In this document: positions 1 to 64,000 of the stretch, one piece after another
Position numbering within the stretch: the stretch's first letter is position 1
Layout of the letters: every line of letters begins with the position of its first letter
Assembly (NCBI GenBank): GCA_021790255.1
Contig: JAJYIE010000002.1
Span: 413 to 64,412 of the forward strand
Length of the DNA stretch: 64,000 nucleotides
Direction: 5' to 3'
DNA from: a bacterium
Lineage (GTDB): Bacteria; Patescibacteriota; Microgenomatia; Daviesbacterales; UBA10151
Program-made: the position numbers and the translations under genes
Notes under the pieces: generated by a model
Seen by the model: the letters and a program-made list of their open reading frames with translations, nothing else
What the model was told of the DNA's origin: nothing
Database searches by the model: none

Positions 1-570
1 AGGGCAGAAGATGATCCTAAATGGAAAAATTCCGGAGCTAAGAATAAGCTTGAATATTTAAACTGGAGCTGGAGCGGCTGTGGGATGGCCTGTTTTAAGA
101 TGGCTTTGGAATATTTTACAGGTCAAAAAGTGCCCCTGGTTGTTCTGGGTAAGCAGTGCTTAGTGTATGGTGGTTATCAGATGAATCAACAAGCTTTTAA
201 TAGGGGTGATTATTTGCATTCTTTACCGGGATTATTTTATAAACCTTTTATCCGCTTTATCCGGCATGAGTACGGTTTAACCGGCAGAGTCTCCCGGTTT
301 TTGACGGTTGAACAGATTGCCTATGAAATTAGCCGGAAGAACCTTGTCATAGTTTCAGTAAGTGCTGATATTGCCGATCAGCAGAATTATTCAGGTTCCA
401 AAGGAGGCCATCTGATATTGGTTAACGGTTATGATTTACCCAAAAAGCAACTGATATTTCATAACCCATCTGGTAAAAACACAAAAAACCAACAACTTGC
501 CCGGATTAATTTCCAGGATTTTATCCGGTACTTTGATAACAAAGGTATGGTTATTTTTGATCCTGCTTAA
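1..570 (+). CDS. Peptidase C39-like (papain-fold) domain protein, 5' partial (ORF open to window edge)
   Basis: The reading frame is open from nt 1 in frame with the ATG at 85. The motif WSWSGCGMAC (Cys) and later GGHLILVNGYD (His) resemble the Cys/His catalytic dyad context of C39 bacteriocin-processing-like peptidases. Confidence 0.45.
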   Translation, partial: RAEDDPKWKNSGAKNKLEYLNWSWSGCGMACFKMALEYFTGQKVPLVVLGKQCLVYGGYQMNQQAFNRGDYLHSLPGLFYKPFIRFIRHEYGLTGRVSRFLTVEQIAYEISRKNLVIVSVSADIADQQNYSGSKGGHLILVNGYDLPKKQLIFHNPSGKNTKNQQLARINFQDFIRYFDNKGMVIFDPA

Positions 571-586
571 TCTAAACCTCGTCTAA

Positions 587-1192
587 TTAGTTATCACAGA
601 GGTAAGTCGGATTATGTTCGAACAAGGCAGATACTCTGTATTGTAAAGCCTTGCGGATGACCGGGCGGGCTTGCGGGATTAGCTTACGCCTCTTTGATAA
701 AAAGGTTGCCCATAAAAATGCGTCCGCATTGCTTGCAGAGTGAAGGATTGAAGGAATAATAAAAGGAAGGTCATCTTCTCTTAACTTATGTGGAGCTATT
801 TCCTTTTGGCAAGGCCAAATCTGCAGTTTATCCGGGAAGAAGTTAAAAAGTAACCGACCGCCGGAACCTTGCCGGGAAAAAGGCACCAAAAAACCAAAGG
901 GTTGTTCGCAATTATCAGGTTGGATTACCATGCTTAAAAAACCAGCCGGGAGTTTGCCGCCTAGGGCATCAGCTTCAAGTAATAAAAAGGCACGGTAACT
1001 GCCAATATCGACTACTGTGTCATATCCTGTACAAATAGCCCGGGCTTGTGCTCTGGTTCTAATCCAACTTGGGCCATCATTCAGAAGATGAGTTACCGGA
1101 TGGCCAAGGTGGTGTTGGTCCTGATGGTATTTAATAAACTTGGCGGTGAGGTCAGGAGAGGGATAAGGATTAATTAATTCTAAGTTGCCCAT
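587..1192 (-). CDS. Hypothetical protein (possible SAM-dependent methyltransferase-like fold; weak)
   Basis: 201-aa ORF. The DTVVDIGSYRAFLL segment is faintly like methyltransferase motif I. No firm family assignment. Confidence 0.35.
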   Translation of the reverse strand: MGNLELINPYPSPDLTAKFIKYHQDQHHLGHPVTHLLNDGPSWIRTRAQARAICTGYDTVVDIGSYRAFLLLEADALGGKLPAGFLSMVIQPDNCEQPFGFLVPFSRQGSGGRLLFNFFPDKLQIWPCQKEIAPHKLREDDLPFIIPSILHSASNADAFLWATFLSKRRKLIPQARPVIRKALQYRVSALFEHNPTYLCDN

Positions 1193-1237
1193 AATCTGAG
1201 TAGAATGCGATTATAATGCTTGATTGATTAGAAATTT

Positions 1238-2578
1238 TCAATAGTATTTTTTCAATGCAGTTTTGACAGCCTGGTTAAACTTTTCGCCTCGATCGAATTC
1301 GTTTTGGAATAAATTAAACGAGGTGGCGCCGGGTGAGAAAAGAATAGTATCGCCGGGCCGGGAATTGGATAAAACCTCATTAAGTAAAACTTCTAATTTG
1401 TTGTAAGGATGTGGGTTGGTATTTGGTATTTGGTATTTGGTATTTAGGGATAATATCTGATCTGTGGCATCGCCTTCTAAAAAATAGACCGCTTTAGCGT
1501 ATTTTTGGATCGCTTCGGCCATCTCGATATAGCCCAAACCTTTATTCATCCCACCGCAGATTAAGATTGAGTTTGGTAAGGTCTGGAGAGCCTGGATAGT
1601 CGATTCGGGGTTGGTCGAGGCGCTGTCGTTGTAGATTTTTATCCCATTGACTTCTTTGATGAATTGTAGCCGGAAATCAATGCCAGGAAATTTTTGCATA
1701 ATTGATAGGGCCTGTATTGGGGGAATTCCCAGTTGCTGAGTTACAGCGAGAGCTGCCGCCATGTTCGCTAGATTGTGCTGACTGGGCAAAACCGGCCGGA
1801 ATGTTTTCGGCAAATTAGCTGAACTAAATTTTTTGATTGTTCCTGAGAGTGATTTAAGGAACTTGGGCTGATTGGTAATTTTATCTTCGGCATTGATAAA
1901 TAAAAAATCATCTTCAGTCTGGTATTTAGCAATGGCCCGTTTGGCAGTAATATAGTTTTCCATGGTGTCGTGGTAATTTAAGTGGTCGGGGAAGATATTA
2001 GTAATTACGGCAATGTGGGGTGAAATTTTATGCTGTTCAAAAGCCTGCAGCTGAAAAGAAGAGAGCTCCAGCACAACTGAAGTATCCGGTTTGATCTTCG
2101 AGAGCATTTCCAGCACTGAAGCCCGAATGTTACCAGCAAGAATGACTTTTTTCCCCGCCTGCTTAAGAACTTCGTAGATTAAGGAGGCGGTAGTCGACTT
2201 GCCTTTGGTACCGGTGATGCCAATCAGTTGCTCTGGCTCGACACATTCTAGGAAAATTCCCATATCCATTTCCACACGCTTACCCATTTTTTGAGCATAA
2301 AGCAGGAAGTTGTTATCCGGTTTTATGGCTGGGTTGCGGATGATGAGGTCAGCCCAATCAATATCGGCAGTCTGGTGGCCGCCTAAAACGTATTCAATGT
2401 CAGGGAATTGTTTAAGCTGGTTTAAAGAAGTTTCCAGCTGGTCGGCGGTTTTTAAATCAGTAACCCTGACCAAATCACCTTGGCGGGCGAAAAATTTAGT
2501 GGCCCCGAGGCCACCTTGGTTGACACCAAGGCCAAGAATAAGTATTTTTTGGCCTTTATGTGAATTATTTATTTTCAT
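1238..2578 (-). CDS. murD: UDP-N-acetylmuramoylalanine--D-glutamate ligase
   Basis: Mur ligase P-loop GITGTKGKSTT and N-terminal ILILGLG Rossmann motif. 4-nt-scale overlap with murC. Contains a 7-nt tandem repeat (TTGGTAT x4) at 1416-1443. Confidence 0.9.
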   Translation of the reverse strand: MKINNSHKGQKILILGLGVNQGGLGATKFFARQGDLVRVTDLKTADQLETSLNQLKQFPDIEYVLGGHQTADIDWADLIIRNPAIKPDNNFLLYAQKMGKRVEMDMGIFLECVEPEQLIGITGTKGKSTTASLIYEVLKQAGKKVILAGNIRASVLEMLSKIKPDTSVVLELSSFQLQAFEQHKISPHIAVITNIFPDHLNYHDTMENYITAKRAIAKYQTEDDFLFINAEDKITNQPKFLKSLSGTIKKFSSANLPKTFRPVLPSQHNLANMAAALAVTQQLGIPPIQALSIMQKFPGIDFRLQFIKEVNGIKIYNDSASTNPESTIQALQTLPNSILICGGMNKGLGYIEMAEAIQKYAKAVYFLEGDATDQILSLNTKYQIPNTNPHPYNKLEVLLNEVLSNSRPGDTILFSPGATSFNLFQNEFDRGEKFNQAVKTALKKYY

Positions 2579-3857
2579 TGACCAGCTGCTTTGCTAAATT
2601 ATGCGTTTCCCCTGCTCCAACAAAGAAAATGACGCTGTTTTCATCAGCACTATGCTGCAATTTCTTAAGTATATCTTCAGGATCAGGAGAATAAATCACG
2701 CTGTCTTTGTCAATTGCTTCAACCAACTGCCGGCTGTTAACAACCCCAGTGTCAACTTCCCGTGATGGATAAATATCCTGAATAAAAATTTGGTCGACAG
2801 GGAGTTGCTGAAAAATATTGACGAAATCATTGAATAAGAAATGCGTTCGGGAAAACATATGCGGTTGAAAAACCACGGTAATTTTTGAGTTGGGAAATTT
2901 TTCCCGGGCAGCGTTCAGTGTAACTTCGATTTCTGTGGGGTGGTGGGCAAAATCACTGTAAACTTTTGCTCCCTGATAAGTTCCCAGCAGTTCAAACCGG
3001 CGGCCGATGCCGGAAAAGTTTTGCAGGCTTTTTCTGATTACCTCCGGCTTTATTCCTAAGGCCAAACCGGTCTGGAATACCGCCGAGGCATTCAAATTAT
3101 TGTATTGTCCTGGTACCGACAGTGAAAAATCAATCAGGTTTTGGGAGTAATCAATTACCGGCTGCCTGGGTTTTAGGACTTCAATAACTTCTTGCACTCC
3201 CCTATCCTGCATGTTTACAATCAGCAGACCCTTATTTTGTCTTAAGAATTTTACAAAACTTTTTTTATAGGCGTCAAAATCGCGGTAGTATTCTGGGTGG
3301 TCCATCTCCACGGCAGTAACAATAGTAATATCCGGGTGGCTAGCCAAAAAATTATCATTGAACTCATCGGCTTCGGTAACAAAGTATTTTCCCACCCCAA
3401 TCCGGTAATTAGTCTGCCACTCCGGCACGATTGCTCCCAGCTCCACAGCAGGATCCAACCCGGCGTTCTCAAGAAGTGTCCCGATCATGGCTGTGGTGGT
3501 CGACTTCCCATGGGTACCGCAGACAGCAATTACAATTTTGCCTTTTTCCAGGTATTTGCCCATAAACTGCTGCCAAGTTAAAATGGGAATTTTTCTTCTG
3601 CGGGCTTCCACAAGCTCCGGATTATTCTGATCAAGCCAGGTGATGGCTGGAGAAATGGCGACGACATCAGCATCGTGCAAATGCTCAGGATTATGTCCTT
3701 CCCGGAGTTTGGTTTGGTCAAAAATAGCAGTGAATTCGTTAAAGGGGTGATGGTCACAGCCGCTTACTTTGTATCCCCGGGCCTGGGCGATGGCGGCCAC
3801 TGCTGAAGCCCCGCTGCCGGCTATGCCCAGGAAATGAATATGGATTTTTTTAGCCAT
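2565..3857 (-). CDS. murC: UDP-N-acetylmuramate--L-alanine ligase
   Basis: IHFLGIAGSG and GTHGKSTT motifs. The ORF track starts at a TTG at 3878. The ATG at 3857 (MAKKIHIHF...) fits the usual MurC N-terminus better. Confidence 0.85.
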   Translation of the reverse strand: MAKKIHIHFLGIAGSGASAVAAIAQARGYKVSGCDHHPFNEFTAIFDQTKLREGHNPEHLHDADVVAISPAITWLDQNNPELVEARRRKIPILTWQQFMGKYLEKGKIVIAVCGTHGKSTTTAMIGTLLENAGLDPAVELGAIVPEWQTNYRIGVGKYFVTEADEFNDNFLASHPDITIVTAVEMDHPEYYRDFDAYKKSFVKFLRQNKGLLIVNMQDRGVQEVIEVLKPRQPVIDYSQNLIDFSLSVPGQYNNLNASAVFQTGLALGIKPEVIRKSLQNFSGIGRRFELLGTYQGAKVYSDFAHHPTEIEVTLNAAREKFPNSKITVVFQPHMFSRTHFLFNDFVNIFQQLPVDQIFIQDIYPSREVDTGVVNSRQLVEAIDKDSVIYSPDPEDILKKLQHSADENSVIFFVGAGETHNLAKQLVNENK

Positions 3858-3874
3858 ATTAAGCGAGTATAGCA

Positions 3875-4594
3875 TCAATCAATATAGCCATAGATAGCCG
3901 GGTGGCCAGTGGCAACTGCCCACTGCCTGTTCCCGAAGTCGAAGTGCCAGCGCTCCTGGTGATTGACAGTAAAACCAGCGTGGATCATTGCTGCGCGGAT
4001 CAATCGGCGGTTATCCCGGTATAATATGTCTTGGCCTGAGGTTATTTTATCAGGGTTTTCATAGTAATAGGATCGCGAAATCTCAGCGTAAATGGGTGTA
4101 TTCGGCGGAGCTACAGGCACCCGATTAAGACCTTTGACAAGAGAAATGTCGACAGCTCCTCCGGTTGTGTGGGGGGCCAGACCAGGGTCTTTTTCAGGGA
4201 GCAGAAAGACGTACCGTTGAGTTATTTTTTGTATCTTATCTTCACCAAGCCGAGGATAAAGATTTTTTACTTTGTCTAAAACTAACCTTTGCATTTCCAG
4301 CTGCTCTTCTTTGCTCCGGTGAGCTGTATTTACAACCAGACGGTAGTTATCATCAGCTTTCCGCATATAATTTACCGCCAATGCTAACCGTAAGGCTGCA
4401 CCTCTTCGCAAATACAATTCTGCCGGGATATCTTTTATCAGTTTGCGCCCTGTTTCCAGAAGATATTGGTGCTCTGTAATAATTTTTCCGAGAGCGACAG
4501 CACCTACTGGTACCAATGGCTCTCCGCATTCCCGAACAGGAGTTCTTGCTGCGGAGCGGGTAATCGGAGGCATTGCTACTTCAGCCGGTATCAT
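3875..4594 (-). CDS. D-alanyl-D-alanine dipeptidase, peptidase M15 (VanX/DdpX family)
   Basis: The HTTGGAVDISL and ERWHFDF motifs are characteristic of VanX-type Zn dipeptidases. Confidence 0.7.
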   Translation of the reverse strand: MIPAEVAMPPITRSAARTPVRECGEPLVPVGAVALGKIITEHQYLLETGRKLIKDIPAELYLRRGAALRLALAVNYMRKADDNYRLVVNTAHRSKEEQLEMQRLVLDKVKNLYPRLGEDKIQKITQRYVFLLPEKDPGLAPHTTGGAVDISLVKGLNRVPVAPPNTPIYAEISRSYYYENPDKITSGQDILYRDNRRLIRAAMIHAGFTVNHQERWHFDFGNRQWAVATGHPAIYGYID

Positions 4595-4626
4595 ATCCTA
4601 TAATATACATGATTTGCCAAACTTTT

Positions 4627-5274
4627 TCAAATTTCGGTAAAAATTTTCAGGCGGTAAATTTTAAAGGGCGGATTCCCTAACCCAACTTGAAATTTTTCCT
4701 GCAGCTTCCCGTTGTCGATTTGACCCATGTGCACGCCATTTGCCTGAGTGCTGCTGGAATGTGCGTAAGTAATAACTCCGTTTTCATGAGCCAAAATGAC
4801 GGCGACATGCGGAATGTCACTTAGGACATTGAATTTTAGGATATCGCCGGGGCGGGTTAAAGCAGGGCCAGGAACAGGAACAACAAATCGGTCGGAAGTT
4901 AATTTGGCGGCTCCCGTTCGCCCGATGTGCTCCATGCCGGCAGCTTCCTGCAGATTACCCAAACCAATTTTTTTAGTCAGGTGATCCAGAAGGCGATAGA
5001 CAAACCCGGAGCAATCAATGCCTAATTTGTGATTCACCATAAAACGCCGAATTTCTTCAACAGAAGTTTTGTCCAAGTCGAAATTTTCCGCCTCGGCTAA
5101 TTTTTCAGTGGTTTTGGTGAGAACTTCCGGTGAACTTTTGCCCTGAAACTCCGGCCCCAATTTTTGGTAACTGCCGAATTCATTGCGCCGGTATGGTGTG
5201 GGGATCCTTTTGCCGCCCAGAGGAAGCATGAATTGATCGTAAGCCTGCCGCAAGATGGCTGCTGTATCGGACAT
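4627..5274 (-). CDS. NlpC/P60 family cell-wall peptidase
   Basis: DCSGFVY catalytic-Cys motif with a downstream His (HVAVIL) in the usual NlpC/P60 order. Confidence 0.65.
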   Translation of the reverse strand: MSDTAAILRQAYDQFMLPLGGKRIPTPYRRNEFGSYQKLGPEFQGKSSPEVLTKTTEKLAEAENFDLDKTSVEEIRRFMVNHKLGIDCSGFVYRLLDHLTKKIGLGNLQEAAGMEHIGRTGAAKLTSDRFVVPVPGPALTRPGDILKFNVLSDIPHVAVILAHENGVITYAHSSSTQANGVHMGQIDNGKLQEKFQVGLGNPPFKIYRLKIFTEI

Positions 5275-5287
5275 GCTCTAAATATCC

Positions 5288-7372
<2,085 letters not shown>

Positions 7373-7518
7373 CTATCTTCAAAAATCTATCCTCCAACCC
7401 TAATGACCTACTGTCGTATCTAATCTTTCCGAACTTAGTTTACCAGGTCAAAGCTATTTTTGCAACTGAAGGGTATGAATTTGGATTGTCGTAACGCTCT
7501 AAATACCCAAACTTATGG

Positions 7519-8190
7519 CTACTTCCCTAAGACCGGCGTCTTGAGCATTAAATATTCCAAAATAGCTCTCAAGTTTACGTTTTGTCTCTGCCAGCGCTCA
7601 GCTTCTATGCAGTCTTCCAGCAGTTGGTGTATTTGGGATATCGGTAAGACAGGAATTTCTTCAGTCATTTGCTGGCGAAAAAAGGCAGTCAGGCTGTAAA
7701 GCAGTTCTTCCTTTTGTTCCAACTTCTCCAGGTAAACAAAACGCTTCTCAACATTTGAACTCAGTAATTTATCGATATTTTTTTGGTGTTTTTCCAAAAA
7801 TTCGGCGCTCTGGCTGGCCAATTCCGTACTGTGGAGGTTGACAAGTTGGCATCGGGAAACAACAGTCGGCAACAACTGGTCATCAGAACATACTCCCAGA
7901 ATAATCCGGGCCTGCGCCGGCGGTTCCTCCAAGGTTTTCAACAGGGCATTTTGGGCATCATCAGTAAAATTTTCCGCGGCAATTACTACTACCGCCTGGC
8001 CGACAGCCTGGTAAGGCTTGAGGCTTAAAAACTGCTCAATCCGGCGGGCCTGTTCAATTCCCAGTTTCTCTTCTTCTCCCAACCACAACAAGTCAGGATG
8101 GCTGCGGCTTAAGCCTTGTTCAATAAGTATCTTTTCTGCTTCCTCTGCCCTTTTTATGGGATCAGGATGGATTAACAGCAAACTGGTCAT
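7519..8190 (-). CDS. holB: DNA polymerase III delta-prime subunit, short form
   Basis: ALLKTLEEPP and SRCQ motifs. Only 223 aa, with no P-loop. Confidence 0.7.
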   Translation of the reverse strand: MTSLLLIHPDPIKRAEEAEKILIEQGLSRSHPDLLWLGEEEKLGIEQARRIEQFLSLKPYQAVGQAVVVIAAENFTDDAQNALLKTLEEPPAQARIILGVCSDDQLLPTVVSRCQLVNLHSTELASQSAEFLEKHQKNIDKLLSSNVEKRFVYLEKLEQKEELLYSLTAFFRQQMTEEIPVLPISQIHQLLEDCIEAERWQRQNVNLRAILEYLMLKTPVLGK

Positions 8191-8243
8191 TTGGGGAAAT
8201 TATATGAATTTCAAAGATTAAAAAGCAAAGAGCAAAAATATCT

Positions 8244-8268
8244 GCTTCCCACTTTCCAGGTGGGAAGC
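8244..8268. promoter_or_regulatory. Palindromic hairpin/operator-like element GCTTCCCAC-N7-GTGGGAAGC in the divergent holB/pilB control region (copy 1)
   Basis: 9-bp perfect inverted repeat with a 7-nt spacer. A near-identical element lies 220 bp downstream. Confidence 0.35.
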
Positions 8269-8463
8269 TTAACGTCACCCATATTCATCGTACCAATACT
8301 ACCTCTCGGGAGAAAAGCATCCATTTTGCAACACATAGCTAATCTTGTCTTATTTTTCTAAAGCCAATCCCAGCTTAAGCTATCATAGTTTTGTTGAGGA
8401 AACAGAGATTGAAGATCCGGCTTTGTATGTATGCCTTATTGATAGGGAAGGTGATTAAAACTA

Positions 8464-8487
8464 GCTCCCCACTTGACATGTGGGAGC
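8464..8487. promoter_or_regulatory. Palindromic hairpin/operator-like element GCTCCC(C)AC-N7-GTGGGAGC (copy 2). The loop contains TTGACA.
   Basis: Same half-site core (CCCAC/GTGGG) as copy 1. About 125 nt upstream of pilB. Confidence 0.35.
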
Positions 8488-8610
8488 ACAAAAAGCTTTT
8501 TGGCGGGAGGCAGATTGCTCCTATATTAGTTCCTCTTTCTAATTGACTATTTCTCAAAAATTTGACCATAATGGAAATAAGCCCTTGGATTTTGTTCAGG
8601 GAAATAGTTT

Positions 8611-10320
8611 ATGGCACAAGCTGCTCAATTTGGTCTTGAAGATATCCTTTTTAAGCAAGGCTTGATCAACTCCAGCCAACTTTCTGCTATCAAACTGGAA
8701 TCAATTAATAGCGGCAAGGGTGCCGAACAGCTTATCCAGGAGCATCAAATAGTGCCCCCGGACAAGTTGCTGGCTGCCCGGGCTCAGCTTTTGGGGGTGC
8801 CTTTTATTCATCTGGAGGGGCGGCCGATTTCCTCTGATGTTTTGAATTTGGTGCCGGAATCTGTAGCACGACGTTACAACTTAATCCCCTTTGATAAAAA
8901 AGCGGACAAACTATTCGTGGCAATGCTTGACCCTCTGGATTTGCAGGTGGTGCAGTTTATTGAAACAAAGTCCGGGTTGTTTGTGAAGCCATATCTGGCA
9001 GCGACTGATGATATTAATGCAGCGATTGGCGAACAATACTCTCAAAACCTTTCCACCGAAGTTACCTCTGCTTTAAAGGAAGTTACCGAGCTCAACAAGC
9101 AGGCCACAGAAGACACTGTAACTCAGGAGGGAACGGAAATTATCCGGGAAGCCCCAGTCTCCAACATCATTACTCATCTGCTGGACTATGCCGTAAAGGC
9201 TAATGCTTCAGATATCCATATTGAACCTTTGGAAGATAAGACCCGGGTCCGCTACCGGATTGATGGCATTTTGCATGAAAAGGTTATCCTGCCGCGGGGA
9301 GTACATGACGCTCTGGTTTCCCGCATCAAAATCCTTTCCAGCTTAAAAATCGAGGAGAAGCGGTTACCACAGGACGGCCGTTTCAGCTATGCTGCCGGGC
9401 AAAAAATGTATGACCTTCGTGTTTCCACCGTTCCGACTATCTATGGGGAAAAAGTGGTAATGAGACTTTTGCCCAAAAACACTCTCCCTCCTACCCTGCA
9501 TGATTTGGGGCTCCGGGCTATGGCTTTAAAAATACTGGAAGCACAAATTACCAGGCCGCATGGCATCATATTAATTTGCGGGCCAACCGGTTCCGGTAAA
9601 ACTACCACCCTCTACTCTGTTTTAACCAAGCTTTCCACCACCAAGGTCAATGTAGTGACAGTAGAAGATCCTGTTGAGTACCGGATTGCCGGGGCTAACC
9701 AGGTCCAGGTGAATCCGCAAATCGGCCTGACTTTTGCTTCAGCTCTGCGCTCTTTCCTGCGCCAGGATCCCAATATTATCCTGGTGGGAGAAGTCCGGGA
9801 TTCGGAAACAGCGGATCTGGCCATTCAGGCTGCTTTAACGGGCCATCAGGTTTTTTCCACCATACATACCAACACGGCTGCAGGTGCCCTGCCCAGGCTT
9901 TTAGATATGGGTATGGAGCCATTTCTGATTGCCTCTTCCGTTAACGCTGCCGTCGGGCAAAGAATCCTGCGGCAAGTGTGCATGCATTGCCGGACAGCCT
10001 TTACCCCACCTCCGGAAGTGGAAGCAAGCATCAGGAAAGTTTTGGGCAAGCTGGCGCCTGCCGATAAACAGTTAGCTCTTTACCGGGGGACGGGTTGTGC
10101 CGAGTGCGGAAATACAGGTTACTCCGGTCGGATCGGTATTTTTGAGGTTTTACCTATGTCGACTAAAATCATGCAGCTTATTCTTGAACGGGCTTCGGCG
10201 CAGCAAGTGGAAGACCAAGCAGTTGCAGAAGGTATGATAACATTAAAGCAGGACGGTTATATGAAAGCGTTGGAGGGGATCACTACCCTGGAGGAGGTGT
10301 TAAGAGTAGCAGAAGAGTAG
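8611..10320 (+). CDS. pilB: Type IV pilus assembly ATPase PilB (GspE family)
   Basis: N-terminal GSPII_E_N-like region, Walker A GPTGSGKTTT, and a tetracysteine motif CMHCR...CAECGNTGY. Confidence 0.9.
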   Translation: MAQAAQFGLEDILFKQGLINSSQLSAIKLESINSGKGAEQLIQEHQIVPPDKLLAARAQLLGVPFIHLEGRPISSDVLNLVPESVARRYNLIPFDKKADKLFVAMLDPLDLQVVQFIETKSGLFVKPYLAATDDINAAIGEQYSQNLSTEVTSALKEVTELNKQATEDTVTQEGTEIIREAPVSNIITHLLDYAVKANASDIHIEPLEDKTRVRYRIDGILHEKVILPRGVHDALVSRIKILSSLKIEEKRLPQDGRFSYAAGQKMYDLRVSTVPTIYGEKVVMRLLPKNTLPPTLHDLGLRAMALKILEAQITRPHGIILICGPTGSGKTTTLYSVLTKLSTTKVNVVTVEDPVEYRIAGANQVQVNPQIGLTFASALRSFLRQDPNIILVGEVRDSETADLAIQAALTGHQVFSTIHTNTAAGALPRLLDMGMEPFLIASSVNAAVGQRILRQVCMHCRTAFTPPPEVEASIRKVLGKLAPADKQLALYRGTGCAECGNTGYSGRIGIFEVLPMSTKIMQLILERASAQQVEDQAVAEGMITLKQDGYMKALEGITTLEEVLRVAEE

Positions 10321-10323
10321 CTT

Positions 10324-11394
10324 ATGCATATAAGACAACTATTAGATTTAGCAATCGCTAAGAATGCTTCAGATTTGCACTTGGTGTATGGTTATCCACC
10401 GGCACTGCGGATTGATTCGGCGCTGGATTTTATCCACGGCACAAACCCCCTGACCGATGAAGATATTGTCGGTTTGGTTTTGCCGCTTTTGTACCCGGCT
10501 CAGAAACGTATGTTTGAAAGCACTTATGAGCTGGATTTTGCAATTCCTTATCAAAAGAAGGCCCGTTTTAGGGTGAACTTGTTCCGTGAGCAGGGGCATG
10601 TTTCGGCAGCTTTCCGTCTCCTGCCTTTGGTTATTCCCAAACTGGAATCTTTGGGACTACCGGTACAGGTTTATCCTTTGAGCGAACTGCGTCAGGGATT
10701 TATATTGGTAACTGGCCCGACAGGCCACGGCAAATCGACAACTTTGGCTGCAATACTAAATAAAATTAATGAAACAAGACCGGCCAGGATTATTACCATT
10801 GAGGACCCGATTGAATATGTTTTCCCTCAGGCACGCGGGCTGGTCAGCCAACGGGAGATGCTGGTTGATACTAAGAGCTGGTCAAACGCTTTAAGGGCAG
10901 CTTTGCGGGAAGATCCGGACGCGGTGATGGTAGGAGAAATGAGAGATTACGAAACAATTGCTGCGGCTATCACCATTGCCGAAACTGGGCATTTGGTTTT
11001 TGCATCGCTGCATACCAACTCCGCGGCTCAGGCAGTGGATAGGATTATTGACGTTTTTCCGGAGCAGCAGCAATCTCAGGTGAGAAGCCAAATTGCCGCT
11101 ACGCTGGAAGCGGTCATTTCCCAGCGGCTGATCCCGACTCTGGGTCCGGGACGGGCTTTGGCAGTTGAGCTTTTAATGAGGACTCCCGCCTTAGCATCAA
11201 TGATTCGCGACGGGAAAACCCACCTGATTGATAACCTGATCCAAACTTCAGCTGAATTCGGGATGATACCGATGGAGGCATCATTGGCCCGTTTGGTGCA
11301 GGAAGGCAGAGTAAGTATAGAGACAGCCCAAAACTATTGCCTGCATACGGATGTTCTGGAGAAACTGGTTGGGGGTTTTCATGCCAGTATTTAG
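10324..11394 (+). CDS. pilT: Type IV pilus retraction ATPase PilT
   Basis: Walker A GPTGHGKSTT and the PilT-type GHLVFASLHTNSAAQAVDRIIDVF region. Confidence 0.9.
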   Translation: MHIRQLLDLAIAKNASDLHLVYGYPPALRIDSALDFIHGTNPLTDEDIVGLVLPLLYPAQKRMFESTYELDFAIPYQKKARFRVNLFREQGHVSAAFRLLPLVIPKLESLGLPVQVYPLSELRQGFILVTGPTGHGKSTTLAAILNKINETRPARIITIEDPIEYVFPQARGLVSQREMLVDTKSWSNALRAALREDPDAVMVGEMRDYETIAAAITIAETGHLVFASLHTNSAAQAVDRIIDVFPEQQQSQVRSQIAATLEAVISQRLIPTLGPGRALAVELLMRTPALASMIRDGKTHLIDNLIQTSAEFGMIPMEASLARLVQEGRVSIETAQNYCLHTDVLEKLVGGFHASI

Positions 11395-12589
11395 TTACAC
11401 GGCCAAGGATTTAAAGGGCAACTACCATAAAGGTGAAGTTGAAACAGCCGACGAACATCAGGCGGCGGTGATTTTGCGGCGCAAAAGCCTGATAGTGATC
11501 TCCTTAAAATCATCATCGGAGAAAGGCGGATCGTTTTTCAAACAGTTTTTCTTCCGGGTCTCTTTCAACGAGGTGGTAATTATGACCAGGCAGCTGGCTA
11601 CGATGATTCAGGCCGGGCTGGTCTTATCAGAGGCGCTGGATATTCTGGAGGAGCAGCAGGCCAACAGTAAAATGAAACTTGTACTGCGGGATGTTTCTAC
11701 TGATATCAAAGGCGGAATTGATTTTGCATCAGCGCTGGAAAAACACCCGGAGGTTTTCCCGAAACTTTATGTTCAGCTGGTGCGGGCCGGGCAGGCCTCA
11801 GGTAAGCTGGATACAGTACTTTTGGAGCTGGCATCCAACCTGGAAAAGCAAAGGGATTTTCAAAGCAAGGTCAAAGGGGCAATGATTTACCCCGCTGTGA
11901 TTCTGGTTATGATGCTCACAGTCATGATGATTATGATGTTTGTGGTTATTCCTCAGCTGACTAAGATGTTCAGCGATGCTCAGATGCAGCTTCCCCTTCC
12001 CACGAAAATTGTTATCGCCATCGCCTCTTTCTTGATAAATTTCTGGTGGCTGCTGCTGATAGGAGTAGCGGGGCTTATCTACGGAGCCAAAAAGTTTTTA
12101 TCCACTCCGACCGGCCGGCTAATCTATGATAATTTCATGATTACCTTTCCGGTGGTAGGAAATATATCCCGCCTGGTAATAATGACCAACTTCACCCGCA
12201 CCCTGGGGCTTTTGGTGGCGGCCGGGATCCCCATTATTGACGCCATTAAGATTGTCAGTGATGTGGTGGGCAACAGTGTTTACAAAAAAGGCTTATTGGA
12301 AACATGCAAGGGTGTGGAGCGCGGCCTAACTTTTTCCAGCCAGCTTCTGGCTCTGCCCCTCTTCCCGCGCATTGTCGGGCAAATGATTAAAACCGGTGAG
12401 GAAACCGGAAAACTTGATGATATTATGTACCGGCTGGCAGATTATTTTGAATCAGAGGCGGATAATATCTTAAAAAACAGCACAGCGCTGGTGGAACCGA
12501 TTACCCTGGTAATTTTGGGGGCAGGAGTAGGCTTTTTGGTGGTTTCCATAATTTTGCCGATTTACCAGTTAAGCACGAACATAAAATAG
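11381..12589 (+). CDS. pilC: Type IV pilus inner-membrane platform protein PilC (GspF family)
   Basis: Starts MPVFSYTAKDLKGN..., the canonical PilC N-terminus. T2SSF repeats and TM helices. The track start at 11351 would overlap pilT, so the internal ATG is chosen. Confidence 0.85.
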   Translation: MPVFSYTAKDLKGNYHKGEVETADEHQAAVILRRKSLIVISLKSSSEKGGSFFKQFFFRVSFNEVVIMTRQLATMIQAGLVLSEALDILEEQQANSKMKLVLRDVSTDIKGGIDFASALEKHPEVFPKLYVQLVRAGQASGKLDTVLLELASNLEKQRDFQSKVKGAMIYPAVILVMMLTVMMIMMFVVIPQLTKMFSDAQMQLPLPTKIVIAIASFLINFWWLLLIGVAGLIYGAKKFLSTPTGRLIYDNFMITFPVVGNISRLVIMTNFTRTLGLLVAAGIPIIDAIKIVSDVVGNSVYKKGLLETCKGVERGLTFSSQLLALPLFPRIVGQMIKTGEETGKLDDIMYRLADYFESEADNILKNSTALVEPITLVILGAGVGFLVVSIILPIYQLSTNIK

Positions 12590-12664
12590 TTAATTTTTAA
12601 CCAAACACTTGACGAAAATCGGAGACTATGACAACATTAAAATAAATTGAGAGGGGGTGAGGAT

Positions 12665-13210
12665 ATGAGAAAAAATGCTCGCGGTTTCACTTTGGTTGAG
12701 CTTTTGGTAGTTATTGCCATTATTGCTATTTTAGCGGCAGTGGTGGTACTGATTATTAATCCGTTGGAGCTGATGAGGCGCTCACGTGATGCAGCCAGAC
12801 TGACTGACCTGGCAAACCTTCAGCAGGCTATTAATGTAGCGGCACAGGAAGCAACAGGTTCCGGAGTCGGCATTCTCTGTTTCGGCCAAACAGGCAATCC
12901 CACTCCAGGTACGGTTATGTGCCAGGGCAATACAAACACCGATCCTTCCAGCACCAGGCGTAATGCTGATGGTACAGGATGGGTAAAGGTGAATTTGTCC
13001 AGCCAGCAAAGTGTGTCAGTGCCAACTCTACCGGTAGATCCAATTAACAATAGTACCTATAACTACACTTATGCCTCTGACGGGCAAAGCTGGGAAATTG
13101 ATGCTGTTTTGGAGTCGCAACAGCAAATTAATGCCGGAAGGATGAGTAATGATGGTGGAAATAACCCCAACGTTTATGAGGTTGGTTCTAACCTGCTTTT
13201 GCTTCCGTAG
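12665..13210 (+). CDS. Type IV pilin (likely major pilin), class III signal peptide MRKNARG|FTLVELLVV
   Basis: Prepilin cleavage/methylation motif G|FTLVE with Glu+5. Strong SD GAGGGGGTGAGG sits 3-5 nt before the ATG at 12665. The track start at 12647 is a TTG. Confidence 0.8.
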   Translation: MRKNARGFTLVELLVVIAIIAILAAVVVLIINPLELMRRSRDAARLTDLANLQQAINVAAQEATGSGVGILCFGQTGNPTPGTVMCQGNTNTDPSSTRRNADGTGWVKVNLSSQQSVSVPTLPVDPINNSTYNYTYASDGQSWEIDAVLESQQQINAGRMSNDGGNNPNVYEVGSNLLLLP

Positions 13211-13211
13211 A

Positions 13212-14111
13212 ATGGTGTCAGCGGTCATAGGATTTTTACTGGGTGTTAGTTTAGGAAGTTTTGCTAAGGCGACCGCTGACAGGGTTATTGCCGGGAAATC
13301 ATTGAGGGGAAGGTCGTACTGCTGGTCATGTAAAAGGAGACTAAAGTGGTACGACCTTTTTCCTGTACTCTCCTACATCTCTTTGCGCGGCCGTTGCCGT
13401 TTTTGCCACAAAAGGATTCCTCCACAGCTTTTTATCTCTGAGATAGCCATGGGGGTATTAGTGGCTCTCGTTTTTTGGACGGCCCTGCTCCCCTACCCCG
13501 ATTTCTTGCTGCTGCCTTACTGGGAAATGGGCTTAATCGGGTTTGAGGTTTTGTTTAAGGTTTTTATCGTTTGTGTGATGTTTATTGTTTTTTGGACGGA
13601 TTTGCAAGGCGGGTTGATCTTTGACCGGGTTATGTACCCGGCTCTGGAGGCAGCAGCCATATTTTGGGTGGTTCTTTCAGCCCTGCGTTCTGCTTCATTA
13701 TATTATCAGCTGCAGGGAAGTTTAATCGGAAGGTTTCTGCTGCCTCCGCACACTGATTATTTATACCAGCACTTAAAGTCTATCTGGATGCTGCCGGTGG
13801 AGTCCTTGCTGGCAGGGGTTTTGGCTGCCCTCTTTTTTATTATCCTTATTTTGGTAACGCGTGGCCGGGGCATGGGCTGGGGGGATGTTAAATATGTGCT
13901 CTTTTTGGGACTGGCCCTGGGCTTTCCAAATATAATAGTGGGCTTAATACTCTCTTTTGTTTTCGGGTCGGTTGCATCTTTAGTATTGATAGTAATGAAA
14001 AGGCGGCATTTCGGCCAAACTATCCCTTTCGGTCCATTTCTTTCCATGGGCGCTTATGTGGCACTGCTTTACGGCCAGCAGATCATGGATTGGTATTTAA
14101 AGGCTTTTTAA
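13212..14111 (+). CDS. pilD: Prepilin peptidase / N-methyltransferase PilD (A24 family)
   Basis: CWSC...CRFCHKRIP zinc-ribbon tetracysteine and polytopic membrane domains. The start is taken at the ATG right after the pilin stop. The track start at 13149 overlaps the pilin. Confidence 0.85.
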   Translation: MVSAVIGFLLGVSLGSFAKATADRVIAGKSLRGRSYCWSCKRRLKWYDLFPVLSYISLRGRCRFCHKRIPPQLFISEIAMGVLVALVFWTALLPYPDFLLLPYWEMGLIGFEVLFKVFIVCVMFIVFWTDLQGGLIFDRVMYPALEAAAIFWVVLSALRSASLYYQLQGSLIGRFLLPPHTDYLYQHLKSIWMLPVESLLAGVLAALFFIILILVTRGRGMGWGDVKYVLFLGLALGFPNIIVGLILSFVFGSVASLVLIVMKRRHFGQTIPFGPFLSMGAYVALLYGQQIMDWYLKAF

Positions 14112-14182
14112 ATTTGGTCCTAAATTGGTGTATTGACAAGCATTTTAAGTTATGACAACAATAGATTAGATAAAAAAGTTCT

Positions 14183-14692
14183 ATGAAAAAACTACTGCCC
14201 AAAACTGCTAATAACCCCGAAGGCTTTACTCTTGTAGAACTTATGGTTGTCATCACTATTTTGGCCATTCTGGCTTTGGTTGGTTTGACTGCTTTTGGTG
14301 AGGCGCAGAAAAGGGGACGTGATGGTAAAAGGATTCAGGAAATTGAAGCAATTGCGCAGGCATTAGAGATTCACTATGTAAATACTGGTGCTACACCAGG
14401 GTACCAACCACTTGTAAACACTTGGTTTGCTGATGCTACTATTCCCCAAGATCCTCAGCATGGTGCGACTCCTAATTATGATTATTGTTTAAAGATGAGT
14501 ACTTCAACTCCTCAAACTTGTGATGCGGCGATTGGCCACCACCCTGCAGGAAACGGAAGTTGTCTTACTGGTGATACTCCAATAGTAAGTAATATAACGA
14601 ATACGCCTACAGCAGGAACGAGATATTGGATAGTCTATGCATTTTCTGAAGCAAATGATACCGATGTTTACTGTAAAACAAGTAGCCAGTAA
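14183..14692 (+). CDS. Prepilin-type protein (leader MKKLLPKTANNPEG|FTLVELMVV)
   Basis: Class III signal peptide with Glu+5. Confidence 0.75.
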   Translation: MKKLLPKTANNPEGFTLVELMVVITILAILALVGLTAFGEAQKRGRDGKRIQEIEAIAQALEIHYVNTGATPGYQPLVNTWFADATIPQDPQHGATPNYDYCLKMSTSTPQTCDAAIGHHPAGNGSCLTGDTPIVSNITNTPTAGTRYWIVYAFSEANDTDVYCKTSSQ

Positions 14693-14711
14693 GGGTTAAA
14701 GAGTTTAGAAG

Positions 14712-14734
14712 GCCGCCGGAAGGCGGCTTTTTTT
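14712..14734 (+). terminator. Rho-independent terminator (GCCGCC-ggaa-GGCGGC then T7)
   Basis: 6-bp GC stem, 4-nt loop, and a run of seven T immediately 3' of pilin gene 2. Confidence 0.6.
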
Positions 14735-14831
14735 GTGGGCTTTCCCGTGATATCTGGAAGGGGCGTAGCGAGCCGATGGGTTTAAGCGAGACCGGAATGA
14801 CAACAATCAGCAAATGTGCTACCTTTGTTAT

Positions 14832-15302
14832 ATGAGGGGAAAATCAGGGCTTACCTTAATCAGCAAACTTGCCAAAGGAAACCCGGCGGGTTTTACTTTG
14901 ATTGAACTGATGGTCACCGTTTCCATTGTGGCGGTGCTTATGAGCGCAGGAATGACTCTTTATGGTGATATGCAAAAAAACGGTGCGGACCAGCAGCGGG
15001 AGGGAGATTTAGCGCAGATCCAAAGCGCCCTGGAACAATATAAAGCGGACCAGCATTATTACCCGAGTTCGCTGCCGGCTGTAGGCAGCGCTTTGAAAGA
15101 CCCTGCTAATGCCGTGACATATTTGTCGGCTGTTCCGGGAGATCCGTCATCCGGCGCTTCATATTCATATGTGGCCGGGCAAACCGGCTGTACTACTGCC
15201 AATAAAAATTGTTATAGTTACACCCTCTGTGCTACTCTGGAAAATACCACGGGTGGCAGTTGTTCTCACGGCACCGGTAATTATGAGGTAGATTCACCAT
15301 AA
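14832..15302 (+). CDS. Prepilin-type protein (leader ...KGNPAG|FTLIELMV)
   Basis: Class III signal peptide with Glu+5. The internal ATG is preferred over the track start at 14814. Confidence 0.7.
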   Translation: MRGKSGLTLISKLAKGNPAGFTLIELMVTVSIVAVLMSAGMTLYGDMQKNGADQQREGDLAQIQSALEQYKADQHYYPSSLPAVGSALKDPANAVTYLSAVPGDPSSGASYSYVAGQTGCTTANKNCYSYTLCATLENTTGGSCSHGTGNYEVDSP

Positions 15303-15304
15303 AA

Positions 15305-15715
15305 ATGAGGCGTGATAGTGGGTATACTCTAGTCGAGCTAATGGTGGTAATTACCATCATTACTGTTTTGACTTTGGTGGCCGGAGTTTATTACCATGAT
15401 ATGCAGCTGAACGCCCAAGACGCAAACCGGTTAAAGGATTTGACTGCCATTAAGCAGGCGCTGGAGATGTACAGAAACAGTAACGGATCATATCCGTCCA
15501 ATATAAGTCAGTTCGTGCCTAAATATCTTAATGCCATACCCACCGATCCTGGTCCTTCCTCCTACGGTTACGTATTAATTTTACAACCGACCAACTATGC
15601 TTTATGTGCCCACGAAGAAGGTAGCGCTAACTTTGGCCAGCCGCCGTATTTGTGCACCCTATCGGATTGTGGAGGTGGCCTGGGCAGCTGTAATATGGGA
15701 CTTTCTTCGGAATAA
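15305..15715 (+). CDS. Prepilin-type protein (MRRDSG|YTLVELMVV)
   Basis: Class III signal peptide with Glu+5. Confidence 0.75.
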   Translation: MRRDSGYTLVELMVVITIITVLTLVAGVYYHDMQLNAQDANRLKDLTAIKQALEMYRNSNGSYPSNISQFVPKYLNAIPTDPGPSSYGYVLILQPTNYALCAHEEGSANFGQPPYLCTLSDCGGGLGSCNMGLSSE

Positions 15716-15716
15716 T

Positions 15717-16352
15717 ATGAAAATAGTCAGGATCCGTGGTTATACATTAGTTGAGCTTTTGGTAGTTATTTCAATCATGGCGATAATGACTTTAAGCGCG
15801 ATGCCGATTTTTAGGAACTACCAAAATGATCAGAAGGTTAAAGCGGCAGCCCTGCAGCTTCAGGAAGCTCTGCGCGAGGCTCAAAATAACGCCTTAAGTG
15901 GAGTAGTTTGCGCACCGAATAATCCGGCAGATAACTGGGGAATAATTTTCGGAGATGACCAAACTACCTCCACTAATAATTATCAGGTGGCACCTGTATC
16001 TTATAGCGCTTCCGGTAACAGCTTGATTGTAAGTTCCCCTTGTCCGGGCGGAAGCCCTCCCAGCCCGCCGCTTATCACAAGTAATTTTGCTTCTCCGATT
16101 CAAATTCTAAAGCTGAACGGCACTTCCGGTCATAATTGTGCTAATCATGGGCATCTGAAATCCCTGGGCATTGCCTTTCAAAATGTGTCCGGGGCGATTA
16201 AGTTTGCCAGCGGCAGCAATAGCCCCAATTGTGCTCCCAACAGCGGCTTTTTGGAATTTGTCCTGGCTCCGGCCAGGGCTACCTCTCCGACGGTGACCGT
16301 TCACGTTGACAACGGTGGGGCGATTTATACTTGCCAGGGCAGCGGGTGTTAG
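15717..16352 (+). CDS. Prepilin-type minor pilin/pseudopilin (MKIVRIRG|YTLVELLVV)
   Basis: Class III signal peptide. The internal ATG is chosen because the track start at 15597 lies inside the previous gene. Confidence 0.75.
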   Translation: MKIVRIRGYTLVELLVVISIMAIMTLSAMPIFRNYQNDQKVKAAALQLQEALREAQNNALSGVVCAPNNPADNWGIIFGDDQTTSTNNYQVAPVSYSASGNSLIVSSPCPGGSPPSPPLITSNFASPIQILKLNGTSGHNCANHGHLKSLGIAFQNVSGAIKFASGSNSPNCAPNSGFLEFVLAPARATSPTVTVHVDNGGAIYTCQGSGC

Positions 16353-16394
16353 TTCGTTGACACCCCCCTCTCAAACCAATATAGTGGAATAAGG

Positions 16395-16901
16395 ATGAAT
16401 TTGCCCAAAAAGTTGTATTGGAGGCAAACTGGTCAGGGTCTGACGGAGGTATTAATTGCGCTGATGGTGGGGGCGATTCTGGTAGGGGCGATGGTGGTGG
16501 TAGTAATTACCAGCATGAAAAACTCGGAATATGCCCAGGATCAGACCAAAGCTACAAAATACGCCCAGGATGCCCTGGACCAGATCCGGGCTATCCGTGA
16601 CCGTAATGGGACAGTTGGTTGCAGCGGCTGTACTACCGGCACATTCCAAGACTTCTTTAGTGCCGCTCCCCCACCCCTGCCAAAATATTTTACTATCAGT
16701 TCCGGGGCGCTGGAAGAACAGCCGTCATCAACACCAGTGGCAATAACAGGTGAAGTCGGCCTGTCCCGGGAGATCGAAGTTGCCAGTCCTCCCGGCGGCT
16801 ATGCTGGGGTAAAGGTGACAGTCTGGGTTTATTGGAATGATTCGAAGGGCCAGCATTCATCACAACTGGAAACGGTTTTGACGCCTTACGGTTATAATTG
16901 A
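16395..16901 (+). CDS. Prepilin-type minor pilin (atypical leader ...QTGQG|LTEVLIALMV)
   Basis: Gly, then a hydrophobic helix with Glu at +3/+4. PilW/FimT-like architecture. Confidence 0.6.
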   Translation: MNLPKKLYWRQTGQGLTEVLIALMVGAILVGAMVVVVITSMKNSEYAQDQTKATKYAQDALDQIRAIRDRNGTVGCSGCTTGTFQDFFSAAPPPLPKYFTISSGALEEQPSSTPVAITGEVGLSREIEVASPPGGYAGVKVTVWVYWNDSKGQHSSQLETVLTPYGYN

Positions 16902-17554
16902 GGAGACGCATGAAAAAAAAATATTTACTGAGACTGCATGGTTTTAGTGTGGTGGAGCTTATTATAGTCATTGCAATGGCCGGTGTACTGGGCATTGTCT
17001 TTACCACTATAATGATCCAGTCAATGCGCGGGCAAAATAAAGTTAATGCCATCGACCAGGTCAAACAAAACGGCCAGCTTGTAATGAATGAGCTTTCCAA
17101 CGAAATCCGCATGGCTGATCAGGTTGTTTGCACAACCACAACAGGCCCGCAAACTCTGGTAGTGCTGGAGAATGGCTTGTATTACCGCTATACGTTGGTT
17201 TCCCCAAGCGGCGGAGCTAATGGCTATATTAAGAAGGAGATTTCCCCGACAGTAGATTCGGGGACAAATCCGCCCTTGAGTGCGGGTACCACTAAAGATC
17301 AGGTGTGTGCAACGGTTTTTTCTTCCGCGGCCACCTCACTCACATTAAGTGATACCAATACACAAACTGGGGTCTCAATCAATGCTCCGGCCGCTCCTGA
17401 TACGGTGTTTACCGAGAATACCGCAGGCGGTTATGATACAGTGACAATTAAATTTGTAATTTCCCCGGCTGTGAGCGTAAGTAGCCTTGAGGAAAACAGG
17501 GTTTCTCCCGAAACTTTTACGACTACGGTGGAACTGCAAGGAATGCAGAGATGA
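16898..17554 (+). CDS. Prepilin-type minor pilin (…RLHG|FSVVELIIV)
   Basis: Class III signal peptide with Glu+5. 4-nt overlap with its neighbours. Confidence 0.7.
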   Translation: MRRRMKKKYLLRLHGFSVVELIIVIAMAGVLGIVFTTIMIQSMRGQNKVNAIDQVKQNGQLVMNELSNEIRMADQVVCTTTTGPQTLVVLENGLYYRYTLVSPSGGANGYIKKEISPTVDSGTNPPLSAGTTKDQVCATVFSSAATSLTLSDTNTQTGVSINAPAAPDTVFTENTAGGYDTVTIKFVISPAVSVSSLEENRVSPETFTTTVELQGMQR

Positions 17555-18495
17555 AAACAACCAACAAACAGCTTGGGCAGATCGCCATTATCAGTTTGCT
17601 TATTATAGTCACGGTTTTGGCAATCGCACTCTCAGTTGTGGGCAGAAGCACAACAGAGCTTTCCTCCTCCAGCCGGACGGAAGAATCTTCCCGGGCACTG
17701 TCTGCTGCCGAAGGCGGTTTGGAGCAGGCTTTGTACCAACTGGGCACGGGATCCACAGCTGTTAATATCGCTCCCAACTCACCTTTCGGAAATAATACTT
17801 CCCTGAGTGTACAATCCTTCTCCTTGCCGGCCTCGGGGTTAGCTTTAGCTTATCCTCCTATTACCAAGTCCGATTTCGCCCAATTCTGGCTGGCTAACCC
17901 GACCCAAGTCGACGCCAACGGTGTACCGGCAAGTTACTATATGGCCTCAACTTTTAATGTTTATTTCGGCATGACAGCGCAGGATTTGATTAACATGAAC
18001 CTTTCCGGCCATTATACCTCCGCTCCTGATGATCAGCCGGCGCTGGAGGTCAGGTTGATTTCCTTTAACGGTTCAGGTTATGAATCAGCTAGCTATCTTT
18101 TTGACTCGTATTCAGGCAGAAACCCTCCGAATAATTTTCAGCTTCTGAGTTGTGGTAGTTTTTCTGTGTCAACCAATACAGGCAGTCCGGATGACCAGAA
18201 GTCATTTTACTGCAGAATCCAGATAACGGTCAAAGACGGTAGTGGAAATTCTTATATGCCGAGCGTATCCCATTATCCGGTGATGGCCAGGGCAAGGATT
18301 CTCTATAGCTCGCTCGCCCATCCTGTGGCGGTTGAACCAATATCAGGGTATAACCTCTATCCGCAAGCTAATATTGTTGAATCCACGGGAACGATTGCTA
18401 ACGTCCAGAGAAAGATCAGTGTGTTCCAGCAGCAAAATGTCCTGCCGATTTTTCTTGACTTTGCCCTGTTTTCCGGCGGTTCACTGTCCAAATGA
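17551..18495 (+). CDS. PilX-N-like minor pilin (…KQLG|QIAIISLLIIV… ALSAAEGGLEQAL)
   Basis: N-terminal hydrophobic helix followed by an ALSAAE(A/G)GLE-like PilX_N signature. Confidence 0.6.
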   Translation: MKTTNKQLGQIAIISLLIIVTVLAIALSVVGRSTTELSSSSRTEESSRALSAAEGGLEQALYQLGTGSTAVNIAPNSPFGNNTSLSVQSFSLPASGLALAYPPITKSDFAQFWLANPTQVDANGVPASYYMASTFNVYFGMTAQDLINMNLSGHYTSAPDDQPALEVRLISFNGSGYESASYLFDSYSGRNPPNNFQLLSCGSFSVSTNTGSPDDQKSFYCRIQITVKDGSGNSYMPSVSHYPVMARARILYSSLAHPVAVEPISGYNLYPQANIVESTGTIANVQRKISVFQQQNVLPIFLDFALFSGGSLSK

Positions 18496-18917
18496 AAAAG
18501 TTTTTAGTAGAAAAGCAAGCGGGTGTCACGCTGGTAGAGTTGATTTTGGCTCTTTTGGTGGTATCCGCCCTGATTATTATTCTCAGCAATCTGCCTTCCT
18601 CACTGTCTGCCATCAGCCGCAATCGCAACGGCTCAATCGCCCGGGACGCAGCCAGCAAGCAGATGGAATATCTGCGTCGATTAGGTTATGATAACCTACC
18701 TCCCACCGGAAGCTTCTCTGACAGCTCTTTGAACAGCTTGCCATTTGCTACTGCCAGCTTTGAGGTTGATCCCTGCCCGGTTACAATTTGCACCAGCGGT
18801 GATCCCAATAGAGAGCCGGCTAAACTGGTGAAGGTAGATGTGAGCTGGAATGAATCCGGCGATAATAAAAAAATTGATCTTACCACTCTTATCAGTAAGG
18901 GAGGTTTAGGCCAATGA
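18492..18917 (+). CDS. Prepilin-type minor pilin (PilV-like; MKKFLVEKQAG|VTLVELILAL)
   Basis: Class III signal peptide with Glu+5. Confidence 0.7.
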   Translation: MKKFLVEKQAGVTLVELILALLVVSALIIILSNLPSSLSAISRNRNGSIARDAASKQMEYLRRLGYDNLPPTGSFSDSSLNSLPFATASFEVDPCPVTICTSGDPNREPAKLVKVDVSWNESGDNKKIDLTTLISKGGLGQ

Positions 18918-19480
18918 AGGGATTTACCCTGGTAGAAACGCTTCTGACTACCAGCATCGCGGTGATTGTGGGGATAGTTTTACTATCCATTTTTCTTAAC
19001 CACACTGGGGTTTTTTATAAGCAAAACGCTCTGGTTACTGAAGGCTTAGGCTTAAATGATGCCATGAGTGTTTTAAGCAACCAGATCCGGCAAGGTGTAA
19101 GTGTGGCTGCCGGCTATCCGGAATCTTCCCCAACCATCCTTTCATCAGATACAGTTTTAGTCCTTAAATTACCTGCCCTTTCTTCCTCCGGGGTGATTAG
19201 CAATGTTTATGACTTCGTGGCGATTTTCCCAGATTTAAGCACCCCAACTGTGCTGCGGATGCAGACTTTCCCTGACCCGGCCAGTATCAGGCCGGGGAGC
19301 AACCAGGTACTAACCACCTTGCTGCAGTCGGTCAAATTTACCTACTATGACCATAGTGGCAATGTTGTTACTCCGACCAATGCTGCTTTGGTAGGGGTGG
19401 ACCTGACGGTTTTATCCAAGACCGGCTCAATCGGCTCCAGCAGGACAACTAAAGCGGTGGTTGATTTGAGGAACCATTAA
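18914..19480 (+). CDS. Prepilin-type minor pilin (MKG|FTLVETLL)
   Basis: Short class III leader with Glu+5. Confidence 0.7.
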   Translation: MKGFTLVETLLTTSIAVIVGIVLLSIFLNHTGVFYKQNALVTEGLGLNDAMSVLSNQIRQGVSVAAGYPESSPTILSSDTVLVLKLPALSSSGVISNVYDFVAIFPDLSTPTVLRMQTFPDPASIRPGSNQVLTTLLQSVKFTYYDHSGNVVTPTNAALVGVDLTVLSKTGSIGSSRTTKAVVDLRNH

Positions 19481-21289
19481 ATGAGAAAAAGGCATTTTTT
19501 CAGCAGTGAAAAATGTTCAGAGGGACAGATTTTAATGCTTGCGCTGTTTATTATGGTGATTGTGATGACCACCACCCTGATTATTATCAGTGGCTCACTG
19601 ATTTATTCCGAAAACACCAATTACTCACTACAGTCGCTGCAGGCTCTTAACTTGGCGGAAGCCGGAGTGGATAAGGCTGTTGCTTCGCTGAATGCCACAA
19701 GCGGCGCTTACTCAGGCGAGGACGGTACGGTTTTAGGCGCCGGACAGTATTCAGTGGTGATTACAACACCTGATGCCGGAACTAAACTTGTGGAATCCAC
19801 GGGATTTGTTCCCAGCAAAGACAATCCGAAGGCAAAAAGAACAATTGATATAACTGTGGCCAAGGGAGTGGGAGTGGCTTTTAATTACGGAGTCCAGGTT
19901 GGAGAAGGCGGTTTTCAGATGGCCAATGGCAGTGAAATTAAGGGGTCAATTTATTCTGACGGCAATATTATTATGAGCAACAACGCTCAGATTACCGGGG
20001 ACGCTTATGTTGCCGGCGGTACGGCCCCAAATCCTGACCAGCAGAGCGTTTGTAGCACTTACTGCGGTGATTTTATTTTCGGAACAAATGTTAACGGGCA
20101 GGACCGGCTGGATGTGGCACAAAGTTTTGTTCCCGGTGTTTCCGATTACCTAAATAAAGTGTCAATCAGGCTGAAAAAACAGGGCACGCCGCCGGACCTT
20201 ACCCTACGGCTTTTGGGAGACAGCGGTGGTCAGCCTGACCAAAAAAACGTCATTGCTTCCGGAACCCTGACAGCTGGGTTGGTAGGTAATGAGTATGGCT
20301 TTGTTGATGTGCCTTTTTCTTCACCTCCCAAGGTAACTGCCGGAACTGTCTACTGGATTATGCTTGATACCTCAGAAGACAGCAATAATTACTGGTACTG
20401 GGAGGCAGATACTATGCAGGGATACACCTTAGGCCAGGCGAAATGGTCACAAAACTGGCAGGCTAAAAATCCTATCTGGAATACCCCCTCGCCTCCTCTG
20501 GATTTGGACTTTGAAACATATATGGGCGGCACAGCCACATATATTCAGGGCAGCCAGGGTGTGACTATTGGCGGAGATGCTCATGCTAATACCTTGGAAA
20601 ACCTGCTGATAACCGGCAGTGCGTATTATCAGGTAGCGCAGAATATTTCGGCAGCCCATTCTTATCCCGGATCTGCCGATCCGCCCAATGTTGCTATGCC
20701 GGTGTCGGAAAGTAATATCTTATCATGGGAAAGCCGGGCTGAAAAAGCCAACCCGTCACTTGGACCGGTTAATAATTGTGTGGCCACCCTTGGCCCCGGT
20801 AAATACAACGGTGATGTGACAATTCTCAGCAACTGCACGGTCACGATTGAAGATCCGATCTGGATTACCGGGAATTTAACACTGGGAAACGGGGTTCAGT
20901 TTAATCTTGATCCTTCTTACGGTCCATCTTCTGGGGTAATTTTAGTGAGCGGCAAGGTAAACATTTCGAATACGGTGACAATAAACGGCTCGGGGAGTGC
21001 GGGGAGCTACCTGATGATGCTGACAATTTTTGATTCTCGCCCCGGGTCTCCCACCGCTGGCCAAATTGCCCTTTCAACGTCAAACGCCGGAACTGCCGGT
21101 ATCCTCTACGCGCCTTACGGTATTGCCCAAATTAACAACGGAGATAAACTGAGTGAAATATCGGCCTGGGAGGTGGAAATGGGCACAGGGGTACAAATAA
21201 CATACCAAACCGGTTTTGCCTCAACATTCTTTTCAGTCGGCCCCTCCGGCGCTTTTTCCCTGGTTAAGGGAACATATCAGCTGAAGTAG
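19481..21289 (+). CDS. Large (602 aa) pilus-associated protein: PilX-N-like N-terminus plus Gly/Asn-rich beta-helix-like body (putative tip/adhesin)
   Basis: N-terminal TM helix followed by LNLAEAGVDKAV (PilX_N-like). Body has repetitive G/N/T-rich segments such as SDGNIIMSNNAQITGDAYVAGG. Confidence 0.55.
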   Translation: MRKRHFFSSEKCSEGQILMLALFIMVIVMTTTLIIISGSLIYSENTNYSLQSLQALNLAEAGVDKAVASLNATSGAYSGEDGTVLGAGQYSVVITTPDAGTKLVESTGFVPSKDNPKAKRTIDITVAKGVGVAFNYGVQVGEGGFQMANGSEIKGSIYSDGNIIMSNNAQITGDAYVAGGTAPNPDQQSVCSTYCGDFIFGTNVNGQDRLDVAQSFVPGVSDYLNKVSIRLKKQGTPPDLTLRLLGDSGGQPDQKNVIASGTLTAGLVGNEYGFVDVPFSSPPKVTAGTVYWIMLDTSEDSNNYWYWEADTMQGYTLGQAKWSQNWQAKNPIWNTPSPPLDLDFETYMGGTATYIQGSQGVTIGGDAHANTLENLLITGSAYYQVAQNISAAHSYPGSADPPNVAMPVSESNILSWESRAEKANPSLGPVNNCVATLGPGKYNGDVTILSNCTVTIEDPIWITGNLTLGNGVQFNLDPSYGPSSGVILVSGKVNISNTVTINGSGSAGSYLMMLTIFDSRPGSPTAGQIALSTSNAGTAGILYAPYGIAQINNGDKLSEISAWEVEMGTGVQITYQTGFASTFFSVGPSGAFSLVKGTYQLK

Positions 21290-21351
21290 CGAAGAGAAAG
21301 AATCTTGCAAAGTGGGGCTTTTGCACCTAAACTGGAGATAGGTAAAAGATT

Positions 21352-22383
21352 ATGGCTGCCAAGTTAGTTACAGGTTTGGATATCGGAACTTTCTCCATCA
21401 AAGCAGTGGTGTTATCCCACGGAGGCAAGCAGCCACACCTTGTTTCCTTCGGAGCAGTTTCCGCTCCCCAACCAGGCCTCGCTTCCGAGGGGAAAGCTGA
21501 CCTGGAAGCTGAAGCTGAGGCTATCAAGGGGCTGCTTGATTCTATTAAAGCTCCCTCCTCTTCAGTGGTAGTAGCACTGCCGGAATCAAAGATTTTTACC
21601 CGGGTGATCAGCGACATTCCATATATGACGGATGAGGAGCTGGCATCGGCTATCCGCTATTCGGCGGAAGAGTTTGTTCCTCTGCCGGTAGACCAGGTTA
21701 ACCTGTATTGGCAAACCGTGGCCCGCTCTAAGGAACAAAACAGCACCCTGGTCTTTGTAGTGGCTACTCCCAAGGTGATCACAGAAAAGTATATGGATGT
21801 GCTGCAGATGGCTAAACTAAAGCCCCTGGCTTTGGAAACGGAATTGATTGCTGCCACCAGGGCTTTGGTGGGCAATAATCCGTATGCTCCCACCACTCTG
21901 ATTGTGCAAATCGGGGCAAGCTCAACAGATTTTGCCGTGGTTTCAAAGGGGATGATGTTTTTAACCCGTTCAATTGCTACCGGCGGCATGGCTTTGACCA
22001 GGGCGCTGGCTCAATACCTGAACTTTGAACAGCCACAGGCGGAGGAATATAAAAAGGTTTATGGTTTGGCTGAAGACCAGCTGGGAGGCAAAATTTACCA
22101 GGCGCTAAAGCCTTTGACGGAGGTTTTAGTTTCAGAAGCCAGAAGGGTAATTCAGGCTTTTCAAGTCAAAAACCCTCAAAATCCTATCAAGCGGGTAGTG
22201 CTGGCGGGAGGTGGGGCAAACATGCCCGGCGTAGTGGTCTATTTTGCCAATAGCTTGGGTCTGGAAATCCAGGAAGCGGATCCATGGTATTTTGTGGATA
22301 AAGACCCGGCCATTGCCCAGCGCCTGCAGGCAGAGGCCATGAATTATACAATTGCTGTAGGGTTGGCAATGCGGGAAGGTTGA
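21352..22383 (+). CDS. pilM: Type IV pilus assembly protein PilM (actin-like ATPase fold)
   Basis: GLDIGTFSIKAVV N-terminus and an FtsA/PilM-like fold. Confidence 0.85.
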   Translation: MAAKLVTGLDIGTFSIKAVVLSHGGKQPHLVSFGAVSAPQPGLASEGKADLEAEAEAIKGLLDSIKAPSSSVVVALPESKIFTRVISDIPYMTDEELASAIRYSAEEFVPLPVDQVNLYWQTVARSKEQNSTLVFVVATPKVITEKYMDVLQMAKLKPLALETELIAATRALVGNNPYAPTTLIVQIGASSTDFAVVSKGMMFLTRSIATGGMALTRALAQYLNFEQPQAEEYKKVYGLAEDQLGGKIYQALKPLTEVLVSEARRVIQAFQVKNPQNPIKRVVLAGGGANMPGVVVYFANSLGLEIQEADPWYFVDKDPAIAQRLQAEAMNYTIAVGLAMREG

Positions 22384-22402
22384 GTCTCACCCTAAGCTTA
22401 AA

Positions 22403-22960
22403 ATGGCTAATTCAATTGCAATTAATTTATTACCCAAAGAAGTGCTGACGGCCCGCAGCCGCAGCGTTAAAGTCACACTGGCTTACAAAATCAGTATCGT
22501 TTTGCTGATTATTTTGGCCATTGTCACCTCAACCATTCTCTCGGTTCGTTTCAGCCAGAAAATCCGCCTGCAGCAAGCTCAGGACCAGACAAAAAATCTG
22601 GAGAATAAAATTTCAGCATTGAATCAGAGGGAACAACAACTGATAACTATTAAACAAAAATTGGCTAGTATTGCTCAGCTTACTGGTGGCGACAAAGCGG
22701 AAAAAGAACTGTTTGACAAGATGGTTTCTCTGGTACCCCCGGAGATGACTATTACCGAGGCAATGGTGGATCCTAAGGGAACAATGGAAATAAGCGCCAC
22801 TACCACTTCGTTGCCGGCAATAGATACTTTTATTAAGGCTATTGAAATCCAGATGAAGACTTCAAATATGATCCAGAAACTAGAACTGGAATCTTTGTCA
22901 CTTGACCCGAGCGGTGATTTTAAGATGCTGTTTAAAATCTTACCGCCGGGAACAGCCTGA
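22403..22960 (+). CDS. pilN: Type IV pilus assembly protein PilN
   Basis: The INLLP motif at the N-terminus followed by a single TM helix. Confidence 0.8.
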   Translation: MANSIAINLLPKEVLTARSRSVKVTLAYKISIVLLIILAIVTSTILSVRFSQKIRLQQAQDQTKNLENKISALNQREQQLITIKQKLASIAQLTGGDKAEKELFDKMVSLVPPEMTITEAMVDPKGTMEISATTTSLPAIDTFIKAIEIQMKTSNMIQKLELESLSLDPSGDFKMLFKILPPGTA

Positions 22961-22973
22961 ACAAAAGAAAAAT

Positions 22974-23762
22974 ATGGATACGCTGAAAATTTTTTTTGGT
23001 GATCAGAAAACCGTATTCTGGTCAGTTTGCACGGCAGCGACGGCATTGGTTGTAATATACTTTGTCATTATTCCGCAAGCGCATGCTTTCATAGACGTTG
23101 GGCAGCAGCTTAAGCAGCTGCAGGGCCGCTCCCAAGCCTTAAACACTAAACTGGCTGCCTTACAGGCAGAAGATGAGAATGCGGATAAAGAAAATCTGCA
23201 GGTTGCTTTAACTATTTTGCCGACAGAAGAAAAGGTAACTGAAGCTCTGATCACGGTTCAAGACTTGCTGGCTAAAAGCGGTATGGCTTTATATACGGCA
23301 AACTACACAACCCAGAGAACAAAAGTCGGCAGCGGATTTACCCTAAGTGTTGTGGCCAAAGGTGACATGAATGGGGTACGCAGTTTTCTATCCAGTTTAG
23401 ACAGTGCCCCACGAATTTTCCGTGTTAATTCAATAGACGTCCGGTCAGATCTGAGTAACCATGGGGTGATGGACGCAGAGATACCGCTGAGCGTTTTTTA
23501 TGAACCATTGTCGGGTGCCATATCCACAGGCAATTTGGATAAGCCGCTTCCCCAGCTGAGCGCCCAGGATAAACAGCTACTGGAGAAACTTACAGGTGTT
23601 CTTGCCCAGTTTCCGGAGAGCGCCAGCGGCTCGGCTGTCGAAGTTGGGAAAGATAACCCTTTTGAGTCAAGTCAGCCTCAGCCAACCGCAGCTCCTACCC
23701 CTCAGCCCACTCCCCTTGAAGTTGCTCCGACCTCGACTCCGAGCGCCTCATTGCAGGGTTGA
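22974..23762 (+). CDS. pilO: Type IV pilus assembly protein PilO-like with C-terminal Pro/Thr-rich tail
   Basis: Single N-terminal TM helix, coiled coil, then a PilO-like domain. The tail is PQPTAAPTPQPTPLEVAPTSTPS. Confidence 0.6.
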   Translation: MDTLKIFFGDQKTVFWSVCTAATALVVIYFVIIPQAHAFIDVGQQLKQLQGRSQALNTKLAALQAEDENADKENLQVALTILPTEEKVTEALITVQDLLAKSGMALYTANYTTQRTKVGSGFTLSVVAKGDMNGVRSFLSSLDSAPRIFRVNSIDVRSDLSNHGVMDAEIPLSVFYEPLSGAISTGNLDKPLPQLSAQDKQLLEKLTGVLAQFPESASGSAVEVGKDNPFESSQPQPTAAPTPQPTPLEVAPTSTPSASLQG

Positions 23763-23774
23763 TTTTGTGTAAAC

Positions 23775-24467
23775 TCACTTTTTAAGAAGTTCTGGCCGCA
23801 CATTCTGGGTCTTAACCAGGGATTGCTCCCGCCGCCATTTATCTATTTCCTGATGATTGCCGGATAAAAGCATGCCCGGAACTGCTGTTTTTTCAAAAAC
23901 TGCCGGGCGGGTGTATTGAGGATACTCCAGGAGCCCTTCCGAGAAACTTTCCTCCACAGTTGCATCATCTTTTTTTAAAACGCCAGGAACAAGTCTGACA
24001 ACGGCATCGGCAACCATCATTGCTGGCAATTCCCCTCCGCTTAAAACAAAATCACCAACGCAGATTTCTTCCGAAACATATTTATCAATAAACCGCTGGT
24101 CCACCCCCTCGTAATGGCCGCATACAATAATCAGATGTTTTTTTCGGGAAATTTTTCGGGCGGTGTCCTGATTAAACGGTTTGCCTGAGGCAGACATTAA
24201 AACGGTGTAAGGCTTGGAAGATGTGGATGTGCGGTGTAAACTCGCTGCCGACTTCCACGCTTTGGCTAAAATATCTGCCCTAAGAAGCATGCCGGGCCCT
24301 CCGCCGAAAGGCCGGCCGTCTACCACCTGATGTACTCCCTTGCCGTAAGTCCGGATGTCAACCAGTTGATAGTTGACCAGCCCCTTTTTGGCGGCCCGGG
24401 CGGGAATGGAAGTGGATAAAAACGGCGTAAAGAGATTAGGAAACAGGGTCAAAATGGTAATGTCCAT
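23775..24467 (-). CDS. trmD: tRNA (guanine37-N1)-methyltransferase
   Basis: SPOUT-fold motifs: MDITILTLFP, GRPFGGGPGM, VCGHYEGVDQR. Confidence 0.9.
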   Translation of the reverse strand: MDITILTLFPNLFTPFLSTSIPARAAKKGLVNYQLVDIRTYGKGVHQVVDGRPFGGGPGMLLRADILAKAWKSAASLHRTSTSSKPYTVLMSASGKPFNQDTARKISRKKHLIIVCGHYEGVDQRFIDKYVSEEICVGDFVLSGGELPAMMVADAVVRLVPGVLKKDDATVEESFSEGLLEYPQYTRPAVFEKTAVPGMLLSGNHQEIDKWRREQSLVKTQNVRPELLKK

Positions 24468-24477
24468 TGCCGCTTCC

Positions 24478-24723
24478 CTATTTTACAGCTTCCTGCAGAT
24501 TAAGGTTAACCCGAAGATTGCGGTTTTCAGCAATGGCCCGGGCGACCAGCAGTCTTCTGATGGCCCTGATTGTCTGCCCGGATTTGCCGATAACAATCCC
24601 CATATCTTCTGGGGCTACTGACAGCAGGATATTTATGGTATCGTCGGTTTCTTCTTCATGGATGACTACCTCATCTGGTTTGCTGGCTAAACCTTTAACA
24701 ATGTATTCCAGTAAATCTTTCAT
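24478..24723 (-). CDS. KH-domain RNA-binding protein (UPF0109/YlqC-like)
   Basis: [15 protein letters not shown] motif. Sits in the conserved position between rpsP and trmD. Confidence 0.75.
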
Positions 24724-25160
24724 GATTCGGTCGGCTGATTGGCAGGCTCGTCCGTTGTTTGTTCAGCAGATTCCGGTGCTGTCTGGATGTTTTCCTCAGG
24801 AGCTTTTTCGGTTTTCTCCTCCGGCTCGACGGTTGCTTTATCAGCTGCTTCTGCTACCTGAGGAGATGCGACCGGCGTTTCCTCTTTAGTTTCTTTAGCT
24901 TTGCGCGGTTTGCGTGCAGGGTGTTGGGGAGCCTTGCCAATAGCTCTCAGATATCCTTCGGAAGGTACTGCCCCCTGCTTGGTCCAATACTCAATCCGGT
25001 CTTTTTTTAGAATAACTTCTTTTGGTTCGGTTAAGGGGTTGTAAGTTCCCAGAAGCTCCAGGTAATCCCCGGTACGCTTTTTGCGCTCGTCAACAGCCAC
25101 CACCCTGTAAAAGGGGCGTTTCTTGGCACCTATTCGCATTAAACGAATTTTTACTGGCAT
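24720..25160 (-). CDS. rpsP: 30S ribosomal protein S16 with about 65-aa acidic, low-complexity C-terminal extension
   Basis: N-terminus is [24 protein letters not shown]. The tail is rich in E/K/P/T/A. Confidence 0.9.
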
Positions 25161-25219
25161 AAGTCGCAGCTTTTCAGCCTGAAGGAAAGTATAACCGATC
25201 TAGGTGGCGATGACAAGTG

Positions 25220-25480
25220 CTAGCTGGTGACTGGGTAAATTTTAGTTAAAAGCTCCCCTATTCTTCCGCTATATAACGCTAAGCTGTGATGTGCGGCGAT
25301 TTGTCTATTTACTTCCCAGTGGCTGGCATTCTTGTCCGATTTTTTTATAACTCTTGTTTCACATGATTTATTTGTGTAAACGAATCCGCATTTAGTGTAC
25401 CAATATCTCTCAAAATGCTCCTGGTTGAACATCCTCTGATCAACTTCCATCCCCCGCAATTCTTGAGTGCAGAAAGCCAT
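25220..25480 (-). CDS. Hypothetical small protein (86 aa)
   Basis: ORF only. No recognisable motifs. Lies in a 450-nt spacer between rpsP and rnc. Confidence 0.2.
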   Translation of the reverse strand: MAFCTQELRGMEVDQRMFNQEHFERYWYTKCGFVYTNKSCETRVIKKSDKNASHWEVNRQIAAHHSLALYSGRIGELLTKIYPVTS

Positions 25481-25610
25481 AATAATCTCCCGATTTCTGA
25501 TTGCACCTGTAAAAGAAATCCTACGATCTTTTGTTGTTATTCTGTGAATGAAATTATATGCTTTTATAGGATAAATTGCAACTATGGGGTATTGTGAAAA
25601 ACGGAAAGTC

Positions 25611-26312
25611 TTAAGCAGATTTATTTAACTCCAACAAGGCTTTGGTGGCGGCTTCTTCTTCTGCCTGCTGTTTGCTTAAGCCCTGCCCCTCCCCGACTTG
25701 TCTTTCCTGGATAAAAACTCCGACCACAAAATGCTTGGCGTGATCCGGACCGCTGGTAGACAAAATCCGGTAGCGGGGAGAAACCTGAAAACGGCTTTGT
25801 ACAACCTCCTGCAGTTGTGATTTGGGATCCCGCGGAGCGCCTTTTTTAACCTCTTCTTCAAAAAGCGGCAGAAGGGTCTGGTGGATAAACCGGGAAACAG
25901 CGTCAATCCCTAAGTCCAGAAAAAGCGCCCCCAGCACAGCCTCATAAGTGTTAGCCATGATCTGAGGATTTTCCCGGCCACCTGATAACTCCTCGCCCTT
26001 GGACAGCCGAAGGAATTTCCCCAGTTGCAGTTTACCTGCCGCTTTAGCCAGGCTCTCTGTTTTCACAATAAAAGCCCGCAAATTGGTCAGTTCTCCTTCC
26101 TGATCCATGGTCCTGGTTTGGTAGAGAAAAGATGAAACAACGAAAGAGAGCACAGAGTCGCCTAAAAATTCCAGCCGCTCGTTAGATGCTGTTGCATCGT
26201 TGGATTCGTTAAGATATGAACGGTGAGTAAAGGCTAATGTGTAATATTTAAGCTCACGCGGAACAACCCCCAACTCCTCTAAAATTTTTCCAAAACCTTC
26301 TCCGCTTGTCAT
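25611..26312 (-). CDS. rnc: Ribonuclease III
   Basis: ERLEFLGDSVL catalytic signature and a C-terminal dsRBD. Confidence 0.9.
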   Translation of the reverse strand: MTSGEGFGKILEELGVVPRELKYYTLAFTHRSYLNESNDATASNERLEFLGDSVLSFVVSSFLYQTRTMDQEGELTNLRAFIVKTESLAKAAGKLQLGKFLRLSKGEELSGGRENPQIMANTYEAVLGALFLDLGIDAVSRFIHQTLLPLFEEEVKKGAPRDPKSQLQEVVQSRFQVSPRYRILSTSGPDHAKHFVVGVFIQERQVGEGQGLSKQQAEEEAATKALLELNKSA

Positions 26313-26338
26313 ATACCCTATGGGGAAAACGCCACCTC

Positions 26339-26575
26339 TTATTCCAGAGATTTATCCTCGATCAACTCGATTAAATCACCAACTGTTTTAACTTGTCCCA
26401 GTTCCTGTTGCTCAAAGATTATATTAAATTTTTGCGACAGGTGTTCGAACAAATCAGCCATTTCCACGGGGTTTAATCCCATATCATCCTGCAAATGAGC
26501 TTCAGGATCGATATCAGCAACCGGCAGGGTTAAGGCCTCAGCAATTGCTTCAATGATTTGTTTTTCGTTTGCCAT
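26339..26575 (-). CDS. Acyl carrier protein homolog lacking the conserved Ser (DMGLNPVEM in place of DLGxDSLD)
   Basis: 78 aa with an ACP-like four-helix pattern. The position of the phosphopantetheine Ser is occupied by Pro. Immediately upstream of rnc, as acpA is in Firmicutes. Confidence 0.6.
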   Translation of the reverse strand: MANEKQIIEAIAEALTLPVADIDPEAHLQDDMGLNPVEMADLFEHLSQKFNIIFEQQELGQVKTVGDLIELIEDKSLE

Positions 26576-26588
26576 TTCTACTCCTTTC

Positions 26589-26957
26589 TTAATTTGCTAT
26601 TTTGTGGGCGGCAATCAGGTTGCCCAAGACTGCGTTAACGAATCCCGGGGAAGACTGCGCGCCAAACTCTTTGGCCAGCTCCACTGCTTCATCAACCACC
26701 ACCTTAAAGGGCTGGTCTTTTTCTATTATTAACTCAAAAGCTGCCAAGCGCAAGATACTTAAATCAATCCTGTTGACTTGTTTTATAGGCCATTCCGGCG
26801 CAGCTTGACTGATTTCCCGATCCAGTTGCGGCAACTGCTCGATAATTTGCCGGGTGAGCACTTCTTTGGGCTGGTTGCTCTCAGAAAACTCCCAGGCAAA
26901 CAACTCCCGTAAAATTTTAATACGCCTGATATGACGGGGATCATGAGAAGTTTTCAT
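26589..26957 (-). CDS. nusB: Transcription antitermination factor NusB-like
   Basis: N-terminus RHIRRIKILRELFAWEF and a NusB-like helical length of 122 aa. Confidence 0.65.
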   Translation of the reverse strand: MKTSHDPRHIRRIKILRELFAWEFSESNQPKEVLTRQIIEQLPQLDREISQAAPEWPIKQVNRIDLSILRLAAFELIIEKDQPFKVVVDEAVELAKEFGAQSSPGFVNAVLGNLIAAHKIAN

Positions 26958-26997
26958 CCGGGCTCCTTTTTAATCCTAAGCCGGAATTTTCCTTAAA

Positions 26998-27198
26998 TCA
27001 AGCCTTAACTACTTTTACTTCAGTATTTTCTTTTACCTGTTTGCCGGCAAAATAGCCGCAACTTCGGCAAACCTGGTGCGAGAGAGTTGGTTTGCCGCAA
27101 TGAGGGCATTTGACCAGATTGACCCCTGCCAGCGAAATTGCTGCCCGGCGAACCCGCTTTCTGGTCTTACTGTGTTTTCTTTTTGGTTCCTGAGCCAT
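26998..27198 (-). CDS. rpmF: 50S ribosomal protein L32
   Basis: Zinc-ribbon CPHCG...CRSCG, 66 aa. Confidence 0.85.
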   Translation of the reverse strand: MAQEPKRKHSKTRKRVRRAAISLAGVNLVKCPHCGKPTLSHQVCRSCGYFAGKQVKENTEVKVVKA

Positions 27199-27233
27199 AC
27201 AAATATTTATTGCTGCTAGTGCTCTTGGTGCAA

Positions 27234-29336
27234 TTAATCCGGAAAAACTTCCTTCCCACCAGAGGTTAATTTTGCCGCAAGTTGGGGATGTTTGTCAAGG
27301 TTTGGATCTTTTTTAAGAATTTTGCTCGCGCTGTCCCGGGTCTTTTCGATTAAGCTAAGGTCAGACAATGAGGCTATCTTTAAATTCCACTCTCCGCTTT
27401 GCCTGAGGCCAAAAACCTCTCCTGAGCCGCGTATCTGCATGTCCAACTCCGCCAGCTTTAAACCGTTATGGATTTTTTCTAAATTTTTAAGGCGTTTGAC
27501 GGTAAACGGGTTCTCCTGCCCTGTAAAGAGGAAAGTGTATGATTGAACTTTTCCCCGGCCGACTCGGCCGCGCAACTGATGCAGTTGGGCCAGGCCGAAG
27601 CGTTCAGCCCCCTCCACTACCATAATGCTGGCACTCTGAACATCAACACCGACCTCCACCACCGAGGTGGACACCAGAATATCAATTTTCTGGTTTTTGA
27701 ATTTGGTAATTACCTCCTCTTTTTCTTTCGACTTCATCCGGCCGTGCAGCAGTCCCAGCCGAAACTGTGGAAAAACCTCCTTTTTTAACCGTTCGTATTC
27801 TACGGTGGCAGCTTTTACTGATGCCAGAGTTTCTGACTGTTCAATGAGCGGTGTAATAATGTAGACCTGCTCGCCGTTTCTAACGTGTTTGGCAATAAAT
27901 TTATAAGCATCTTCCCTTTTGCGTTGCGGTACAAAATAAGTGCGGACTGTTTGCCGCCCCCGGGGCAGCTCGTCGATGACTGATATGTCCAGGTCTCCGT
28001 ACAAAGTTAGGGCAACGGTTCGCGGGATTGGGGTGGCGGTCATAGTCAGAAAATGAGGGGACTTGGCGCGGGTGCGAAGGATACTGCGATGCTCCACTCC
28101 GAACCGTTGCTGCTCGTCAACCACCACCAGACCAACTTTATCCAGCTGAAGCTTTTGTGAAAGCAGAGCATGGGTGCCGATGATTATGTCGGGTTTGGTT
28201 ATGGGTTGTGAATTGTGGCTGCTGGTTTTTTTCTGCTTACCGGCCACTGTTTTTTGTAAACTCTTCCTGCTGCCGGTGTAAATGCCCACGCTTAGACCAT
28301 AAGGCTCAAGTAGTTTGGTAAAAGTGGCAAGATGTTGGAAAGCTAAAATTTCCGTGGGAGCCATAATTATTGTGCGCAGGCCGTTTAAGGAAACCAGGTA
28401 AGAGAGCGCTGCGGCCACAACCGTTTTTCCTGACCCTACCTCACCTTGCAGCAGGCGGTTCATCGGATGTGGTTTCTGCAAATCATCCGTGATTTCCCGG
28501 ATGACCCGCTCCTGGGCCCCGGTCAGCTCAAACGGCAGTTTATCGATAAATGAAGCAAGTTTGTTTTGGTCTACCTTCAGGGCGCGGAAAACTTTTTTAT
28601 CCTGCCATGCCCGGCGTCTTTTTTGGACTGAAACCTGGATAAAAAATAATTCATCAAAGGCCAGGCGGTCACGGGCTTTTTGGGCCTCTTCCAGGGTTTT
28701 TGGGAAGTGAATTTGCTGCAGGGCATCCGGGAGCGGCAGCAAATTCCCACGGACTTCTTCAGGCAGCGGATCAATGACAGTCGGCAGCATTTCCGGCAAA
28801 ATTTGGGCAATCATCCGCCGCAGCCACTTGGAAGTTAAACCGGCCGTTTCCGGATAAATCGGCACCAGCCGACCGGTATGCAGATTGGCTGCAGAGTCAG
28901 GAATGTCGATCTCCATAGCTTTTTTCTCCCACTGCGGCGCGACCAGGCTGGTCTTTGAGCCATAGCGTGTAACTTTACCTGAAACCTGCAACCTGTCCCC
29001 GGTTTTGATGCTTTTTGTTAGCCACGGTTGGTTAAACCAGACCAGCTCGATGGTGCCGGTGCTGTCATTTAAAATGGCCCGGGTTATGACTTTATGAAAA
29101 CGGGTGTAGCTGTTTTTAATAGACCAGACCTCACCCAAAAAAGTGACACTCTCCCCTACTTTAACCTGGGAAATAGCCAAACTTTGCGAAAAATCATCGT
29201 AACGAAAAGGAAAGTGGTAAAGCAGGTCTTCAATATCAAAAAGCTCCAGCAGCTTCAGGCGGTAGGATAAAGATGGGCCTATCTTGGGTAACGTTGCAAG
29301 GAGTGTATGTAGTTCCACATGCAAATTATACCGCAT
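27234..29336 (-). CDS. recG: ATP-dependent DNA helicase RecG
   Basis: Wedge-domain N-terminus and SF2 helicase motifs GEVGSGKT, DEQQRFG, QLRGRVGRG. Confidence 0.9.
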   Translation of the reverse strand: MRYNLHVELHTLLATLPKIGPSLSYRLKLLELFDIEDLLYHFPFRYDDFSQSLAISQVKVGESVTFLGEVWSIKNSYTRFHKVITRAILNDSTGTIELVWFNQPWLTKSIKTGDRLQVSGKVTRYGSKTSLVAPQWEKKAMEIDIPDSAANLHTGRLVPIYPETAGLTSKWLRRMIAQILPEMLPTVIDPLPEEVRGNLLPLPDALQQIHFPKTLEEAQKARDRLAFDELFFIQVSVQKRRRAWQDKKVFRALKVDQNKLASFIDKLPFELTGAQERVIREITDDLQKPHPMNRLLQGEVGSGKTVVAAALSYLVSLNGLRTIIMAPTEILAFQHLATFTKLLEPYGLSVGIYTGSRKSLQKTVAGKQKKTSSHNSQPITKPDIIIGTHALLSQKLQLDKVGLVVVDEQQRFGVEHRSILRTRAKSPHFLTMTATPIPRTVALTLYGDLDISVIDELPRGRQTVRTYFVPQRKREDAYKFIAKHVRNGEQVYIITPLIEQSETLASVKAATVEYERLKKEVFPQFRLGLLHGRMKSKEKEEVITKFKNQKIDILVSTSVVEVGVDVQSASIMVVEGAERFGLAQLHQLRGRVGRGKVQSYTFLFTGQENPFTVKRLKNLEKIHNGLKLAELDMQIRGSGEVFGLRQSGEWNLKIASLSDLSLIEKTRDSASKILKKDPNLDKHPQLAAKLTSGGKEVFPD

Positions 29337-29894
29337 GGCAATTTCTTACAAAGACCTTACTGGTCTTTTACCCTTCTTAGAAGATAAGAGTGGTAAATTC
29401 TTCACGTCGAAAGATAGACGAGCTAGCTTCTTATGGTTGAAGATATTGTTGAAAGAATTTCTTTGGAGCAGGAAAAAATGCGCATTTCACGGGTGGTTGA
29501 TTGCCTGCAGCAAAGAAAAGAAAAAAATTCTGTGGCGGCAAAGAGCTGCCTTTTTTAGATGGAAGCATTGGTTTTCTGCAGCAGCGGGAGTGCCTGATTG
29601 ATCAACGATTAGGTGATGAACTTTTTCCTTCCCCTCAGACTAAACCGGAGCTGTTTCTGCCGCAAATGCCTCCTGCTTCATCTCCTGCGGAAAGAGAAAA
29701 TGTTCCTCCTGCATAAAAAGTAGCCGCTGGGCCGGAAGTAACACTTCCCCGGGCGGAGGTTGCAGGAGAAGATAAAGATGGGGAAAAAGCAGCAGAAAAA
29801 GTGAGGTCGGGTGAGCAGAGCCGCTCAGGTAGTGGACGGAGAAGTACCCTTGAGGCGGCGGGAACAACTGTAGGAACATGAAACGGCTAAAAAG

Positions 29895-30557
29895 ATGCTG
29901 AAAGAGGTGCAAGAGGCGCTCGCGGAAGCAAAAAAGAAAACCGGTGAAACTCAGGCAGCCATAGCAGAGCTGGCGCGTCTCCGGGGGGTGTTAGCCCGGG
30001 AGAAGGGGGAGTTCAGACAGCTGAATGATGATGTAAACGTTAAACTGGAGGGTCTGGAACAGCTTGAAGATACATTCCAGATGCAGGAAGCACGGCTTCG
30101 CCGGGAAGAACGGATATTGGAAGGTGAACTTTTATTGTCTCCCGTAGCCAGGGATCTGATGGCGGAAGCAGGGTTCATGGAAGCGCCGGGCAGCGAAGCC
30201 TTTTTTAAGGAGGACCAGCAGGCGGTTTTAAAAGAAGAAGTGGTTCGACAGCCGGTTCAGCACCGCGGCCGGGAAAGAATCTTTAGCCCCTTGCGGGAAG
30301 GATGGCGGTCAAGGTGGAGCAGAAACAAAGATAATGTGGCTGAAGGAGAAGTAATGGTTCTTCCCTGGAGGGAAAGGATTCAGGAAAGATGGACTTCAGT
30401 AGAAATGCCGGACGGTAAAGAGATTAAAAACTCGGACTTTCTTCCCCATTTTGTGAAAGCTGACGGGTATTATGAAAACGGCGATGTGGTGGGTCGGCAG
30501 GCCGTCTATTATCTGCCCAGTGACCTATATCAGTTCTTCCAAAAATCTCACCTGTGA
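29895..30557 (+). CDS. Hypothetical coiled-coil protein (220 aa)
   Basis: ORF with heptad-like N-terminal half. Upstream 550 nt carry two shorter overlapping ORFs in other frames and an A7 tract, so this may be the distal part of a disrupted gene. Confidence 0.35.
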   Translation: MLKEVQEALAEAKKKTGETQAAIAELARLRGVLAREKGEFRQLNDDVNVKLEGLEQLEDTFQMQEARLRREERILEGELLLSPVARDLMAEAGFMEAPGSEAFFKEDQQAVLKEEVVRQPVQHRGRERIFSPLREGWRSRWSRNKDNVAEGEVMVLPWRERIQERWTSVEMPDGKEIKNSDFLPHFVKADGYYENGDVVGRQAVYYLPSDLYQFFQKSHL

Positions 30558-30725
30558 AGCAATTTTCCTAAAAAGCCTGAAGCAAAGGAAGCAGAGAGAA
30601 AATGATGATGGCTACTCCGGCGATGGCGGAAAGAATTATAAAAAAAACCCGGAATTTCTTAGAGTACATCATACGGAAGTATTTTAGCTCTTGCCGAACA
30701 AAAATGGTAGTAGTATGCTGGCTTC

Positions 30726-31001
30726 ATGAGCGGAGTTGAGCGTGGCAACTATTACGACCCCTGGAAAAGTGCTGTTTTAAAAGAAGCGGATAAGATTATT
30801 GAGCAGGCAAATAAACATTCAAGAAACCCCCGGAGGCTTTCTTCTTTGCTGGAATTAAGCGAAAAACTACCGGATCAGTTAGCGGAAACTACCGGCAGGC
30901 TTCCCTATGTCGGCAAGCTTGGCGAGCCGCAAAGGCGTTTTTGGACCGTTGTGGGAGTTATTTACGTCGCTTCTGTAGCTGCAGCTATTTTTACGGTGTA
31001 G
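30726..31001 (+). CDS. Hypothetical small protein with C-terminal TM segment
   Basis: ORF only. Confidence 0.25.
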   Translation: MSGVERGNYYDPWKSAVLKEADKIIEQANKHSRNPRRLSSLLELSEKLPDQLAETTGRLPYVGKLGEPQRRFWTVVGVIYVASVAAAIFTV

Positions 31002-31228
31002 TACATCATAAACATCAGTGAAGCTTCGCAGGGTTGATAAATAAGACCTGTAGTTATATAATTGCGGATATAGTTAAGTGGGAAAACGAGGGTGAGCCTT
31101 GAAAGACGAATGAATTTGTAGTTGAAGAGAGACGGCGAGCTGTTGAGGCTGCTCAAGAAATAATTGAGAGAAAGCGGCTTGAATCTATACCTTGGCGGGG
31201 AGATTCCGGAACTTTAGCCGTCAAGCAG

Positions 31229-31531
31229 GTGGAACGGATTTTGGCTGAGAGCCAGGCCCCTTCCGTTTTAAAGCGGCGGGAAGATCAGGTGGCCGAATCA
31301 GTGCGGTTTAAAATCGGGAGAATATTGGAAAAGAATAATATATCCGTGGGGATCGGGGTAGCCATAGTTGTTGCCACTACTTTAAGTGCGTTAGCTTATT
31401 GGCATAATCCGGTAGAATTGTCTGGTTCTTTGCGCACTTTTTTCCAGATGGGAGAATTTACTTTTTCAGGTGCTGTGGGGGCAATTGATGGTTTTGTGGT
31501 TGGTTGGGCTGGCTCTGCCATCGGGGGATGA
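31229..31531 (+). CDS. Hypothetical small membrane protein (frame open upstream to about 31110 without an ATG)
   Basis: ORF only. It may start at a GTG at 31226 or upstream. Confidence 0.25.
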   Translation: MERILAESQAPSVLKRREDQVAESVRFKIGRILEKNNISVGIGVAIVVATTLSALAYWHNPVELSGSLRTFFQMGEFTFSGAVGAIDGFVVGWAGSAIGG

Positions 31532-31557
31532 TTTTGCGGGACAAGTATTAAAAGGAC

Positions 31558-32691
31558 TTATTTTTTGGCAGTCAGCCGCTCAACTTCTTCTAAAGCGGCT
31601 TTCCTTTGTGGATCCTCAAAATATTTCCGGGCAGGTTCTAATTTCTCTATCAGCCACTCGGCAACGGCGTTTTTCAAATCCTGCGGATGTAATTTCTTTT
31701 CGGCGTAATCTTTTTCCAACTCTTCATATGAATGATAAATCAGATTTCCGCCCCACTTTCCATCGCGGGGTATTACAAAAGTGGTGTTTGGCTCATGGAA
31801 AATAAGATACTTGACCCAATCCAGAACCGGATTAAACTCAACTTCGCCTTCCGGGGCAAAAGCCTGTCGGACTTTATGCCTGATCTCGTCTGGGGTGTCA
31901 TGAATAAAAATAGAACTGTTGGGACGCGATTTGCTCATCTTAAACGTCTCCCGAAATGCATCTTTGTCACCTGCAGGAATCGGCCAAACTGACGGAGTTT
32001 CAATGCCGAGTAATAAATGATGGTGTAAAGCTACCGGCTTCATATGCTTGCCGCTTATATCTTTAAGCGGATTTACAGTAATTTGCATGGCTACATCTTT
32101 GGCGATAACATGAGCCTTACGTTGATCAGTTCCTCCGTGAGGAAGGTTGGTTTGCAGGGCGAAGATATCAGCCGCCTGCATGGCGGGATAAAGTAAAATT
32201 GCAAAATCCATTCCTTCTTCCTCTTTCCGTCCGGCGATACTGACAGATCTGACCATTCTGGCAAGCGTTGTATTGTGGCTAACTTCTGTCATGGTAGCCC
32301 AAAAGTCCGGATGTTGCTTATAAAGTTCGGATGCTTTAATGAATTTTAAATCATCAGGATTGCCGCCGACACTAAGATATCCGGCCTTAAGCGCCTCTTT
32401 AAAATATGTATCACCTAAACGGGTAATTGTTTCAAACTTGCCGTCCAGTTTTTTATTAAGCCAGGTATGCCAGTCAGCAATAAAAATTGTGACATCGACT
32501 CCGGCGTCAACGAAGTCCTTTACTTTTTGCATTGCCAAAAGGGTATGTCCGATATGAGGGATACCGGAGACCTCAAAGCCGATGTAATGACGAAGCGGCG
32601 TTCCCGATTCAATTAAAGATCTGAGTTCTTCGGGTGTTAAAACTTCATCGAGACCTCTGGTAATTAAATTAAATTTTTCGTCATTGGTCAT
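31558..32691 (-). CDS. tyrS: Tyrosyl-tRNA synthetase, archaeal/eukaryal type (class I, HIGH = PHIGH, KMSKS present)
   Basis: GFEVSGIPHIGH...ADWHTWLN and the C-terminus LHPQDLKNAVAEWLIEKLEP closely parallel Methanocaldococcus-type TyrRS. The track's extra 62 N-terminal codons (to 32877) are rejected because the MTNDEKF start matches the family. TrpRS is not fully excluded. Confidence 0.75.
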   Translation of the reverse strand: MTNDEKFNLITRGLDEVLTPEELRSLIESGTPLRHYIGFEVSGIPHIGHTLLAMQKVKDFVDAGVDVTIFIADWHTWLNKKLDGKFETITRLGDTYFKEALKAGYLSVGGNPDDLKFIKASELYKQHPDFWATMTEVSHNTTLARMVRSVSIAGRKEEEGMDFAILLYPAMQAADIFALQTNLPHGGTDQRKAHVIAKDVAMQITVNPLKDISGKHMKPVALHHHLLLGIETPSVWPIPAGDKDAFRETFKMSKSRPNSSIFIHDTPDEIRHKVRQAFAPEGEVEFNPVLDWVKYLIFHEPNTTFVIPRDGKWGGNLIYHSYEELEKDYAEKKLHPQDLKNAVAEWLIEKLEPARKYFEDPQRKAALEEVERLTAKK

Positions 32692-32779
32692 GCATATAGT
32701 ATATCCTAGCTTGATCCTAAAAAACAGTCTGTTTTTTGATTTTTTAAGGAGTATATTTGTGCTACGATAAGGAGGTATC

Positions 32780-34606
32780 ATGGACGAAGAAAAGCCGAAG
32801 TCAGCCAGGCTCACGCAAGTTAAAGATACATATCGCGTCAGTCTGCGGCTGATGAAGTTCTTATGGTTTGTTGACAACCGGATGTTTGTCGGCTCATTTG
32901 TTGCCTACACCATCCCGGCCGTTATCCCTTTTCTTAATATTTATATTTACCAATTAGTAATTGACGCGGTTGTTAAAGCGGTGACCAGCGGCGGTATGGT
33001 TAATTACCATCAGTTATATACACTGTTTGCTTTCCGGATTGCCACTTACTTTATCCAGGACGTGGCATTGCGGTCGCAAAATTTGCTGGAGCGGCTGTAT
33101 TGGACAAAAGTGCCGATTTATTTAAACGATATTCTTTTGCGTAGAACCGCTTCCCTGGATATGTATTATTACGAAAACAGCCAGTTTCGCGACCTTTTAG
33201 AAAAAAGCCGTGACTCCATTACCTTTAAGCCGCAACAACTGGCTGACTTATTGTTTTCCAGCGGCCAAAGTTTGCTGCAGTTGCTGATCGCGTTTGTGGC
33301 CATCGCCCGGCTGAATTTATTTTTGGTGATACTGGTGGCATCCATTTCAATCCCGGAGTTTTTTGTCCAAGTACGGTTGTCCCGTCTGGCTTGGGGAATC
33401 TGGTCGAACCAATCACCATACCGAAAAAAGTTTTGGTACCTTTCAAATTTGCTTCAGCGCTCTTGGGATATTAAAGAAGTCAAAATTTTTCAGCTGGCAG
33501 ATAGGTTTTTAGCAGAGTTGAAGGATATCCAAAAAAAGTTTTATCAGGAAAATGCTGTTTTGGCAAAAAAGAACTATTCCCTCAATATCGGTTTTAATAT
33601 CTTATCGACTTTGATTTTTGTAGGAGTGGAAATCTTTGTGGTAATGCAGGCCATCGCCGGAAAAATTACCGTCGGAGGCATCAGCTTTTATACCGGCGTG
33701 GTCAGCAATTTCCAAAACGGCTTAAGCGGTCTGTTTTCTAATATTCGGGGAGTTTTTGAAGACAGTCTTTACGTAAAAAGTATTTTTGACATATTGGATC
33801 TTGAGCCGTACGTCAAACAGCCGGATGATCCGGTTAAATTGGATATCAGAAAAACGCCGCGGATTGAATTTTGCAACGTCACTTTCAAATACCCTGACTC
33901 GCACAAGAAAGTATTAAAAAACTTTTCCCTGACTATTAATCCCGGAGAAAAAGTTGCTTTGGTGGGAGAAAACGGCGTCGGTAAAACCACTTTGATTAAA
34001 CTTTTGGCCCGATTTTATGATGTGACTGAGGGCGAAATTTTAATTGACGGTGTCAACTTAAAAGATTTAAGTTTGGACCAGTGGTATAAGATGATGGGAG
34101 TGCTGTTCCAGGATTTTAACCGCTACGAACACACCGCCAAAGACAACATCGCTTTCGGCAAAATTTATGAACAAATTGAGCCAGAAGAAGTGACCAAGGC
34201 GGCAATGTCTGCCGGAGCGCACGAGATGATTAAGGGGTTTGAACAAGGTTATGAACAAATGCTGGGGAAAACTTTTGAGATGGGTTTGGAGCTATCCGGC
34301 GGCCAATGGCAAAAGATTGCTTTATCCAGGGCGTTTTTACGCAACGCCCCGGTTTTGGTTTTGGATGAGCCGACGGCGGCCATTGATGCTAAAGCTGAAA
34401 GTGAAATTTTTAACCGGGTGGAAAAACTATCGCGGGATAAGACTGTCATTATCATCTCTCATAGGTTTTCCACCGTCCGCAACGCTGACAAAATTTATGT
34501 CATCAACCGGGGTAAAATTATCGAATCCGGGAGCCATGAAGAATTGATGGGATTGGACGGCAAATACGCGACTTTATTTAAACTGCAGGCGAAAGGATAC
34601 CAATAA
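32780..34606 (+). CDS. ABC transporter, fused permease/ATPase (exporter type)
   Basis: Six-TM N-terminal domain, Walker A GENGVGKTT, signature LSGGQWQKIALSRAF, Walker B LVLDEPTAA. SD AAGGAGGT precedes the start. Confidence 0.85.
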   Translation: MDEEKPKSARLTQVKDTYRVSLRLMKFLWFVDNRMFVGSFVAYTIPAVIPFLNIYIYQLVIDAVVKAVTSGGMVNYHQLYTLFAFRIATYFIQDVALRSQNLLERLYWTKVPIYLNDILLRRTASLDMYYYENSQFRDLLEKSRDSITFKPQQLADLLFSSGQSLLQLLIAFVAIARLNLFLVILVASISIPEFFVQVRLSRLAWGIWSNQSPYRKKFWYLSNLLQRSWDIKEVKIFQLADRFLAELKDIQKKFYQENAVLAKKNYSLNIGFNILSTLIFVGVEIFVVMQAIAGKITVGGISFYTGVVSNFQNGLSGLFSNIRGVFEDSLYVKSIFDILDLEPYVKQPDDPVKLDIRKTPRIEFCNVTFKYPDSHKKVLKNFSLTINPGEKVALVGENGVGKTTLIKLLARFYDVTEGEILIDGVNLKDLSLDQWYKMMGVLFQDFNRYEHTAKDNIAFGKIYEQIEPEEVTKAAMSAGAHEMIKGFEQGYEQMLGKTFEMGLELSGGQWQKIALSRAFLRNAPVLVLDEPTAAIDAKAESEIFNRVEKLSRDKTVIIISHRFSTVRNADKIYVINRGKIIESGSHEELMGLDGKYATLFKLQAKGYQ

Positions 34607-35550
34607 TGGCGGAAGATGCTGAGTTCAAAGAACAAATAACTGAACGCATTCCTCACATAAAAGTTGATCGGAACACGGAAGAGGAGGTTGAGCTGTTTTA
34701 CGAATTTACCGATCCGATAAAGTTAATGCCTTTTCGCCAGGCAGTTTTCCATACTTATCCGGAACTGAAAAAATTAGTAGATGGGTTAAGCCGTAAGGAA
34801 GAAAAACCAGTGATTGAGCAGTTTGTGGAAAATTATTTGCAGGTACACCAGGCTGAGTTTGACCAAATTATGGCGGAGCAACAAAGCCTTTTGGACGAAA
34901 GGGGGCAGGGAGCGTTGGCGGAGTTGGCTAAACTGATGGACTACCACTGGCTGAACAATGCCAATGATTATCGGGCCGTTCCAACTATTTTGCCGGTTTC
35001 GCCTTTTGGTGAAAATGTTTTCTTTCCTTCAATATTGGCGTTGCGGGATCATTGGGGCCTGGAAGATTTTTTATCAATCGGGGTTCATGAAATTTCCCAT
35101 ATGATTTTATTTGATCTTTTAAAAAATGATTATCCCGATCTTTATCTGGTTAGACATTCCAGTCCTGCTATAAATACTTTAAAAGAAGCTCTGGCGCCGG
35201 TAGTAATGAATCAATCACCTTTGAAGGATTATATAAACTTCAGCAATTACCCCAATGGTTATGTCGGCAATCCAAATTTAGCCTTAATTTTCGTCCGGGA
35301 GGCCCAGGAAAAACCCACCCAGATTACGCAGTACCTACAAGATTTATATGAAAGGATGCACCAGGACAAAAAGAAATTTCCGGAGATTATGAAGGCCATG
35401 TTTGATAAGATGTTACCCCTGGAGGATGAGTTTGATAAAAAGCAGGATTTATGGAATAAATACGGCCGCTTTGACGGATCCGGAGAAATTTGTCTTGCTG
35501 ATGAGGAAGCAGAAAAGGAATACTGTCAGCCGATTAAACTACCAGAGTGA
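34606..35550 (+). CDS. Hypothetical protein with HExxH motif (IGVHEISHMI), start overlapping the ABC transporter stop
   Basis: ORF with an ATGA overlap to the upstream gene. Single HExxH. No TM. Confidence 0.45.
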   Translation: MAEDAEFKEQITERIPHIKVDRNTEEEVELFYEFTDPIKLMPFRQAVFHTYPELKKLVDGLSRKEEKPVIEQFVENYLQVHQAEFDQIMAEQQSLLDERGQGALAELAKLMDYHWLNNANDYRAVPTILPVSPFGENVFFPSILALRDHWGLEDFLSIGVHEISHMILFDLLKNDYPDLYLVRHSSPAINTLKEALAPVVMNQSPLKDYINFSNYPNGYVGNPNLALIFVREAQEKPTQITQYLQDLYERMHQDKKKFPEIMKAMFDKMLPLEDEFDKKQDLWNKYGRFDGSGEICLADEEAEKEYCQPIKLPE

Positions 35551-35599
35551 TAGGATCGAGTCATTGTTAATCCCCGGAAAAACTGCTAATAATAAATTA

Positions 35600-37297
35600 A
35601 TGCCCGATAATTTTGATCATCTTCGTGTGGCTTATTTCTCCATGGAAGTTATGCTGCAAAGCGGCATCCCCACTTATGCCGGGGGTTTGGGTATTTTAGC
35701 CGGTGATCTGCTGCGCTCCTGTGCCGACATGCATATTCCGGTAGCCGGAGTAACCCTGGTTTATTCCGGCAGTACTTTCAAACAAATTATCAACACTGAC
35801 GGCACACAATCGTTTGAGGAATCGGACTGGCAGAAGATGGATTATTTAACCAAGCTGCCGGAAAAAATTGAAATTACCATTCAGGGCTCCCGGGTGGTGG
35901 TAGGCTGCTGGCGGTATGATTTTGTCGGCGAAGACGAGTTTGTGGTGCCGGTGTACCTTTTAGACACTGATTTTCCGGAAAACGAACAGTGGGCGCGCAA
36001 TCTGACCAAGGCGCTTTACGGTGGTGACGGCAGCGTCCGTTTGGGCCAGGAAATTTTACTGGGTGTAGGCGGCGTTAAAATGCTCAAAGCCTTGGGCTAT
36101 AAAGATATTCAGACTTACCACATGAATGAGGGTCACTCAGCCTTCGTCCCACTGGCCCTTCTGCCTGATTATGACTTTAAAGATGACGCCGTCAGACAAA
36201 AATGCGCTTTTACCACTCATACGCCTGTGCCGGAGGGGCACGACCATTTCCCTTATGATTTTGCCCAAAAGCTGGCGGGCAATATTTTACCCTGGCATAT
36301 TAAAAAAATTGCCACGGAGTCTTCACTCAGCATGACGGATTTGGCAATGAACATGAGTAAGACTACCCTGGCTGTTTCCCGGAAGCACCAAAAAGTTACC
36401 CAGGCAATGTTCCCCGGCCACAATATCGATTATATTACCAACGGCGTCCATCATTTAACCTGGACAGCACCTGTGTTTCAGAATGTTTATAACCGATATC
36501 TGTCTGGTTGGGATAAGGATCCGAAACTCCTGAAAGAGGCACCGGAGAAAATTCCCGATGATGCCCTCTGGAATGCTCACCAGGACAGCAAGCGTGAGCT
36601 GATAAATTATGTCAATAAACACTTAACTTCGGTGATGTTTCCGTTTGAAAAGCCGCAGCCTGATGAATATTTTGACATGGATACACTGACCGTCGCTCTT
36701 GCTCGCCGGCCGGTGGCCTATAAACGGCCGCTGCTTCTCTACTCAGATTTGGAGCGGTTTATCAGGATTGGTGTCGGGCGGATCCAGATTATCCAATGCG
36801 GGAAGTCGCATCCCAATGATGATATCAGCCAGGGGTTTGTCCAGGAAATTGTCCGCATTTCCAAGAAGCTGCGGACGATTTTAAAGATAACTTATTTGGA
36901 AAATTATTCTCCGAAAATTGCCCGGATGCTGGTGTTTGGCTCAGATGTTTGGTTGAATACCCCGCGCCGGCCCCTGGAAGCTTCGGGAACTTCTGGGATG
37001 AAGGCAGCCTTAAACGGTGTCATCAACTTTTCAGTCCTGGACGGCTGGTGGATTGAAGGAGCAAAGATGGATCCCCTGGCCGGTTTTTCCATTGGCCTTA
37101 GTGATGACAGCGTGACTCCTTCCAACGATGATGCGGCCGATGCGGATGATTTGTATAACCGTCTGGAGAATGAGATTATCCCCATGTATTATGACCACCG
37201 TTCGGAGTGGATCATGCGGATGAAGCATGCTATTACTCTGGGTGCATACTTTAATACCCACCGCTGCGTAAAGCAATATTTGGAAAAAGCCTGGTAA
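35600..37297 (+). CDS. glgP: Alpha-glucan (glycogen/maltodextrin) phosphorylase, GT35-like short form
   Basis: N-terminus AYFSMEVMLQSGIPTYAGGLGILAGD and a C-terminal TSGMKAALNGV PLP-Lys region. The internal ATG is chosen because the track start at 35402 overlaps the upstream gene. Confidence 0.7.
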   Translation: MPDNFDHLRVAYFSMEVMLQSGIPTYAGGLGILAGDLLRSCADMHIPVAGVTLVYSGSTFKQIINTDGTQSFEESDWQKMDYLTKLPEKIEITIQGSRVVVGCWRYDFVGEDEFVVPVYLLDTDFPENEQWARNLTKALYGGDGSVRLGQEILLGVGGVKMLKALGYKDIQTYHMNEGHSAFVPLALLPDYDFKDDAVRQKCAFTTHTPVPEGHDHFPYDFAQKLAGNILPWHIKKIATESSLSMTDLAMNMSKTTLAVSRKHQKVTQAMFPGHNIDYITNGVHHLTWTAPVFQNVYNRYLSGWDKDPKLLKEAPEKIPDDALWNAHQDSKRELINYVNKHLTSVMFPFEKPQPDEYFDMDTLTVALARRPVAYKRPLLLYSDLERFIRIGVGRIQIIQCGKSHPNDDISQGFVQEIVRISKKLRTILKITYLENYSPKIARMLVFGSDVWLNTPRRPLEASGTSGMKAALNGVINFSVLDGWWIEGAKMDPLAGFSIGLSDDSVTPSNDDAADADDLYNRLENEIIPMYYDHRSEWIMRMKHAITLGAYFNTHRCVKQYLEKAW

Positions 37298-37346
37298 AAT
37301 ACCATGTCATCTCGCCGAAGGGCGGGGTCCAATTAAAATGTCTACT

Positions 37347-38741
37347 TTATTTCTTTGCGGATTGGATGAGTTGGACAACTTCGTTTTTGGTTTGCTCCAT
37401 TTTTACTTTATCTTTAGCTTCAACGTTTAATCTGATTAGGGGCTCGGTATTGGAAGACCGGAGAGAAATGCGCAAATCCGGATAGCTGACGGCTACGCCG
37501 TCCAACGTGGAAATTTCCCCATCAGCATATTTTTGTTTGACTAGATCCAAAAGCTCCGGCCCGTTTTTGACTTCAAAGTTAATTTCGCTGGATTCAAAAG
37601 CCCGCCGGCAACTTTCGGCAATCTCCGATAAAGGTTTGCCTTCCCGACTCATAACTGCCAGGATAATTAAGATTACCGGCATTTGCGCTTCAGCACCGCC
37701 GGTAGCGGCAAAAAAATAATGGGCTGAACTCTCCCCTGCAAAGATAGCGCCTTCGTTTTGCAGTTGTTCGGTAATGAACGCATGGCCGACTTTAGAAACA
37801 GACAACTTCCCGCCCGCCTCATCCACATTTTCCCGGGCATTAATCAGATAGCGAATATCAGCAATAATCGTGGCCCCGGGGTGGGTTTTCAGAAGTTCCT
37901 TAGCAATAATTGAGGTAATAATTGACGGCGGGACTATCTGGCCATTTTCATCAACGATGAACATCCTATCCCCGTCGCCGTCCGGCGCCAGTCCGATATC
38001 GGCGCCGGTCTCCCGGACTTTATTTTGCAAATCAACCAAGTTTTTTGGCTGCAGTGGATCGGGTTGATGGGCCGGAAAATTTCCATCCAAGTTGAAATTC
38101 ATCCTGGTCAGCTCGCCGGGAATGTGTTTGAACAACTCCTCAACGTAAAGACTGCCCATGGCGTTACCGGCATCGGCAACAACTTTGAAAGGCTTAATAT
38201 TGGGATGGCCGGCTATTTCCAAAGCTTTCTCGGCCTCTTTTTCCAAAACGCTGCTTTCTTCGGTGACGCTGCCCTGTCCCGCCGGCGGCTGGACACCTTC
38301 TAAAGCCAGGCGTTTAATTTCATCAATGCCGGTGTTTTTGCCGATTTTCAGAACGCCCTTGTCAATCTTTCTGATAATTTTCATGCCGTTATACTCTTTG
38401 GGGTTATGGGAAGCGGAAATAATAAATCCGCCGTCTAATCCCAGGTTACTGACGGCAAAATAAAACGATGGTGTGGACAAAAGCCCCAGGTCAACAACCT
38501 GAGCGCCTAAGCTGATGAGAGTGTCTTTGGCAATTTGAAAAAGTGCCGGTGAAGATAAACGCATATCACGGCCCAAACCAAATTTAAAAGGTTGGCCGGC
38601 CGGATAATCTTTGGTCAGAAAGGCGAAAATAGCCTTGGTAATTTGTGAAACGTTTTCCTCGTTGATTTCAGTCGGATAAATTCCGCGGATATCGTAACTT
38701 TTGAAAATATTTTCCGGGATAGTCATAAACTTAGCTGGCAT
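37347..38741 (-). CDS. Phosphoglucomutase/phosphomannomutase (alpha-D-phosphohexomutase)
   Basis: FKSYDIRGI N-terminus, active-site SASHNPKEYNG, and DGDGDR metal loop. Confidence 0.85.
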   Translation of the reverse strand: MPAKFMTIPENIFKSYDIRGIYPTEINEENVSQITKAIFAFLTKDYPAGQPFKFGLGRDMRLSSPALFQIAKDTLISLGAQVVDLGLLSTPSFYFAVSNLGLDGGFIISASHNPKEYNGMKIIRKIDKGVLKIGKNTGIDEIKRLALEGVQPPAGQGSVTEESSVLEKEAEKALEIAGHPNIKPFKVVADAGNAMGSLYVEELFKHIPGELTRMNFNLDGNFPAHQPDPLQPKNLVDLQNKVRETGADIGLAPDGDGDRMFIVDENGQIVPPSIITSIIAKELLKTHPGATIIADIRYLINARENVDEAGGKLSVSKVGHAFITEQLQNEGAIFAGESSAHYFFAATGGAEAQMPVILIILAVMSREGKPLSEIAESCRRAFESSEINFEVKNGPELLDLVKQKYADGEISTLDGVAVSYPDLRISLRSSNTEPLIRLNVEAKDKVKMEQTKNEVVQLIQSAKK

Positions 38742-38816
38742 TTAATTCTAACAGACTTTTTAGATTTTTGCCGCCATTGACTGTTCGCAAAGTTTTCGGG
38801 TAAAATAGATGGTTGC

Positions 38817-39834
<1,018 letters not shown>

Positions 39835-39902
39835 GGGTATGGTGTATAGCGTTTAGTTTGGGATAACAATACCCTGTATGCTACATCTTTACGCTAATTA
39901 AG

Positions 39903-40397
39903 ATGGATATTTTACAAAGTTTTGGCGTTAAGCCGATATTACTTTTAGCGCAGGCAGTAAACTTTTTTATCCTGCTTGTTATATTGAAGAAGTTTTTGTA
40001 TAAACCGGTCTTAAAGGTGCTGGATGAACGGCGCAGGAAAATTACTGAAAGCTTAAAGAATGCCGATGAGATTGAAAAACGGCTGGAGCAAATCGGCGAA
40101 GACCGGGAGAAAAAACTGCAGGAAGCCGCTAGGGACGCAGAGGAAATAATCAGGGAAGCTACACAGACGGCCGGGGTGATTGTGGCTCAAGCCCACGAAA
40201 AAGCCGCCGCCGATGCAGAAAAGATTATTGAAAAGTCCCGGCAAAGTCTAGAGCTGGAACGGGAAAAGCTGCACCAAGAAGTGCGCTCTGAGCTGGCTGA
40301 CCTGGTGGTGGCGGGTTTAGAGAAAGTCATCGGGAAAACGTTGACGGAAAAATACAAAAAAGAAACTGTGGAGAAGTCGTTGCATGAAATTGGATAA
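39903..40397 (+). CDS. atpF: F0F1 ATP synthase subunit b
   Basis: Single N-terminal TM helix followed by a long charged helix. Confidence 0.8.
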   Translation: MDILQSFGVKPILLLAQAVNFFILLVILKKFLYKPVLKVLDERRRKITESLKNADEIEKRLEQIGEDREKKLQEAARDAEEIIREATQTAGVIVAQAHEKAAADAEKIIEKSRQSLELEREKLHQEVRSELADLVVAGLEKVIGKTLTEKYKKETVEKSLHEIG

Positions 40398-40782
40398 AAA
40401 AACTAGAAAGATTATTGACCAGATGGTTAAAATCAGTTTTGATAAGGCGGGGCGGCTGGACGGCGCCCAGGCCAGAAAAAATGCCGAGCTTTTGGCTGCT
40501 CTTCCTCGCTGGTCAGCCATTGCCTCTATGAGTGAGTATCTGCACAGAATAAAGAGTGAAGTCGGAAAAACGACTTTGCTGATTGAGTCTCCCCTTTCCC
40601 TTGCAGCACCCCAGCAGCAAAAGATTCGGCAAAGTTTTTCGGATAAGTATTTGGTTAATGATGTGCAAACAGTAGTCGACAGTTCACTTTTTGGTGGTGT
40701 AAGGGTAAAATTAGGAGACATGGTCTTTGATGACAGTATCAGAAACAGGATTAACCAACTGAAAGGCGCAATTAAAGGCTAA
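40384..40782 (+). CDS. atpH: F0F1 ATP synthase subunit delta (OSCP), short 132-aa form
   Basis: C-terminal FGGVRVKLGDMVFDDSIRNRINQLK matches the delta C-terminal consensus. Confidence 0.75.
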   Translation: MKLDKKTRKIIDQMVKISFDKAGRLDGAQARKNAELLAALPRWSAIASMSEYLHRIKSEVGKTTLLIESPLSLAAPQQQKIRQSFSDKYLVNDVQTVVDSSLFGGVRVKLGDMVFDDSIRNRINQLKGAIKG

Positions 40783-40795
40783 TTAGAAATTTTCT

Positions 40796-42331
40796 ATGGC
40801 TAACAGCTTGATTGTCGATATTGAAAAACAAATTCAGGGTTTAAAAACTGCTGCTGTGGCGGAAAATGTGGGTACGGTAGTGGAGGTTGGAGATGGTATC
40901 GCCCGGATCGAAGGCCTTTCCGGGGTAAAATCCTCGGAAATGATTGATTTCGGAGAAGGGGTTTTCGGGCTGGCTTTAAATTTGGAACAATATAGTGTGG
41001 GGGCAATTATCCTTGGAGACTTTACAAAGGTAAAAGAGGGCCAGCAGGTAAAAACCACCGGCAGACTGTTGTCTGTTCCCGTTGGCGAAGACTTGGTGGG
41101 ACGGGTGGTGGACGCCCTGGGCAGGCCGGTTGACGGAAAAGGTCCGATCAAAACAAAAGAAACGTACCCCATTGAAAAAGTTGCCTCGGGGGTGATTACC
41201 CGCCAGAAAGTAACTGTGCCGCTTCAAACTGGTATCAAAGCCATTGATGCAATGTTTGCTATCGGTCGGGGGCAAAGGGAGCTTATTATCGGCGACCGTA
41301 ATACCGGCAAAACTACCCTGGCCGTAGACACAATTATTAACCAAAAAGGTAAGGGCGTAACGTGCATTTATGTGGCGATCGGCCAAAAATCATCAAAAGT
41401 AGCACAACTTGTGGCTACACTTGAGGAACACGGAGCAATGGACCACACCATTATTGTTACCGCTCCAGCCTCCTCCCCTGCTCCGATGCAATATATTGCT
41501 CCCTACGCCGGATGCGCTATGGGGGAATATTTTATGGATAAGGGCAGCGATGCCCTGATTATTTATGATGATTTGTCAAAGCACGCCTGGGCTTACCGCC
41601 AGGTTTCCCTGCTTCTGCGGCGCCCTTCTGGCCGGGAAGCTTACCCGGGAGATGTTTTTTACCTGCATTCCAGGCTTTTGGAGCGGGCATCCCGGATGAA
41701 TTCCGACTATGGCGGTGGGTCTCTTACCGCTCTGCCGATTATTGAAACCCAGGCGGGAGACGTTTCTGCCTATATTCCCACCAATGTCATCTCCATCACC
41801 GATGGGCAGATTTATCTGGAAAGTGATCTTTTTTACGGCGGCATCAGGCCGGCTATTAACGTTGGCTTGTCGGTTTCCAGGGTTGGAGGTGATGCCCAAA
41901 TGAAAGCAATGAAGTCAGTAGCCGGTAAATTAAAGCTTGATCTGGCGCAGTATCGCGAACTGGCCGCGTTTGCCCAGTTTGCATCTGACCTTGATCCGGT
42001 GACCCGGGCGCAAATTGAGCGGGGTCGGCGGATGACGGAAGTGTTAAAGCAGCCTCAATATTCTCCGGTGCCGGTAGAAAACCAGGTCGCAATTTTGTGG
42101 GCTGCAACCCAAGGCTACATGGATGATGTTCCGGTGGAAAGAGTCCGGGAATTTGAAAAAAAGTATATATCTCATTTACAATTAAAAGAGATGAAACTCT
42201 TGGAACAGATTTTGGAGAAGAAGGAGTTGACGGATGAGATTAAATCAGGATTGGAAAAAGTTACTAAAAAGTTCGGTGATGATTATTTGAAATCGCTGCC
42301 CAAAGAGGAGAAAGAGAAAAAGGTTAAATGA
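40796..42331 (+). CDS. atpA: F0F1 ATP synthase subunit alpha
   Basis: Walker A GDRNTGKT and the alpha-specific C-terminal region. Confidence 0.95.
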
Positions 42332-43155
42332 ACCCGGATGAACCCATGAGTACAGAGCAGGCGGAAAAAGATGGATATTGGCTAAAAGGTGGCGGCAATG
42401 ATTTGTTGAAAGGAAAGCCTAACTGGCAGGAGTTTTTCATTTCCTTGCCGGATCACCAAAAGGCTTTTGTCGACCACTCCGCTCTGCGCTACTTGGGATG
42501 TATGGATGAGCGGGATAAAGGGAGACAGGAATGGAATGCGTACAAAATCGGCTTAGGCGGAGCGGCGATTGGTTACACGGAAAGAGTACCGGATTTTTTG
42601 CCGAAGCAGAGTATTTTAGTCGGAACATCATCCCATCGGCGCAATTGCGGTTATGCAACTTTATTCAAAGAGGAAAATGGTTTGGTTAATGAAACGGTAA
42701 ACCAGGTGGCTGATGACCAGGCTAAAATTACTGCCGAAATGCTCGGGATTCCTTACCTGGGTGTAGTTGAAGATTATAATATGAACCCTCCGGTGAATTT
42801 TCATCCGGCTCGGGCGATGTACTATGACGGCGGTGGATATTTTGTGCCTTATCTGACCCCGGAGTTGCCGGAAGGGCTTTTAATCAGCCGTGGGATGGTT
42901 TCCAACTCTGAATATAGCCGAAGACTTGCTAAAATTGCTATGAAAATTGTTCTGGAACATGGTTTTAGTAGGAGGTTTACTCAGGATTCTCCCTTTTATG
43001 CAGTGATTGTAACGGAACCGGGGGTAGGGATTGATAAAGAGGCTGCTACCGTAGAAGTCAAGCGGGCAATTGATGAGCTGACCAACGAGATTGGTGGGGA
43101 GTTTAACGGACATCTGCCGGTGAAGGTGGATTATATTGAGAAGGTTAGTGTGTAA
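42328..43155 (+). CDS. Uncharacterised soluble protein (275 aa) embedded between atpA and atpG, with an ATGA start/stop overlap to atpA
   Basis: ORF in the operon strand. No TM segments. Contains [10 protein letters not shown] ... SSHRRNCGY (CxDxR / HxxxCG), weakly reminiscent of a beta-carbonic-anhydrase-like Zn site, though the spacing is off by one. Confidence 0.6.
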
Positions 43156-43226
43156 GTGATTGCATGTAGAGTGTGGAATAAGATTCCCGATAAGCTCGCC
43201 TTGTTTCCGGTACACCTTAACTAAAT

Positions 43227-45552
<2,326 letters not shown>

Positions 45553-45821
45553 TGCTTCCCTGGAAATAATCAATTGTATATTTATCGTCTTCTGAGAGCA
45601 TCATGATTTTATAGTATTCCATGCCCTCTTTGGGCTGCAGGAATATTTGCTCAATCATTGGATCATCAGCAGGGATAGCTTTACTGCTGGCAGGAAGAAT
45701 CCCGTTCTTACAGGTAAGCGGCGCATCAAAATATGTAAGGGCTACTGTTTACCGTAAAACTACACAACAAAAGACTGCACTGATTTGTCTGCCCTGCTGA
45801 TTTTGGTGTAAGATTATTAAT

Positions 45822-46271
45822 ATGCACTGGTTGAGGCAAGTTTACGATTTTATCTACGGCGAAAATAAGGGAGTCTCATTTATTGTTCTGATCTCTTTTC
45901 TGGTAACTTTTATCATCGCCCGCTCAATCATTTATATGATGGACCACAATGTTTTACCCGATTGGTATCTGTTCATGGGCCAAACACATGTCCACCACTT
46001 AAACTACGGCATATTTTTGCTGTCAATTTCGGGCTATTTATCATTGGTTTTTAACGGGAACAAGATTACCAAATGGCTGGGGATAATTTACGGGGTAGGT
46101 TTAGGGTTGACCTTTGACGAGTTCGCCATATGGTTTCATTTAAACGACAATTATTATGCCAGATTATCTTATGAGGCCGTGGTGGTGATTGCGGCGCTAC
46201 TGATTAATGTGGTTTATTTCGGTGACTTATGGGAAAAAATATTTTATTTCATTGTCCGCCGGAAGGAATAA
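45822..46271 (+). CDS. Hypothetical 4-TM membrane protein inserted between atpD and atpC
   Basis: ORF with four hydrophobic segments and an HVHHLNYG motif. Confidence 0.45.
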   Translation: MHWLRQVYDFIYGENKGVSFIVLISFLVTFIIARSIIYMMDHNVLPDWYLFMGQTHVHHLNYGIFLLSISGYLSLVFNGNKITKWLGIIYGVGLGLTFDEFAIWFHLNDNYYARLSYEAVVVIAALLINVVYFGDLWEKIFYFIVRRKE

Positions 46272-46514
46272 TGATGATTACGTCTTCATCGGCGTGGCTA
46301 GCTGAAAATAATTTCCATTTCGTCCCGGATCAGGCTGGGATGGTCAAGAAAGTATTGCCAGTCAAAAAACCGAAATCATTATCCTGGTTCCACCTGGGAT
46401 CTTTTCGAAAAACATATTTTTAGTAATCGCTTAATTTTTGCGGGTTCCCTGATGACAGCAGAAAGGAATCCCAGCGAAGCATTGTTAAAACTACCTTAGA
46501 AGGTTAGCGTACAG

Positions 46515-47099
46515 TCATTTTGTATTGGGGCGATTAGCCAGGTGGCCAACTTTTACAGTGGCTTGGTTTTCCCTGTTAGCTTGTCCTTCGATGCGCATTT
46601 CTTCCAGCGTTTTGCCGCTGTTAGGATCTATTTTATCCCGCAGGTCATTTCTTTGTAAGTAGGTACGGATTATCCGGCCTGCCAGGCGAAACAAAGACGG
46701 TTGAGGGTGCTGCTCTTGGGTGGACGGTGATTTTTGATCAAACCGGTCATTAACTTTTTTAAGCCTGGCCATAATTTCCTTTTTTTCTTCGTCCGATGGT
46801 TGTTTGGAAGCAATGATTTGATTGATTTTTTCGTCAGGATCGAAACTCCTCGCCTCTTGGGCAGCAGCAGATTCAGTGATTGGGGGCAAAGACGACTTTG
46901 GGGTATCAGGGGGATTTTGCTCATGAATAGCGGCAGCAGTGGTATTGAAAAAAGTAGCGAGGGCCAGTGCCCCCCGGAGCATGCCGCTTTTGCTGAACCG
47001 GTTCTCCGGGGAAAAAGCCGGCTTTTTTTTAGTGCTGGGCGTAATGTTTATTGATTCATCTGCCTGGGAGATGTCCGGACCAATTTCGCTCATAAGCAT
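46515..47099 (-). CDS. Hypothetical secreted/disordered protein (possible signal peptide at MLRGALALATFF...AAAIHE)
   Basis: ORF with low complexity (P/S/E/K/Q). The true start may be the internal Met near 46982. Confidence 0.35.
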   Translation of the reverse strand: MLMSEIGPDISQADESINITPSTKKKPAFSPENRFSKSGMLRGALALATFFNTTAAAIHEQNPPDTPKSSLPPITESAAAQEARSFDPDEKINQIIASKQPSDEEKKEIMARLKKVNDRFDQKSPSTQEQHPQPSLFRLAGRIIRTYLQRNDLRDKIDPNSGKTLEEMRIEGQANRENQATVKVGHLANRPNTK

Positions 47100-47187
47100 C
47101 AGCCTTGACCGGCTGCCTTAAAACATAATATCATACAAAAGTAAAAAGTTAAAAGCAGTTTTGATTTTTGACTTTTGAAGAAATTCT

Positions 47188-47598
47188 ATGGCTACCTTGA
47201 GCTTTAAGATCGTTACACCCGAAAATGAGGTTTTTAACGAAGAGGTGGAGATGGTGACTTTAACTACCAGGGATGGCGAAATCGGCATTCTCCCTCATCA
47301 CACTAATTTGATGTCGCAAGTGGTGGCCGGTGAGATGAGAATTAAAAAGGGCGGCAAAGAAATTGTGATGGCCACCGGTTCCGGGCTTTTGCAGATGGCA
47401 GATAATAAACTAACTTTGGCAACGGATCTGGCAGAAAAGGCGGAAGATATTGATGAAAAATCCGTAGAAGAAGCAAGAAAACGGGCGGAAGCAGCCCTAG
47501 AGCAGACCCAAACTAATGAGGAATACGCCACAGCCATGGCCAGTTTGGAGAAAGCATTGGCGCAGCTTAAAGTCAAACGCCACCACAAAAGCGGCTGA
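47188..47598 (+). CDS. atpC: F0F1 ATP synthase subunit epsilon
   Basis: N-terminal beta-sandwich LSFKIVTPE...GILPHH plus a C-terminal helical hairpin. Confidence 0.85.
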   Translation: MATLSFKIVTPENEVFNEEVEMVTLTTRDGEIGILPHHTNLMSQVVAGEMRIKKGGKEIVMATGSGLLQMADNKLTLATDLAEKAEDIDEKSVEEARKRAEAALEQTQTNEEYATAMASLEKALAQLKVKRHHKSG

Positions 47599-48168
47599 TT
47601 ACTCTTCAAATGAAAGCTCAGGCGGTGTGGACCAAATAGGTATAGGCAGGTTTTTGTAACGCGGGTTGGGTACAGCTTGCGGCTGGCCGTTAACCTCAGT
47701 AATGTAATAAGCCAACCCCTGCAGCTTTTCTATCTGCTCATAATCAGAAGGCAGGTGTCCTGCGCGCCAATCATCATAAGTTAAAAGTGGCTCTGCTCCG
47801 GTATTAACCAGGGCATGTCCGTATTGCGGGTGGATGACTACCTCATCCCCCGGCCCCAACTTTACAAGCAGCACTTCGTCCACCATTTCCGGTGTCCATG
47901 AACCGTTTTCGTAGTGCTTTTTCTGCAAAATAAGCACAGCGTGGCCGGAAATGAGATGATATGTTTCATTAACCTGGGTGCTGTGGTAGTGGCCGAAGGT
48001 TTTCGGGTACTCATCACCGATTTTACCCGGTGCAGTGACGGTTAGATTAGCCCATTTATCCGGGGTGATTTCCCCGAAAACCCAGTAAGCCGGGTCAACG
48101 CCGGTGGCTTGCGGATCCATAAGGACTGGTTTTAGACCGGATAGTTCCCTGATTGAATTTAGCCTCAT
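47599..48168 (-). CDS. Cupin-type glucose-6-phosphate isomerase (euryarchaeal cPGI family), 189 aa
   Basis: TFGHYHSTQVNETYHLISG and HPQYGHALVNTGAEP parallel the Pyrococcus cPGI metal-binding cupin motifs (TKGHFH...AEVY, PPYWAHRTVN). C-terminal NPRYKN matches NPRWKK, and the length equals the 189 aa of P. furiosus cPGI. Confidence 0.75.
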   Translation of the reverse strand: MRLNSIRELSGLKPVLMDPQATGVDPAYWVFGEITPDKWANLTVTAPGKIGDEYPKTFGHYHSTQVNETYHLISGHAVLILQKKHYENGSWTPEMVDEVLLVKLGPGDEVVIHPQYGHALVNTGAEPLLTYDDWRAGHLPSDYEQIEKLQGLAYYITEVNGQPQAVPNPRYKNLPIPIWSTPPELSFEE

Positions 48169-48189
48169 GGGATAAGTATACTACATTTT

Positions 48190-49164
48190 ATGGGCAACTT
48201 CTGGGCAAAGCTTAAAAAACCAATTACTGCTCTGGCTCCGATGGATGGTGTGACTGACTTTGCCTTCCGGGAGGTGGTGGTTTCCGTGGGTAAACCGGAC
48301 GTGATGTTTACCGAGTTTGTCAGTACGGATGGCTTATGCTCAAAAGGTCGAGACCAGTTAATCCAGCGGCTGAAATTTACCGAAGCTGAAAGGCCGATAG
48401 TGGCACAGATTTGGGGCAGCGATCCTTATAAATTTTATGAAGCAGCAAAATTGCTGCGGGAGCTTAAATTTGACGGTATCGATATTAACACGGGCTGCCC
48501 GCAGCGGCATGTTGTCAAAGTCGGCGGCGGAGCGGCGCTGATTATGCAAAATAACCTGGTTAAAGAAATAATTGAAGCAACCAGAAAGGGCGCCGGCAAT
48601 TTGCCGGTGAGTGTGAAGGCCCGCCTAGGTTTTGAGGAAATTAAAACCAAAGAGTGGATCGGCTTTTTGCTGAGCCTTAATCTGCCTGCCTTAACCATCC
48701 ATGCCCGGACCGCCAAAGAGATGTCTACTCCCCCGGCCCACTGGGAAGAAATCAGCAAAGCGGTTAAACTGCGGAATGAATCGGGCGCTAAGACTTTGAT
48801 TATCGGCAATGGTGATGTGAAAAGTTATGCGCAAATCGTCGAAAAGGCGGAAAAATGTGGGGTGGACGGGGTTATGGTGGGCCGGGGCATTTTGGAAAAT
48901 ATCCTGGTGTTTAACCAGAAAATTGACCCTGAAAAGATGACTCCAGCTGATAAAGCTGCGCTGCTGCAAAATCATCTGCGCATCCACTTGGAAAGCCAGC
49001 CGGCAAATTTGCGGCCGGAACAGGTTATTGGCCCGGTGAAAAAGTTTGTCAGGACCTACATCCATGGTTTTCCGGGAGCGGTGGACCTCCGGAAAAAATT
49101 GGTTCGGGTTCAATCTCCAGAGGAGATGACACAACTGATGGTTTCTTTTCCGAAAGTGGTGTAA
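48190..49164 (+). CDS. tRNA-dihydrouridine synthase
   Basis: LAPMDGVTDFAFR, a TIM-barrel FMN site, and the catalytic Cys region NTGCPQ. Confidence 0.85.
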   Translation: MGNFWAKLKKPITALAPMDGVTDFAFREVVVSVGKPDVMFTEFVSTDGLCSKGRDQLIQRLKFTEAERPIVAQIWGSDPYKFYEAAKLLRELKFDGIDINTGCPQRHVVKVGGGAALIMQNNLVKEIIEATRKGAGNLPVSVKARLGFEEIKTKEWIGFLLSLNLPALTIHARTAKEMSTPPAHWEEISKAVKLRNESGAKTLIIGNGDVKSYAQIVEKAEKCGVDGVMVGRGILENILVFNQKIDPEKMTPADKAALLQNHLRIHLESQPANLRPEQVIGPVKKFVRTYIHGFPGAVDLRKKLVRVQSPEEMTQLMVSFPKVV

Positions 49165-49177
49165 AATAACTTCCTTT

Positions 49178-49732
49178 TTGCAGAAAGGAGGTTTTTTGGG
49201 CATTGAGTCTACCCGGGAAAAAGATGAAATTGCCGAGCTGCTGGAAGCAGTTAAGCTGCCCAAGCAGCGGGAATGGGCGCGTGAGGGATTATCCCGGAAA
49301 ATTCTTAGAAACGATGATCTGAGCTCAGAGAGGTTGACTGTCGGGTACCGCCAATGGTTGGTGGCGGTCCACGAAGTTGGGCATGAGCTGGCTGCCAGAT
49401 ATTACAGCTGGTGGGTTTTAAGGGAGTCGGTTATTCCGTGTGGTAATACCCTCGGGGTAACGGAGGTTAAAACCGGCTTCGGGAAATTATTCCGGCAGAT
49501 TGTACGTGAGAGAATATACATCGGCTGGGGAGGTTTTGCAGCCAGGTTTCTTATCGGTCACGGTAATCCGGCGGATGGCACAGGCGCAGATTTTGCCCAA
49601 ATTCGGGCCCTGAACGGAGGCAGTCTGAGTGGCTCGGAGGGTTCTTTTAAGGCAGTTAACAGCTTTGGGGTGAGTTATCTTAATGACCGGTCATGGCAGC
49701 TCTTTGATAAGAAGGTTTTAGTGGAGACTTAA
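49178..49732 (+). CDS. Standalone FtsH-like M41 zinc-peptidase domain protein (no AAA+ module)
   Basis: VAVHEVGHEL (HExxH). SVIPCGNTLGVT parallels FtsH TIIPRGRALGVT. GGFAARFLIG...GTGADFAQI parallels YGGRLAEE...STGASNDI. Confidence 0.55.
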   Translation: MQKGGFLGIESTREKDEIAELLEAVKLPKQREWAREGLSRKILRNDDLSSERLTVGYRQWLVAVHEVGHELAARYYSWWVLRESVIPCGNTLGVTEVKTGFGKLFRQIVRERIYIGWGGFAARFLIGHGNPADGTGADFAQIRALNGGSLSGSEGSFKAVNSFGVSYLNDRSWQLFDKKVLVET

Positions 49733-49758
49733 AAGGATTTTCGTGGTAAAATTTTTGG

Positions 49759-50691
49759 ATGGTTGAGACTATCGAAAAACTACAAGCCAGCACCAAACCG
49801 TTGACTGCCATGGAAAGTCGGATGCTGGATTTGTATGCCTGGCACCTGGACTGGTTCCGTTTCCACGGCCAGGATCCGCGGCGCTGGCTTTGCCATCGTG
49901 AAACCATGATCGGGCCCGAGCCTTTTCAGACCCACTGGCAAAACTTACTGGATGATATCAAGGCCGGCAGGCAAAATTCTTTTTTTATTGAAAAAGGAGG
50001 CGATAATATCTTCGGACGTCTGCCGATATCAGCAGAAGGGGTTAAGAATATCCCGCCTGAAGGGGGCGCAGTTGCCGTTTTTAACCACACTGACCAAGGG
50101 CCGGCTCAGGGGTTGTGGGTACCTTGGGTGGCCAGGAAAATCTTTTCTGAGTATATTACGGCAGGTGATCAAATTCGCTACCCTTTTATTATGGCCAATA
50201 ACAAACATTATTTTGACGGGCTGGAAAGACACTGGCTGGTCCAAATTTCCCTTCATCCCTTGCCCTGGCCGGTCCGGGATTTTGTTCACCAAAAAATCCG
50301 TGACGGCCGGGCTAAATTTAAAAAGCATGCCGGCCGGATTATGCAAAATGTGGCCGTAGCAACCGGCATGATTTATGAAGGCAGCATGGGAGCTTGGGAT
50401 ATTATTGATTACATTAAACATGGCAATGTGATAGGGATTTTTCCTGGTGAAAGAAGCGAGTATCGGTTAAATGATGCGCAACGGGTTGGTAGAGCTGCCA
50501 GCACGATCCTGCGGCGTGCAGGGCAAAATGGCATTAAGGTTTTGCCTGTGGGGGTATGGGCGAGTCATGCTTATCACCTGAATATCGGCGAGCCGGAAAT
50601 ATTTTCGCCGGAAAAATACAGCTCTGCGGCTCAGATAGCAGTCCATACCAGGGAAATGCTTGCTGAATTGCTGCCCAGGGAAATGCGATAG
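49759..50691 (+). CDS. Lysophospholipid acyltransferase (PlsC/LPLAT family)-like protein
   Basis: VFNHTDQG (NHxxxD-like motif I) and IFPGERSE (FPEGTR-like motif III). Confidence 0.55.
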   Translation: MVETIEKLQASTKPLTAMESRMLDLYAWHLDWFRFHGQDPRRWLCHRETMIGPEPFQTHWQNLLDDIKAGRQNSFFIEKGGDNIFGRLPISAEGVKNIPPEGGAVAVFNHTDQGPAQGLWVPWVARKIFSEYITAGDQIRYPFIMANNKHYFDGLERHWLVQISLHPLPWPVRDFVHQKIRDGRAKFKKHAGRIMQNVAVATGMIYEGSMGAWDIIDYIKHGNVIGIFPGERSEYRLNDAQRVGRAASTILRRAGQNGIKVLPVGVWASHAYHLNIGEPEIFSPEKYSSAAQIAVHTREMLAELLPREMR

Positions 50692-50698
50692 CTTGATT

Positions 50699-50902
50699 TT
50701 AAGGTTTCCGTCCCTTGCGGCGGCCTTCCATATACTCCCCGCCCACATAGCCAATGCTTGTGGCAACTGCGGAAAGCGGAAGGATGGGGGCAAAAAATAT
50801 ACCTATTCCAAGACCGAACATCCCGATATTACGGAACCTTTTCAGGTTTCTCTCAGTAAATCCCGGCTTATCACTGAACATCTCTGCTGATTCAATTTTC
50901 AT
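50699..50902 (-). CDS. Hypothetical small membrane protein (67 aa)
   Basis: ORF with one hydrophobic helix. Confidence 0.25.
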   Translation of the reverse strand: MKIESAEMFSDKPGFTERNLKRFRNIGMFGLGIGIFFAPILPLSAVATSIGYVGGEYMEGRRKGRKP

Positions 50903-50925
50903 AACAGGAGTGCATTATACAACAT

Positions 50926-51615
50926 TTAGCGCTGGCGGATGGTAATCCGGCTTAAGGTTTGCTCCACCGCGCTGTGTTGCGCCTTGAGCGGTTGATCCTG
51001 ATTTTCGAGATACACTGAACTTAAGACATTAGCCGCGTTGCGGATAGCAGCCGGGGAGCCTTTAATGAGAACGACCTTATTTACCAGGCCATCAAATTCT
51101 CCGTCAACCGTAAGCAGTTCATAAAGCTTTGAATTGATATTGGGGTGTTCAAAGCCGTATTTAATATAGGCCGCCCGCATTTTATGTTTCAGCCCACTTT
51201 CTATGTCCAGCCGAAAACAAGTGGAAAGTTCATCGGCCTCCGTTAAAAGCTGTTGAGCAGTAAAATCATTAATCTCGCTTTGCCTGGATAGATTTTTAGC
51301 CCGAATCCGTTTACTAGTGGAAACACGGCTAAGTAAATCAAGAAGCGGATTGCGGGCAGCCCTGGATAATTCAAGGCCGTTTTTGTTGATAATGTATCCG
51401 GCAAAATAGTGTTGAAATATAAGTTCCTGAAAAGTATTTAAAGAGAAGCGCCGGGTAACCGAGTATTTGGTCATAAAATCATAAGTATTGGTAAAAGCCT
51501 GTTGCCAGAGATCAGCCGCAAATCTGCGGTCTTGTTCGGTAATAAGAATGTCTGCTTCGCTAGTATTCATTTCCTTGAAGCGTATTGTACAACAAGTTTT
51601 AGATAATTTCTCCAC
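50926..51615 (-). CDS. Hypothetical protein (229 aa)
   Basis: ORF only. No motifs recognised. Confidence 0.4.
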   Translation of the reverse strand: MEKLSKTCCTIRFKEMNTSEADILITEQDRRFAADLWQQAFTNTYDFMTKYSVTRRFSLNTFQELIFQHYFAGYIINKNGLELSRAARNPLLDLLSRVSTSKRIRAKNLSRQSEINDFTAQQLLTEADELSTCFRLDIESGLKHKMRAAYIKYGFEHPNINSKLYELLTVDGEFDGLVNKVVLIKGSPAAIRNAANVLSSVYLENQDQPLKAQHSAVEQTLSRITIRQR

Positions 51616-51653
51616 AGTTTAGATTTTGCGGTAAAATATGTCACAATAACCTC

Positions 51654-52628
51654 ATGCCCGAAAAAGATTCTGTCCCGGTCCAATCGGGATTTGCCTATCT
51701 TATTCCCTTGCTTGTTGGCGTTGTTTTGCTGGGCGCTGTTTTAGTTGCCTTCCAAACTACCCAACCAGTATTTTTATCTAATATGCTGGCTGCCCCCTCG
51801 CCTACTCTGTTTCCCTCGCCAGCTCCCAGGCCGACTCCTACGCCAACCCCCTCCCACATCCCGACTCCAACGGTTATACCTACTCCGACAGCCAAACCTA
51901 CTCCGAAACCTGTATCCGGCCCGCCGGGAGTTGGTTTAAGCTCAATGACTGTAGCCACGGAAAAAGGCAATTTCCGGGCGACTGTCCTGGCGGTTGACCT
52001 AAACTTGACTAAGATGCTTACCGACAGTGGTAACGACGGTGAATGTGGGAATAACTGCACCGTAATGCCGCTGCAAAGCTACGTAGTCCGGAATAACGGC
52101 TTTGCCGGCGTGAACGGGACTTATTTTTGCCCCGCTACTTATCCGGAATGTGCCGGCAAGACCAACTCTTATGATTTCCCCATATACAACAGCCGCCTGG
52201 GTCACTGGATTAACCAGGGCAATCTCTTCTGGAGAGAAATGCGGGCAATAGTTTATATTGACGGATCAGGCGCCCATTACCTCCAAAATGCCAACAGTTT
52301 TTCCGGAGGGCTTTCGGCGGGAATTGTCAATTACCCGGGCTTACTCTCCGACGGCATCGTCCAGATTGATGATAACCAATCGGGTTGTTCGGATAAGCAA
52401 AAAGCGGCTGGTTTGAAAGTGGGAATTGGAGTAAGAGACACAAAAAATATTATGATTGTCATAGCCCAAAACGTAACCATGCAGCAGTTTGCTTATGTGT
52501 TTAAGGCTTTGGGGGCAAAAGGAGCGCTGAACTTGGATACCGGGGGCTCGACAGCACTTTATTACAACGGCAGTTATACTTACGGCCCGGGACGCAACCT
52601 CCCCAACGCCATTATCTTCACGAGGTAA
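51654..52628 (+). CDS. Membrane-anchored phosphodiester glycosidase (NAGPA-domain) protein with Pro/Thr-rich linker
   Basis: N-terminal TM, a (PTPT)n linker, and a C-terminal ALNLDTGGSTAL motif typical of the phosphodiester-glycosidase family. Confidence 0.6.
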   Translation: MPEKDSVPVQSGFAYLIPLLVGVVLLGAVLVAFQTTQPVFLSNMLAAPSPTLFPSPAPRPTPTPTPSHIPTPTVIPTPTAKPTPKPVSGPPGVGLSSMTVATEKGNFRATVLAVDLNLTKMLTDSGNDGECGNNCTVMPLQSYVVRNNGFAGVNGTYFCPATYPECAGKTNSYDFPIYNSRLGHWINQGNLFWREMRAIVYIDGSGAHYLQNANSFSGGLSAGIVNYPGLLSDGIVQIDDNQSGCSDKQKAAGLKVGIGVRDTKNIMIVIAQNVTMQQFAYVFKALGAKGALNLDTGGSTALYYNGSYTYGPGRNLPNAIIFTR

Positions 52629-52639
52629 ACTGCCTCTCC

Positions 52640-52668
52640 TTGCCTTGAGGCTCCCGAAACGGTAAAAT
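52640..52668 (+). promoter_or_regulatory. Sigma70-like promoter for tRNA-Tyr (TTGCCT -35, 17-nt spacer, TAAAAT -10)
   Basis: Hexamers read directly from the sequence. The -10 ends 11 nt before the tRNA 5' end. Confidence 0.4.
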
Positions 52669-52679
52669 ATCAGTTGGAT

Positions 52680-52752
52680 CCTGAGGTGGCAGAACGGTTG
52701 ATGCGCTGGTCTGTAAAACCAGTTTAAGTTGGTCCGACTCCAACCCTCAGGA
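52680..52752 (+). tRNA. tRNA-Tyr (anticodon GUA), class I (5-nt variable loop), C1:G72, A73, no encoded CCA
   Basis: Hand-folded. Perfect 7-bp acceptor (CCTGAGG/CCTCAGG), U8, A14, G18G19, a 5-bp anticodon stem CTGGT/ACCAG with loop CUGUAAA (U33, GUA, A37), and a perfect 5-bp T-stem GTTGG/CCAAC with G53 T54 C56 G57 A58. Position 55 is C rather than U, and the D-stem is 3 bp plus a G13.A22 mismatch. Confidence 0.6.
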
Positions 52753-52764
52753 CATTGACAAAAG

Positions 52765-52792
52765 ACCCCGCTTTGACGGGGTTTATTTTGTT
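52765..52792 (+). terminator. Rho-independent terminator after tRNA-Tyr (ACCCCG-ctttga-CGGGGT then TTATTTTGTT)
   Basis: 6-bp stem followed by a U-rich tract, 13 nt downstream of the tRNA. Confidence 0.55.
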
Positions 52793-52965
52793 AATATTCA
52801 TAGGTTGAAAGAGGCGGACTACCCGGCACGTCTAGTGCGGGGTTGTTCGAAGACGCGAAGTGTCGCAAGGTTCTGCCCGAAGGGCAGGTTCTTACTCTTA
52901 CCCCCAGGACCAAAGAAAAATTCCGACCCTAGCGGCTCCTAAAAACTCGGAATGACTCGGAAGAT

Positions 52966-53391
52966 TTATCTATTGGAGTTTCTTTTATCTCTACCCCTGA
53001 AATAGTGGATAGCTCTTAATAAGGGATTTCTTAAAGTGGGTGGCTGAGACGGTGTTGAGCGATATTCCGAGCTTGGTTGCTGTTGCAAAAACTCTGCTAC
53101 CATCTTTTGTACTCTCGGGTCTTTTGATTCTGTTATATCTTTAATTTCACCTCGGCTAAGTTGACCCATAAGTTGTTCAAATAATTCTGGTTGCTTTAAG
53201 AGCTCGGGGATTAAACCGAGGGCTCGATCATCCTCGGGGGTTTTCGGTCTTCGTTCATAAATCAGATGTGATTTGTTTGCGGTTGATCCCCCTGTAGACC
53301 CAAAATCAAAGCTTATTTCAATGACTGAATTTTCATCATCCAAAGCCTGATCTAAATCTCTCGGATTTATTCTTTCTTTACCGCCCGACAT
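52966..53391 (-). CDS. Hypothetical protein (141 aa)
   Basis: ORF only. Confidence 0.35.
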   Translation of the reverse strand: MSGGKERINPRDLDQALDDENSVIEISFDFGSTGGSTANKSHLIYERRPKTPEDDRALGLIPELLKQPELFEQLMGQLSRGEIKDITESKDPRVQKMVAEFLQQQPSSEYRSTPSQPPTLRNPLLRAIHYFRGRDKRNSNR

Positions 53392-53553
53392 ATTTTTAGA
53401 ATTATAGCTTGAAAAATCCTTTCAATCAATGAGTAAGCAGATTTTTAAATTGTAAATAATTTTTAATGACTTCCAGTCTTCTGGACTCAGGAGGAGGACA
53501 AATTATTCACTTCCATCCCCAATCAACATTAGGGCAGTTTTGTCTTTTAGTTT

Positions 53554-53945
53554 TCAACCGCAGAGCTTAACTCGATTGACAAGGTTGATAAAAAAGTAAA
53601 TTTGACTATCCAGGAAAGTCTCAGGAGATTTAATTAGGGCTAAAAGAGCACCGGGCAATATTTCGACCAATACCAAATGTGAGAAAAAAATTATAAAAAT
53701 CCCCCCCAACACTAAAGATGCTGTGATTTTCAACTTATTATTAAGAAGAGATATCAGTGATCCGATGAATAGTATTCCCCGGCTATAGTTATTAAGCAAA
53801 CAGGGATAAAACGGTTAACACAATACGAGCCTTCTTCAAGTGAACGAAAGTTATAGGCATTTATCAATATTATGATACGTATGTACATCCCCAGTAAAAT
53901 TATTAAACCCAGAAAAAGTTTATTTATCAGACTCTTGGACAACAT
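53554..53945 (-). pseudogene. Two overlapping frame-shifted hydrophobic ORFs (81 and 63 aa) in an AT-rich, gene-poor 800-nt stretch; possible disrupted membrane-protein gene
   Basis: ORFs 53554..53799 and 53754..53945 overlap in different frames. Local AT content is clearly above the flanks. Confidence 0.2.
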
Positions 53946-54194
53946 AAAGGGTTAGTATAAGGATAATCCTGGGTAACTACAAAGCCAAAAATGGGTTCTA
54001 ATCCTTACCTTCGACAAGCTCAGGGTAATTACATCTTCCAATCCCCAGGACCAGCTTATATTGCGTGATATTAATTGAGATCTGCAGTTCAGTCTGTGGG
54101 GTGAACCTAAAGTTATTACGGATATTACTGAAAACCAGCCGGTTGGATTTGTACCGAAAGAACATGTTCAGTAAGTTGAGCTGAGGGCTGCTTA

Positions 54195-56780
54195 TTGCTA
54201 TACTTACTGTGTATGAAAATCAGGCGGGTGCACCAGCACCAGATGTTTGATTGGGATTTTCAGGAACCTGCCTTTTTATCCAGCGCTACTACTTTAATTT
54301 TACTCCTTATTGCCGGGGTAATTTTGCTCCTGGTAACAACCGTTATTGTTTTTGCTATCCAGGTACCCTCACCTGAGCAGCTGTCAAACGCAAACAGCGC
54401 CAAGGCTACGAAAATTTATGACCGCAACGGCCAGCTTTTATATGATATCTTCAAAAACCAAAACCGCACGCCGGTTAAATTATCGGATATCCCCGATTTT
54501 GTTAAAGAGGCAACGATCTCCATTGAGGATAAAAATTTTTATAAACACGGCGGCTTTTCCGTCACCGGGATCGCCCGCGCAGCAATTCAGTTGGTTTTAA
54601 ACCGGCAGATTGAAGGGGGAGGTTCAACAATTACCCAGCAGTTGGTGAAAAATTCCCTTCTTACTCCTGAGCAAAGCATTGTCAGAAAAATAAAAGAGGT
54701 AATTTTGGCAGTCCAAGTGGAACGGGTTTACAGTAAAGACCAGATTTTGGAGATGTATTTAAACTCAATTCCTTATGGTGGTACAGCTTATGGTATTGAG
54801 GCAGCTGCCAATTTATATTTCGGAATTCACGCCAAGGATTTGGACTTGGCCCAGTCAGCCATGCTGGCCGGCCTGCCGCAAATGCCTTCGGTGTACTCAC
54901 CGTATGGCGCCGATCCGTCGCGCGGTAAAGCTCGGCAAAAGGAGGTCTTAGACAGCATGGTGCAGAACGGTTATATTACCCAAAAACAGGCCGGTGATGC
55001 TTACAATGAGAAACTCGTTTACCGGACAGCTCAAAAAGAGGTTGGGTTTAAGGCTCCTCATTTTGTGATGTATGTCAAACAAAAGCTAATTGAGCAATAC
55101 GGCGAACAGGTAGTGGAACAGGGCGGCCTGCAGGTTACCACAACCTTGGATTACAACCTGCAAAGCCAGGCGGAAAATATTGTTAAAGGCGAAATAAATA
55201 AACTCGGCGCTTACCATGTCGGCAACGGAGCAGCGGTGATTATGGATCCCAAAACAGGGGAGATTTTGTCAATGGTCGGCAGCAAAGATTATTTCGGGAC
55301 CTCTGAACCGGCCGGGTGTATTGAGGGGTCAACCTGTACTTTTGAGCCGGATGTAAACGCCACATTGTCTCTGCGTCAACCGGGATCCGCCACCAAACCG
55401 GTTACCTACTCAGCCGCACTGCAAAAAGGTTATACGGCGGCTACAGTACTCATGGATGTTCCCACCCAGTTTCTCGGCGGAGCAGGACAGCCGCCTTACG
55501 CGCCGGTAAACTATGACGGCCGCTGGCATGGCCCGATCCAGGTCCGCTATGCCCTGGGCAATTCCATCAACATCCCGGCAGTAAAAATGCTGGCCCTGGT
55601 TGGTATCAAAAACGATATGCAGCTTGCCTATAATATGGGAATGACCAACTGGCAGCCGACTGATGAAAATGTAAACAACGTCGGTTTATCCCTCACCCTG
55701 GGCGGACGGGAAACCAGCCTTCTTGATTTAACTGATGTTTACTCCACACTCGCCGATAAGGGCGTGCAACATGATCCTGTTTCGATCCTGAAGGTTACTG
55801 ACAGCAATAATAATGTTTTGTATGAATACAAACCCTCGGACGGACGCAAGGTCCTTGATGAGGGAATTGCTTACATTATTTCCGATATTCTGGCAGACAA
55901 CGGCGCCAGGACTATGGAGTTTGGCCCGAATTCTGTTCTCCGCGTTCCGGGTAAAACTGTATCCGTTAAAACCGGTACCACTGATGAAAAACGGGATAAC
56001 TGGACGGTCGGCTATACACCTTCGTATGTAGTCGGCGTTTGGGTGGGCAATAACGATAATGAAAAAATGAATCCGGTCATTTCTTCCGGTATTACCGGGG
56101 CCTCCCCGATTTGGCAGAAGCTAATGATTGCCGCAATCGGCAATAAACCGGACGAAAAGTATCCTCAACCGGGAGATGTAACGTCAATGGATATAGACGG
56201 TTTAATGGGTGGGTTACCCAAAGACGGTTCCCCCACCCGAAAAGAATATTTCATAAAAGGTACTGAACCAAGTGGCATTTCTCCTGCCTATCAAAACCAG
56301 AAAGTCTGCCGCAATAATCCACATAGGCTTTCAGGTGACGGTGAGGACGGAGACCAAAAGGATATTATCATGCTGACGGAAAACGACCCGACGGGAGCCA
56401 ACAAATGGCAGGAAGGCATTGATTCATGGGTGCTGACTGCATCTGATCCGCGGTTTGTAGGGGCAGCCAAGGGATGCAGCAATATCCCCGGCTTTACGGG
56501 AGGTTCACCCGATGCGGTTATCTCCATAGTTAATGTTGGTAACGGGGCCAATGTCCCGCATGTATTTGATGTTTTGGCGAAAACGAATTCGCCGGGCGGG
56601 GTAAAAGATGTCACCTGGCTGGTGGACGGTGCTCAAAAAGCTACCCAAACCAGCGAGCCGTTTGCTGTCCATATTGAGTTCCCCTCAGGGGATAATGGTT
56701 CACATACTATTACAGCAACCTTGGAAGATAACAGCGGCAAGACTTTTTCTACCTCAATAGGCGTCACCGTTGCGCTGTAA
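54195..56780 (+). CDS. Penicillin-binding protein 1A-type bifunctional transglycosylase/transpeptidase with C-terminal extension
   Basis: GT51 motifs (EDKNFYKHGG, GGSTITQQL), transpeptidase motifs SATKP and KTGT, and an N-terminal TM anchor. Confidence 0.85.
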   Translation: MLYLLCMKIRRVHQHQMFDWDFQEPAFLSSATTLILLLIAGVILLLVTTVIVFAIQVPSPEQLSNANSAKATKIYDRNGQLLYDIFKNQNRTPVKLSDIPDFVKEATISIEDKNFYKHGGFSVTGIARAAIQLVLNRQIEGGGSTITQQLVKNSLLTPEQSIVRKIKEVILAVQVERVYSKDQILEMYLNSIPYGGTAYGIEAAANLYFGIHAKDLDLAQSAMLAGLPQMPSVYSPYGADPSRGKARQKEVLDSMVQNGYITQKQAGDAYNEKLVYRTAQKEVGFKAPHFVMYVKQKLIEQYGEQVVEQGGLQVTTTLDYNLQSQAENIVKGEINKLGAYHVGNGAAVIMDPKTGEILSMVGSKDYFGTSEPAGCIEGSTCTFEPDVNATLSLRQPGSATKPVTYSAALQKGYTAATVLMDVPTQFLGGAGQPPYAPVNYDGRWHGPIQVRYALGNSINIPAVKMLALVGIKNDMQLAYNMGMTNWQPTDENVNNVGLSLTLGGRETSLLDLTDVYSTLADKGVQHDPVSILKVTDSNNNVLYEYKPSDGRKVLDEGIAYIISDILADNGARTMEFGPNSVLRVPGKTVSVKTGTTDEKRDNWTVGYTPSYVVGVWVGNNDNEKMNPVISSGITGASPIWQKLMIAAIGNKPDEKYPQPGDVTSMDIDGLMGGLPKDGSPTRKEYFIKGTEPSGISPAYQNQKVCRNNPHRLSGDGEDGDQKDIIMLTENDPTGANKWQEGIDSWVLTASDPRFVGAAKGCSNIPGFTGGSPDAVISIVNVGNGANVPHVFDVLAKTNSPGGVKDVTWLVDGAQKATQTSEPFAVHIEFPSGDNGSHTITATLEDNSGKTFSTSIGVTVAL

Positions 56781-56835
56781 GCTAAATTACATATTTACTT
56801 TTTTGTCCGGATATAATATACAGACTATAGGTAGT

Positions 56836-57213
56836 ATGACTGAAAGAGATCCTGGTGAAAACCATTTATTCAGGGGTGATTGGCCTAATGTGGAGAGGAA
56901 AGTCAAAAATTATGCCTTAGGCAACGCGGTGGCATGGGAAGAGATCCAGCCGATTTTGGAAAGCTCTGTGGAAGATTATCCCGAAAAGTATAAGCCATAT
57001 TTGGGGCCGCTGGAAAAAATTTTTGGTATCAGGAGAAGTATGTATTTGGGAATGATTGCTGATGGAGAGGCGCGCCGGGAAATTATCCGTGTACAGGGTG
57101 GTATGAGTGAAGAGGCCGATCAGGCTATTATTACCATCAACAGGCTGCTGGAGAGATTTTTCGAGCGTACTGTCCCTCCCAGGAAATTTTCCCGCAGGTC
57201 TAACGAAGACTAA
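56836..57213 (+). CDS. Hypothetical protein (about 125 aa), 4-nt overlap with convergent pheT
   Basis: ORF. The internal ATG at 56836 is preferred to the track start. Confidence 0.35.
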   Translation: MTERDPGENHLFRGDWPNVERKVKNYALGNAVAWEEIQPILESSVEDYPEKYKPYLGPLEKIFGIRRSMYLGMIADGEARREIIRVQGGMSEEADQAIITINRLLERFFERTVPPRKFSRRSNED

Positions 57214-58895
57214 AATAGCTGACCCAGATCAACCTCCGTGACAGCTGCCCTCTTTTCTGACCCAAATTTATTAATTACCCGCGGATGGATTTCTGCTAAA
57301 ATTCCCACATGCTGATCTTCTTGGAAGAGACCGGAGTGGCGGGTTGGGTGGATAAGGTCGCCGCCGCTTTCGTCGCGTTTTGCTTCTAGGTGCAAATTTA
57401 ATTTTTTGTACAAGGCACTAATAACGGCATTCAGCTCAGCTGCCGGATTCAGGCCGTTTCCAGACATAGCAATTGCCAGGTGGTAATGCTCATCCGGCTT
57501 ACCACTCTTCTGCCAGTGGTACACTTTGCCGATTTCAAAAACAGCCACATCATCCCGGTATTTCAAATTTTCAGTGGTTTTTTCTAGGAGGTTTGGCCAA
57601 ATTAAATCGCGCATATATTCCGTTTCTTTGGACATGGGGTTGGCAATACGGACTAAATTATCCCGCTCGGCTTCCAGGTTGTCTAAAACCGCTGTGGAGT
57701 AAAAAGAGTAGGTTTGGATTTCCGTCAGGCCAAGTTTAACCAGCTCCGCCTTAACTTTGGAAATTGTTTCAAACAAACTTTGGTCAACTTTTTCCGGTTC
57801 ATTACCCGAAATCTCTCTGGCAGGAATGTTTTCGTAGCCGTACATGCGGGCGATTTCCTCGATTATATCCTCCTCAACTGCGATATCAAGACGAAAATAA
57901 GGCGGTTTGATTTCCCATTGCCCCTCGCCAACCGGCCTGACCATAAAGTGCAGTTTGGTGAGTGATTCTTCGACAAACTCAGAGGCAATATTAATACCGA
58001 TCAGGGAATTTAATTTGTTTCGGGTGAGTTTAATGATTGGTGTAGCCGATGGAAATCCACCGACAATATTAACCGCTGTCAGTTTTCCGCCCAGCTGCCC
58101 ATACATCTTAATAGCTGCCTGAAGAGCCTGGAAAAGCCGTTCTTCGGTTAAACCATGCTGGAACCTTTTGCTGGCCTCGGAGATTAAAGCCAGCCGCCCG
58201 GAAGCGGCCCGCAGGGCCAGCGGGTCAAAAATGGCTGCCTCCAGCAGTATGGTTTTTGTTTTCTCACTAATTTCGCTGTTTTTGCCGCCCATGACTCCGG
58301 CTAGCCCGAGTGCTTTCTCCGGATCGGCAATGAGCAAATCGGTCGGCAAAAGCTCGCGGGTTTTGTTATCTAAAGTAATAAGGTTTTCGCTTTGTTTGGC
58401 GGTACGGACGAAAATAGTTTCGCCTGTAACAGTTGCGGCGTCGAAAGCGTGCAGCGGCTGACCGTATTCCAGCATAACCAGGTTGGTGACATCAGCAACA
58501 TTGTTAACTGCCCGCATGCCGCTCTCTTCCAATTTCTTCATCCATTTTTCGGGAGATTTACCAACTGTTAAATTTTCAATTTTAGCGATGCAGTAAAGCG
58601 GCGCCAGTTCCGGATTTTCCACTTTAACCGGGGTAGATGGTAGATCAGGAAAGTTCGGAGAACTATTTTCGTAATTATCAAAATTAAGAGTCGAGCCGGT
58701 AATAGCAGCGATTTCAGTGGCAACGCCGTGCATTGACAATAGGTCAGCCCGGTTGTACCCCTTCATATCTAATTCAATAAACCTGTCGGTAATTTCTTTG
58801 GTGCCGATGGTGCGCAGGGGCAACAAATGAATCACTTCATCAACTGACACATTTAAGTTAACTAGTTCTTTTAGCCAATCGATTGAAACGAGCAT
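57210..58895 (-). CDS. pheT: Phenylalanyl-tRNA synthetase beta subunit, short form lacking the N-terminal tRNA-binding (EMAP-like) domain
   Basis: B3/B4 and B5 domain order with a bacterial-type N-terminus SIDWLKELV. 561 aa, versus about 800 aa for typical bacterial PheT. Confidence 0.85.
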   Translation of the reverse strand: MLVSIDWLKELVNLNVSVDEVIHLLPLRTIGTKEITDRFIELDMKGYNRADLLSMHGVATEIAAITGSTLNFDNYENSSPNFPDLPSTPVKVENPELAPLYCIAKIENLTVGKSPEKWMKKLEESGMRAVNNVADVTNLVMLEYGQPLHAFDAATVTGETIFVRTAKQSENLITLDNKTRELLPTDLLIADPEKALGLAGVMGGKNSEISEKTKTILLEAAIFDPLALRAASGRLALISEASKRFQHGLTEERLFQALQAAIKMYGQLGGKLTAVNIVGGFPSATPIIKLTRNKLNSLIGINIASEFVEESLTKLHFMVRPVGEGQWEIKPPYFRLDIAVEEDIIEEIARMYGYENIPAREISGNEPEKVDQSLFETISKVKAELVKLGLTEIQTYSFYSTAVLDNLEAERDNLVRIANPMSKETEYMRDLIWPNLLEKTTENLKYRDDVAVFEIGKVYHWQKSGKPDEHYHLAIAMSGNGLNPAAELNAVISALYKKLNLHLEAKRDESGGDLIHPTRHSGLFQEDQHVGILAEIHPRVINKFGSEKRAAVTEVDLGQLF

Positions 58896-59954
58896 CTAGA
58901 ATTTCTCCAAAAATTTCAGATCGCCTTTTAAAAGCTCTCGGATATCATCAAAACCATACTTGAGCATCATGATCCGCCCAACTCCCGGTCCCCAGGCAAT
59001 CCCTGAGTAAATTTCGGGATTAATACCGCCGTTTTTTAAGACGGTTGGGTGAATCATACCGGCGCCGGCAACTTCCAACCAGCCGGTGCCGCCGCAAACT
59101 TTACACCCTTGGCCGTGACAGAAGATGCACAAGCCGTCAATACCAACTCCCGGCTCAACGAATGGGTAATACTTTGGACGCAGTCTGACCTTGATGTCTT
59201 TTCCGACGGTGTTTTGTAAAAAATATTCCGACAAGTACTGCAAATTAGTCATACTTACACCTTTATCAATATAAACCAGTTCGAATTGCTCGAAAGTGTG
59301 CTCGTGGCGGGCATCTAGGTTTTCGTAGCGGTAGCAACGGCCGATGCTCATCATTCGAATGGGTGGTGTGAAATCGCGCATAATTCTTACTTGGGCGTTA
59401 GAGGTGTGAGTCCGCAGCAGCAATTCGCCTGGGCTGTAACCGGTTTTTTGGGGATCAATATAAAGAGTGTCCCAGAGGTCGCGGGCTGGATGGCCTTCCG
59501 GGATGTTTAACAACCCGAAATTATATTCGTCGGTATCGATTTGCGGCGCGTCGAATTGCTGAAAACCGAGCTTTTCAAACAGGTCAACAGTTTCCTGAAT
59601 AAATTGAGTCGTGGGATGAAGATGTCCATGCCTTGGCTTAATTTCCGCCGTGCCGAGATCATATTTTTCCGTGGTTAATTTAGCGTAACTTTCTTCCCGG
59701 ACTGCCTGTCGGCGGTTTTCGATAGCGTTGTCTAATTCATGTTTGGTTTGATTAAACAATGGTCCGATTTTTTGCAGTTCTTCCATGGGTAATTTACCAA
59801 ACTCCTTTGGTAAAAGCGTGATGACGCCGTTTTTGCCGAATAACGCCAAAAAAAGCTCATCCAGTTCTTTTAAAGTTTTAGCCTGGTTTATATTCAAAAA
59901 ATAATCAGTTTTAATTTTGTTTAACTTTTCTTCCATTGTGTTTAATTTTAGCAT
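58896..59954 (-). CDS. pheS: Phenylalanyl-tRNA synthetase alpha subunit
   Basis: Class II motifs FRPSYFPFVEPG-like (YPFVEPGVGID) and motif 3 GAGMIHP, with a Zn-like CxxC...CxxC insert. Confidence 0.9.
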   Translation of the reverse strand: MLKLNTMEEKLNKIKTDYFLNINQAKTLKELDELFLALFGKNGVITLLPKEFGKLPMEELQKIGPLFNQTKHELDNAIENRRQAVREESYAKLTTEKYDLGTAEIKPRHGHLHPTTQFIQETVDLFEKLGFQQFDAPQIDTDEYNFGLLNIPEGHPARDLWDTLYIDPQKTGYSPGELLLRTHTSNAQVRIMRDFTPPIRMMSIGRCYRYENLDARHEHTFEQFELVYIDKGVSMTNLQYLSEYFLQNTVGKDIKVRLRPKYYPFVEPGVGIDGLCIFCHGQGCKVCGGTGWLEVAGAGMIHPTVLKNGGINPEIYSGIAWGPGVGRIMMLKYGFDDIRELLKGDLKFLEKF

Positions 59955-60073
59955 AGGATAGATTTATACACTATTGATATGCGATCCACCGGTAAGCGGA
60001 TCTGAGGATTTACCTATATTCCACTTTTGGCAGCAGAGAAGATTTATCCTCTGCCGCCTTATGTGGTTACTAT

Positions 60074-60469
60074 TCACATTCCCAAAACCGGATGGCGCCT
60101 AAGGATATTGTCCAATCTTGTGGCTGATGATGTCTGACTTTGAAAAAGGTCATTAAGTGGCGGAGCAGCTACTTTTTTCACCAGCAACGCGTAACCTCTA
60201 CCCAGTTCATGAGATGCAAATCCTTTTGCCGAAACCATAACTATTCGCCGTTTGTTGCCTGGGTTGACCAGCTCAATGTCACCACTCAAAATATACTTAC
60301 GGCCGCCCGGACGGACATTTATCCCGGCACATTTGATAATCAGTTCGCCTGCTGATGTTAAATAAGTGCCTGATTTATCCTCAGCAATTTGTGCAAGCAA
60401 CTGGGTGTTTGCTACTTTCTCTGCCTGGCTTTGTGATTCAAGGTAATGCTCAAGTTCAATAGATAGCAT
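60074..60469 (-). CDS. Hypothetical protein (about 131 aa) with SD AGGAGGTGA
   Basis: ORF. The second ATG at 60469 has better SD spacing than the one at 60478. Confidence 0.4.
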   Translation of the reverse strand: MLSIELEHYLESQSQAEKVANTQLLAQIAEDKSGTYLTSAGELIIKCAGINVRPGGRKYILSGDIELVNPGNKRRIVMVSAKGFASHELGRGYALLVKKVAAPPLNDLFQSQTSSATRLDNILRRHPVLGM

Positions 60470-60516
60470 TATTCTCACCTCCTTCCACGGTCATACTAAT
60501 ACTAACCTCTAATGAC

Positions 60517-60581
60517 TAAAAAAGCCCCTGTAAACCCTCCGGTACTTCGGCTGCGCCTGGTACTAAAGAATTTACAAGGGC
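60517..60581 (-). promoter_or_regulatory. Leader stem-loop (10/11-bp stem, 36-nt loop) followed by UUUUUU, about 40 nt upstream of the hypothetical ORF; attenuator or riboswitch-like candidate
   Basis: GCCCCTGTAAA (60524-60534) pairs with TTTACAAGGGC (60571-60581). On the minus strand the stem is followed by six U. Confidence 0.3.
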
Positions 60582-60630
60582 CCTTTGACTCGCTATGCTT
60601 GCTTAGGACTGTGCCACCTTGTGCCGTTGA

Positions 60631-60658
60631 TTCTTAACAAAAATCCCCTTGCGGGGAG
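60631..60658 (-). terminator. Rho-independent terminator downstream of rplT (minus strand: ACTCCCCGCAAGGGGATTTTTGTT)
   Basis: 5-bp GC stem with GCAA loop, then UUUUUGUU. Confidence 0.5.
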
Positions 60659-60849
60659 TATGTCAGAATTAACCTTATTCATGACATGCTCCGCAAACTT
60701 GCGACACATGTTGTTGACTTTTACAGTTTCGCCTCTGTCGCATATTTTTGCGCTCCTCCCCGGTCCCAACCTTCCGGATCAACGGATTTTTTATTCAGTT
60801 ATGAAAGTATTATATCACAAAAAACAAACGGTTGAATTTGCGAAAGTAA

Positions 60850-61197
60850 TTAGGATATGGCTTCAGAAATGACTTTTTTGAATGCTTCGGGGCCTTTGAC
60901 TGCCAGCTCAGCTAAAATTTTACGGTCCAATAAAATATTTCTGGCTTTGAGCGCAGCTATGAACTTGGAATAGGAAATTCCTTCATTGTCTAGGGCGATG
61001 CCTATTTGGGTAATCCATAACCTGCGCAGATCCCGCCGGCGCTGTTTGCGTCCGGCAAAGGCATATTTCCCGGCATGCAGGGAAGCTTCCTTGGCCTGCT
61101 GGAAAACGTGACGGCGCCCCCCCTGGTAGCCTTTGACCAGGTTCAGCAGTTTTTTATGTTTTCGATGTGCTGTAACACCTCTTTTGACTCGCGACAT
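60850..61197 (-). CDS. rplT: 50S ribosomal protein L20
   Basis: MSRVKRGVTAHRKHKK N-terminus. Confidence 0.95.
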   Translation of the reverse strand: MSRVKRGVTAHRKHKKLLNLVKGYQGGRRHVFQQAKEASLHAGKYAFAGRKQRRRDLRRLWITQIGIALDNEGISYSKFIAALKARNILLDRKILAELAVKGPEAFKKVISEAIS

Positions 61198-61356
61198 ATT
61201 TTTTAGATATTATTGTTGTTTTTCCCCCGGACCTTGAGATAATTCCAGACCCTTTGATGCCAGGTACCACGCTGCACGCTGGCGTAAGCCTGTGCTCCCC
61301 TATTGCCGGCCATGGAACTTCTTGTCTGGCGATAATTTTTTGTGTTTTTACCCATA

Positions 61357-61554
61357 TTATTTTCCGATCATCCTCTTTAATGTTTTTTCCAACCGTCCCC
61401 TTATGACCATTGGCACTTTATGCCGGCGCAGAGCCTGTTTGCTTTTGTTGCGGCGCAAATGGCCGGAACGAAGCTGATGTGAACGCAACAGCTTACCGCT
61501 GCCGCTCAGCTTAACCTTTTTTAGTAATGTTTTATTTGTTTTGACTTTCGGCAT
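61357..61554 (-). CDS. rpmI: 50S ribosomal protein L35
   Basis: MPKVKTNKTLLKKVK..., 65 aa. Overlaps the infC 3' end by 23 nt. Confidence 0.9.
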   Translation of the reverse strand: MPKVKTNKTLLKKVKLSGSGKLLRSHQLRSGHLRRNKSKQALRRHKVPMVIRGRLEKTLKRMIGK

Positions 61555-62086
61555 TTACAATCTCCTGTTTTGGTTTGATTTTGGCCATCCCGATGATTGT
61601 TGTCATGTTCCTGCCTTCAAATTTGGTTTCCCGCTCCACAATAACTTTCTCCCCCCAAAACTTCAAAGCATTTTCCACAACCTTGTAACCCTGCTCTGGG
61701 TGAGCCATCTCCCGCCCTCGAAACTTAACTGTCAGCTTAACCTTATCCCCTTCTTCCAAAAACTCATTTGCCTTTTTAAGCCTTGTCTCCAGGTCATGGG
61801 CAGCAATCCGCGGAGACAGCCAGACCTCTTTTAACTCTACCTCCCGGACCCTCTTGCGGGCTGCCTGTTCCTTTTTATCTTCCTGATATTTAAATTTCTC
61901 AAAATCAACAATGCGGGCAACCGGCGGCTGGGCGTTTTCTGCAACCTCTACCAGATCCAGTTCCTGCTCTGCTGCCTTTGCTAAAGCTTCTTCCCGGCTA
62001 ATGACACCCAACTGGGCACCATCGGCGTTAATTACCCGCAGTTCCTGCGCTTGGATCCGTTCGTTAATGCGATAATACTTACCTAT
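61532..62086 (-). CDS. infC: Translation initiation factor IF-3, probably initiating at a non-AUG codon (AUA at 62086..62084, or AUU at 62068..62066)
   Basis: A conserved N-terminal segment RINERIQAQELRVINADGAQLGVIS is encoded in frame upstream of the track's TTG start. An in-frame TAA sits immediately 5' of the AUA. No ATG, GTG or TTG exists in that stretch. SD GGAGGT lies 6 nt before the AUA. Confidence 0.8.
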   Translation of the reverse strand: MGKYYRINERIQAQELRVINADGAQLGVISREEALAKAAEQELDLVEVAENAQPPVARIVDFEKFKYQEDKKEQAARKRVREVELKEVWLSPRIAAHDLETRLKKANEFLEEGDKVKLTVKFRGREMAHPEQGYKVVENALKFWGEKVIVERETKFEGRNMTTIIGMAKIKPKQEIVNAESQNK

Positions 62087-62186
62087 CTTTTAACCTCCGC
62101 AAGTTTTAGGGCTCCGAGTATAGATATTATCATAAATTAGCCTTGGATTCAATGGTTCGACTCCTTATGGCCGCCCACCACAAGTC

Positions 62187-63941
62187 TTAGGCTTTTTTCT
62201 CCTTAATCTCCTCTGTTATTTTACTAATAAACTTGTCGATTGTCATTACGCCTAAATCATCTCCGGCTCGTGTCCGTACGGTTACTTGCCCGGCTTCCTG
62301 TTCCCTTCCGCCGATGATTAACATGTAAGGGACTTTTTGCATCTGGGCGTCGCGGATTTTAGCTTGCATCTTCTCCGACCGGTCGTCAAGTTCTGCCCGG
62401 ATGCCTACAGACAATAATTGTTCGAATACTTTTTGGCTATATTCATTCTGGCGATCGGTAATGGGTATAATTTGCACCTGAACCGGGGAAAGCCAGGCCG
62501 GCAAAGCCCCAGCATAGTGTTCCAACAAAAAAGCCATTGTTCGCTCAAATGCCCCAATTGAAGAACGATGAATAACTATTGGTTCTTTTTCCTTGCCGTC
62601 TTTATCAATGTATTTGAGGTCAAAGCGTTTGGGCATGACAAAATCGTATTGGATCGTGAATGCTGTTTCTTCCTTACCGCTGACAGTTTTTACTTGGATG
62701 TCGATCTTTGGGCCGTAAAAAGCTGCTTCTCCTCCTGCTTCAGAAAATGGCTGTTTGGTTTCAGTTAAAACCCCTCGCAGTACATTTTCGGCATAATCCC
62801 AGGCAGCATCATCTTGATAGTATTTTTTCTCATCCGACCTGTCTCCTAAAGAAAGCCGGTAGCGGTAATCTTCTCTCTTCTTAAGCCCTAAAGCTTTATT
62901 GACATAATCAATTAAGTCCAGCACATCTTTAATAACACCCTTAGCCTGCTCGGGAGCAGCAACAATGTGAGCATCGGCCAGACAAAAAGTCCGTACCCGG
63001 CTTAAACCGGTCAGTTCACCACTTTTTTCATAACGGAATTGAGAGGCAAGTTCGGCTATTTTTAACGGCAAATCTTTATAACTTCTCGTTTGAGACTTAT
63101 AGATCATAAAATGATGAGGGCAAGTCATCGGGCGTAATATAAGCTCCTCTTCGTCGATTTTCATTGGAGGATACATGGTATCTTTGTAATAAGGATAATG
63201 GCCGGACGTACGGTAAAGATCGACTTTGGCCAAATGTGGAGTGACGACATGCTGGTAACCTCTTCTTATTTCTTCATCCACAACGAACCGCTCCAACTCT
63301 CTTCTGATAGTTGCTCCTTTAGCAGTCAGCAGCGGCAAGCCCTTTCCTACTAGGTCGGAGAAAACAAACAGTCCTAAGTCCTGGCCAATTCGTCGGTGGT
63401 CTCTTTTCTTGGCTTCCTCCAGCATATTCAGATAGTTATCCAACTCTTCTTGAGTTGAGAAGGCTGTACCGTAGATTCTGGTGAGCATTTTGTTTTTTTC
63501 ATCTCCCCGCCAATAAGCGCCGGCTAAAGAAAGCAGTTTGAAAGCTTTGATTTCCTGGTTTGGTTTTTCCAGATGGCCGCCGCGGCAAAGGTCTTCGAAA
63601 TTACCGGTTTTGTATAAAGTGATAGGCTGATTGTCTTTTTCCAGATCATTGATTAGCTCCAGCTTGTATGGGTTGTCGGCGAAGATTTTTCTGGCCTCGT
63701 CAGCGGAAATTTCCCGTTTTTCTGCTTTATCCCACGATCTTACCAGCTCCCCCATTTTGGCTTCAATTTTGGGCAACTCTTCTTCTGAAATGGTTTTGTT
63801 TAACTCAATGTCGTAATAAAAGCCATTCTCAATCACCGGCCCGATAGTGGGTTTGGCGCCGGGGAAAAGTTCTACCACGGCAGCGGCCAAAAGATGGGCA
63901 GTGGTATGTCTTAGATTGTTTAATTGTTCCTGGTTGTCCAT
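62187..63941 (-). CDS. thrS: Threonyl-tRNA synthetase lacking the N-terminal TGS domain
   Basis: Editing-domain start HTTAHLLAAAV...GPVIENGFYYD, class II core, and a C-terminal anticodon-binding domain. 584 aa. Confidence 0.9.
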   Translation of the reverse strand: MDNQEQLNNLRHTTAHLLAAAVVELFPGAKPTIGPVIENGFYYDIELNKTISEEELPKIEAKMGELVRSWDKAEKREISADEARKIFADNPYKLELINDLEKDNQPITLYKTGNFEDLCRGGHLEKPNQEIKAFKLLSLAGAYWRGDEKNKMLTRIYGTAFSTQEELDNYLNMLEEAKKRDHRRIGQDLGLFVFSDLVGKGLPLLTAKGATIRRELERFVVDEEIRRGYQHVVTPHLAKVDLYRTSGHYPYYKDTMYPPMKIDEEELILRPMTCPHHFMIYKSQTRSYKDLPLKIAELASQFRYEKSGELTGLSRVRTFCLADAHIVAAPEQAKGVIKDVLDLIDYVNKALGLKKREDYRYRLSLGDRSDEKKYYQDDAAWDYAENVLRGVLTETKQPFSEAGGEAAFYGPKIDIQVKTVSGKEETAFTIQYDFVMPKRFDLKYIDKDGKEKEPIVIHRSSIGAFERTMAFLLEHYAGALPAWLSPVQVQIIPITDRQNEYSQKVFEQLLSVGIRAELDDRSEKMQAKIRDAQMQKVPYMLIIGGREQEAGQVTVRTRAGDDLGVMTIDKFISKITEEIKEKKA

Positions 63942-64000
63942 AAAAAATCCCCTCCTCCTTCGACTGCCTCAGGATTCAGGGACCCGGTTTCAGGTGGTTC

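Follow-up and report, generated by a model that had tools for sequence, protein, structure and literature searches.

In a closed Microgenomates genome a single type IV pilus (T4P) locus was found, with no pilQ gene, and T4P have been proposed to take up DNA in CPR bacteria (PMC7143001). In Saccharibacteria the large minor pilins PilX1 and PilX2, which contain lectin-like domains, were proposed as tip proteins (PMC11623550, PMC12206443), and ComZ of Thermus, a tip pilin of the GspK type, carries a β-solenoid insertion (PMC6561018). The T4P locus analyzed here occupies positions 8611-23762 of a 64-kb window (the whole stretch of DNA under study) and contains 18 genes, all 18 on the + strand, as were all features given below, in agreement with the co-directionality noted in the preliminary description. 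It encodes PilB, PilT, PilC, a major pilin, PilD, ten further pilin-like proteins and PilM/N/O, and makes up a full gene set for a retractile type IV pilus. We consider it probable that this is a single, complete type IVa-like pilus locus for an envelope without outer membrane, with the tip-binding mechanism proposed below.

The source organism is a Daviesbacteria-like Patescibacterium (CPR), ultrasmall and uncultured: homologues of the 602-aa protein of the locus carry the names Candidatus Daviesbacteria or Patescibacteria group. The whole gene order is repeated in about 60 related Daviesbacteria-like species (loci L002-L066); the locus is therefore lineage-typical and not exceptional, and its set of minor pilins, initially considered unusually large, is common to these species.

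When all 64 kb were translated in six frames and searched for prepilin signals by regular expression, nine canonical G↓xxxxE-plus-hydrophobic signals were obtained, 9/9 of them within the locus and on the + strand, and one false match, the ATP synthase subunit c. The 314-aa and 602-aa ORFs showed an invariant G followed by Q, without Glu5, a site resembling that of PilX/GspK; thus, nine of the eleven class III leaders initially counted are canonical and the other two are PilX/GspK-style. The PilX-N-type signatures ascribed to two proteins retain support at the family level only, the PilX_N match being below the Pfam threshold in both window proteins. Overlaps of 1 to 4 nt had been reported between many of the pilin genes: four junctions overlap, by 4 nt each (three ATGA and one TTGA), while one abuts and four have gaps of 1–3 nt.

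The pilA1 gene (12665..13210, with the ORF opening at TTG 12647; N_methyl 3.7e-10) encodes a 181-aa protein which is the probable major pilin because of its conservation, the highest among the pilins (65% mean identity, with the first ~50 residues nearly invariant), its own conserved promoter-like site and its strong Shine-Dalgarno sequence. Its N-terminus is like those of T4a pilins (PilA of Geobacter and of Thermus, for example). The promoter-like element of pilA1 (12609..12638; TTGACG, 18 nt, AACATT, with the shared ATGACAACATT motif) is a consensus match of putative function, and in relatives a CTTGAC-N17-TGTGnnTACAAT site and a GGGGGTGA Shine-Dalgarno sequence are found in the same place. 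Three paralogues of the major pilin follow pilD. The first, pil2 (14183..14692; 169 aa; N_methyl 2.4e-8), matched the pilA1 family in hhalign at 99.5% over 107 columns, and its copy number is 0–5 in related species. The second, pil3 (14814..15302; 162 aa, start uncertain; N_methyl 3e-8, T2SSG 9.8e-5), matched the pil2 family at 99.9%. The third, pil4 (15305..15715; 136 aa; N_methyl 2.3e-8), is a small GspG-like pilin whose top NCBIfam match, GspG (1.8e-11), is below the GspG cut-off; ORFs most similar to it are found in only five related loci. Full-length hhalign comparisons among pilA1, pil2 and pil3 gave 99.4–99.9%, versus <20% for PilN/PilO controls, and the number of major-pilin paralogues ranges from 1 to 6 among species.

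The promoter-like element of pil2 (14133..14162; TTGACA-18-AACAAT) includes ATGACAACAAT, and the same motif precedes pil3 at 14797-14807. The shared motif, ATGACAACAWT, occurs four times in the window versus 0.07 expected, and is found at the promoter-like elements of pilA1, pil2 and pil3. Directly 3′ of pil2 there is an intrinsic-terminator-like hairpin (14711..14734; GGCCGCC-GGAA-GGCGGC then T7) with a fold of −21.5 kcal/mol (z = −2.36). A further promoter-like site in the 42-nt gap before pil6 (16357..16385; TTGACA-17-TATAGT, 11/12) is taken as a lead only, because the total of promoter-like sites was no higher than in shuffles. On these assignments, made from pattern matches, the locus is predicted to consist of several transcription units and not of one operon: the tight junctions are indeed operon-like, as initially stated, but the internal promoter-like sites and the hairpin after pil2 are not.

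The seven remaining pilins correspond to one H-position gene and two I-J-K-like modules, the I/J/K labels being based on the order and size of the genes, on their N-terminal motifs and on profile matches below threshold. The pil5 gene (15717..16352, with the ORF opening at 15597; 211 aa; N_methyl 5.7e-6) is in the GspH/FimU position, has N-terminal matches to PRK10506, ComGD and GspH, all sub-threshold, and is conserved in 53 loci. In the first module, pil6 (16395..16901; 168 aa) encodes a PilV/GspI-like minor pilin with a conserved G↓QxLxE and an N-terminal NCBIfam PilV match (1.1e-8) below the PilV cut-off, and is paralogous to pil9 along its full length (hhalign 96.9%, 131 columns). It is followed by pil7 (16898..17554; 218 aa; class III signal HG↓FSVVE), in the PilW/GspJ position and paralogous to pil10 (98.1% over 92 columns), and by pil8 (K314; 17551..18495; 314 aa; G9 and Q10 invariant), the PilX/GspK-position pilin without Glu5. 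PilX_N matched K314 with E=0.01 and 6/18 members of its family, at best with 9.4e-6, and K314 matched the 602-aa protein over the N-terminal 60 columns (hhalign 96.7%). The AF2 model of K314 (pLDDT 85.5) consists of a helix (residues 7-65) and a β globule; no PDB fold matched it at E<1e-3, solved GspK and PilX folds included, and a search of PDB sequences with the family profile found nothing.

The second module starts with pil9 (18492..18917; 141 aa; N_methyl 1.1e-3), encoding a PilV/GspI-like minor pilin present at 73 loci, some of them on Kaiser-, Doudna- and Paceibacterota-type contigs, and always just upstream of homologues of pil10 and of the 602-aa gene. The pil10 gene (18914..19480; 188 aa), in the PilW/GspJ position, starts with MKG↓FTLVE, its leader being only MKG, and is found in 75 loci. 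Only this second module (141, 188 and 602 aa) is kept in distant Patescibacteria, and in the Kaiser-, Doudna- and Paceibacterota-type contigs the trio adjoins pilB/pilC or pilM. The minor pilins had been described as mutually divergent, which needs qualification: pil2, pil3 and pil4 are major-pilin paralogues, and most of the others belong to two paralogous modules.

It is possible, although we would not call it probable, that one machine makes different filaments, each with its own module and major-type pilins: one module would prime pilA1 fibres and the other would prime pil2/pil3 fibres, giving functionally distinct pili, for instance for motility or adhesion versus DNA uptake. Such a reading refines the main explanation and does not replace it. 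It draws on the motif-sharing promoter-like elements of pilA1, pil2 and pil3, on the terminator of pil2, on the conservation of both modules in the ~60 species, and on precedents: Saccharibacteria have thick and thin T4P, a Thermus study describes two pili from one machine (PMC7203116), and a cyanobacterial preprint describes distinct core minor-pilin complexes priming specialized filaments (10.64898/2026.02.12.705559). However, any pairing of major pilin and module is putative, and the trio alone suffices in distant Patescibacteria. It is equally plausible that all seven minor-pilin genes contribute to a single fibre, like FimU-PilVWX-PilE plus PilY1 in Pseudomonas.

The last pilin gene, big602 (19481..21289), completes the second module and encodes a modular PilX-like pilin of 602 aa with a G15↓Q16 site; in its family G15 is invariant, Q16 near-invariant and Glu5 absent. 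The AF2 model (pLDDT 85.9, pTM 0.70) shows a pilin N-terminus (α1 helix 14-72, pilin sheet 79-128) and a β-rich body made of β-solenoid segments and a choice-of-anchor R β-sandwich (208-336), the latter in agreement with a match to NF041539 (35.2 bits, cut-off 30). The body had initially been described as repetitive; no DNA tandem repeats were found in the gene. No Pfam match to PilX_N was obtained for big602; DUF7305 matched 18/50 family members, and PF14341 is present in distant members, whose JGI name is ‘Tfp pilus assembly protein PilX’. The 594 homologues are each ~590 aa, and the family comprises 860 clusters (E<=1e-30); big602 is a real single protein and not a fusion artefact, a concern raised in the preliminary description. 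With a mean identity of 48% it is better conserved than any other minor pilin, and its β-sandwich is among the parts best conserved across phyla; rapid host-specific diversification of big602 is therefore disfavored. This modular pilin, conserved and widespread, most likely caps the pilus tip.

Foldseek matches of the big602 model included phage baseplate proteins (5e-6), ComZ (6.5e-4) and CBM6/36, with ice-binding-protein solenoids and CBM/phage receptor-binding folds among them. The best PDB pilin match was Thermus ComZ (6qvi, E 6.5e-4, probability 0.89), and an ice-binding-protein solenoid, the fold nearest to that of the ComZ solenoid (PMC6561018), was also matched, which would fit a ComZ-like DNA receptor on a pilus that is chiefly a DNA-uptake (competence) organelle supplying nucleotides to an auxotrophic cell. 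The presence of PilT, the DNA uptake proposed for CPR (PMC7143001) and the high conservation of big602, suggestive of a universal ligand, point the same way. Nevertheless, we regard this reading as unlikely: TM-scores are ~0.2 and sequence similarity to ComZ is absent, big602 has a net charge of −18 (family median −7), an acidity that does not favor simple DNA binding, the additional choice-of-anchor R/CBM-like sandwich points to glycans, no comEA, comEC or dprA was found within the 64 kb, and Saccharibacteria T4P-2 pilin mutants retained normal competence.

Among the assembly genes, pilB (8611..10320; 569 aa) encodes the extension ATPase with an N-terminal MshEN domain (Pfam T2SSE 5.7e-129, MshEN 5e-19); its closest solved structures are Geobacter PilB (5zfr, 9.5e-135), Thermus PilF and Myxococcus PilB. 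The retraction ATPase gene pilT (10324..11394; 356 aa; Pfam T2SSE 2.1e-45) matched the PilT/PilU family TIGR01420 with 416.8 bits (cut-off 319.1). The platform gene pilC (two T2SSF domains, Pfam 4.3e-62) lies at 11381..12589; its ORF opens at 11351, and the ATG at 11381 is the likely start because orthologue N-termini align from MPVFSY. The prepilin peptidase/N-methyltransferase PilD (13212..14111, with the ORF opening at 13149) has CxxC...CxxC and GWGDVK motifs and matched A24_N_bact (1.8e-22) and Peptidase_A24 (31.3 bits, gathering score 26.5), both above gathering score. Downstream of big602, pilM (21352..22383; 343 aa) encodes the actin-like alignment protein (PilM_2 2.2e-49 along the full length). 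The next gene, pilN-like (22403..22960), encodes a bitopic protein of 185 aa with no Pfam match, PilN included; its N-terminal INLLP motif, known for binding PilM, is kept in 57 orthologues, and a single TM helix and then a coiled coil come after it. The position of the gene between pilM and pilO agrees with this assignment. PilO (22974..23762, with the ORF opening at 22902; 262 aa; Pfam PilO 24.2 bits, gathering score 22) has a Pro/Thr/Ser-rich C-terminal tail and a GspM match (1e-6) below the GspM cut-off.

With both ATPases (extension and retraction), platform, peptidase and PilMNO all encoded, the initial T4P call holds. A Pfam scan of 59 ORFs across the 64-kb window (including 47/72 listed at >=120 aa, the rest being nested or antisense) gave no Secretin family match, and the presence of PilM/N/O with no PilP/PilQ, initially described for the locus, extends to the whole window. 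A type II secretion or Com-type pseudopilus system with no true pilus, an alternative also raised in the preliminary description, is highly improbable: several pilins have N-terminal matches to GspG/H/I/J and ComGC-GF and PilO also resembles GspM, but these pilin matches are below cut-offs and limited to the shared N-terminal segment, whereas PilT is above its family cut-off, PilMNO are present, PilB with its MshEN domain scored 575.8 bits for its top NCBIfam match, type IV-A PilB, versus 252.8 for ComGA, and no GspC/D/L was found in the Pfam scan of the window.

Family assignment gives the single T4P machine these roles: PilD cleaves and methylates the prepilins, PilB polymerizes them on the platform PilC, which PilM-PilN-PilO hold, and PilT depolymerizes them, so that the fibre is retractile. 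In the mechanism that we propose, the fibre subunit would be pilA1, with pil2, pil3 and pil4 as alternative major-type pilins with their own promoters, and the seven downstream genes would provide the priming and tip subunits, namely one H-position pilin and two paralogous I-J-K-like modules, of which the second (pil9, pil10 and the 602-aa protein) may be ancestral and radiation-wide. Since it is without Glu5, like GspK/PilX, the 602-aa protein would be the first subunit assembled and be seated at the very tip, where it may display its β-solenoid and CBM-like choice-of-anchor R β-sandwich. Its ligand is presumably conserved, most likely a cell-surface glycan of a host or substrate and less likely DNA, as in the case of Thermus ComZ. 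By retracting, the pilus would draw the cell towards its target or bring the ligand in. The monoderm or episymbiont-style envelope suggested initially is in line with published CPR genomes (PMC7143001), secretin-less T4P in CPR are already in the published literature, and the locus is of a kind already known for Patescibacteria.

The 18 co-directional genes at 8611–23762, all on the forward strand, provide the features of a type IVa pilus machinery, namely a PilB-type ATPase, PilT, PilC, PilD, PilM-PilN-PilO and class III pilins. PilB matched T2SSE (5.7e-129) and carries an MshEN domain; its top NCBIfam match was type IV-A PilB, at 575.8 bits and under the equivalog cut-off of 675.65, and its nearest solved relatives were the type IVa pilus (T4aP) ATPases of Geobacter (9.5e-135), Thermus and Myxococcus. 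The retraction ATPase PilT exceeded the TIGR01420 cut-off (416.8 versus 319.1 bits), the two T2SSF domains of the platform protein PilC were above their gathering scores, and so were A24_N_bact and Peptidase_A24 in the peptidase PilD, the translation of which contains GWGDVK and CxxC motifs. PilM was recognized by PilM_2 (2.2e-49) and PilO by the Pfam family of that name (24.2 bits, gathering score 22). The ORF between pilM and pilO gave no match with Pfam PilN; it was accepted as the probable pilN because of this position and because it opens with the INLLP motif, conserved in 57 orthologues, after which comes a single membrane helix. PilO ends in a low-complexity tail of about 60 residues rich in Pro, Thr, Ser, Ala and Gln (23580–23762; …SSQPQPTAAPTPQPTPLEVAPTSTPSASLQG), which might have a wall-spanning role.

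A diderm T4aP of the Pseudomonas/Neisseria type was rejected, since no PilP or PilQ follows pilMNO and a convergent trmD lies 12 nt beyond pilO. The preliminary description had itself raised a competence or type II secretion system as the alternative to its type IV pilus (T4P), and both were ruled out: the Com (ComG) pseudopilus by a ComGA score of 252.8 bits against 575.8 for PilB and by the presence of PilT and PilM, and the type II secretion system by the presence of PilT and the absence of GspD and of the GspC, GspL and GspM families from the window. Its observation that PilP and PilQ are absent was borne out at the locus and by a Pfam scan of 59 ORFs of the 64-kb window (47 of the 72 listed at 120 aa or more, the rest being nested or antisense), none of which matched the Secretin, PilP or Gsp outer-membrane families. 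From this evidence, which covers 64 kb, we infer a genome-wide lack of secretin. PilQ is regarded as diderm-specific, and in a closed Microgenomates genome with a single T4P locus pilQ was reported absent (PMC7143001). Genes near the locus for a class A PBP with a C-terminal Big_7 domain (54195–56780), a NAGPA-type phosphodiester glycosidase (51654–52628) and a Peptidase_C39-like protein (85–570) fit a peptidoglycan-containing envelope, and no genes for an outer membrane were seen nearby.

The locus is flanked by housekeeping genes (gyrB, Mur ligases, trmD, rpsP, rnc, recG, ATP synthase, aminoacyl-tRNA synthetases and PBP1A). The ATP synthase operon (38817–47598) is interrupted: an unannotated 275-aa ORF lies between atpA and atpG (42328–43155), and atpC (47188–47598) is parted from atpD by two ORFs (45822–46271, forward strand, and 46515–47099, reverse strand), all three ORFs being devoid of Pfam matches.

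A six-frame pattern scan of the 64 kb for canonical class III signals (Gly-1, Glu+5 and a hydrophobic helix) found nine, all within the locus, the sole false positive being ATP synthase subunit c. The 314-aa protein encoded by pil8 (K314; 17551–18495, forward strand) and the 602-aa protein (big602; 19481–21289, forward strand) lack Glu5 and have a hydrophobic residue at +5, with G9/Q10 and G15/Q16 invariant or nearly so. The eleven class III leaders counted previously are therefore nine canonical signals and two of PilX/GspK style. The curated cut-offs for Gsp and Pil minor pilins were reached by no pilin of the locus.

Paralogy was assessed by profile-profile comparison of orthologue alignments from the fetched related loci, with PilN and PilO as membrane-helix controls (below 20% against every pilin family). 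The families of pilA1, pil2 and pil3 were homologous over their full length (99.4–99.9%), as were pil6 and pil9 (96.9%, 131 columns), and pil7 and pil10 were related past the N-terminal helix (98.1%, 92 columns). The common part of the 314-aa and 602-aa families was limited to the N-terminal ~60 residues (96.7%, hhalign). Two modules, pil6-pil7-pil8 and pil9-pil10-big602, follow pil5, and these last six pilin genes are joined by 4-nt overlaps or direct abutment. Pilin cassette recombination was rejected, as the only DNA repeats are N-terminal coding segments 64–80% identical and no tandem repeats were present; an antisense 138-aa ORF inside pil6/pil7 (16696–17112, reverse strand) is probably a chance ORF.

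The first pilin gene, pilA1, was taken as that of the major pilin because it is the best conserved (mean identity 65%, far above the other pilins, the first 50 residues being nearly invariant), has a strong Shine-Dalgarno sequence and is preceded by a promoter-like architecture (CTTGAC, ~17 nt, TGTGnnTACAAT) kept in relatives. The products of pil2, pil3 and pil4 look like alternative major-type pilins, not minor pilins. The motif ATGACAACAWT occurs in four copies in the 64-kb window, against 0.07 expected, and three of them lie 27–37 nt upstream of pilA1, pil2 and pil3. Its interpretation as a regulator site was abandoned, since its counterpart in relatives is an extended −10 region. With a GC-rich hairpin and T7 run directly 3′ of pil2, the three copies therefore predict that the locus is divided into several transcription units, the promoter and terminator calls being pattern matches. 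The fourth copy, ATGACAACAAT (61596–61606, reverse strand), is within infC (61532–62011, reverse strand) and may be an internal promoter for downstream genes or a chance occurrence.

The lineage assignment rests on named homologues of the 602-aa protein, which were Candidatus Daviesbacteria, within the Microgenomates group of Patescibacteria, or "Patescibacteria group". With each species represented by a single genome, a scan found relatives of this protein encoded in 289 species, and 80 loci were fetched. In the loci L002–L066 the full gene order was kept: pilB-T-C, pilA1, pilD, one to six genes of pil2/pil3 type, seven minor pilin genes and pilMNO. Since the entire order recurs in these loci, the pilin repertoire, earlier regarded as unusually large, is the norm for the lineage and not an outlier. 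In contigs of distant Patescibacteria (Kaiserbacteria, Doudnabacteria, Paceibacterota), pilins of ~135 and ~190 aa are followed by a ~590-aa protein, adjoining pilB/pilC or pilM; neither the first module nor any of the additional major-type genes was detected in these contigs. The trio pil9-pil10-big602 was read as the ancestral core set because it alone was detected, with its order intact, in distant Patescibacteria, and the pil5–pil8 block, in which pil5 is the H-position pilin, would be an addition within the Daviesbacteria lineage.

Doubled blocks were also encountered. Two separate contigs of the MAG E14_metabat.bin.170_sub (L006 and L029) each carry a full minor-pilin/big602/pilMNO block, and another locus (L057) has two big602-like ORFs; these are either real locus duplications or mixed bins and split genes. 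Some record titles among the related loci look unreliable: TPA MAGs with a Daviesbacteria-type locus (L004, L005, L008, L010 and others) are often titled "uncultured Gammaproteobacteria bacterium", and Paceibacteria- and Doudnabacteria-type loci (L067–L076) "uncultured Candidatus Saccharibacteria bacterium", a search from one contig of the latter title giving Doudna- and Kaiserbacteria names.

That the 602-aa ORF might prove to be a fusion artefact had been named as a possible objection. This was discarded: its length is kept in hundreds of homologues (594 of ~590 aa by word search), and the single-chain AlphaFold2 model was confident (pLDDT 85.9, pTM 0.70). A profile search of 1.84 billion representatives gave 860 clusters of the family at E ≤ 1e-30. 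Mean identity was 48%, above every other minor pilin and above PilD, and the family is conserved full-length at 35–39% identity across several candidate phyla, with conservation highest in the sandwich and in the first segment of the solenoid (41–51%). The proteins are acidic, with two conserved Cys pairs.

The model consists of a 59-residue α1 helix, a four-stranded sheet and then β-rich segments, a secondary structure compatible with a pilin with an inserted β-solenoid of the ComZ type. A choice-of-anchor R domain (NF041539) was found at residues 208–336 (35.2 bits, cut-off 30), one homologue bears this name at NCBI, and DUF7305 was matched in the C-terminal β-rich part of 18 of 50 relatives. 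Foldseek against the PDB returned phage baseplate and receptor-binding proteins and CBM6/36 modules over ~200 columns, an ice-binding-protein solenoid and, as the best pilin-type match, Thermus ComZ (6qvi; E 6.5e-4, probability 0.89), with a weak superposition (TM 0.17–0.20). Against PDB sequences, neither the profile of the 602-aa family nor that of the 314-aa family gave anything meaningful. Shorter family members (such as P0170, P0217 and P0284; ~410–440 aa) match the N- and C-terminal parts only and seem to be without the choice-of-anchor R sandwich, and longer ones (such as P0149, P0202 and P0220; ~950–1000 aa) are extended at the N-terminus by ~350–550 residues. These domains look like modules that can be exchanged.

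The 314-aa protein has few detectable relatives (18), and its confident model, a long helix and a β globule, had no significant fold match among solved structures. The PilX-N signatures previously ascribed to both large pilins were below the Pfam threshold in the window proteins themselves: the 314-aa protein scored 16.2 bits (E = 0.01; gathering score 25.5), and no match was obtained with the 602-aa protein or with its 50 close relatives. At the family level the signature found support, as PilX_N was matched by six of the 18 relatives of the 314-aa protein (best 9.4e-6) and distant members of the 602-aa family carry PF14341, several being named PilX by JGI.

By family assignment, a fibre of PilD-processed pilins would be extended by PilB and retracted by PilT on the PilC platform with PilMNO, no secretin being encoded at the locus. 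Being devoid of Glu5, big602 would prime assembly and end at the tip, with Pil10 and Pil9 beneath it, and there would present its solenoid and CBM-like sandwich to a conserved ligand. A surface glycan is the favoured ligand on three grounds: folds resembling CBMs and phage receptor-binding proteins, the presence of a choice-of-anchor R domain, and a surface that is acidic. By analogy with ComZ, DNA would be the main alternative. A further type of fibre may be served by the second module together with the additional major-type pilins; there are precedents in Thermus (PMC7203116), Saccharibacteria (PMC11623550, PMC12206443) and cyanobacteria (10.64898/2026.02.12.705559). We tentatively propose, as a possibility rather than a probable outcome, that pil9-pil10-big602 encodes an ancestral, radiation-wide tip complex of Patescibacteria, in which the big602-type pilin is a conserved receptor used by these ultrasmall cells for first host contact or DNA capture, and that the module was duplicated in Daviesbacteria for a second pilus.

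T4P are the one surface organelle common to nearly all Patescibacteria. Cultivated Saccharibacteria need them for motility and host association, both of which the pili were shown to drive. The large pilin is a concrete candidate for a conserved tip or receptor component because, unlike the other pilins, it and its two small partners are kept in sequence and gene order across candidate phyla. If the proposal is true, one family of 860 clusters would offer a general handle on host attachment in the CPR. For genomes of uncultured CPR members the family is a practical marker with which T4P loci can be found and compared, and big602 is a target for structural work or binding experiments.

The modules share with the GspI-GspJ-GspK and PilV-PilW-PilX tip complexes the small, medium, large gene order and the translational coupling and, as in GspK and PilX, Glu5 is missing from the last member, the N-terminus of which is, at the family level, of PilX_N type; the α-helical insertion that characterizes GspK was not seen, both K-position proteins being predicted as all-β past α1. 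Modular pilins of monoderm T4P include PilC of Streptococcus sanguinis, which contains a lectin module. The principle proposed here for big602, a pilin module fused to a bulky binding part that a T4aP lacking a secretin displays at its tip, is also that of S. sanguinis PilB with its vWA module (10.1101/2021.01.27.428410). The grafted domains differ (β-solenoid and choice-of-anchor R here, vWA or concanavalin-like lectin in S. sanguinis), and there is no sequence relationship between these modular pilins and big602.

Thermus thermophilus ComZ (PDB 6qvi), considered here together with PilA2, belongs to the GspK-like pilins and has an insertion, a β-solenoid resembling ice-binding proteins; it was argued to cap a competence pilus and to bind DNA (PMC6561018). 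Both ComZ and big602 are ~550–600 aa long and occupy the GspK position in the minor-pilin row; ComZ, and big602 as predicted, combine pilin helix, sheet and β-solenoid, and both have no predicted canonical prepilin site and are argued to be located at the tip. No sequence similarity between them was detectable, the choice-of-anchor R β-sandwich is extra in the Daviesbacteria protein, and Thermus, unlike the Daviesbacteria locus, is a diderm system with PilQ.

For the CPR, T4P loci that lack a secretin are already well documented, and the present locus is a further example of these and no new category of system: T4P-1 of Saccharibacteria TM7x and the single T4P locus of Microgenomates Ch65 likewise have PilB, PilT, PilC, PilD, PilM/N/O and pilins at one locus without secretin. 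Saccharibacteria PilX1 and PilX2 are large lectin-like minor pilins proposed as tip proteins; by its description, TM7x PilX1, the largest pilin of that strain, with an extra β-jelly-roll domain and no canonical PilD signal, can be likened to big602. TM7x locus one has five pilin genes versus eleven pilin-like genes in the Daviesbacteria locus, where an I-J-K-like module is present twice and three further paralogues of major type occur. The cross-phylum conservation of one large pilin family with two partners and the module duplication in Daviesbacteria seem not to be spelled out in the CPR T4P papers. In contrast to the little pilin conservation across Patescibacteria found in a published survey, the big602 family is widely conserved.

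Follow-up and report, generated by a model that had tools for sequence, protein, structure and literature searches.

The window analysed here, a stretch of 64 kb, carries a tyrS gene flanked on its downstream side by recG and on its upstream side by a divergent gene for an MsbA-like ABC exporter (Table 1). The same contig also encodes subunits alpha and beta of the F0F1 ATP synthase (atpA and atpD, about 800 bits each), its subunits a, b and gamma, RNase III, and the peptidoglycan synthase PBP1A. A tRNA-Tyr(GUA) gene, the only tRNA gene of the 64-kb window, is preceded by a match to a sigma-70-like promoter and followed directly by a hairpin resembling an intrinsic terminator.

Table 1. Positions of the tyrosyl-tRNA synthetase gene, its motifs and neighbours, and the tRNA-Tyr gene in the 64-kb window
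Feature	Position (nt)	Strand	Evidence or remark
tyrS, archaeal-type long-form tyrosyl-tRNA synthetase (predicted), 377 aa + stop	31558..32691	-	NF006330, PF00579, 2CYC, identity with P0001
HIGH motif, H46-I47-G48-H49	32545..32556	-	direct sequence reading
KMSKS motif, K251-S255	31927..31941	-	codons AAG ATG AGC AAA TCG read directly
Part of the mechanical ORF upstream of ATG 32691 (from TTG 32877), 62 codons, spurious	32692..32877	-	covers the start of the ABC exporter gene, which is divergent
recG, downstream of tyrS	27234..29336	-	NF008168, 831 bits
MsbA-like ABC exporter, divergent from tyrS	32780..34606	+	same neighbour in 12 related loci
tRNA-Tyr(GUA), 73 nt, CCA not encoded	52680..52752	+	ARAGORN; Rfam RF00005, 56.6 bits
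TTGCCT-17-TAAAAT, resembling a sigma-70 promoter, 11 nt upstream of the tRNA gene	52640..52668	+	consensus match only
Intrinsic-terminator-like hairpin (8 bp, 5 GC) and T-run, directly 3' of the tRNA	52763..52794	+	

In the list of open reading frames, tyrS appeared as a mechanical ORF of 439 aa starting at a TTG codon (31558..32877, minus strand). A previous sequence-only reading of this DNA had placed the start consistent with the family at an ATG within this ORF (32691), and had pointed out that the longer ORF adds 62 residues and swallows the start of the ABC exporter gene at 32780. Both of these latter points are seen in the ORF list, and the proposed start, which drops the 62 residues and yields a protein of 377 aa beginning with MTNDEKF, was borne out by several observations. 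The 377-aa protein is identical, from the first to the last residue, to a protein present in the databases (P0001). In an alignment of 12 homologs, Met1 was invariant, and the homologs, which are 364 to 387 aa long, all start at the equivalent Met. Furthermore, the alignment with the Pyrococcus horikoshii enzyme starts with residue 4 on residue 4. The PHIGH and KMSKS class I motifs mentioned in the same reading could be read directly, as GIPHIGH (residues 43–49) and KMSKS (residues 251–255). The intergenic region separating the divergent tyrS and ABC exporter genes comprises 88 bp (nt 32692..32779), in which a scan for sigma-70 sites found no promoter-like site. In a search with Rfam, the tRNA was the sole match in the window, and neither a T-box nor another leader element was detected upstream of tyrS.

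The family of the protein was assessed with curated models. NF006330 (NCBIfam; PRK08560), which describes archaeal-type TyrRS, matched residues 1–367 on positions 1–337 of its 342 positions, with 398.4 bits for a cutoff of 220. The model for bacterial tyrS (TIGR00234) reached 107.2 bits, which is under its cutoff of 113.8, and covered only the N-terminal half (residues 5–202). The model for trpS (TIGR00233) reached 101 bits, well under its cutoff of 176.75, and all other TrpRS models (NF0089xx) gave at most 44 bits. The sole Pfam domain detected was PF00579 (class I Trp/Tyr synthetases; residues 31–351, E = 2e-44), with no S4 domain in the 377 residues; the tail of 26 residues that follows PF00579 is common to DPANN homologs. 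When proteins of known structure were ranked, archaeal TyrRSs came first (P. horikoshii 2CYC, 396 bits, E = 1e-117, over residues 4–362; 7FG6, 319 bits; 2CYA, 272 bits; 2CYB, 192 bits). They were followed by eukaryal TyrRSs (about 183 bits) and the Methanocaldococcus jannaschii enzyme (173 bits), then by bacterial TyrRSs (48 and 39 bits) and TrpRSs (at most 32 bits). The protein shares 55–56% sequence identity with DPANN enzymes, 50.0% with P. horikoshii TyrRS and 40.5% with M. jannaschii TyrRS.

The predicted protein is thus a class Ic, long-form archaeal-type TyrRS. It belongs to the long form because it contains an insertion before KMSKS, which is absent from the 306-aa Methanocaldococcus enzyme, and because it is closer to the P. 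horikoshii enzyme. These results agree with the earlier proposal of an archaeal/eukaryal-type TyrRS, NF006330 being the sole model above its curated cutoff and archaeal structures heading the ranking, and also with the proposed absence of an S4 domain, PF00579 being the only domain found. By score order and by model cutoffs, the protein fell outside bacterial TyrRS and TrpRS, the placement which that reading had set against its own. The further statement that the protein tracks the Methanocaldococcus type rather than bacterial TyrS has to be amended: the archaeal type stood, but the nearest archaeal relatives are the long forms of DPANN and Thermococcales and not the Methanocaldococcus enzyme.

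To locate the residues that contact the substrates, we mapped the protein on the M. jannaschii enzyme (chain A of 1J1U, identical to the reference sequence at 306 of 306 residues). The residues of the tyrosine pocket, Y32, H70, Y151, Q155, D158, and Q173 in M. jannaschii, correspond to Y36, H75, Y168, Q172, D175, and Q190 in the window protein. Those reading the acceptor end (R132, R174, and K175) correspond to R148, R191, and K192, and those forming the G34 site (F261, H283, D286, and K288) to W313, H335, D338, and K340. Except for the aromatic position and K192, all mapped contact residues were invariant in 62 relatives of the bacterial clade described below and in 40 archaeal relatives. H46 and G48 of the HIGH motif were invariant in 102 of these 102 aligned relatives, and KMSKS was invariant in both the bacterial-clade and the archaeal ones. 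For the pocket residues and for F261, D286, and K288, we adopted the roles generally ascribed to them in the 1J1U complex, which F296 and D321 of the yeast enzyme support only by analogy. In M. jannaschii, Arg174 reads C1, Lys175 reads G72, Arg132 touches C1 via a water molecule, and His283 stacks on G34 (PMC1934993). The archaeal/eukaryal mode of G34 recognition (aromatic stack, His, and Asp) is described in the same work.

A TrpRS identity was rejected on the basis of the model scores, which were below cutoff, and of the conserved tyrosine pocket residues. More generally, TyrRS and TrpRS are homologous and the trpS model did give a sub-threshold match, so that one may consider the protein to be a different class Ic paralog, with the specificity of a TrpRS or a noncanonical function. 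This is extremely improbable in view of the following observations. The TyrRS equivalog was the only one above cutoff, and the ligands of the tyrosine hydroxyl (Y36 and D175) are conserved together with the other residues of the pocket. Moreover, the Asp that reads G34 is conserved, which fits a GUA anticodon, and a tRNA-Tyr of matching identity is present on the contig, a tRNA type that lies in physical linkage with a TyrRS of this family in 37 metagenome loci (see below).

The flanks of tyrS had been described as ordinary bacterial genes (recG, ABC exporter, atp operon), and this was also what we found, with the RecG and exporter assignments given in Table 1 and the strong matches of AtpA and AtpD. 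The best named relatives of RecG are from Candidatus Daviesbacteria, with 59–65% identity. The TyrRS shares 56–64% identity with Daviesbacteria TyrRSs, i.e., the same level as RecG. In 27 related loci from independent assemblies, recG adjoins tyrS and is usually followed by the RNase III gene, while the atp operon, often with the ABC exporter gene, lies on the other side. The conserved order is therefore atp operon-(ABC)-tyrS-recG-rnc, and the assemblies that show it include contigs of 300–770 kb. From the presence of RecG, RNase III, atp and PBP1A genes on the contig, the relatives of RecG, and the synteny with Daviesbacteria metagenome-assembled genomes (MAGs), we conclude that the host is a Daviesbacteria-like bacterium of the CPR (Patescibacteria).

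Relatives of the TyrRS were collected by scanning one genome per GTDB species, which yielded at least 582 of them. The best 80 of these comprised Daviesbacteria and other Patescibacteria, DPANN archaea (Woese-, Pace-, Nano-, Aenigm-, Iain-, and Huberarchaeota), two Asgard archaea, and four MAGs labelled as Chloroflexi. A neighbour-joining tree (200 bootstraps) was built with 109 sequences, namely these best 80, 27 closer hits, and the P. horikoshii and M. jannaschii enzymes. The tree is confined to archaeal-type TyrRSs of bacteria and archaea, with few archaea other than DPANN, and the placement at the level of domains is given by the HMM and PDB score ranking. The window TyrRS fell in an all-bacterial clade of 62 members (bootstrap 95), with DPANN, Asgard, and Thermococcales sequences outside. 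Inside this clade, a subclade of 26 members (bootstrap 99) held the window protein and that of the Daviesbacteria MAG L001, which is the nearest species-representative genome (64% identity); the nearest metagenomic protein was 86% identical. Among the records of the bacterial clade, 14 MAG records are labelled 'uncultured Gammaproteobacteria'; at least 12 of them have the same gene block and they are evidently mislabelled.

The clade placement and the gene order conserved in 27 loci indicate that tyrS belongs stably, by vertical inheritance, to a block of bacterial housekeeping genes rather than being a chimeric insert. The possibility of an artefact, in which assembly or binning would have joined the gene of a DPANN archaeon to a bacterial contig, deserved attention because CPR and DPANN organisms occur together and cross-contamination of their bins takes place, as noted by Mukai et al. 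(PMC5370408). In addition, the GC content at third codon positions is slightly lower in tyrS (0.41) than in its neighbours (about 0.50–0.54). Yet, bacterial genes lie on both sides of tyrS in one contig, the GC profile is smooth with no break in composition around the gene, the same arrangement is found in the 27 independent assemblies, long contigs included, and the all-bacterial clade is separate from DPANN. Such an artefact is thus most improbable, and a chimeric assembly was rejected on the basis of the synteny and of the smooth GC profile.

The tRNA-Tyr of the window has the acceptor strands CCUGAGG and CCUCAGG followed by A, i.e., a C1-G72 pair and A73, and a variable loop of 5 nt with no variable arm. 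By its identity elements, this tRNA is of the archaeal/eukaryal type, and it is shaped like a class I tRNA rather than like the G1-C72 class II tRNA-Tyr of bacteria. Three tRNA-Tyr genes were recovered near related TyrRS genes of the bacterial clade, and all three had C1-G72 and A73; two were without a variable arm and one had an arm. We also scanned metagenomes with a pattern describing an arm-less C1-G72/A73 tRNA-Tyr(GUA), in which pairs 1-72 and 2-71 were fixed and position 55 and most of the stems were left free. This yielded 105 loci with 66 unique sequences, 70–88% identical to the window tRNA. In 37 of the 105 loci, a full-length TyrRS of the archaeal-type family was encoded nearby (6 bp to 6.3 kb away), and in 11 of these 37 the tRNA gene lay less than 300 nt upstream of the TyrRS gene, on the same strand. 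The PBP1A gene was beside the tRNA-Tyr gene in 20 metagenome loci, as is the case in the window, and one locus (L127) showed the order PBP1A-tRNA-Tyr-TyrRS-RecG. Because of the physical linkage of tRNA and TyrRS in the 37 loci, there is strong genomic evidence that the TyrRS and the tRNA-Tyr of the window are a cognate pair.

Duplicate synthetases are seldom kept in the small genomes of CPR bacteria. This bears on the question of whether the enzyme could be an auxiliary TyrRS, for instance a stress or resistance copy, standing beside a canonical bacterial TyrRS-tRNA-Tyr pair encoded elsewhere in the genome. The portion of the genome that is visible amounts to 64 kb, in which no second class Ic synthetase was found. 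In favour of an auxiliary copy, this portion is only a part of the genome, and Mukai et al. (PMC5370408) documented bacterial and archaeal TrpRS pairs that co-exist in one CPR bacterium and proposed a role of the stress or resistance type for TrpRS-A of Beckwithbacteria. Against an auxiliary copy, tyrS sits in the housekeeping block conserved in 27 assemblies, every tRNA-Tyr recovered near TyrRS genes of the bacterial clade was of the C1-G72 type, and so was the tRNA-Tyr at the conserved site beside PBP1A in the 20 metagenome loci. We consider an auxiliary copy to be improbable, and the window enzyme would presumably be the sole TyrRS of its host.

An archaeal-type tyrosine system has been known in CPR bacteria since 2017, and the window adds a further member of moderate divergence. 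Mukai, Reynolds, Crnkovic, and Soll (Life 7:8, 2017; PMC5370408) reported an archaea/eukarya-type TyrRS and a C1-G72 tRNA-Tyr in Parcubacteria, Microgenomates, Dojkabacteria, and Katanobacteria. In that article, Daviesbacteria are listed among the major bacterial groups of the TyrRS tree and a DPANN origin is inferred for the CPR enzyme. Many CPR C1-G72 tRNA-Tyr are said there to keep the variable arm, an arm-less variant being mentioned in a Roizmanbacteria genome. An operon is described there for tRNA-Trp and TrpRS-A, and none, in the text consulted, for the tyrosine pair. The window resembles this system by its host, of the Microgenomates/Daviesbacteria type, by its DPANN-related TyrRS, and by its C1-G72 tRNA-Tyr. 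There is no essential difference, the window tRNA being arm-less and the enzyme a somewhat divergent further member. In the literature that we searched, we found no biochemical follow-up on the archaeal-type TyrRS of CPR bacteria.

Comparison with characterised enzymes showed the closest resemblance with P. horikoshii TyrRS (2CYC), which is collinear with the window protein over residues 4–362, has the same insertion before KMSKS, and is of similar length (375 versus 377 aa). The two enzymes differ by the archaeal nature of the Pyrococcus host, by the residue that stacks on G34 (F313 in P. horikoshii and W313 in the window protein), and by the fourth position of the HIGH motif (T50 and H49, respectively). 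The M. jannaschii pair shares with the window pair the tyrosine pocket and the readers of C1-G72 and of G34 (F261 being replaced by W313), as well as a tRNA with C1-G72 and A73 and no arm. However, the M. jannaschii TyrRS is more distant in sequence, it lacks the insertion of about 45 aa and the C-terminal tail, and the window pair evolved inside a bacterium. Canonical bacterial TyrRSs (TyrS and TyrZ) have in common with the window enzyme the Rossmann-fold core of class Ic and the reaction catalysed; they differ from it by the presence of a C-terminal S4-like domain and by the use of a class II tRNA-Tyr, whereas the window enzyme is devoid of S4 and its tRNA is arm-less with C1-G72. In bacterial TyrRS, the S4-like domain binds the long variable arm of the G1-C72 tRNA-Tyr.

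Taken together, these data make it very probable that tyrS encodes the working TyrRS of a Daviesbacteria-like bacterium and that this enzyme uses archaeal recognition rules. The long-form archaeal-type gene would have been acquired long ago, most likely from a DPANN-like archaeon, and then been vertically inherited in its bacterial neighbourhood. The enzyme is predicted to be a class Ic homodimer, which would form Tyr-AMP and transfer tyrosine to tRNA-Tyr(GUA). Its choice of tRNA would follow the archaeal/eukaryal rules, i.e., through recognition of C1-G72 by R191, K192, and R148, of the discriminator A73, and of G34 by D338, with this base stacked on W313 and H335. It would presumably dispense with a variable arm, because the S4-like domain is absent. 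The partner tRNA-Tyr(GUA) would, for its part, have switched to the identity set made of C1-G72, A73, and no arm.

TyrRS and tRNA-Tyr are the textbook case of identity rules that differ between bacteria on the one hand and archaea and eukaryotes on the other, and the M. jannaschii TyrRS-tRNA-Tyr pair is the standard orthogonal pair for genetic code expansion in Escherichia coli. The window pair may be regarded as a natural counterpart of this engineered pair. As argued by Mukai et al. 2017 (PMC5370408), the difference in identity rules was once thought to bar the transfer of TyrRS across domains. A bacterium that operates on the archaeal set of rules would mean that such rules are not fixed by the domain, a point already made by these authors, who also argued that useful orthogonal pairs might be drawn from a pair with a long history of functioning alongside bacterial translation and tRNA processing. 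What the window adds is the presence of both partners on a single contig, together with the supporting synteny and linkage statistics.

How the two genes came to be in bacteria can be considered in the light of the loci in which they are adjacent. One speculative scenario, which we regard as rather unlikely, is that tRNA-Tyr and TyrRS entered bacteria jointly, in a cassette of two genes where the tRNA gene directly precedes tyrS, and that the lineage of the window later separated them by rearrangement. In the loci in which the tRNA adjoins tyrS, as well as around the Chloroflexi-labelled loci, the context contained no domain-diagnostic genes. If the scenario were true, the pair would be a naturally mobile 'orthogonal pair' adapted to bacteria, and the recurrent C55 of its tRNA would be part of this adaptation. 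The T-loop of the window tRNA, UCCGACU, contains this unusual C55 (nt 52734), which is also found in 5 of the 66 unique relatives.

An arm-less C1-G72 tRNATyr gene lies 6-142 nt upstream of a gene for a TyrRS of the window family, on the same strand, in 11 metagenome loci (L083, L088, L094, L158, L165, L174, L179, L183, L104, L177 and L127), so that the two form an operon-like pair. Domain-diagnostic genes were absent from the flanks of several of these loci. L127, with the order PBP1A-tRNA-TyrRS-RecG, is clearly Daviesbacteria-like. About 1.5 kb away from the pair, L179 carries a second class Ic synthetase gene, the product of which is possibly a TrpRS.

Relatives of the window TyrRS were also found in MAGs with Gammaproteobacteria or Chloroflexi labels. 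The tree included the best 80 of at least 582 relatives, with one genome per GTDB species. All 14 records titled 'uncultured Gammaproteobacteria bacterium', from binchicken assemblies (L004, L005, L016, L019, L021, L022, L030, L032, L035, L039, L041, L063, L072 and L074), fell inside the bacterial TyrRS clade of the NJ tree, and at least 12 of the 14 showed the Daviesbacteria-type block atp-(ABC)-tyrS-recG-rnc. The Gammaproteobacteria labels of these MAGs look wrong.

The same best 80 of at least 582 relatives included a long-form archaeal-type TyrRS in four MAGs labelled Chloroflexi, Chloroflexota or Dehalococcoidia (L055, L057, L066 and L079), on contigs of high GC content (65-72%). These proteins share 54-55% identity with the window TyrRS and formed their own clade in the NJ tree, beside an Asgard sequence and outside the bacterial clade of 62. 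In all three of these loci that were examined, TyrRS was followed by a 519-aa ORF, which in L057 and L066 is a PEP-utilising enzyme; L057 has another gene for such an enzyme about 3 kb upstream. The TyrRS context in the Chloroflexi-labelled loci held no domain-diagnostic genes, and no tRNATyr was found within 10 kb of TyrRS. In Mukai 2017 (PMC5370408), reports of archaeal-type TyrRS are limited to CPR lineages, and our literature search returned no match for this enzyme in Chloroflexi.

Position 55 of tRNA is nearly universally U (pseudouridine-55). The T-loop of the window tRNA-Tyr is UCCGACU, which places a C at this position, unlike three related tRNATyr genes, which have U55. A sequencing error is unlikely, because five of the 66 unique relatives of this tRNA from metagenomes also carry C55, and the acceptor stems of these five differ.

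Two stretches of the window may have been gained by insertion. The ORF between atpA and atpG looks like a lineage-specific insertion; in L001, a related locus from a Daviesbacteria MAG, the gap from atpA to atpD fits atpG only. The 2.2-kb gap between recG and tyrS, with a strongly positive GC skew (about +0.2), may likewise be an insertion, because recG is at most a few hundred bases from tyrS in most relatives. The only ORFs in this gap are three that lack a family match.

Coordinates of the features discussed (window positions unless L179 is indicated)
Feature	Position	Strand	Family match
ORF in atp operon, 275 aa	42328..43155	+	no Pfam or NCBIfam match
recG-tyrS gap	29337..31557		
ORF in gap, 220 aa	29895..30557		no family match
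ORF in gap, 91 aa	30726..31001		no family match
ORF in gap, 100 aa	31229..31531		no family match
tRNA-Tyr	52680..52752	+	
C55 of tRNA-Tyr	52734		
Cupin-type glucose-6-phosphate isomerase	47599..48168	-	PF06560, E 2e-23
Alpha-glucan phosphorylase	about 35600..37297	+	TIGR02094, 508 bits
Second class Ic synthetase, 345 aa (L179)	6131..7168	-	PF00579, E 9e-57

Two further archaeal-flavoured genes, both metabolic, are found on the same contig as the window TyrRS. One encodes a cupin-type glucose-6-phosphate isomerase and the other an alpha-glucan phosphorylase, for which the second-best model was the Thermococcales maltodextrin phosphorylase.

Follow-up and report, generated by a model that had tools for sequence, protein, structure and literature searches.

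A predicted beta-carbonic-anhydrase-like protein encoded within the F1Fo ATP synthase operon of a CPR bacterium

Results

Gene X and its place in the atp operon

The window, i.e. the whole stretch of 64,000 nucleotides that was analysed, contains the genes of an F1Fo ATP synthase. The ORF list and a reading of the sequence showed that a 275-aa open reading frame, here called X, is wedged between atpA and atpG on the forward strand (42328..43155). The genes on both sides are canonical, with atpB, atpE, atpF, atpH and atpA upstream and atpG and atpD downstream. They were identified from the Pfam families recorded on the same contig, and from homology to operons with Pfam annotation. The features of the region are, in window coordinates:

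38777..38806, + strand: promoter-like site TTGACT-18-TAAAAT, candidate operon promoter just 5' of atpB (10/12 matches in a consensus scan)
38817..39554, + strand: atpB, Fo subunit a (72% identical to an L002 gene with PF00119)
39631..39834, + strand: atpE, Fo subunit c, 67 aa (84% identical to an L002 gene with PF00137)
39903..40397, + strand: atpF, Fo subunit b (60% identical to an L002 gene with PF00430)
40384..40782, + strand: atpH, delta/OSCP (42% identical to an L002 gene with PF00213)
40796..42331, + strand: atpA, F1 alpha, 511 aa (PF02874, PF00006 and PF00306 on the identical L001 gene)
42328..43155, + strand: X, cytoplasmic, 275 aa (family without annotation; fold predicted to resemble that of beta-carbonic anhydrases)
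42499..42513, + strand: codons C58-M-D60-E-R62 of X (CxDxR), predicted first Zn ligand and Asp-Arg pair
42634..42651, + strand: codons H103-R-R-N-C107-G108 of X, predicted second and third Zn ligands
42802..42825, + strand: codons H159-P-A-R162-A-M-Y165-Y166 of X, conserved motif of the C-terminal lobe
43227..44114, + strand: atpG, F1 gamma (PF00231 on the identical L001 gene)
44143..45552, + strand: atpD, F1 beta (PF02874, PF00006 and PF22919 on the identical L001 gene)
47188..47598, + strand: atpC, F1 epsilon (PF02823 and PF00401 on the identical L001 gene)

The ATG of X (42328-42330) overlaps the TGA stop codon of atpA (42329-42331) in the tetranucleotide ATGA, and atpG starts at 43227, 71 nt past the stop codon of X, which agrees with an earlier note on this DNA that placed it about 70 nt downstream. 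The last gene, atpC, is separated from atpD by 1.6 kb, and two unrelated ORFs lie in the gap. The evidence for the promoter-like site upstream of atpB is weak, because such sites occur in the region at chance level (15 found, 13.8 expected). The base composition of X appears native, its GC content of 0.466 and GC3 of 0.471 being equal to the window average of 0.465. A scan of X found no hydrophobic window of transmembrane strength, in line with the soluble protein that the earlier note had described. The same note had named an assembly mis-join as a threat to its reading; a mis-join peculiar to one assembly is unlikely, since a separately assembled Logan contig, SRR13170411, has the identical gene order around X.

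Homologues, native GC and GC3, and a fold predicted with high confidence from the family alignment mark X as more than a chance ORF. It lies on the same strand as its neighbours, in overlapping or abutting frames, a sequence scan of the stretch from atpA to atpG revealed nothing terminator-like, and the arrangement is conserved across lineages (see below). To judge from the sequence, the F1Fo operon of this bacterium, which is of the CPR/Patescibacteria type, includes X as a real, translated gene.

The X family

The family to which X belongs is visible only through an exhaustive HMMER search, which gave 222 homologues at E<=1e-3, of which 57 reach E<=1e-10. A word-indexed homology search returned X itself alone, and 8 proteins only when it was run with a profile. 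The family, about 250 aa in length and previously unannotated, is widespread in the ultra-small CPR bacteria and is also found in DPANN archaea and Chloroflexota. The relatives that we looked up were named "hypothetical protein" and nothing else. X had no match among Pfam, NCBIfam or PDB sequences, and no carbonic anhydrase (CA) model of Pfam or NCBIfam was reached at E<=10. In hmmscan, none of 126 family members matched a CA family (PF00484 Pro_CA, PF20393 Pro_CA_2) at E<=0.1, and the PDB profile search with the X family was also negative. The sequence methods, Pfam and the PDB profile search, placed X in no CA family. The window and the fetched loci contain neither a canonical beta-CA nor a second copy of X.

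X is among the most divergent members of its family. It sits on a long branch of the family tree and has mismatches at 10 of 34 conserved columns, the family median being 3; its departures are A109Y, F184L, L82G, G214S and an insertion in the HxxC motif. The sequence of a Chloroflexota homologue contains a twin-arginine (Tat) signal together with a lipobox. Proteins exported by the Tat route typically fold first, in many cases around a cofactor, and this homologue may be taken as support for a folded cofactor protein. A flagellar link, by way of a fusion to FliL, was considered and dropped: the Chloroflexota fusion proteins are lipoproteins with a Tat signal, and their neighbourhoods contain no flagellar genes.

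Conserved residues and the putative metal site

Three motifs characterise the family, C-x-D-E-(G/R), S-H-x-x-C-G-A and H-x-A-R-x-x-Y-Y. X carries the first in a ten-residue stretch with C58, D60 and R62, and the second as SSHRRNCGY with H103 and C107, so that the motifs reported in the earlier note, including the His-x-x-x-Cys spacing, are indeed present. C58 and D60 are invariant (126/126 sequences), as is C107 (126/126), and H103 is found in 125/126 and G108 in 122/126. In the motif of the C-terminal lobe the conservation is 124/126 for H159, 91/126 for R162 and 116/126 for Y165. The sequences of the X family thus have Cys, His and Cys at the putative ligand positions of the beta-CA superfamily. 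In the predicted secondary structure CxDxR lies where strand 53-58 ends, and H103-G108 runs from the last residue of strand 96-103 to the first of helix 108-116.

The family alignment refines two points of the earlier comparison with beta-CAs. The His-Cys distance, described as one residue longer than in beta-CAs, is so in X (H103-R-R-N-C107), but the extra residue at 104 is found in X alone (1/126), and the other 125/126 sequences have the canonical HxxC. The resemblance of CxDxR to the beta-CA motif is true of X, which has R62, but position 62 is Arg in 53/126 sequences and Gly in 73/126, i.e. in 58% of the family. To our knowledge the Arg of the Asp-Arg pair is kept in all known active beta-CAs, and the Gly seen in the family sequences is a point against the CA reading.

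Predicted fold and alignment to beta-CAs

An AlphaFold2 model made from the single sequence had a pLDDT of 39 and was unusable; with the family alignment a high-confidence fold was obtained. The modelled fold of X appears to be the alpha/beta fold of the beta-CAs. In the structural comparison proposed in the earlier note, the three best structural matches are true CAs. Foldseek against the PDB gave no significant match, its best CA hit having an E of 0.028.

For profile comparison the beta-CA alignment was built from E. coli can and cynT and plasmid genes, because a search for diverse beta-CAs yielded only near-identical Can orthologues. With hhalign the X family aligned to it with P=6.4e-4, the N-terminal half with P=3.3e-4 and a reversed control with 0.47. 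The alignment places CxDxR on C42-S-D44-S-R46 of Can and the H..CG motif on H98...C101-G, at a probability of only 28-38%. No sequence similarity to beta-CAs was detected in the C-terminal half of X. An internal duplication in X was considered and dropped, the two halves being without detectable sequence similarity.

The carbonic-anhydrase-like character suggested in the earlier note gains support from the predicted fold and from a register that falls on the zinc ligands of Can. Our best reading of the sequence and the model is that X is a new, very divergent metalloenzyme of the beta-CA superfamily that this CPR bacterium probably expresses together with F1Fo.

Linkage of X to atp genes in other genomes

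Loci with X homologues were collected with a degenerate pattern of fixed spacing, H.AR..Y.{6}F.{8}P.GF...R, for which 69/72 were true matches. The order atpA-X-atpG was found in 7 lineages (the window, P0002, P0003, P0004, P0005, P0009 and L041), with X proteins at most 46% identical to one another and frames that overlap or nearly abut. X lies directly after atpC in 11 genomes from several clades of the family tree, and just before atpB in L044. The earlier note had proposed a search for atpA-X-atpG in related genomes, and had taken X for an operon member rather than a passenger; the recurrence of the arrangement, and the positions after atpC and before atpB in other clades, bear this out. 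About 17-19 of 69 species-representative loci are linked to atp genes, as against the ~1-2% that we estimate for a random gene.

About 70% of the X-family members are encoded away from atp genes, which argues against X being an obligate subunit of F1Fo. No ATPase genes were seen near X in the fetched DPANN loci. Other recurrent neighbours of X are genes for a UvrD-like helicase, DciA, RNase III, NusB and a TIGR00375 PHP protein, and these look like plain synteny. In P0006 the X homologue is divergently adjacent to a Pro_CA_2 putative CA gene. The recurrent linkage suggests a tie between CO2/bicarbonate/proton chemistry and the proton-driven ATPase.

Discussion

The explanation that we favour, and hold tentatively, is that X is a beta-CA-like Zn enzyme of the F1Fo operon that interconverts CO2, HCO3- and H+. 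X would be a very remote relative of the beta-class CAs, with a Cys-(Asp)-His-Cys metal site in the N-terminal lobe (C58, D60 with R62, H103 and C107) placed as the zinc site is in beta-CAs. The second lobe, without ligands, would complete a single-chain 'pseudo-dimer', by analogy with CsoSCA and the zeta-class CA. The protein may bind Zn and interconvert CO2 and H2O with HCO3- and H+ in the cytoplasm. Shared transcription and translational coupling with the F1 genes, as proposed, would make the amount of X follow that of the ATPase. Through X, protons, bicarbonate and CO2 would equilibrate rapidly on the cytoplasmic side of the ATPase. X would deliver H+ when a fermenting cell spends ATP on proton pumping by F1Fo, and would remove incoming H+ when F1Fo synthesises ATP.

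X differs from the beta-class CAs (Pro_CA, PF00484; e.g. E. coli Can and the Porphyridium purpureum CA 1ddz) in having no HMMER-level similarity to PF00484, in the Gly that replaces the dyad Arg in much of its family, in the HxxxC of its own copy, and in the extra conserved His, Arg and Tyr of the second lobe. Beta-class CAs are homo-oligomers, whereas X would probably imitate a dimer within one chain. CsoSCA, the CA of alpha-carboxysomes (8thm, 9g4t), and the zeta-class cadmium CA (CDCA1, 3uk8) have no sequence similarity to X. Their His-Cys spacing is about 10-11 residues, as compared to 2 in the X family and 3 in the X copy, and X, besides being far smaller than CsoSCA, is not found in a carboxysome or diatom setting. 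Similar motifs are found in Pro_CA_2 (PF20393, 'putative carbonic anhydrase', about 120 aa), which has CIDFR ... HEDCGA in the L094 protein. The N-terminal half of X aligns to this protein in the same register with P=1.1e-3 in hhalign, which is a weak profile-to-sequence alignment; no X member reaches PF20393 in hmmscan, and X is twice as long, with an additional conserved lobe. As to its genetic setting, X can be compared with atpI, atpZ and similar non-core genes that are co-transcribed with the F1Fo genes, as is predicted for X. atpI and atpZ encode small membrane proteins and lie upstream of atpB, whereas X is a soluble, enzyme-like protein of 275 aa inside the F1 block.

Other explanations have to be considered. 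X may be an active metalloenzyme with a beta-CA fold that acts on another small substrate, such as COS, CS2, something cyanate-related or something else, its place among the atp genes reflecting co-regulation with energy metabolism and not the handling of protons or bicarbonate for the ATPase. We regard this as unlikely, though a serious candidate: the three best structural matches are true CAs, a proton machine is the sole functional neighbour that recurs, one family member adjoins the Pro_CA_2 putative CA, and sulfur or cyanate genes do not recur nearby. Translational coupling within the F1 block, between alpha and gamma, would rather fit a non-catalytic accessory of F1Fo, i.e. an assembly factor, inhibitor or regulator that retains the CA-like fold and might have a Zn/Cys site of structural or redox-sensing function. 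This might apply to the divergent copy X at least, which is on a long branch and departs from near-invariant positions, including the HxxC spacing; CsoSCA, in which a CA-fold domain has lost its metal site, is a precedent. However, X keeps all the putative ligand and catalytic residues, and these are family-invariant also in members far from atp genes. The many genomes with X away from atp genes, and the exported lipoprotein form, do not sit easily with a factor dedicated to F1 assembly, and we find such a role improbable.

The least probable of these, in our judgement very much so, is that X is a passenger, and its position a neutral by-product of conserved gene order in small genomes. CPR genomes are compact and show strong synteny, the other recurrent neighbours of X seem to be explained by it, and most family members are not linked to atp genes. 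Against this, X occupies at least three atp positions (between A and G, after C and before B), and the linked members are in separate branches of the tree. Its frame overlaps both neighbours in several lineages, and the insertion in the near-universal atpA-atpG junction persists down to ~35-46% identity.

A more far-reaching version of the CA reading is conceivable, but only as an outside chance. In cyanobacteria, CupA/B-NDH-1 couples a CA-like module to proton-translocating membrane subunits. X might by analogy dock on the cytoplasmic part of F1Fo and form an energy-coupled ('vectorial') CA/proton module, a counterpart of DAB and CupA-NDH-1 on a rotary ATPase. ATP-driven proton export would then pull CO2 hydration, and bicarbonate would accumulate; in reverse, proton removal that consumes bicarbonate could sustain a pH gradient and so yield ATP in CPR bacteria without respiration. 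A precedent for the favoured explanation as well is DabA, a divergent beta-CA-like protein once known only as a DUF, which has both a genetic and a physical coupling to a proton-translocating subunit; proton flow drives CO2 hydration one way in DAB (bioRxiv 10.1101/476713; 10.64898/2026.05.01.722082). DabA and X would both be highly divergent beta-CA-like proteins encoded beside a proton-translocating machine. The partner in DAB is a NuoL/Mrp-type antiporter subunit, whereas that of X would be the rotary F1Fo ATPase. X does not match PF10070 of DabA, since no Pfam family matched, and its neighbours are atp genes and not of the PF00361 type.

A literature search for a connection between CA, the atp operon and CPR bacteria, and for Pro_CA_2, found nothing relevant. 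If the prediction holds, the X family is a previously unrecognised branch of the beta-CA superfamily, undetectable by sequence, that is spread widely among CPR bacteria and extends to DPANN archaea, and CA surveys of genomes that are based on Pfam or KEGG would miss it. Compact CA-like scaffolds made of one chain would become available with it, among them the exported lipoprotein of Chloroflexota. The repeated recruitment of X into F1Fo operons, including the near-invariant atpA-atpG junction, would tie CO2/bicarbonate/proton chemistry genetically to the ATP synthase. The question has been posed why fermentative CPR bacteria keep a near-universal F-type ATPase, and from where their proton motive force comes (PMC9166423). 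The docked module, if true, would be a concrete answer to both, and X may in any case serve as a testable handle on the use of the F-type ATPase, the proton motive force and pH in organisms without a respiratory chain (PMC9166423).

A conserved gene within the ATP synthase operon

X is a conserved gene and, by gene arrangement, a part of the F1Fo ATP synthase operon, with atpB, E, F, H and A upstream of it and atpG and D following. Its start ATG overlaps the TGA stop of atpA, giving ATGA at 42328-42331, and 71 nt separate its own stop from the start of atpG. Pfam annotation of a Logan contig that is identical and was assembled separately identifies atpA, atpG, atpD and atpC, and 42-84% identity to the Pfam-annotated operon in contig L002 identifies atpB, E, F and H. 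The position, the overlap and the canonical flanks are as the earlier note had described them, and so is the lack of TM segments, since no stretch of X is hydrophobic enough to be one.

Open reading frames within the operon region
42328..43155, + strand, X, 275 aa
45822..46271, + strand, ORF in the atpD-atpC gap, 149 aa, no Pfam or NCBIfam match
46515..47099, opposite strand, ORF in the atpD-atpC gap, 194 aa, no Pfam or NCBIfam match

The base composition of X (GC 0.466, GC3 0.471) matches that of the window (GC 0.465). The window is ordinary chromosomal DNA, in which gyrB, recG, pheT, thrS and genes for a class A PBP and a type IV pilus ATPase are found. No terminator-like hairpin was found from atpA to atpG, and promoter-like sites in the region are at chance level, 15 as compared to 13.8 expected.

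The operon is split as well as interrupted, because a gap of about 1.6 kb (45553..47187), holding the two other ORFs, detaches atpC (47188..47598) from atpD. Sugar-phosphate genes lie on both sides (35402..38741 and 47599..48168): an alpha-glucan phosphorylase-like protein, a phosphoglucomutase/phosphomannomutase, and a cupin-type glucose-6-phosphate isomerase (PF06560), which is convergent with atpC.

The protein family

X gave no match to Pfam, NCBIfam or the PDB sequences, and a word-indexed search of 5.8 billion proteins recovered X alone. When 1.84 billion cluster representatives were scanned exhaustively with HMMER, 222 relatives appeared at E<=1e-3, 57 of them at E<=1e-10, and the closest shared 42% identity. 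The source-database names that were looked up are 'hypothetical protein' or 'uncharacterized protein', except for one fusion named for its FliL domain. No recurrent Pfam family was matched among the 126 aligned members, the family profile was negative against the PDB sequences, and our literature search found no paper on the family or on a carbonic anhydrase (CA)-like gene in atp operons.

C58, D60 and C107 are invariant in the 126-sequence alignment, and H103, G108, H159, Y165, P181, G183, G212 and P222 are conserved in at least 90% of the family, in the motifs C-[IM]-D-E-[GR], S-H-x-x-C-G-A, H-x-A-R-x-x-Y-Y-D-G, L-P-x-G-F and H-G-F-G. The dyad Arg position, 62, is occupied by Arg in 53 members and by Gly in 73. 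An N-terminal motif, W-x-K-[TS]-G-G-[DN]-D-x-L-x-G...F-Q-E (window 42328..42420, alignment columns 35-70), is common to the atpA-X-atpG clade and the members closest to it and is absent from more distant ones; it may be a motif for surface contacts or interactions specific to this clade.

Predicted fold and active site

AlphaFold2 modelled X with confidence when it was given the 126-sequence alignment (pLDDT 92.8, pTM 0.91), and without the alignment the model was useless. The predicted fold is beta-CA-like. When the whole family profile was compared by hhalign to an alignment of beta-CAs (E. coli can and cynT and eight plasmid genes), a single match was obtained (P = 6.4e-4, probability 28%); the N-terminal half gave P = 3.3e-4 and probability 38%, and a reversed control P = 0.47. 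The register places C58-M-D60-E-R62 on C42-S-D44-S-R46 of Can and H103...C107-G on H98...C101-G; in beta-CAs C42, H98 and C101 are the zinc ligands and D44/R46 form the Asp-Arg pair. This is in agreement with the predicted secondary structure, with C58 and H103 at the ends of strands 53-58 and 96-103 and C107-G108 starting the helix 108-116, and the signature of X is Cys-Asp-His-Cys.

The loose resemblance to the beta-CA metal site seen in the earlier note is supported by this register and by the predicted fold; the HxxxC spacing that the note also remarked on is not a family feature, but a one-residue insertion in 1 of 126 sequences, the others having the canonical HxxC. X also carries the substitutions A109Y, F184L, L82G and G214S, sits on a long branch, and mismatches the consensus at 10 of the 34 columns conserved to at least 80% (family median 3). 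All putative ligand and catalytic residues are kept (C58, D60, R62, H103, C107, G108, H159, R162, Y165, R188 and H211).

Genomic context of the homologues

The same arrangement was sought in related genomes and found. Exact look-ups of the closest homologues (P numbers) showed that the order atpA-X-atpG recurs, usually with overlapping frames. In a wider survey, one genome of each GTDB species was searched with a degenerate DNA pattern; this gave 72 loci (L numbers), 69 with a true family member. The hosts are overwhelmingly Patescibacteria/CPR (Uhr-, Magasanik- and Paceibacteria, Saccharibacteria, Gracilibacteria, Peribacteria and others), with a small number of DPANN archaea and Chloroflexota besides.

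Position of family members relative to atp genes
Between atpA and atpG: P0002 (three contigs, different samples), P0003, P0004, P0005, P0009, L041
Directly after atpC: L010, L022, L027, L028, L049, L052, L058, L063, L067, L073, L076
Upstream of atpB: L044
Near the atp operon: L013, L024

L009 and L061 are cut at the block edge, but their downstream synteny is the one usual for atpC-X loci. About 17-19 of the 69 loci are atp-linked, as compared to a roughly estimated 1-2% for a gene picked at random from a genome of around 1 Mb. P0006, P0008, P0012, P0016, P0151 and P0152 are not atp-linked, and no ATPase genes stand beside the members in the DPANN loci. In a neighbour-joining tree, the deep branches of which are unreliable, the atpA-X-atpG proteins group in a single clade, suggesting a single old insertion, and the atpC-X proteins are spread over several separate clades. 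F1Fo operons have recruited X repeatedly, at different positions.

The recurrent neighbours, a TIGR00375 PHP protein, a UvrD-like helicase-nuclease, DciA, RNase III and NusB, look like plain synteny. The PHP-domain protein (about 450 aa) is the second most frequent neighbour, behind atp genes; it lies on the same strand one to two genes upstream of X in 13 loci (L011, L014, L019, L032, L033, L037, L038, L040, L045, L048, L055, L071 and L078), often with RNase III and NusB downstream, and this adjacency is probably lineage synteny. TPA bins titled 'uncultured Gammaproteobacteria bacterium' (L009, L011, L022, L030, L032, L033, L035, L037, L040, L041, L065, L071 and L073) have a CPR-type gene order identical to Magasanikbacteria and Uhrbacteria loci, and for this reason their labels look wrong.

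Single loci showed further peculiarities. In a Parcubacteria locus (L010:748-993) the epsilon subunit gene before X encodes only 82 aa, with the N-terminal beta-sandwich domain (PF02823) and without the C-terminal helical domain. Another atpA-X-atpG operon has an extra 74-aa uncharacterized ORF between atpG and atpD (L092:3664-3888). Two overlapping ORFs on an Aenigmatarchaeota contig (L069:6365-7743, - strand), each a strong family match (E about 1e-64), suggest a frameshifted or tandemly duplicated copy.

Fusions of the X domain with a FliL domain at the C-terminus (PF03748, E about 1e-19) occur in Chloroflexota/Dehalococcoidales (L020:461-1882, L029:2-1270, L043:1385-2959; protein P0007). 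P0007 begins with a twin-arginine signal and a lipobox (SRRELLRLFAAATALAAVSGC), which points to an exported, membrane-anchored form. In the neighbour-joining tree the fusions nest inside the atpA-X-atpG clade, and no flagellar genes were found near these loci. At L094 two CA-like genes stand side by side: a 120-aa Pro_CA_2 (PF20393) 'putative carbonic anhydrase' with CIDFR...HEDCGA (L094:553-915, - strand) is divergent from the X homologue P0006 (L094:1017-1763).

Relation to known carbonic anhydrases and alternative explanations

X is predicted to work like the beta-class CAs and is probably homologous to them. It is matched neither by PF00484 nor by PF20393, and this copy departs from the HxxC spacing; it is for these reasons filed as a new and highly divergent variant within the beta-CA superfamily, outside all curated families. 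The known CAs most like it are CsoSCA and the zeta form, both single-chain. Mechanistically, the nearest precedent is the DAB system, where a divergent beta-CA-like protein, formerly a DUF, is coupled to a proton-translocating subunit for vectorial CO2 hydration (10.1101/476713; 10.64898/2026.05.01.722082).

The same fold could serve a different substrate, with COS or CS2 hydrolase-like chemistry or some other reaction; the additional conserved His, Arg and Tyr speak for this, and so does the dyad Arg being lost so often. The divergence of the window copy would also agree with a non-catalytic accessory or regulator, but the ligand set is strictly retained and many members are not atp-linked. 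The possibility that X is a passenger is opposed by the linkage to atp genes at multiple positions and by the overlapping reading frames, which support the interpretation in the earlier note of an operon member.

Proposed function

X is predicted to bind Zn and would act as a cytoplasmic carbonic anhydrase, catalysing CO2 + H2O <-> HCO3- + H+. Co-produced with F1Fo, it would hold protons, bicarbonate and CO2 in equilibrium at the site of proton uptake or release by the ATPase. In a fermenter using F1Fo as an ATP-driven proton pump the CA would supply protons from metabolic CO2, and in the synthesis direction it would remove incoming protons as CO2. The same logic as for the pump applies in acid-secreting animal cells, where cytosolic CA feeds V-ATPases. 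The F1Fo of the window is probably proton-coupled, because its c subunit is without the residues of the Na+-binding signature (Gln32, Ser66 and Thr67, Ilyobacter numbering).

A complete F-type ATPase is retained by nearly all CPR bacteria, although they have no respiratory chain, and where their proton motive force comes from is a recognised open question (PMC9166423). To a specialist it would be surprising that an enzyme-like gene is fixed inside the atpA-atpG junction, and that an unannotated CA-like family is spread through CPR.

Follow-up and report, generated by a model that had tools for sequence, protein, structure and literature searches.

Results

A class I tRNA-Tyr gene with the archaeal/eukaryal identity set

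The window, by which we mean the whole 64-kb stretch of DNA analysed here, carries a tRNA-Tyr gene flanked by a promoter-like site and a terminator-like hairpin, together with a gene for a tyrosyl-tRNA synthetase (TyrRS) of archaeal type. The features discussed below are as follows:

52680-52752, plus strand: tRNA-Tyr(GUA), 73 nt, class I (ARAGORN, Rfam RF00005, covariation)
52640-52668, plus strand: sigma-70-type promoter-like site (consensus scan, 9/12 matches)
52763-52794, plus strand: intrinsic-terminator-like hairpin (stem-loop 52763-52784) with a T-rich tail, ATTTTGTTAA (both-strand terminator scan)
31558-32691, minus strand: archaeal-type TyrRS, 377 aa (NF006330, PDB matches, residue alignment)

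An earlier note, made on this DNA from its letters alone, had proposed a 73-nt fold with the anticodon GUA, and ARAGORN and Rfam agree with it. ARAGORN accepted the fold and reported a single tRNA across the 64-kb window, a plus-strand tRNA-Tyr(GTA) that spans 52680-52753. Rfam RF00005 scores 52680-52752 at 56.6 bits (E = 1.5e-9; the gathering score is 29), the match using the full length of the model (positions 1-71 of 71).

The acceptor stem consists of 7 Watson-Crick pairs, of which C1:G72 (C at 52680 paired with G at 52751) and C2:G71 are the first, and the discriminator base is A73. Three Watson-Crick pairs and the invariant G13.A22 form the D stem, the anticodon loop is CUGUAAA (U33, G34 U35 A36, A37), and the T arm reads GUUGG-UCCGACU-CCAAC. 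Between anticodon and T arms lies a variable loop of 5 nt (UUUAA), without a long arm. Also present are U8, G9, A14, G18 G19, U33, G53, U54, C56, G57 and A58; the conserved tertiary set U8/A14/G18/G19/U33/G53/U54/U55/C56/A58/C61 is complete save for U55, at window position 52734, which reads C, and the 15:48 pair is A:A instead of R:Y. The gene does not encode CCA; CATTGAC comes next. On all of these points that the earlier note had listed, namely C1:G72, A73, the 5-nt variable loop, the conserved nucleotides and C55, our reading of the sequence was the same. C1:G72, A73, GUA and the class I shape make up the archaeal/eukaryal Tyr identity set, whereas this gene has neither the G1:C72 pair nor the long variable arm that mark a bacterial class II tRNA-Tyr. 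Furthermore, ARAGORN and profile searches of the 64-kb window detected no G1:C72 long-arm tRNA-Tyr and no bacterial TyrRS.

Promoter-like and terminator-like signals flank the tRNA gene

The promoter and the hairpin/U-tract terminator that the earlier note had described were each recovered by a scan. The promoter-like site comprises TTGCCT (52640-52645), a 17-nt spacer and TAAAAT (52663-52668), and 11 nt separate its end from the tRNA gene. Taken alone this is weak evidence, the consensus scan having returned one site where 0.7 were expected by chance. At the orthologous tRNA-Tyr loci described below, a -10 box lies 8-15 nt upstream of the gene, with a TTG-starting -35 element at 17-18 nt spacing, in 12 of 14 cases, and TTGCCT-17-TAAAAT recurs in identical form at loci L039 and L048. 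Such recurrence across orthologous loci is much better evidence for the putative promoter than the scan of a single site.

Downstream of the tRNA, the hairpin folds as RNA at -19.3 kcal/mol (z = -6.98 against shuffled sequence). According to the scan, its stem-loop (52763-52784) doubles as a minus-strand terminator for the convergent ORF 52966-53391. The hairpin is not conserved; most orthologous loci lack a comparable one at the same position.

The same contig encodes an archaeal-type TyrRS

The claim that an archaeal-type TyrRS lies about 20 kb from the tRNA gene proved correct. The enzyme encoded at 31558-32691 (minus strand) starts at the ATG of M63 in the longer ORF that had been listed (31558-32877), and a protein collection contains exactly this 377-aa product. 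It scored 397.6 bits against the archaeal equivalog model NF006330 of NCBIfam (curated cut-off, 220 bits) and did not reach the cut-offs set for TIGR00234 (tyrS) or for the TrpRS models. An S4-like C-terminal domain is the module by which bacterial TyrRS holds the long variable arm of its tRNA. A Pfam search did not find this domain in the window enzyme, the sole match of the ORF being the class I W/Y catalytic domain (tRNA-synt_1b). Its top PDB match is 2cyc from Pyrococcus horikoshii (E = 2e-117), a 375-aa enzyme with which it aligns end to end. Other close structural relatives are 7fg6 and the Aeropyrum/Archaeoglobus TyrRSs, while structures of the bacterial enzyme matched at E ~1e-9.

The HIGH motif is at residue 46 and KMSKS at residue 251. 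For the residues that read the tRNA we aligned the protein with the M. jannaschii enzyme (MjTyrRS), in a sequence identical to PDB 1j1u over 306/306 residues. In MjTyrRS, R132 and R174 read C1, K175 reads G72, and H283 and D286 read G34 (Tsunoda et al. 2007, PMC1934993). The equivalents of all of these are kept in the window enzyme, as are those of Y32 and D158, which bind tyrosine. At the K175 position the window enzyme has Lys and most Daviesbacteria enzymes have Asn. The NF006330 match, the retained reader residues, and C1:G72, A73 and GUA in a tRNA with no long arm support the earlier proposal that enzyme and tRNA are both in the archaeal/eukaryal recognition mode. We infer that the two form a cognate pair, in which the TyrRS would read C1:G72 and charge the tRNA-Tyr.

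When the TyrRS was used to scan a collection with one genome per species, the best matches, at 56-62% identity, were in Daviesbacteria MAGs, and DPANN archaea ranked next at 52-56%. A neighbour-joining tree, built without support values, placed the enzyme inside a Daviesbacteria/Microgenomates clade that is sister to DPANN enzymes. Neither a second TyrRS nor TruB was found within the 64-kb window.

The cloverleaf is conserved among orthologous tRNA-Tyr genes

Since the tRNA-Tyr gene adjoins the PBP1a gene in the window and at loci L004 and L043, we gathered orthologues via PBP1a homologues. Ten further PBP1a loci were examined, and all had a tRNA-Tyr at the corresponding position. We obtained 13 distinct tRNA-Tyr genes that adjoin PBP1a or sit within about 1.5 kb of it, with the tRNA upstream of PBP1a in the window and in 12/12 other orthologous loci. 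Every one of the 13 is a 73-nt class I tRNA with C1:G72, C2:G71, A73 and the anticodon loop CUGUAAA.

An alignment of ten of these 13 orthologues served for a covariation test. The cloverleaf pairing was kept in 180/180 cells (100%), and 13 of the 20 pairs showed compensatory changes on both sides; C1:G72 and C2:G71 never varied. None of 500 shuffles did as well, and structures with shifted pairing partners came nowhere near. In this clade the 15:48 pair is also a covarying one, a homopurine pair that is either A:A or G:G. The nearest relative of the window tRNA, at L043, is identical at 67/73 positions; what separates the two genes is a compensatory swap at each of two pairs (28:42 and 51:63) plus two bases of the T-loop, with no stem mismatch. 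Because the cloverleaf pairs in all cells with compensatory changes, the gene is, on this comparative evidence, under purifying selection for the tRNA fold and not a pseudogene. The minimum free energy fold of the single sequence is not a cloverleaf (-27.0 kcal/mol, compared with -23.6 kcal/mol for the cloverleaf). We dismissed this as an argument against a tRNA, as 7/13 orthologues behave alike and the covariation fits the cloverleaf perfectly.

A separate metagenome scan with the 20-mer CCTGAGGTGGCAGARCGGTT returned 7 loci, five of which (L038, L040, L041, L042 and L044) were discarded as non-tRNA sequence in which ARAGORN finds no tRNA; four of them share one conserved stretch. Locus L039 was considered as an intron-containing tRNA-Tyr and rejected: Rfam gave neither a tRNA nor a group I intron, and no 3' exon appeared before the end of the contig.

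The host is a bacterium close to Daviesbacteria

Judging by gene content and gene order, the host is a CPR bacterium near Candidatus Daviesbacteria (Microgenomates) and not an archaeal contaminant. The contig is bacterial in gene content, with genes for Mur ligases, GyrB, TrmD, S16, RNase III, NusB, RecG, an F-type ATP synthase, PBP1a, PheRS and ThrRS and a type IV pilus cluster. A tBLASTn comparison of all window ORFs with loci from Ca. Daviesbacteria MAGs revealed long synteny at 55-80% identity, spanning RecG, TyrRS, an ABC transporter, ATP synthase and PBP1a, and the named PBP1a homologues are labelled Daviesbacteria or Patescibacteria. In the collections searched, the nearest relatives are 62% identical for TyrRS and 75% for PBP1a. 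With a best TyrRS match of only 62%, the window is, by this measure, a divergent member of the Daviesbacteria-like group.

The data are metagenomic, and one could suppose that sequencing or assembly introduced C55 by mistake, or that a contig of archaeal or chimeric origin ended up in a bacterial bin. As for C55, the Logan assembly of run SRR13170411 contains the identical tRNA-Tyr sequence, C55 included, in a contig that agrees 100% with the window over 15.3 kb, although that contig may stem from the window's own reads. A diverged orthologue from a separate run, however, has the same T-loop (UCCGACU at L050, SRR31418084). As for contamination, the tRNA and TyrRS genes share a single contig, where they are surrounded by unmistakably bacterial genes (PBP1a, Mur ligases, RecG, PheRS and a type IV pilus cluster), in a gene order that is conserved across Daviesbacteria MAGs. 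We give almost no credence to either form of artefact.

C55 recurs in an independent lineage

Of all modified positions in tRNA, U55/Psi55 has been described as the most universally conserved, and it makes contact with G18 in the elbow (PMC7912444). The earlier note had flagged C55 as an oddity and had considered that it might mark a pseudogene. The oddity itself is real, being present in the sequence and in the second assembly. Its reading as a pseudogene sign does not hold up: C55 recurs independently at L050, and the gene has evolved by compensatory change. Among the 13 orthologues, the window and L050 have C55 and the other 11 keep U55. The L050 tRNA is identical to the U55-bearing L055 at 66/73 positions and to the window tRNA at only 54/73. 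Because the window and L050 tRNAs are each closest to a U55-bearing gene (67/73 and 66/73), C55 arose twice. In addition, a DPANN tRNA-Leu at L012 has C55, where its orthologues at L008 and L009 have U55. This amounts to 3 of 27 distinct tRNAs, a small sample. We read C55 as a sporadic substitution that appears to be tolerated in these small-genome lineages, and not as a sign of a pseudogene. C55 must abolish Psi55, and it should weaken the contact between G18 and position 55.

A different view would be that the gene with C55 is decaying or non-functional and that translation relies on a second tRNA-Tyr encoded outside the window. Loss of a near-universal U55/Psi55 (PMC7912444), which 11/13 orthologues retain, could reduce function; moreover, the visible genome amounts to 64 kb, and one Roizmanbacteria (CPR) genome is known to have two types of tRNA-Tyr (PMC5370408). 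However, the gene occupies the same syntenic site upstream of PBP1a as in 12 other loci, its putative promoter is conserved, and every other invariant tertiary nucleotide is intact. Since the split from L043 it has undergone two compensatory double substitutions without acquiring a stem mismatch, and the independent C55 at L050 sits in an otherwise perfect tRNA. Decay is improbable in our judgement. A lineage-specific U-to-C change in an otherwise constrained gene, at the price of a weaker G18-55 elbow contact and with Psi55 ruled out, would account for C55 in a functional tRNA.

One could also imagine that C55 is not merely tolerated and that a novel C-to-U tRNA editing activity restores the U at the RNA level. 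There is a precedent for C-to-U tRNA editing in Methanopyrus, where C8 is edited. Such an activity, if real, would explain how an 'invariant' position can mutate independently, in two Daviesbacteria tRNA-Tyr genes and a DPANN tRNA-Leu, without other decay; we regard it as a long shot. On a milder reading, some tRNAs of these small-genome organisms may have a genuine G18/C55 elbow, without Psi55.

The tRNA body probably descends from a bacterial tRNA-Tyr

The window tRNA-Tyr most likely descends from a resident bacterial tRNA-Tyr that would have lost its long arm after an exchange of the enzyme. Its body matches the bacterial pattern of a CUGUAAA loop (A37 A38), a 3-bp D stem and G13.A22, whereas the tRNA-Tyr of M. 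jannaschii has G37 and a 4-bp D stem; this M. jannaschii tRNA is the only archaeal one in the comparison, the retrieved DPANN loci containing no tRNA-Tyr. At L023, whose TyrRS nests in the same clade as the window enzyme (in the neighbour-joining tree without support values), the tRNA-Tyr has C1:G72 and yet keeps a variable arm of 13 nt. The Wolfebacteria locus L032 has a tRNA-Tyr with a 15-nt variable arm, and its T arm, GTAGG-TTCGA-CCTAC, is common to most Daviesbacteria tRNA-Tyr genes.

These observations bear on the possibility that the tRNA gene came from a DPANN archaeon along with the TyrRS. The class I shape, C1:G72 and A73 follow the archaeal pattern, and the DPANN enzymes form the sister group of the TyrRS clade. 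Furthermore, TyrRS and tRNA-Tyr are only 4-7 kb apart at L004, L048, L050 and L051, and CPR tRNA genes of 'bacterial or archaeal origins' have been described (PMC5370408). Against joint transfer stand the bacterial-like anticodon loop, D stem and G13.A22, the long arm of the C1:G72 tRNA at L023, the T arm in common with the long-arm Wolfebacteria tRNA, and the bacterial-type promoter before the gene. We consider joint transfer unlikely, while granting it more weight than any of the other alternatives.

Our preferred reading, to which we assign a probability of roughly 85%, is that of a functional tRNA-Tyr in a Daviesbacteria-like CPR host, in which an archaeal-type TyrRS replaced the bacterial one, the tRNA was remodelled to C1:G72 and a short arm, and C55 is tolerated. 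On this reading, an ancestor of the clade would have swapped its bacterial TyrRS for one of archaeal type with relatives among the DPANN enzymes. The new enzyme would read C1:G72 (through the equivalents of R174, K175 and R132), A73 and the GUA anticodon, and would have had no S4-like domain for holding a long variable arm. The tRNA-Tyr already present would then have followed the enzyme, its first pair flipping to C1:G72, and the long arm, by now useless, would have been lost in the lineage to leave a 73-nt class I tRNA. Most likely the enzyme was replaced first, pair 1:72 flipped next and the arm disappeared last. The present gene would be transcribed alone from the putative sigma-70-type promoter 11 nt upstream, its expression being predicted from that site. 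Because CCA is not encoded, a CCA-adding enzyme would be needed to complete the 3' end.

Discussion

The TyrRS/tRNA-Tyr pair is the textbook example of an identity rule that is specific to a domain of life, and is the basis of the orthogonal pairs employed to expand the genetic code. Bacteria that have naturally passed the Tyr identity barrier demonstrate both that such a crossing is feasible and how it comes about, a point made in 2017 for the same group of bacteria. In that work, an archaeal/eukaryal-type TyrRS together with a C1-G72 tRNA-Tyr was described in Parcubacteria, Microgenomates, WS6 and WWE3, Daviesbacteria were named among the major groups with archaeal Tyr identity, both long-arm and arm-less forms of the C1-G72 tRNA-Tyr were noted, and transfer from DPANN archaea was proposed for the CPR TyrRS system (Mukai, Reynolds, Crnkovic, Soll 2017, Life 7:8, PMC5370408). 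Our search for later literature on the archaeal Tyr system of CPR bacteria found none beyond this paper. The joint switch of enzyme and tRNA is correct but already published for CPR bacteria, including Daviesbacteria.

The present locus shares with the system of Mukai et al. a DPANN-related archaeal-type TyrRS, a C1-G72 tRNA-Tyr and a Microgenomates host. It differs in the C55 of its tRNA and in the Lys at the K175 position of its TyrRS, and whereas the paper stresses long-arm C1-G72 tRNAs, 13/13 orthologues here are short-armed. To the published picture, which they do not alter, our results add three refinements. The long arm has been lost throughout this clade, and 15:48 has become a covarying A:A or G:G pair. 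The bacterial-looking tRNA body and promoter support a stepwise remodelling of the resident tRNA over a transfer of its gene. Finally, the near-universal U55 has repeatedly been replaced by C in CPR and DPANN tRNAs. The recurrence of C55 and the covarying 15:48 pair are small new details.

Compared with the archaeal pair (M. jannaschii 1j1u, P. horikoshii 2cyc), the window enzyme likewise has no S4 domain and keeps the readers of C1, G72 and G34, and the tRNA likewise has C1:G72, A73, GUA and a short variable loop. The differences from the archaeal pair lie in A37 A38, the 3-bp D stem with G13.A22 and the homopurine 15:48 pair of the window tRNA, and in its sigma-70-type promoter and bacterial host. 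With bacterial class II tRNA-Tyr, in contrast, the window tRNA shares the CUGUAAA loop, a similar style of D arm, the bacterial host and a stand-alone promoter, but it lacks G1:C72 and the long arm, and its presumed partner TyrRS lacks the S4-like domain.

A homopurine tertiary pair accompanies the short variable arm

We compared the Levitt tertiary pair across 13 class I tRNA-Tyr genes, namely the ten of alignment A1 and those of three further loci (L053-L055). In the window tRNA-Tyr gene the pair lies at:

52694 and 52727, forward strand: tRNA-Tyr positions 15 and 48

The pair is A:A in nine of these genes and G:G in the other four, and the R:Y combination occurs in 0/13. The two forms have exchanged at least twice, as seen in L004 versus L047 and in L046 and L051 versus the rest. 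Both long-arm CPR tRNA-Tyr genes (L023, L032) carry the standard G15:C48. Taken together, the homopurine pair of the short-arm genes and the G15:C48 of the long-arm genes indicate that a covarying homopurine 15:48 pair accompanies loss of the arm.

C55 was also found in a different tRNA:

L012, 5288-5371, reverse strand: Nanoarchaeota tRNA-Leu(TAA) with the T-loop UCCGAAC (C55)

The T-loop of the orthologous Woesearchaeota tRNA-Leu genes (L008, L009) is UUCGAAC. The Nanoarchaeota gene demonstrates that C55 is restricted neither to tRNA-Tyr nor to bacteria.

The TyrRS position aligned to the G72-contacting Lys varies

We examined the position equivalent to the G72-contacting Lys175 of M. jannaschii TyrRS in the window enzyme (31558-32691, reverse strand) and in loci L001-L037. 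Asn replaces this Lys in most Daviesbacteria TyrRSs (motif QRNVH); Lys is kept in the window TyrRS, in a few relatives (L015, L021, L024, L030, L035) and in all DPANN enzymes, within the motif QRKAH, QRKVH or QRKAQ. G72 is present in the tRNA in every case, with either Asn or Lys in the enzyme. Since the tRNA keeps G72 despite Asn in TyrRS, part of the Daviesbacteria TyrRS clade may read G72 in another way.

Daviesbacteria-clade TyrRSs also occur in seven MAGs titled 'uncultured Gammaproteobacteria' (L002, L013, L015, L016, L021, L024, L025), several of which share flanking genes with the window. These labels are probably wrong.

Genomic setting of tRNA-Tyr in relatives

TyrRS and tRNA-Tyr lie only ~4-7 kb apart in four relatives (L004, L048, L050, L051), compared with 32691-52680 in the window, and the gene order there is TyrRS, ABC transporter, two to three genes, tRNA-Tyr and PBP1a. 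An ATP synthase/GPI block precedes tRNA-Tyr in the window, L047, L049, L052 and L055. Loose linkage of enzyme and tRNA may be ancestral.

A conserved hairpin-forming element (for example, GAGGGCAAGCTCTGCTTACCCTCAGG) follows tRNA-Tyr by ~15-55 nt in L043, L046 and L049, and contains a repeat of the tRNA's 3' acceptor strand, CCCTCAGG. This element is not in the window, where a different hairpin is found.

One locus carries a copy with only its first part intact:

L039, 567-1085: Daviesbacteria-type tRNA-Tyr copy, then unrelated sequence

Its promoter-like TTGCCT-17-TAAAAT is identical to the window's, and the intact part of the tRNA (567-605 only) ends at the anticodon loop. The unrelated sequence beyond encodes a 126-aa ORF (667-1047) matching the PD-(D/E)XK endonuclease family PF11645 (E = 1.5e-20). 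Between the break and the contig end we found no tRNA-Tyr 3' exon, and up to that end no group I intron match in Rfam; the final 27 nt of L039 resemble the 5' start of another tRNA (CCAGAGGTACCCAAGTGGCCAACGGGG). A mobile insertion, or an intron in the anticodon loop that carries the endonuclease, might explain this structure.

Gene annotation in the window

Type IV pilus clusters are ordinary in CPR genomes, and the window has a large one:

8611-23762: type IV pilus cluster

It encodes two T2SSE ATPases, T2SSF, a prepilin peptidase, five pilins with N-methyl motifs and PilM. Many of its components are unannotated, and several of its ORFs, including that of a 602-aa protein (19481-21289), have no Pfam match.

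The mechanically listed TyrRS reading frame begins too early:

31558-32877, reverse strand: listed TyrRS ORF, 439 aa, TTG start

It is 62 residues too long, running into the divergently oriented ABC transporter gene whose start is at 32780. TyrRS homology starts at an ATG yielding 377 aa, the same form as the recorded product.

Follow-up and report, generated by a model that had tools for sequence, protein, structure and literature searches.

Probable initiation of a Daviesbacteria infC gene at a near-cognate AUA codon, with IF3 autoregulation as the likely purpose

[quoted passage not shown] Near-cognate initiation of this gene is proposed from a comparison of related species, which sets the position of the N-terminus in an organism that is uncultivated. 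The closest proteins to the window IF3 belong to Candidatus Daviesbacteria (CPR/Patescibacteria), and Pfam assignment of the neighbours places the gene in the operon context thrS - infC - rpmI - rplT (Table 1), with about 100 nt between thrS and infC.

Table 1. Features of the infC region, in window coordinates
Feature	Position	Strand	Basis or remark
thrS (threonyl-tRNA synthetase)	62187..63941	minus	upstream neighbour of infC; Pfam tRNA-synt_2b, HGTP_anticodon, tRNA_SAD
Sigma-70-type promoter (predicted)	62124..62152	minus	-35 TTGAAT 62152..62147, 17-nt spacer, extended -10 TG 62132..62131, TAATAT 62129..62124
Shine-Dalgarno GGAGGT	62093..62098	minus	6 nt before ATA
In-frame TAA	62090..62092	minus	closes frame two codons before ATA
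ATA initiation codon of infC (proposed)	62084..62086	minus	homologous-codon spectrum, codon-choice contrast
ATT, internal Ile codon	62066..62068	minus	rejected as start
TTG of public call, internal Leu codon	62009..62011	minus	rejected as start
infC (IF3), re-annotated CDS	61532..62086	minus	ATA start to TAA stop, 184 aa; IF3_N and IF3_C, TIGR00168; start set by 80-species comparison
rpmI (L35)	61357..61554	minus	Pfam Ribosomal_L35p
Small basic ORF, 50 aa, between rpmI and rplT	61203..61355	minus	pI 11.7
rplT (L20)	60850..61197	minus	Pfam Ribosomal_L20

Read in minus-strand order, the start region runs GGAGGT (62098..62093), TAA (62092..62090), AAG, ATA (62086..62084), GGT AAG TAT TAT CGC, ATT (62068..62066), AAC GAA CGG ATC CAA GCG, and the N-terminal segment translates as K-I-G-K-Y-Y-R-I-N-E-R-I-Q-A-Q-E-L-R-V-I-N-A-D-G-A-Q-L-G-V-I-S. 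An earlier note made from this DNA had given the same coordinates and translation, every one of which proved correct when the minus strand was read again, and had held that the conserved N-terminus is without an AUG, GUG or UUG start; the first such codon in frame past the TAA at 62092 is indeed TTG 62011, which is also the start in the mechanical list of open reading frames. The frame that opens after the stop comprises 185 codons and matches Pfam IF3_N at residues 8-76 (100.4 bits, cut-off 26.9) and IF3_C at residues 84-166 (99.1 bits, cut-off 34.8), while the infC family TIGR00168 matches residues 6-167 at 186.5 bits (cut-off 60) and IF3 proteins in the PDB match the window protein down to an E-value of 1.5e-44. 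The solved IF3 proteins of G. stearothermophilus (5me0) and T. thermophilus (5lmn) each have a Lys aligned to Lys3 of the window protein and start just one residue ahead of it, so that an IF3 of 184 residues initiated at ATA would have a normal N-terminus.

For comparison, 80 species-level loci from GTDB genomes, drawn from 420 relatives found, were aligned codon by codon with the window. The counterpart of ATA 62086 was CTG in 37 loci, ATA in 21 (23 if two loci shifted by one codon are included), ATC in five, ATT in two, ATG in four and TTG in two, with eight of the 80 carrying no start-codon assignment (L022, L060 and a clade whose IF3 is extended at the N-terminus); all six of these codons are table-11 initiators. 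An alignment of related infC 5′ regions had been put forward in the earlier note as a check on its proposal, and with a near-cognate codon at the homologous position in most of the 80 species it supports ATA. In 64 of the 67 near-cognate loci, no ATG, GTG or TTG occurs in frame in the stretch from the upstream stop to the invariant Asn at +7, and an in-frame stop lies at most 30 nt upstream in 62 of 69 relatives, directly adjoining the start codon in 35 of them. Mean column entropy at codon positions 1/2/3 was 0.79/0.52/1.45 for codons +1 to +24 as against 1.76/1.73/1.74 for codons -24 to -1; since there is periodicity downstream and none upstream, the coding signal begins at the ATA-homologous codon.

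The choice of codon at this position departs from that in the remainder of the gene. Leu at the start position is encoded by NTG in 39 of 39 cases, against 428 of 1310 (33%) in the IF3 body, where CTG alone makes up 14% of Leu codons (p 4e-19, Fisher), and Ile at the start position is ATA in 23 of 30 cases, against 230 of 802 in the body (p 1e-7, Fisher); the units of these tests are species, which share ancestry and so are not phylogenetically independent, although a neighbour-joining tree of IF3 has at least 16 changes of codon state. The codon at the start position is constrained as nucleotides and not as an amino acid, and the lineage as a whole shows selection for a start-capable near-cognate codon at the start of infC. 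On the same tree window infC falls within an ATA clade. The lineage can do without a near-cognate start, as the four relatives with ATG and the two with TTG attest. One clade (L064, L074, L075, L077, L078 and L079) has CAA (Gln) at the start position, and there the frame runs on upstream (..Y-Q-P-K-P-Q-G-K-Y-Y-R), giving an IF3 with a longer N-terminus.

Two alternatives to ATA were weighed, ATT 62068 and TTG 62011 (the two ALTERNATIVES), the former having been named in the earlier note as a second candidate beside ATA. Initiation at ATT 62068..62066, which would yield a protein beginning M-N-E-R-I-Q-A, has in its favour that ATT is the initiator of E. coli infC and that the Pfam IF3_N profile begins at the residue it encodes. 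We nevertheless regard it as highly improbable, as in the five codons before it (G-K-Y-Y-R) the amino acids are kept while the triplets change synonymously: at +2 to +5 the protein retains K, F/Y, Y/F and R although the codons are exchanged freely (AAA/AAG; TTT/TTC/TAT/TAC; six Arg codons), which means that these codons are translated. Moreover, the position homologous to ATT is Leu in 42 of 69 relatives (TTA 16, CTT 15, CTA 7, CTC 3), Ile in 22 and Thr in three, the codon lies 24 nt from the SD, and solved IF3 proteins reach further N-terminally than a start here would allow. Of the two candidates in the earlier note, ATA was thus upheld by the near-cognate spectrum and by GGAGGT at 6 nt, while ATT was rejected on the coding constraint upstream of it and on the predominance of Leu, as TTA or CTT, at its homologous position. 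That the public call is right, and that IF3 starts at TTG 62011 without its first 25 residues, is extremely improbable: this TTG is the sole canonical start in frame and was the one chosen by the gene caller (protein P0001), but it has no SD before it, codon periodicity and purifying selection span the stretch that would be removed, and TTG at the homologous position is found in a minority of relatives. The 25 IF3_N residues lost, among them the invariant N8, I11, L16, R17, V18 and G23, align with solved IF3 structures, which bears out the view taken in the earlier note that the TTG call cuts off an IF3-like N-terminus. A canonical start concealed by a sequencing or assembly error, which the note had raised as a missing base hiding an AUG, is vanishingly improbable. 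All 2053 nt of an independent Logan assembly (L081) are identical to the window at 63090..61038, so that no indel hides a canonical start, and the same arrangement recurs in more than 60 other species.

The SD of window infC places AUA at a functional spacing, and the motif itself is enriched in the window, with 45 GGAGGT sites against 25 expected and none of 100 shuffles reaching 45. Among near-cognate relatives, 64 of 66 carry an SD of the GGAGG/AAGGAG type of at least 5 nt at a spacing of 5-11 nt. Further upstream, 66 of 73 loci carry an extended -10 element (TGnTAnnnT), against a mean of 9.6 and a maximum of 20 in shuffles; it usually lies 24-39 nt before the start codon, and in 49 loci TTGA.. 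precedes it by 16-18 nt, the -35 overlapping the thrS stop in some relatives. The corresponding promoter in the window scores 8/12 against the consensus, plus the TG, and is absent from the list of a generic promoter scan, which gave a 10/12 site inside thrS (62246..62218). From the conserved element, the transcript is predicted to start near 62117 with a 5′ UTR of about 31 nt, and a promoter at this place, between thrS and infC, implies a transcript of infC-rpmI-rplT that is separate from that of thrS. The infC leader is unstructured (fold z = +1.09). Control by an L20 leader of the Bacillus type was considered and set aside, as the leader shows this lack of structure and no Rfam match to L20_leader or another RNA regulator was obtained in 59900..62300, whether at the gathering threshold or at E <= 1.

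In the mechanism that we propose, the strong GGAGGT located 6 nt upstream would place the 30S subunit on ATA 62086..62084, on a short and unstructured leader that would be transcribed from the conserved promoter in the thrS-infC spacer, and the product would be the full-length IF3 of 184 residues, presumably with fMet at position 1. Abundant IF3 would reject initiation complexes on its own mRNA, while scarce IF3 would let them through. IF3 is known to reject non-canonical start codons, which is the basis of infC autoregulation in E. coli (PMC5499595 and the references it cites), and AUA, AUU, AUC and CUG form one efficiency class with about 1-2% of AUG initiation in E. coli (10.1101/063800). 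The earlier note had described AUA as an even rarer choice than AUU; this does not hold, since all four codons belong to the one class and ATA is the usual Ile-type infC initiator of the lineage. The window ATA belongs to the class that IF3 discriminates against, and the only non-canonical triplets in the lineage are ATA, ATC, ATT and CTG, with six canonical cases besides. As only near-cognate codons discriminated by IF3 are used, feedback of the E. coli type is the most likely purpose, and we infer that autoregulation through start-codon discrimination is the likely function of ATA.

The ATA start could be real and yet serve, together with its strong SD, only to fix the level of expression, with no feedback by IF3. 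The evidence for this comes in part from the canonical-start relatives: the four with ATG (L017, L040, L067 and L080, about two origins) have no SD, and in the two with TTG (L046 and L059, two origins) the SD has moved to 14-15 nt, a pattern of SD loss or shift which looks like compensatory evolution of initiation strength, read from canonical-start loci at positions about 1470-1503 and from only about four independent switch events. Compensation of this kind is compatible with either feedback or a fixed level. In addition, the AUU start of E. coli infC does not keep IF3 from being a fairly abundant protein (PMC5499595). Set against a fixed level are the restriction to four IF3-discriminated triplets over at least 16 state changes, and the consideration that a mere rheostat could equally use GUG or UUG with a weaker SD, codons which are rare here (2/73). 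We therefore judge the absence of feedback to be unlikely. Whether start codon and SD of Daviesbacteria infC evolve as a coupled pair, a near-cognate codon always going with a strong SD, which was lost or displaced at each of about four independent changes to AUG or UUG, is a question on which we consider the chances to be even. By clade, the near-cognate codon is CUG in one large group and AUA, AUC or AUU in another. If evolution is coupled in this way, the set-point of IF3 feedback would be under selection even in the reduced genomes of the CPR, and CUG would be the dominant infC initiator of a whole clade; no description of CUG as an infC initiator was found in the literature searched, a search that was incomplete.

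It is very unlikely that ATA is reached by termination and reinitiation after a short upstream ORF (uORF) and not by de novo initiation directed by the SD. Upstream ATG-initiated ORFs that end at or adjoin the infC start are frequent in relatives, TAA or TAG directly adjoins the start in 35/69 loci, and the window has a uORF of its own, from ATG 62133 to TAG 62085..62083, overlapping the infC start as ATAG. However, in long uORFs such as this one the ATG is part of the conserved extended -10 element and for that reason probably lies upstream of the transcript start, and ATA followed by G or A makes a stop in the +1 frame automatically. An ATG adjacent to the SD is weakly enriched (20/30 and 15/27 leaders, against 2-20 for permuted trinucleotides), and the window has none. 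Coupling to a uORF as the main mechanism was rejected on these two grounds, the distal ATG being that of the extended -10 and the enrichment of the SD-adjacent ATG being weak, and SD-directed initiation at ATA is retained. In several relatives (L024, L028, L034, L038, L043 and others) an ATG directly 5′ of the SD, about 20 nt before infC, opens a mini-ORF of 4-7 codons whose TAA or TAG adjoins the CTG start, as in ATG AAG GAG GCT CGT TAA CTG; the window has only TTG at the corresponding place (62100..62102).

Initiation of infC at AUA is already documented, and the window gene adds a case from the CPR. Such a start is less unusual than the earlier note had implied, since AUA-initiated infC genes have been mapped experimentally in F. 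johnsoniae (PMC7797042) and S. aureus (PMC13009471). The classical system is that of E. coli, in which infC starts with AUU and IF3 autoregulates its own translation (Butler 1987, Brombach and Pon 1987, Sussman 1996, cited in PMC5499595). Window infC shares with it the thrS-infC-rpmI-rplT context, an initiator of the IF3-discriminated near-cognate class and an SD at normal spacing, but has AUA instead of AUU and a spacer of about 100 nt with its own conserved promoter after thrS; feedback was shown in E. coli and is extrapolated from there to the window gene. In F. johnsoniae, infC had been misannotated and its ATA start was established by LC-MS/MS and mutagenesis (PMC7797042). The codon, the wrongly annotated canonical codon downstream and the argument from conserved N-terminal residues are common to both cases, whereas Bacteroidetes are largely without SD-directed initiation and the window ATA has a strong GGAGGT. 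In S. aureus, initiating ribosomes were located on the AUA of infC by retapamulin ribosome profiling and are directed by an extended SD (PMC13009471), and the pairing of AUA with a strong or extended SD is shared with the window, strong-SD pairing being seen in 64/66 near-cognate Daviesbacteria loci; unlike in this Firmicute, where the start was mapped by profiling, the start in the CPR window is proposed from sequence comparison. The infC operon of B. subtilis is governed by an L20-dependent transcription attenuation leader (PMC1865079; Rfam L20_leader), and the window has the infC-rpmI-rplT operon in common with it but no L20_leader match at E <= 1, its leader being unstructured and only about 31 nt in length. 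No paper on IF3 start codons in Patescibacteria was found in the literature searched, this search likewise being incomplete. The window gene indicates that the Candidate Phyla Radiation probably also has the IF3 start-codon device known from Proteobacteria, Firmicutes and Bacteroidetes.

Window infC is a correctable annotation error. The public protein P0001 is the same gene begun at TTG 62011 (159 aa; 99% identity over 86% of the query), and misses 25 conserved N-domain residues that IF3 in its corrected form, at 184 aa, has. Gene callers have given close homologues lengths of anything from 130 to 210 aa, a spread that exists because these programs admit only ATG, GTG and TTG and so truncate or over-extend the gene. 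Nearly all close homologues share I-[GAS]-K-[YF]-[YF]-R-[ILV]-N-x-x-I-Q-A, preceded by unrelated sequence, and two relatives named by NCBI (P0010 and P0011) have M exactly at the Ile position, where their DNA (L010 and L012) reads ATA. A start rule can be stated for the lineage as a whole, namely a near-cognate codon 5-11 nt after GGAGG and just before G/A-K-Y/F-Y/F-R. Many Daviesbacteria-like contigs of GTDB representatives (L001, L007, L008, L016, L017 and others) bear the record title 'uncultured Gammaproteobacteria bacterium' or 'archaeon', and appear to be mislabelled MAG submissions.

At the other end of infC, the last 23 nt of the gene (61532..61554) are shared with rpmI, which has its ATG there. 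Relatives often show such an overlap, of 4-62 nt, and translation of L35 may thus be coupled to that of IF3. Beyond rplT, an ORF of 134 aa initiated at GTG (60074..60478, minus strand) precedes pheS and has no Pfam match, and the approximately 370 nt before it (60479..60849) contain no convincing ORF and match no Rfam family at E <= 1. The distance between rpmI and rplT is bimodal in relatives: 24 loci have -8 to +17 nt between the two genes, and 42 have 128-261 nt. The long form, represented in the window by 61355..61203, encodes a conserved protein of 44-58 aa that about 39 of the 66 related species possess and whose sequence follows the pattern MG[KR].T[KR]NF[RK]Q...NY..[IV]NR.G.W..KI.N..K.RGK. 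Structured RNA in the 159-nt rpmI-rplT spacer was rejected, as the fold z is -0.55, there is no Rfam match and the spacer is taken up by this protein-coding ORF. The window copy (50 aa) begins MGKNTKNYRQTRSS, is separated by only 1 nt from the stop codon of rpmI and by 5 nt from rplT, and contains no acidic residues. The conserved ORF shows codon periodicity (0.81/0.82/1.36). It has no Pfam, NCBIfam or PDB relative, a PDB profile search included, its 123 database relatives are all from Daviesbacteria and all unnamed or 'hypothetical protein', and its AlphaFold model is a low-confidence helical hairpin (pLDDT 65, pTM 0.25). Because of its composition and its position between L35 and L20, we speculate that this small basic protein may be a lineage-specific ribosome-associated protein.
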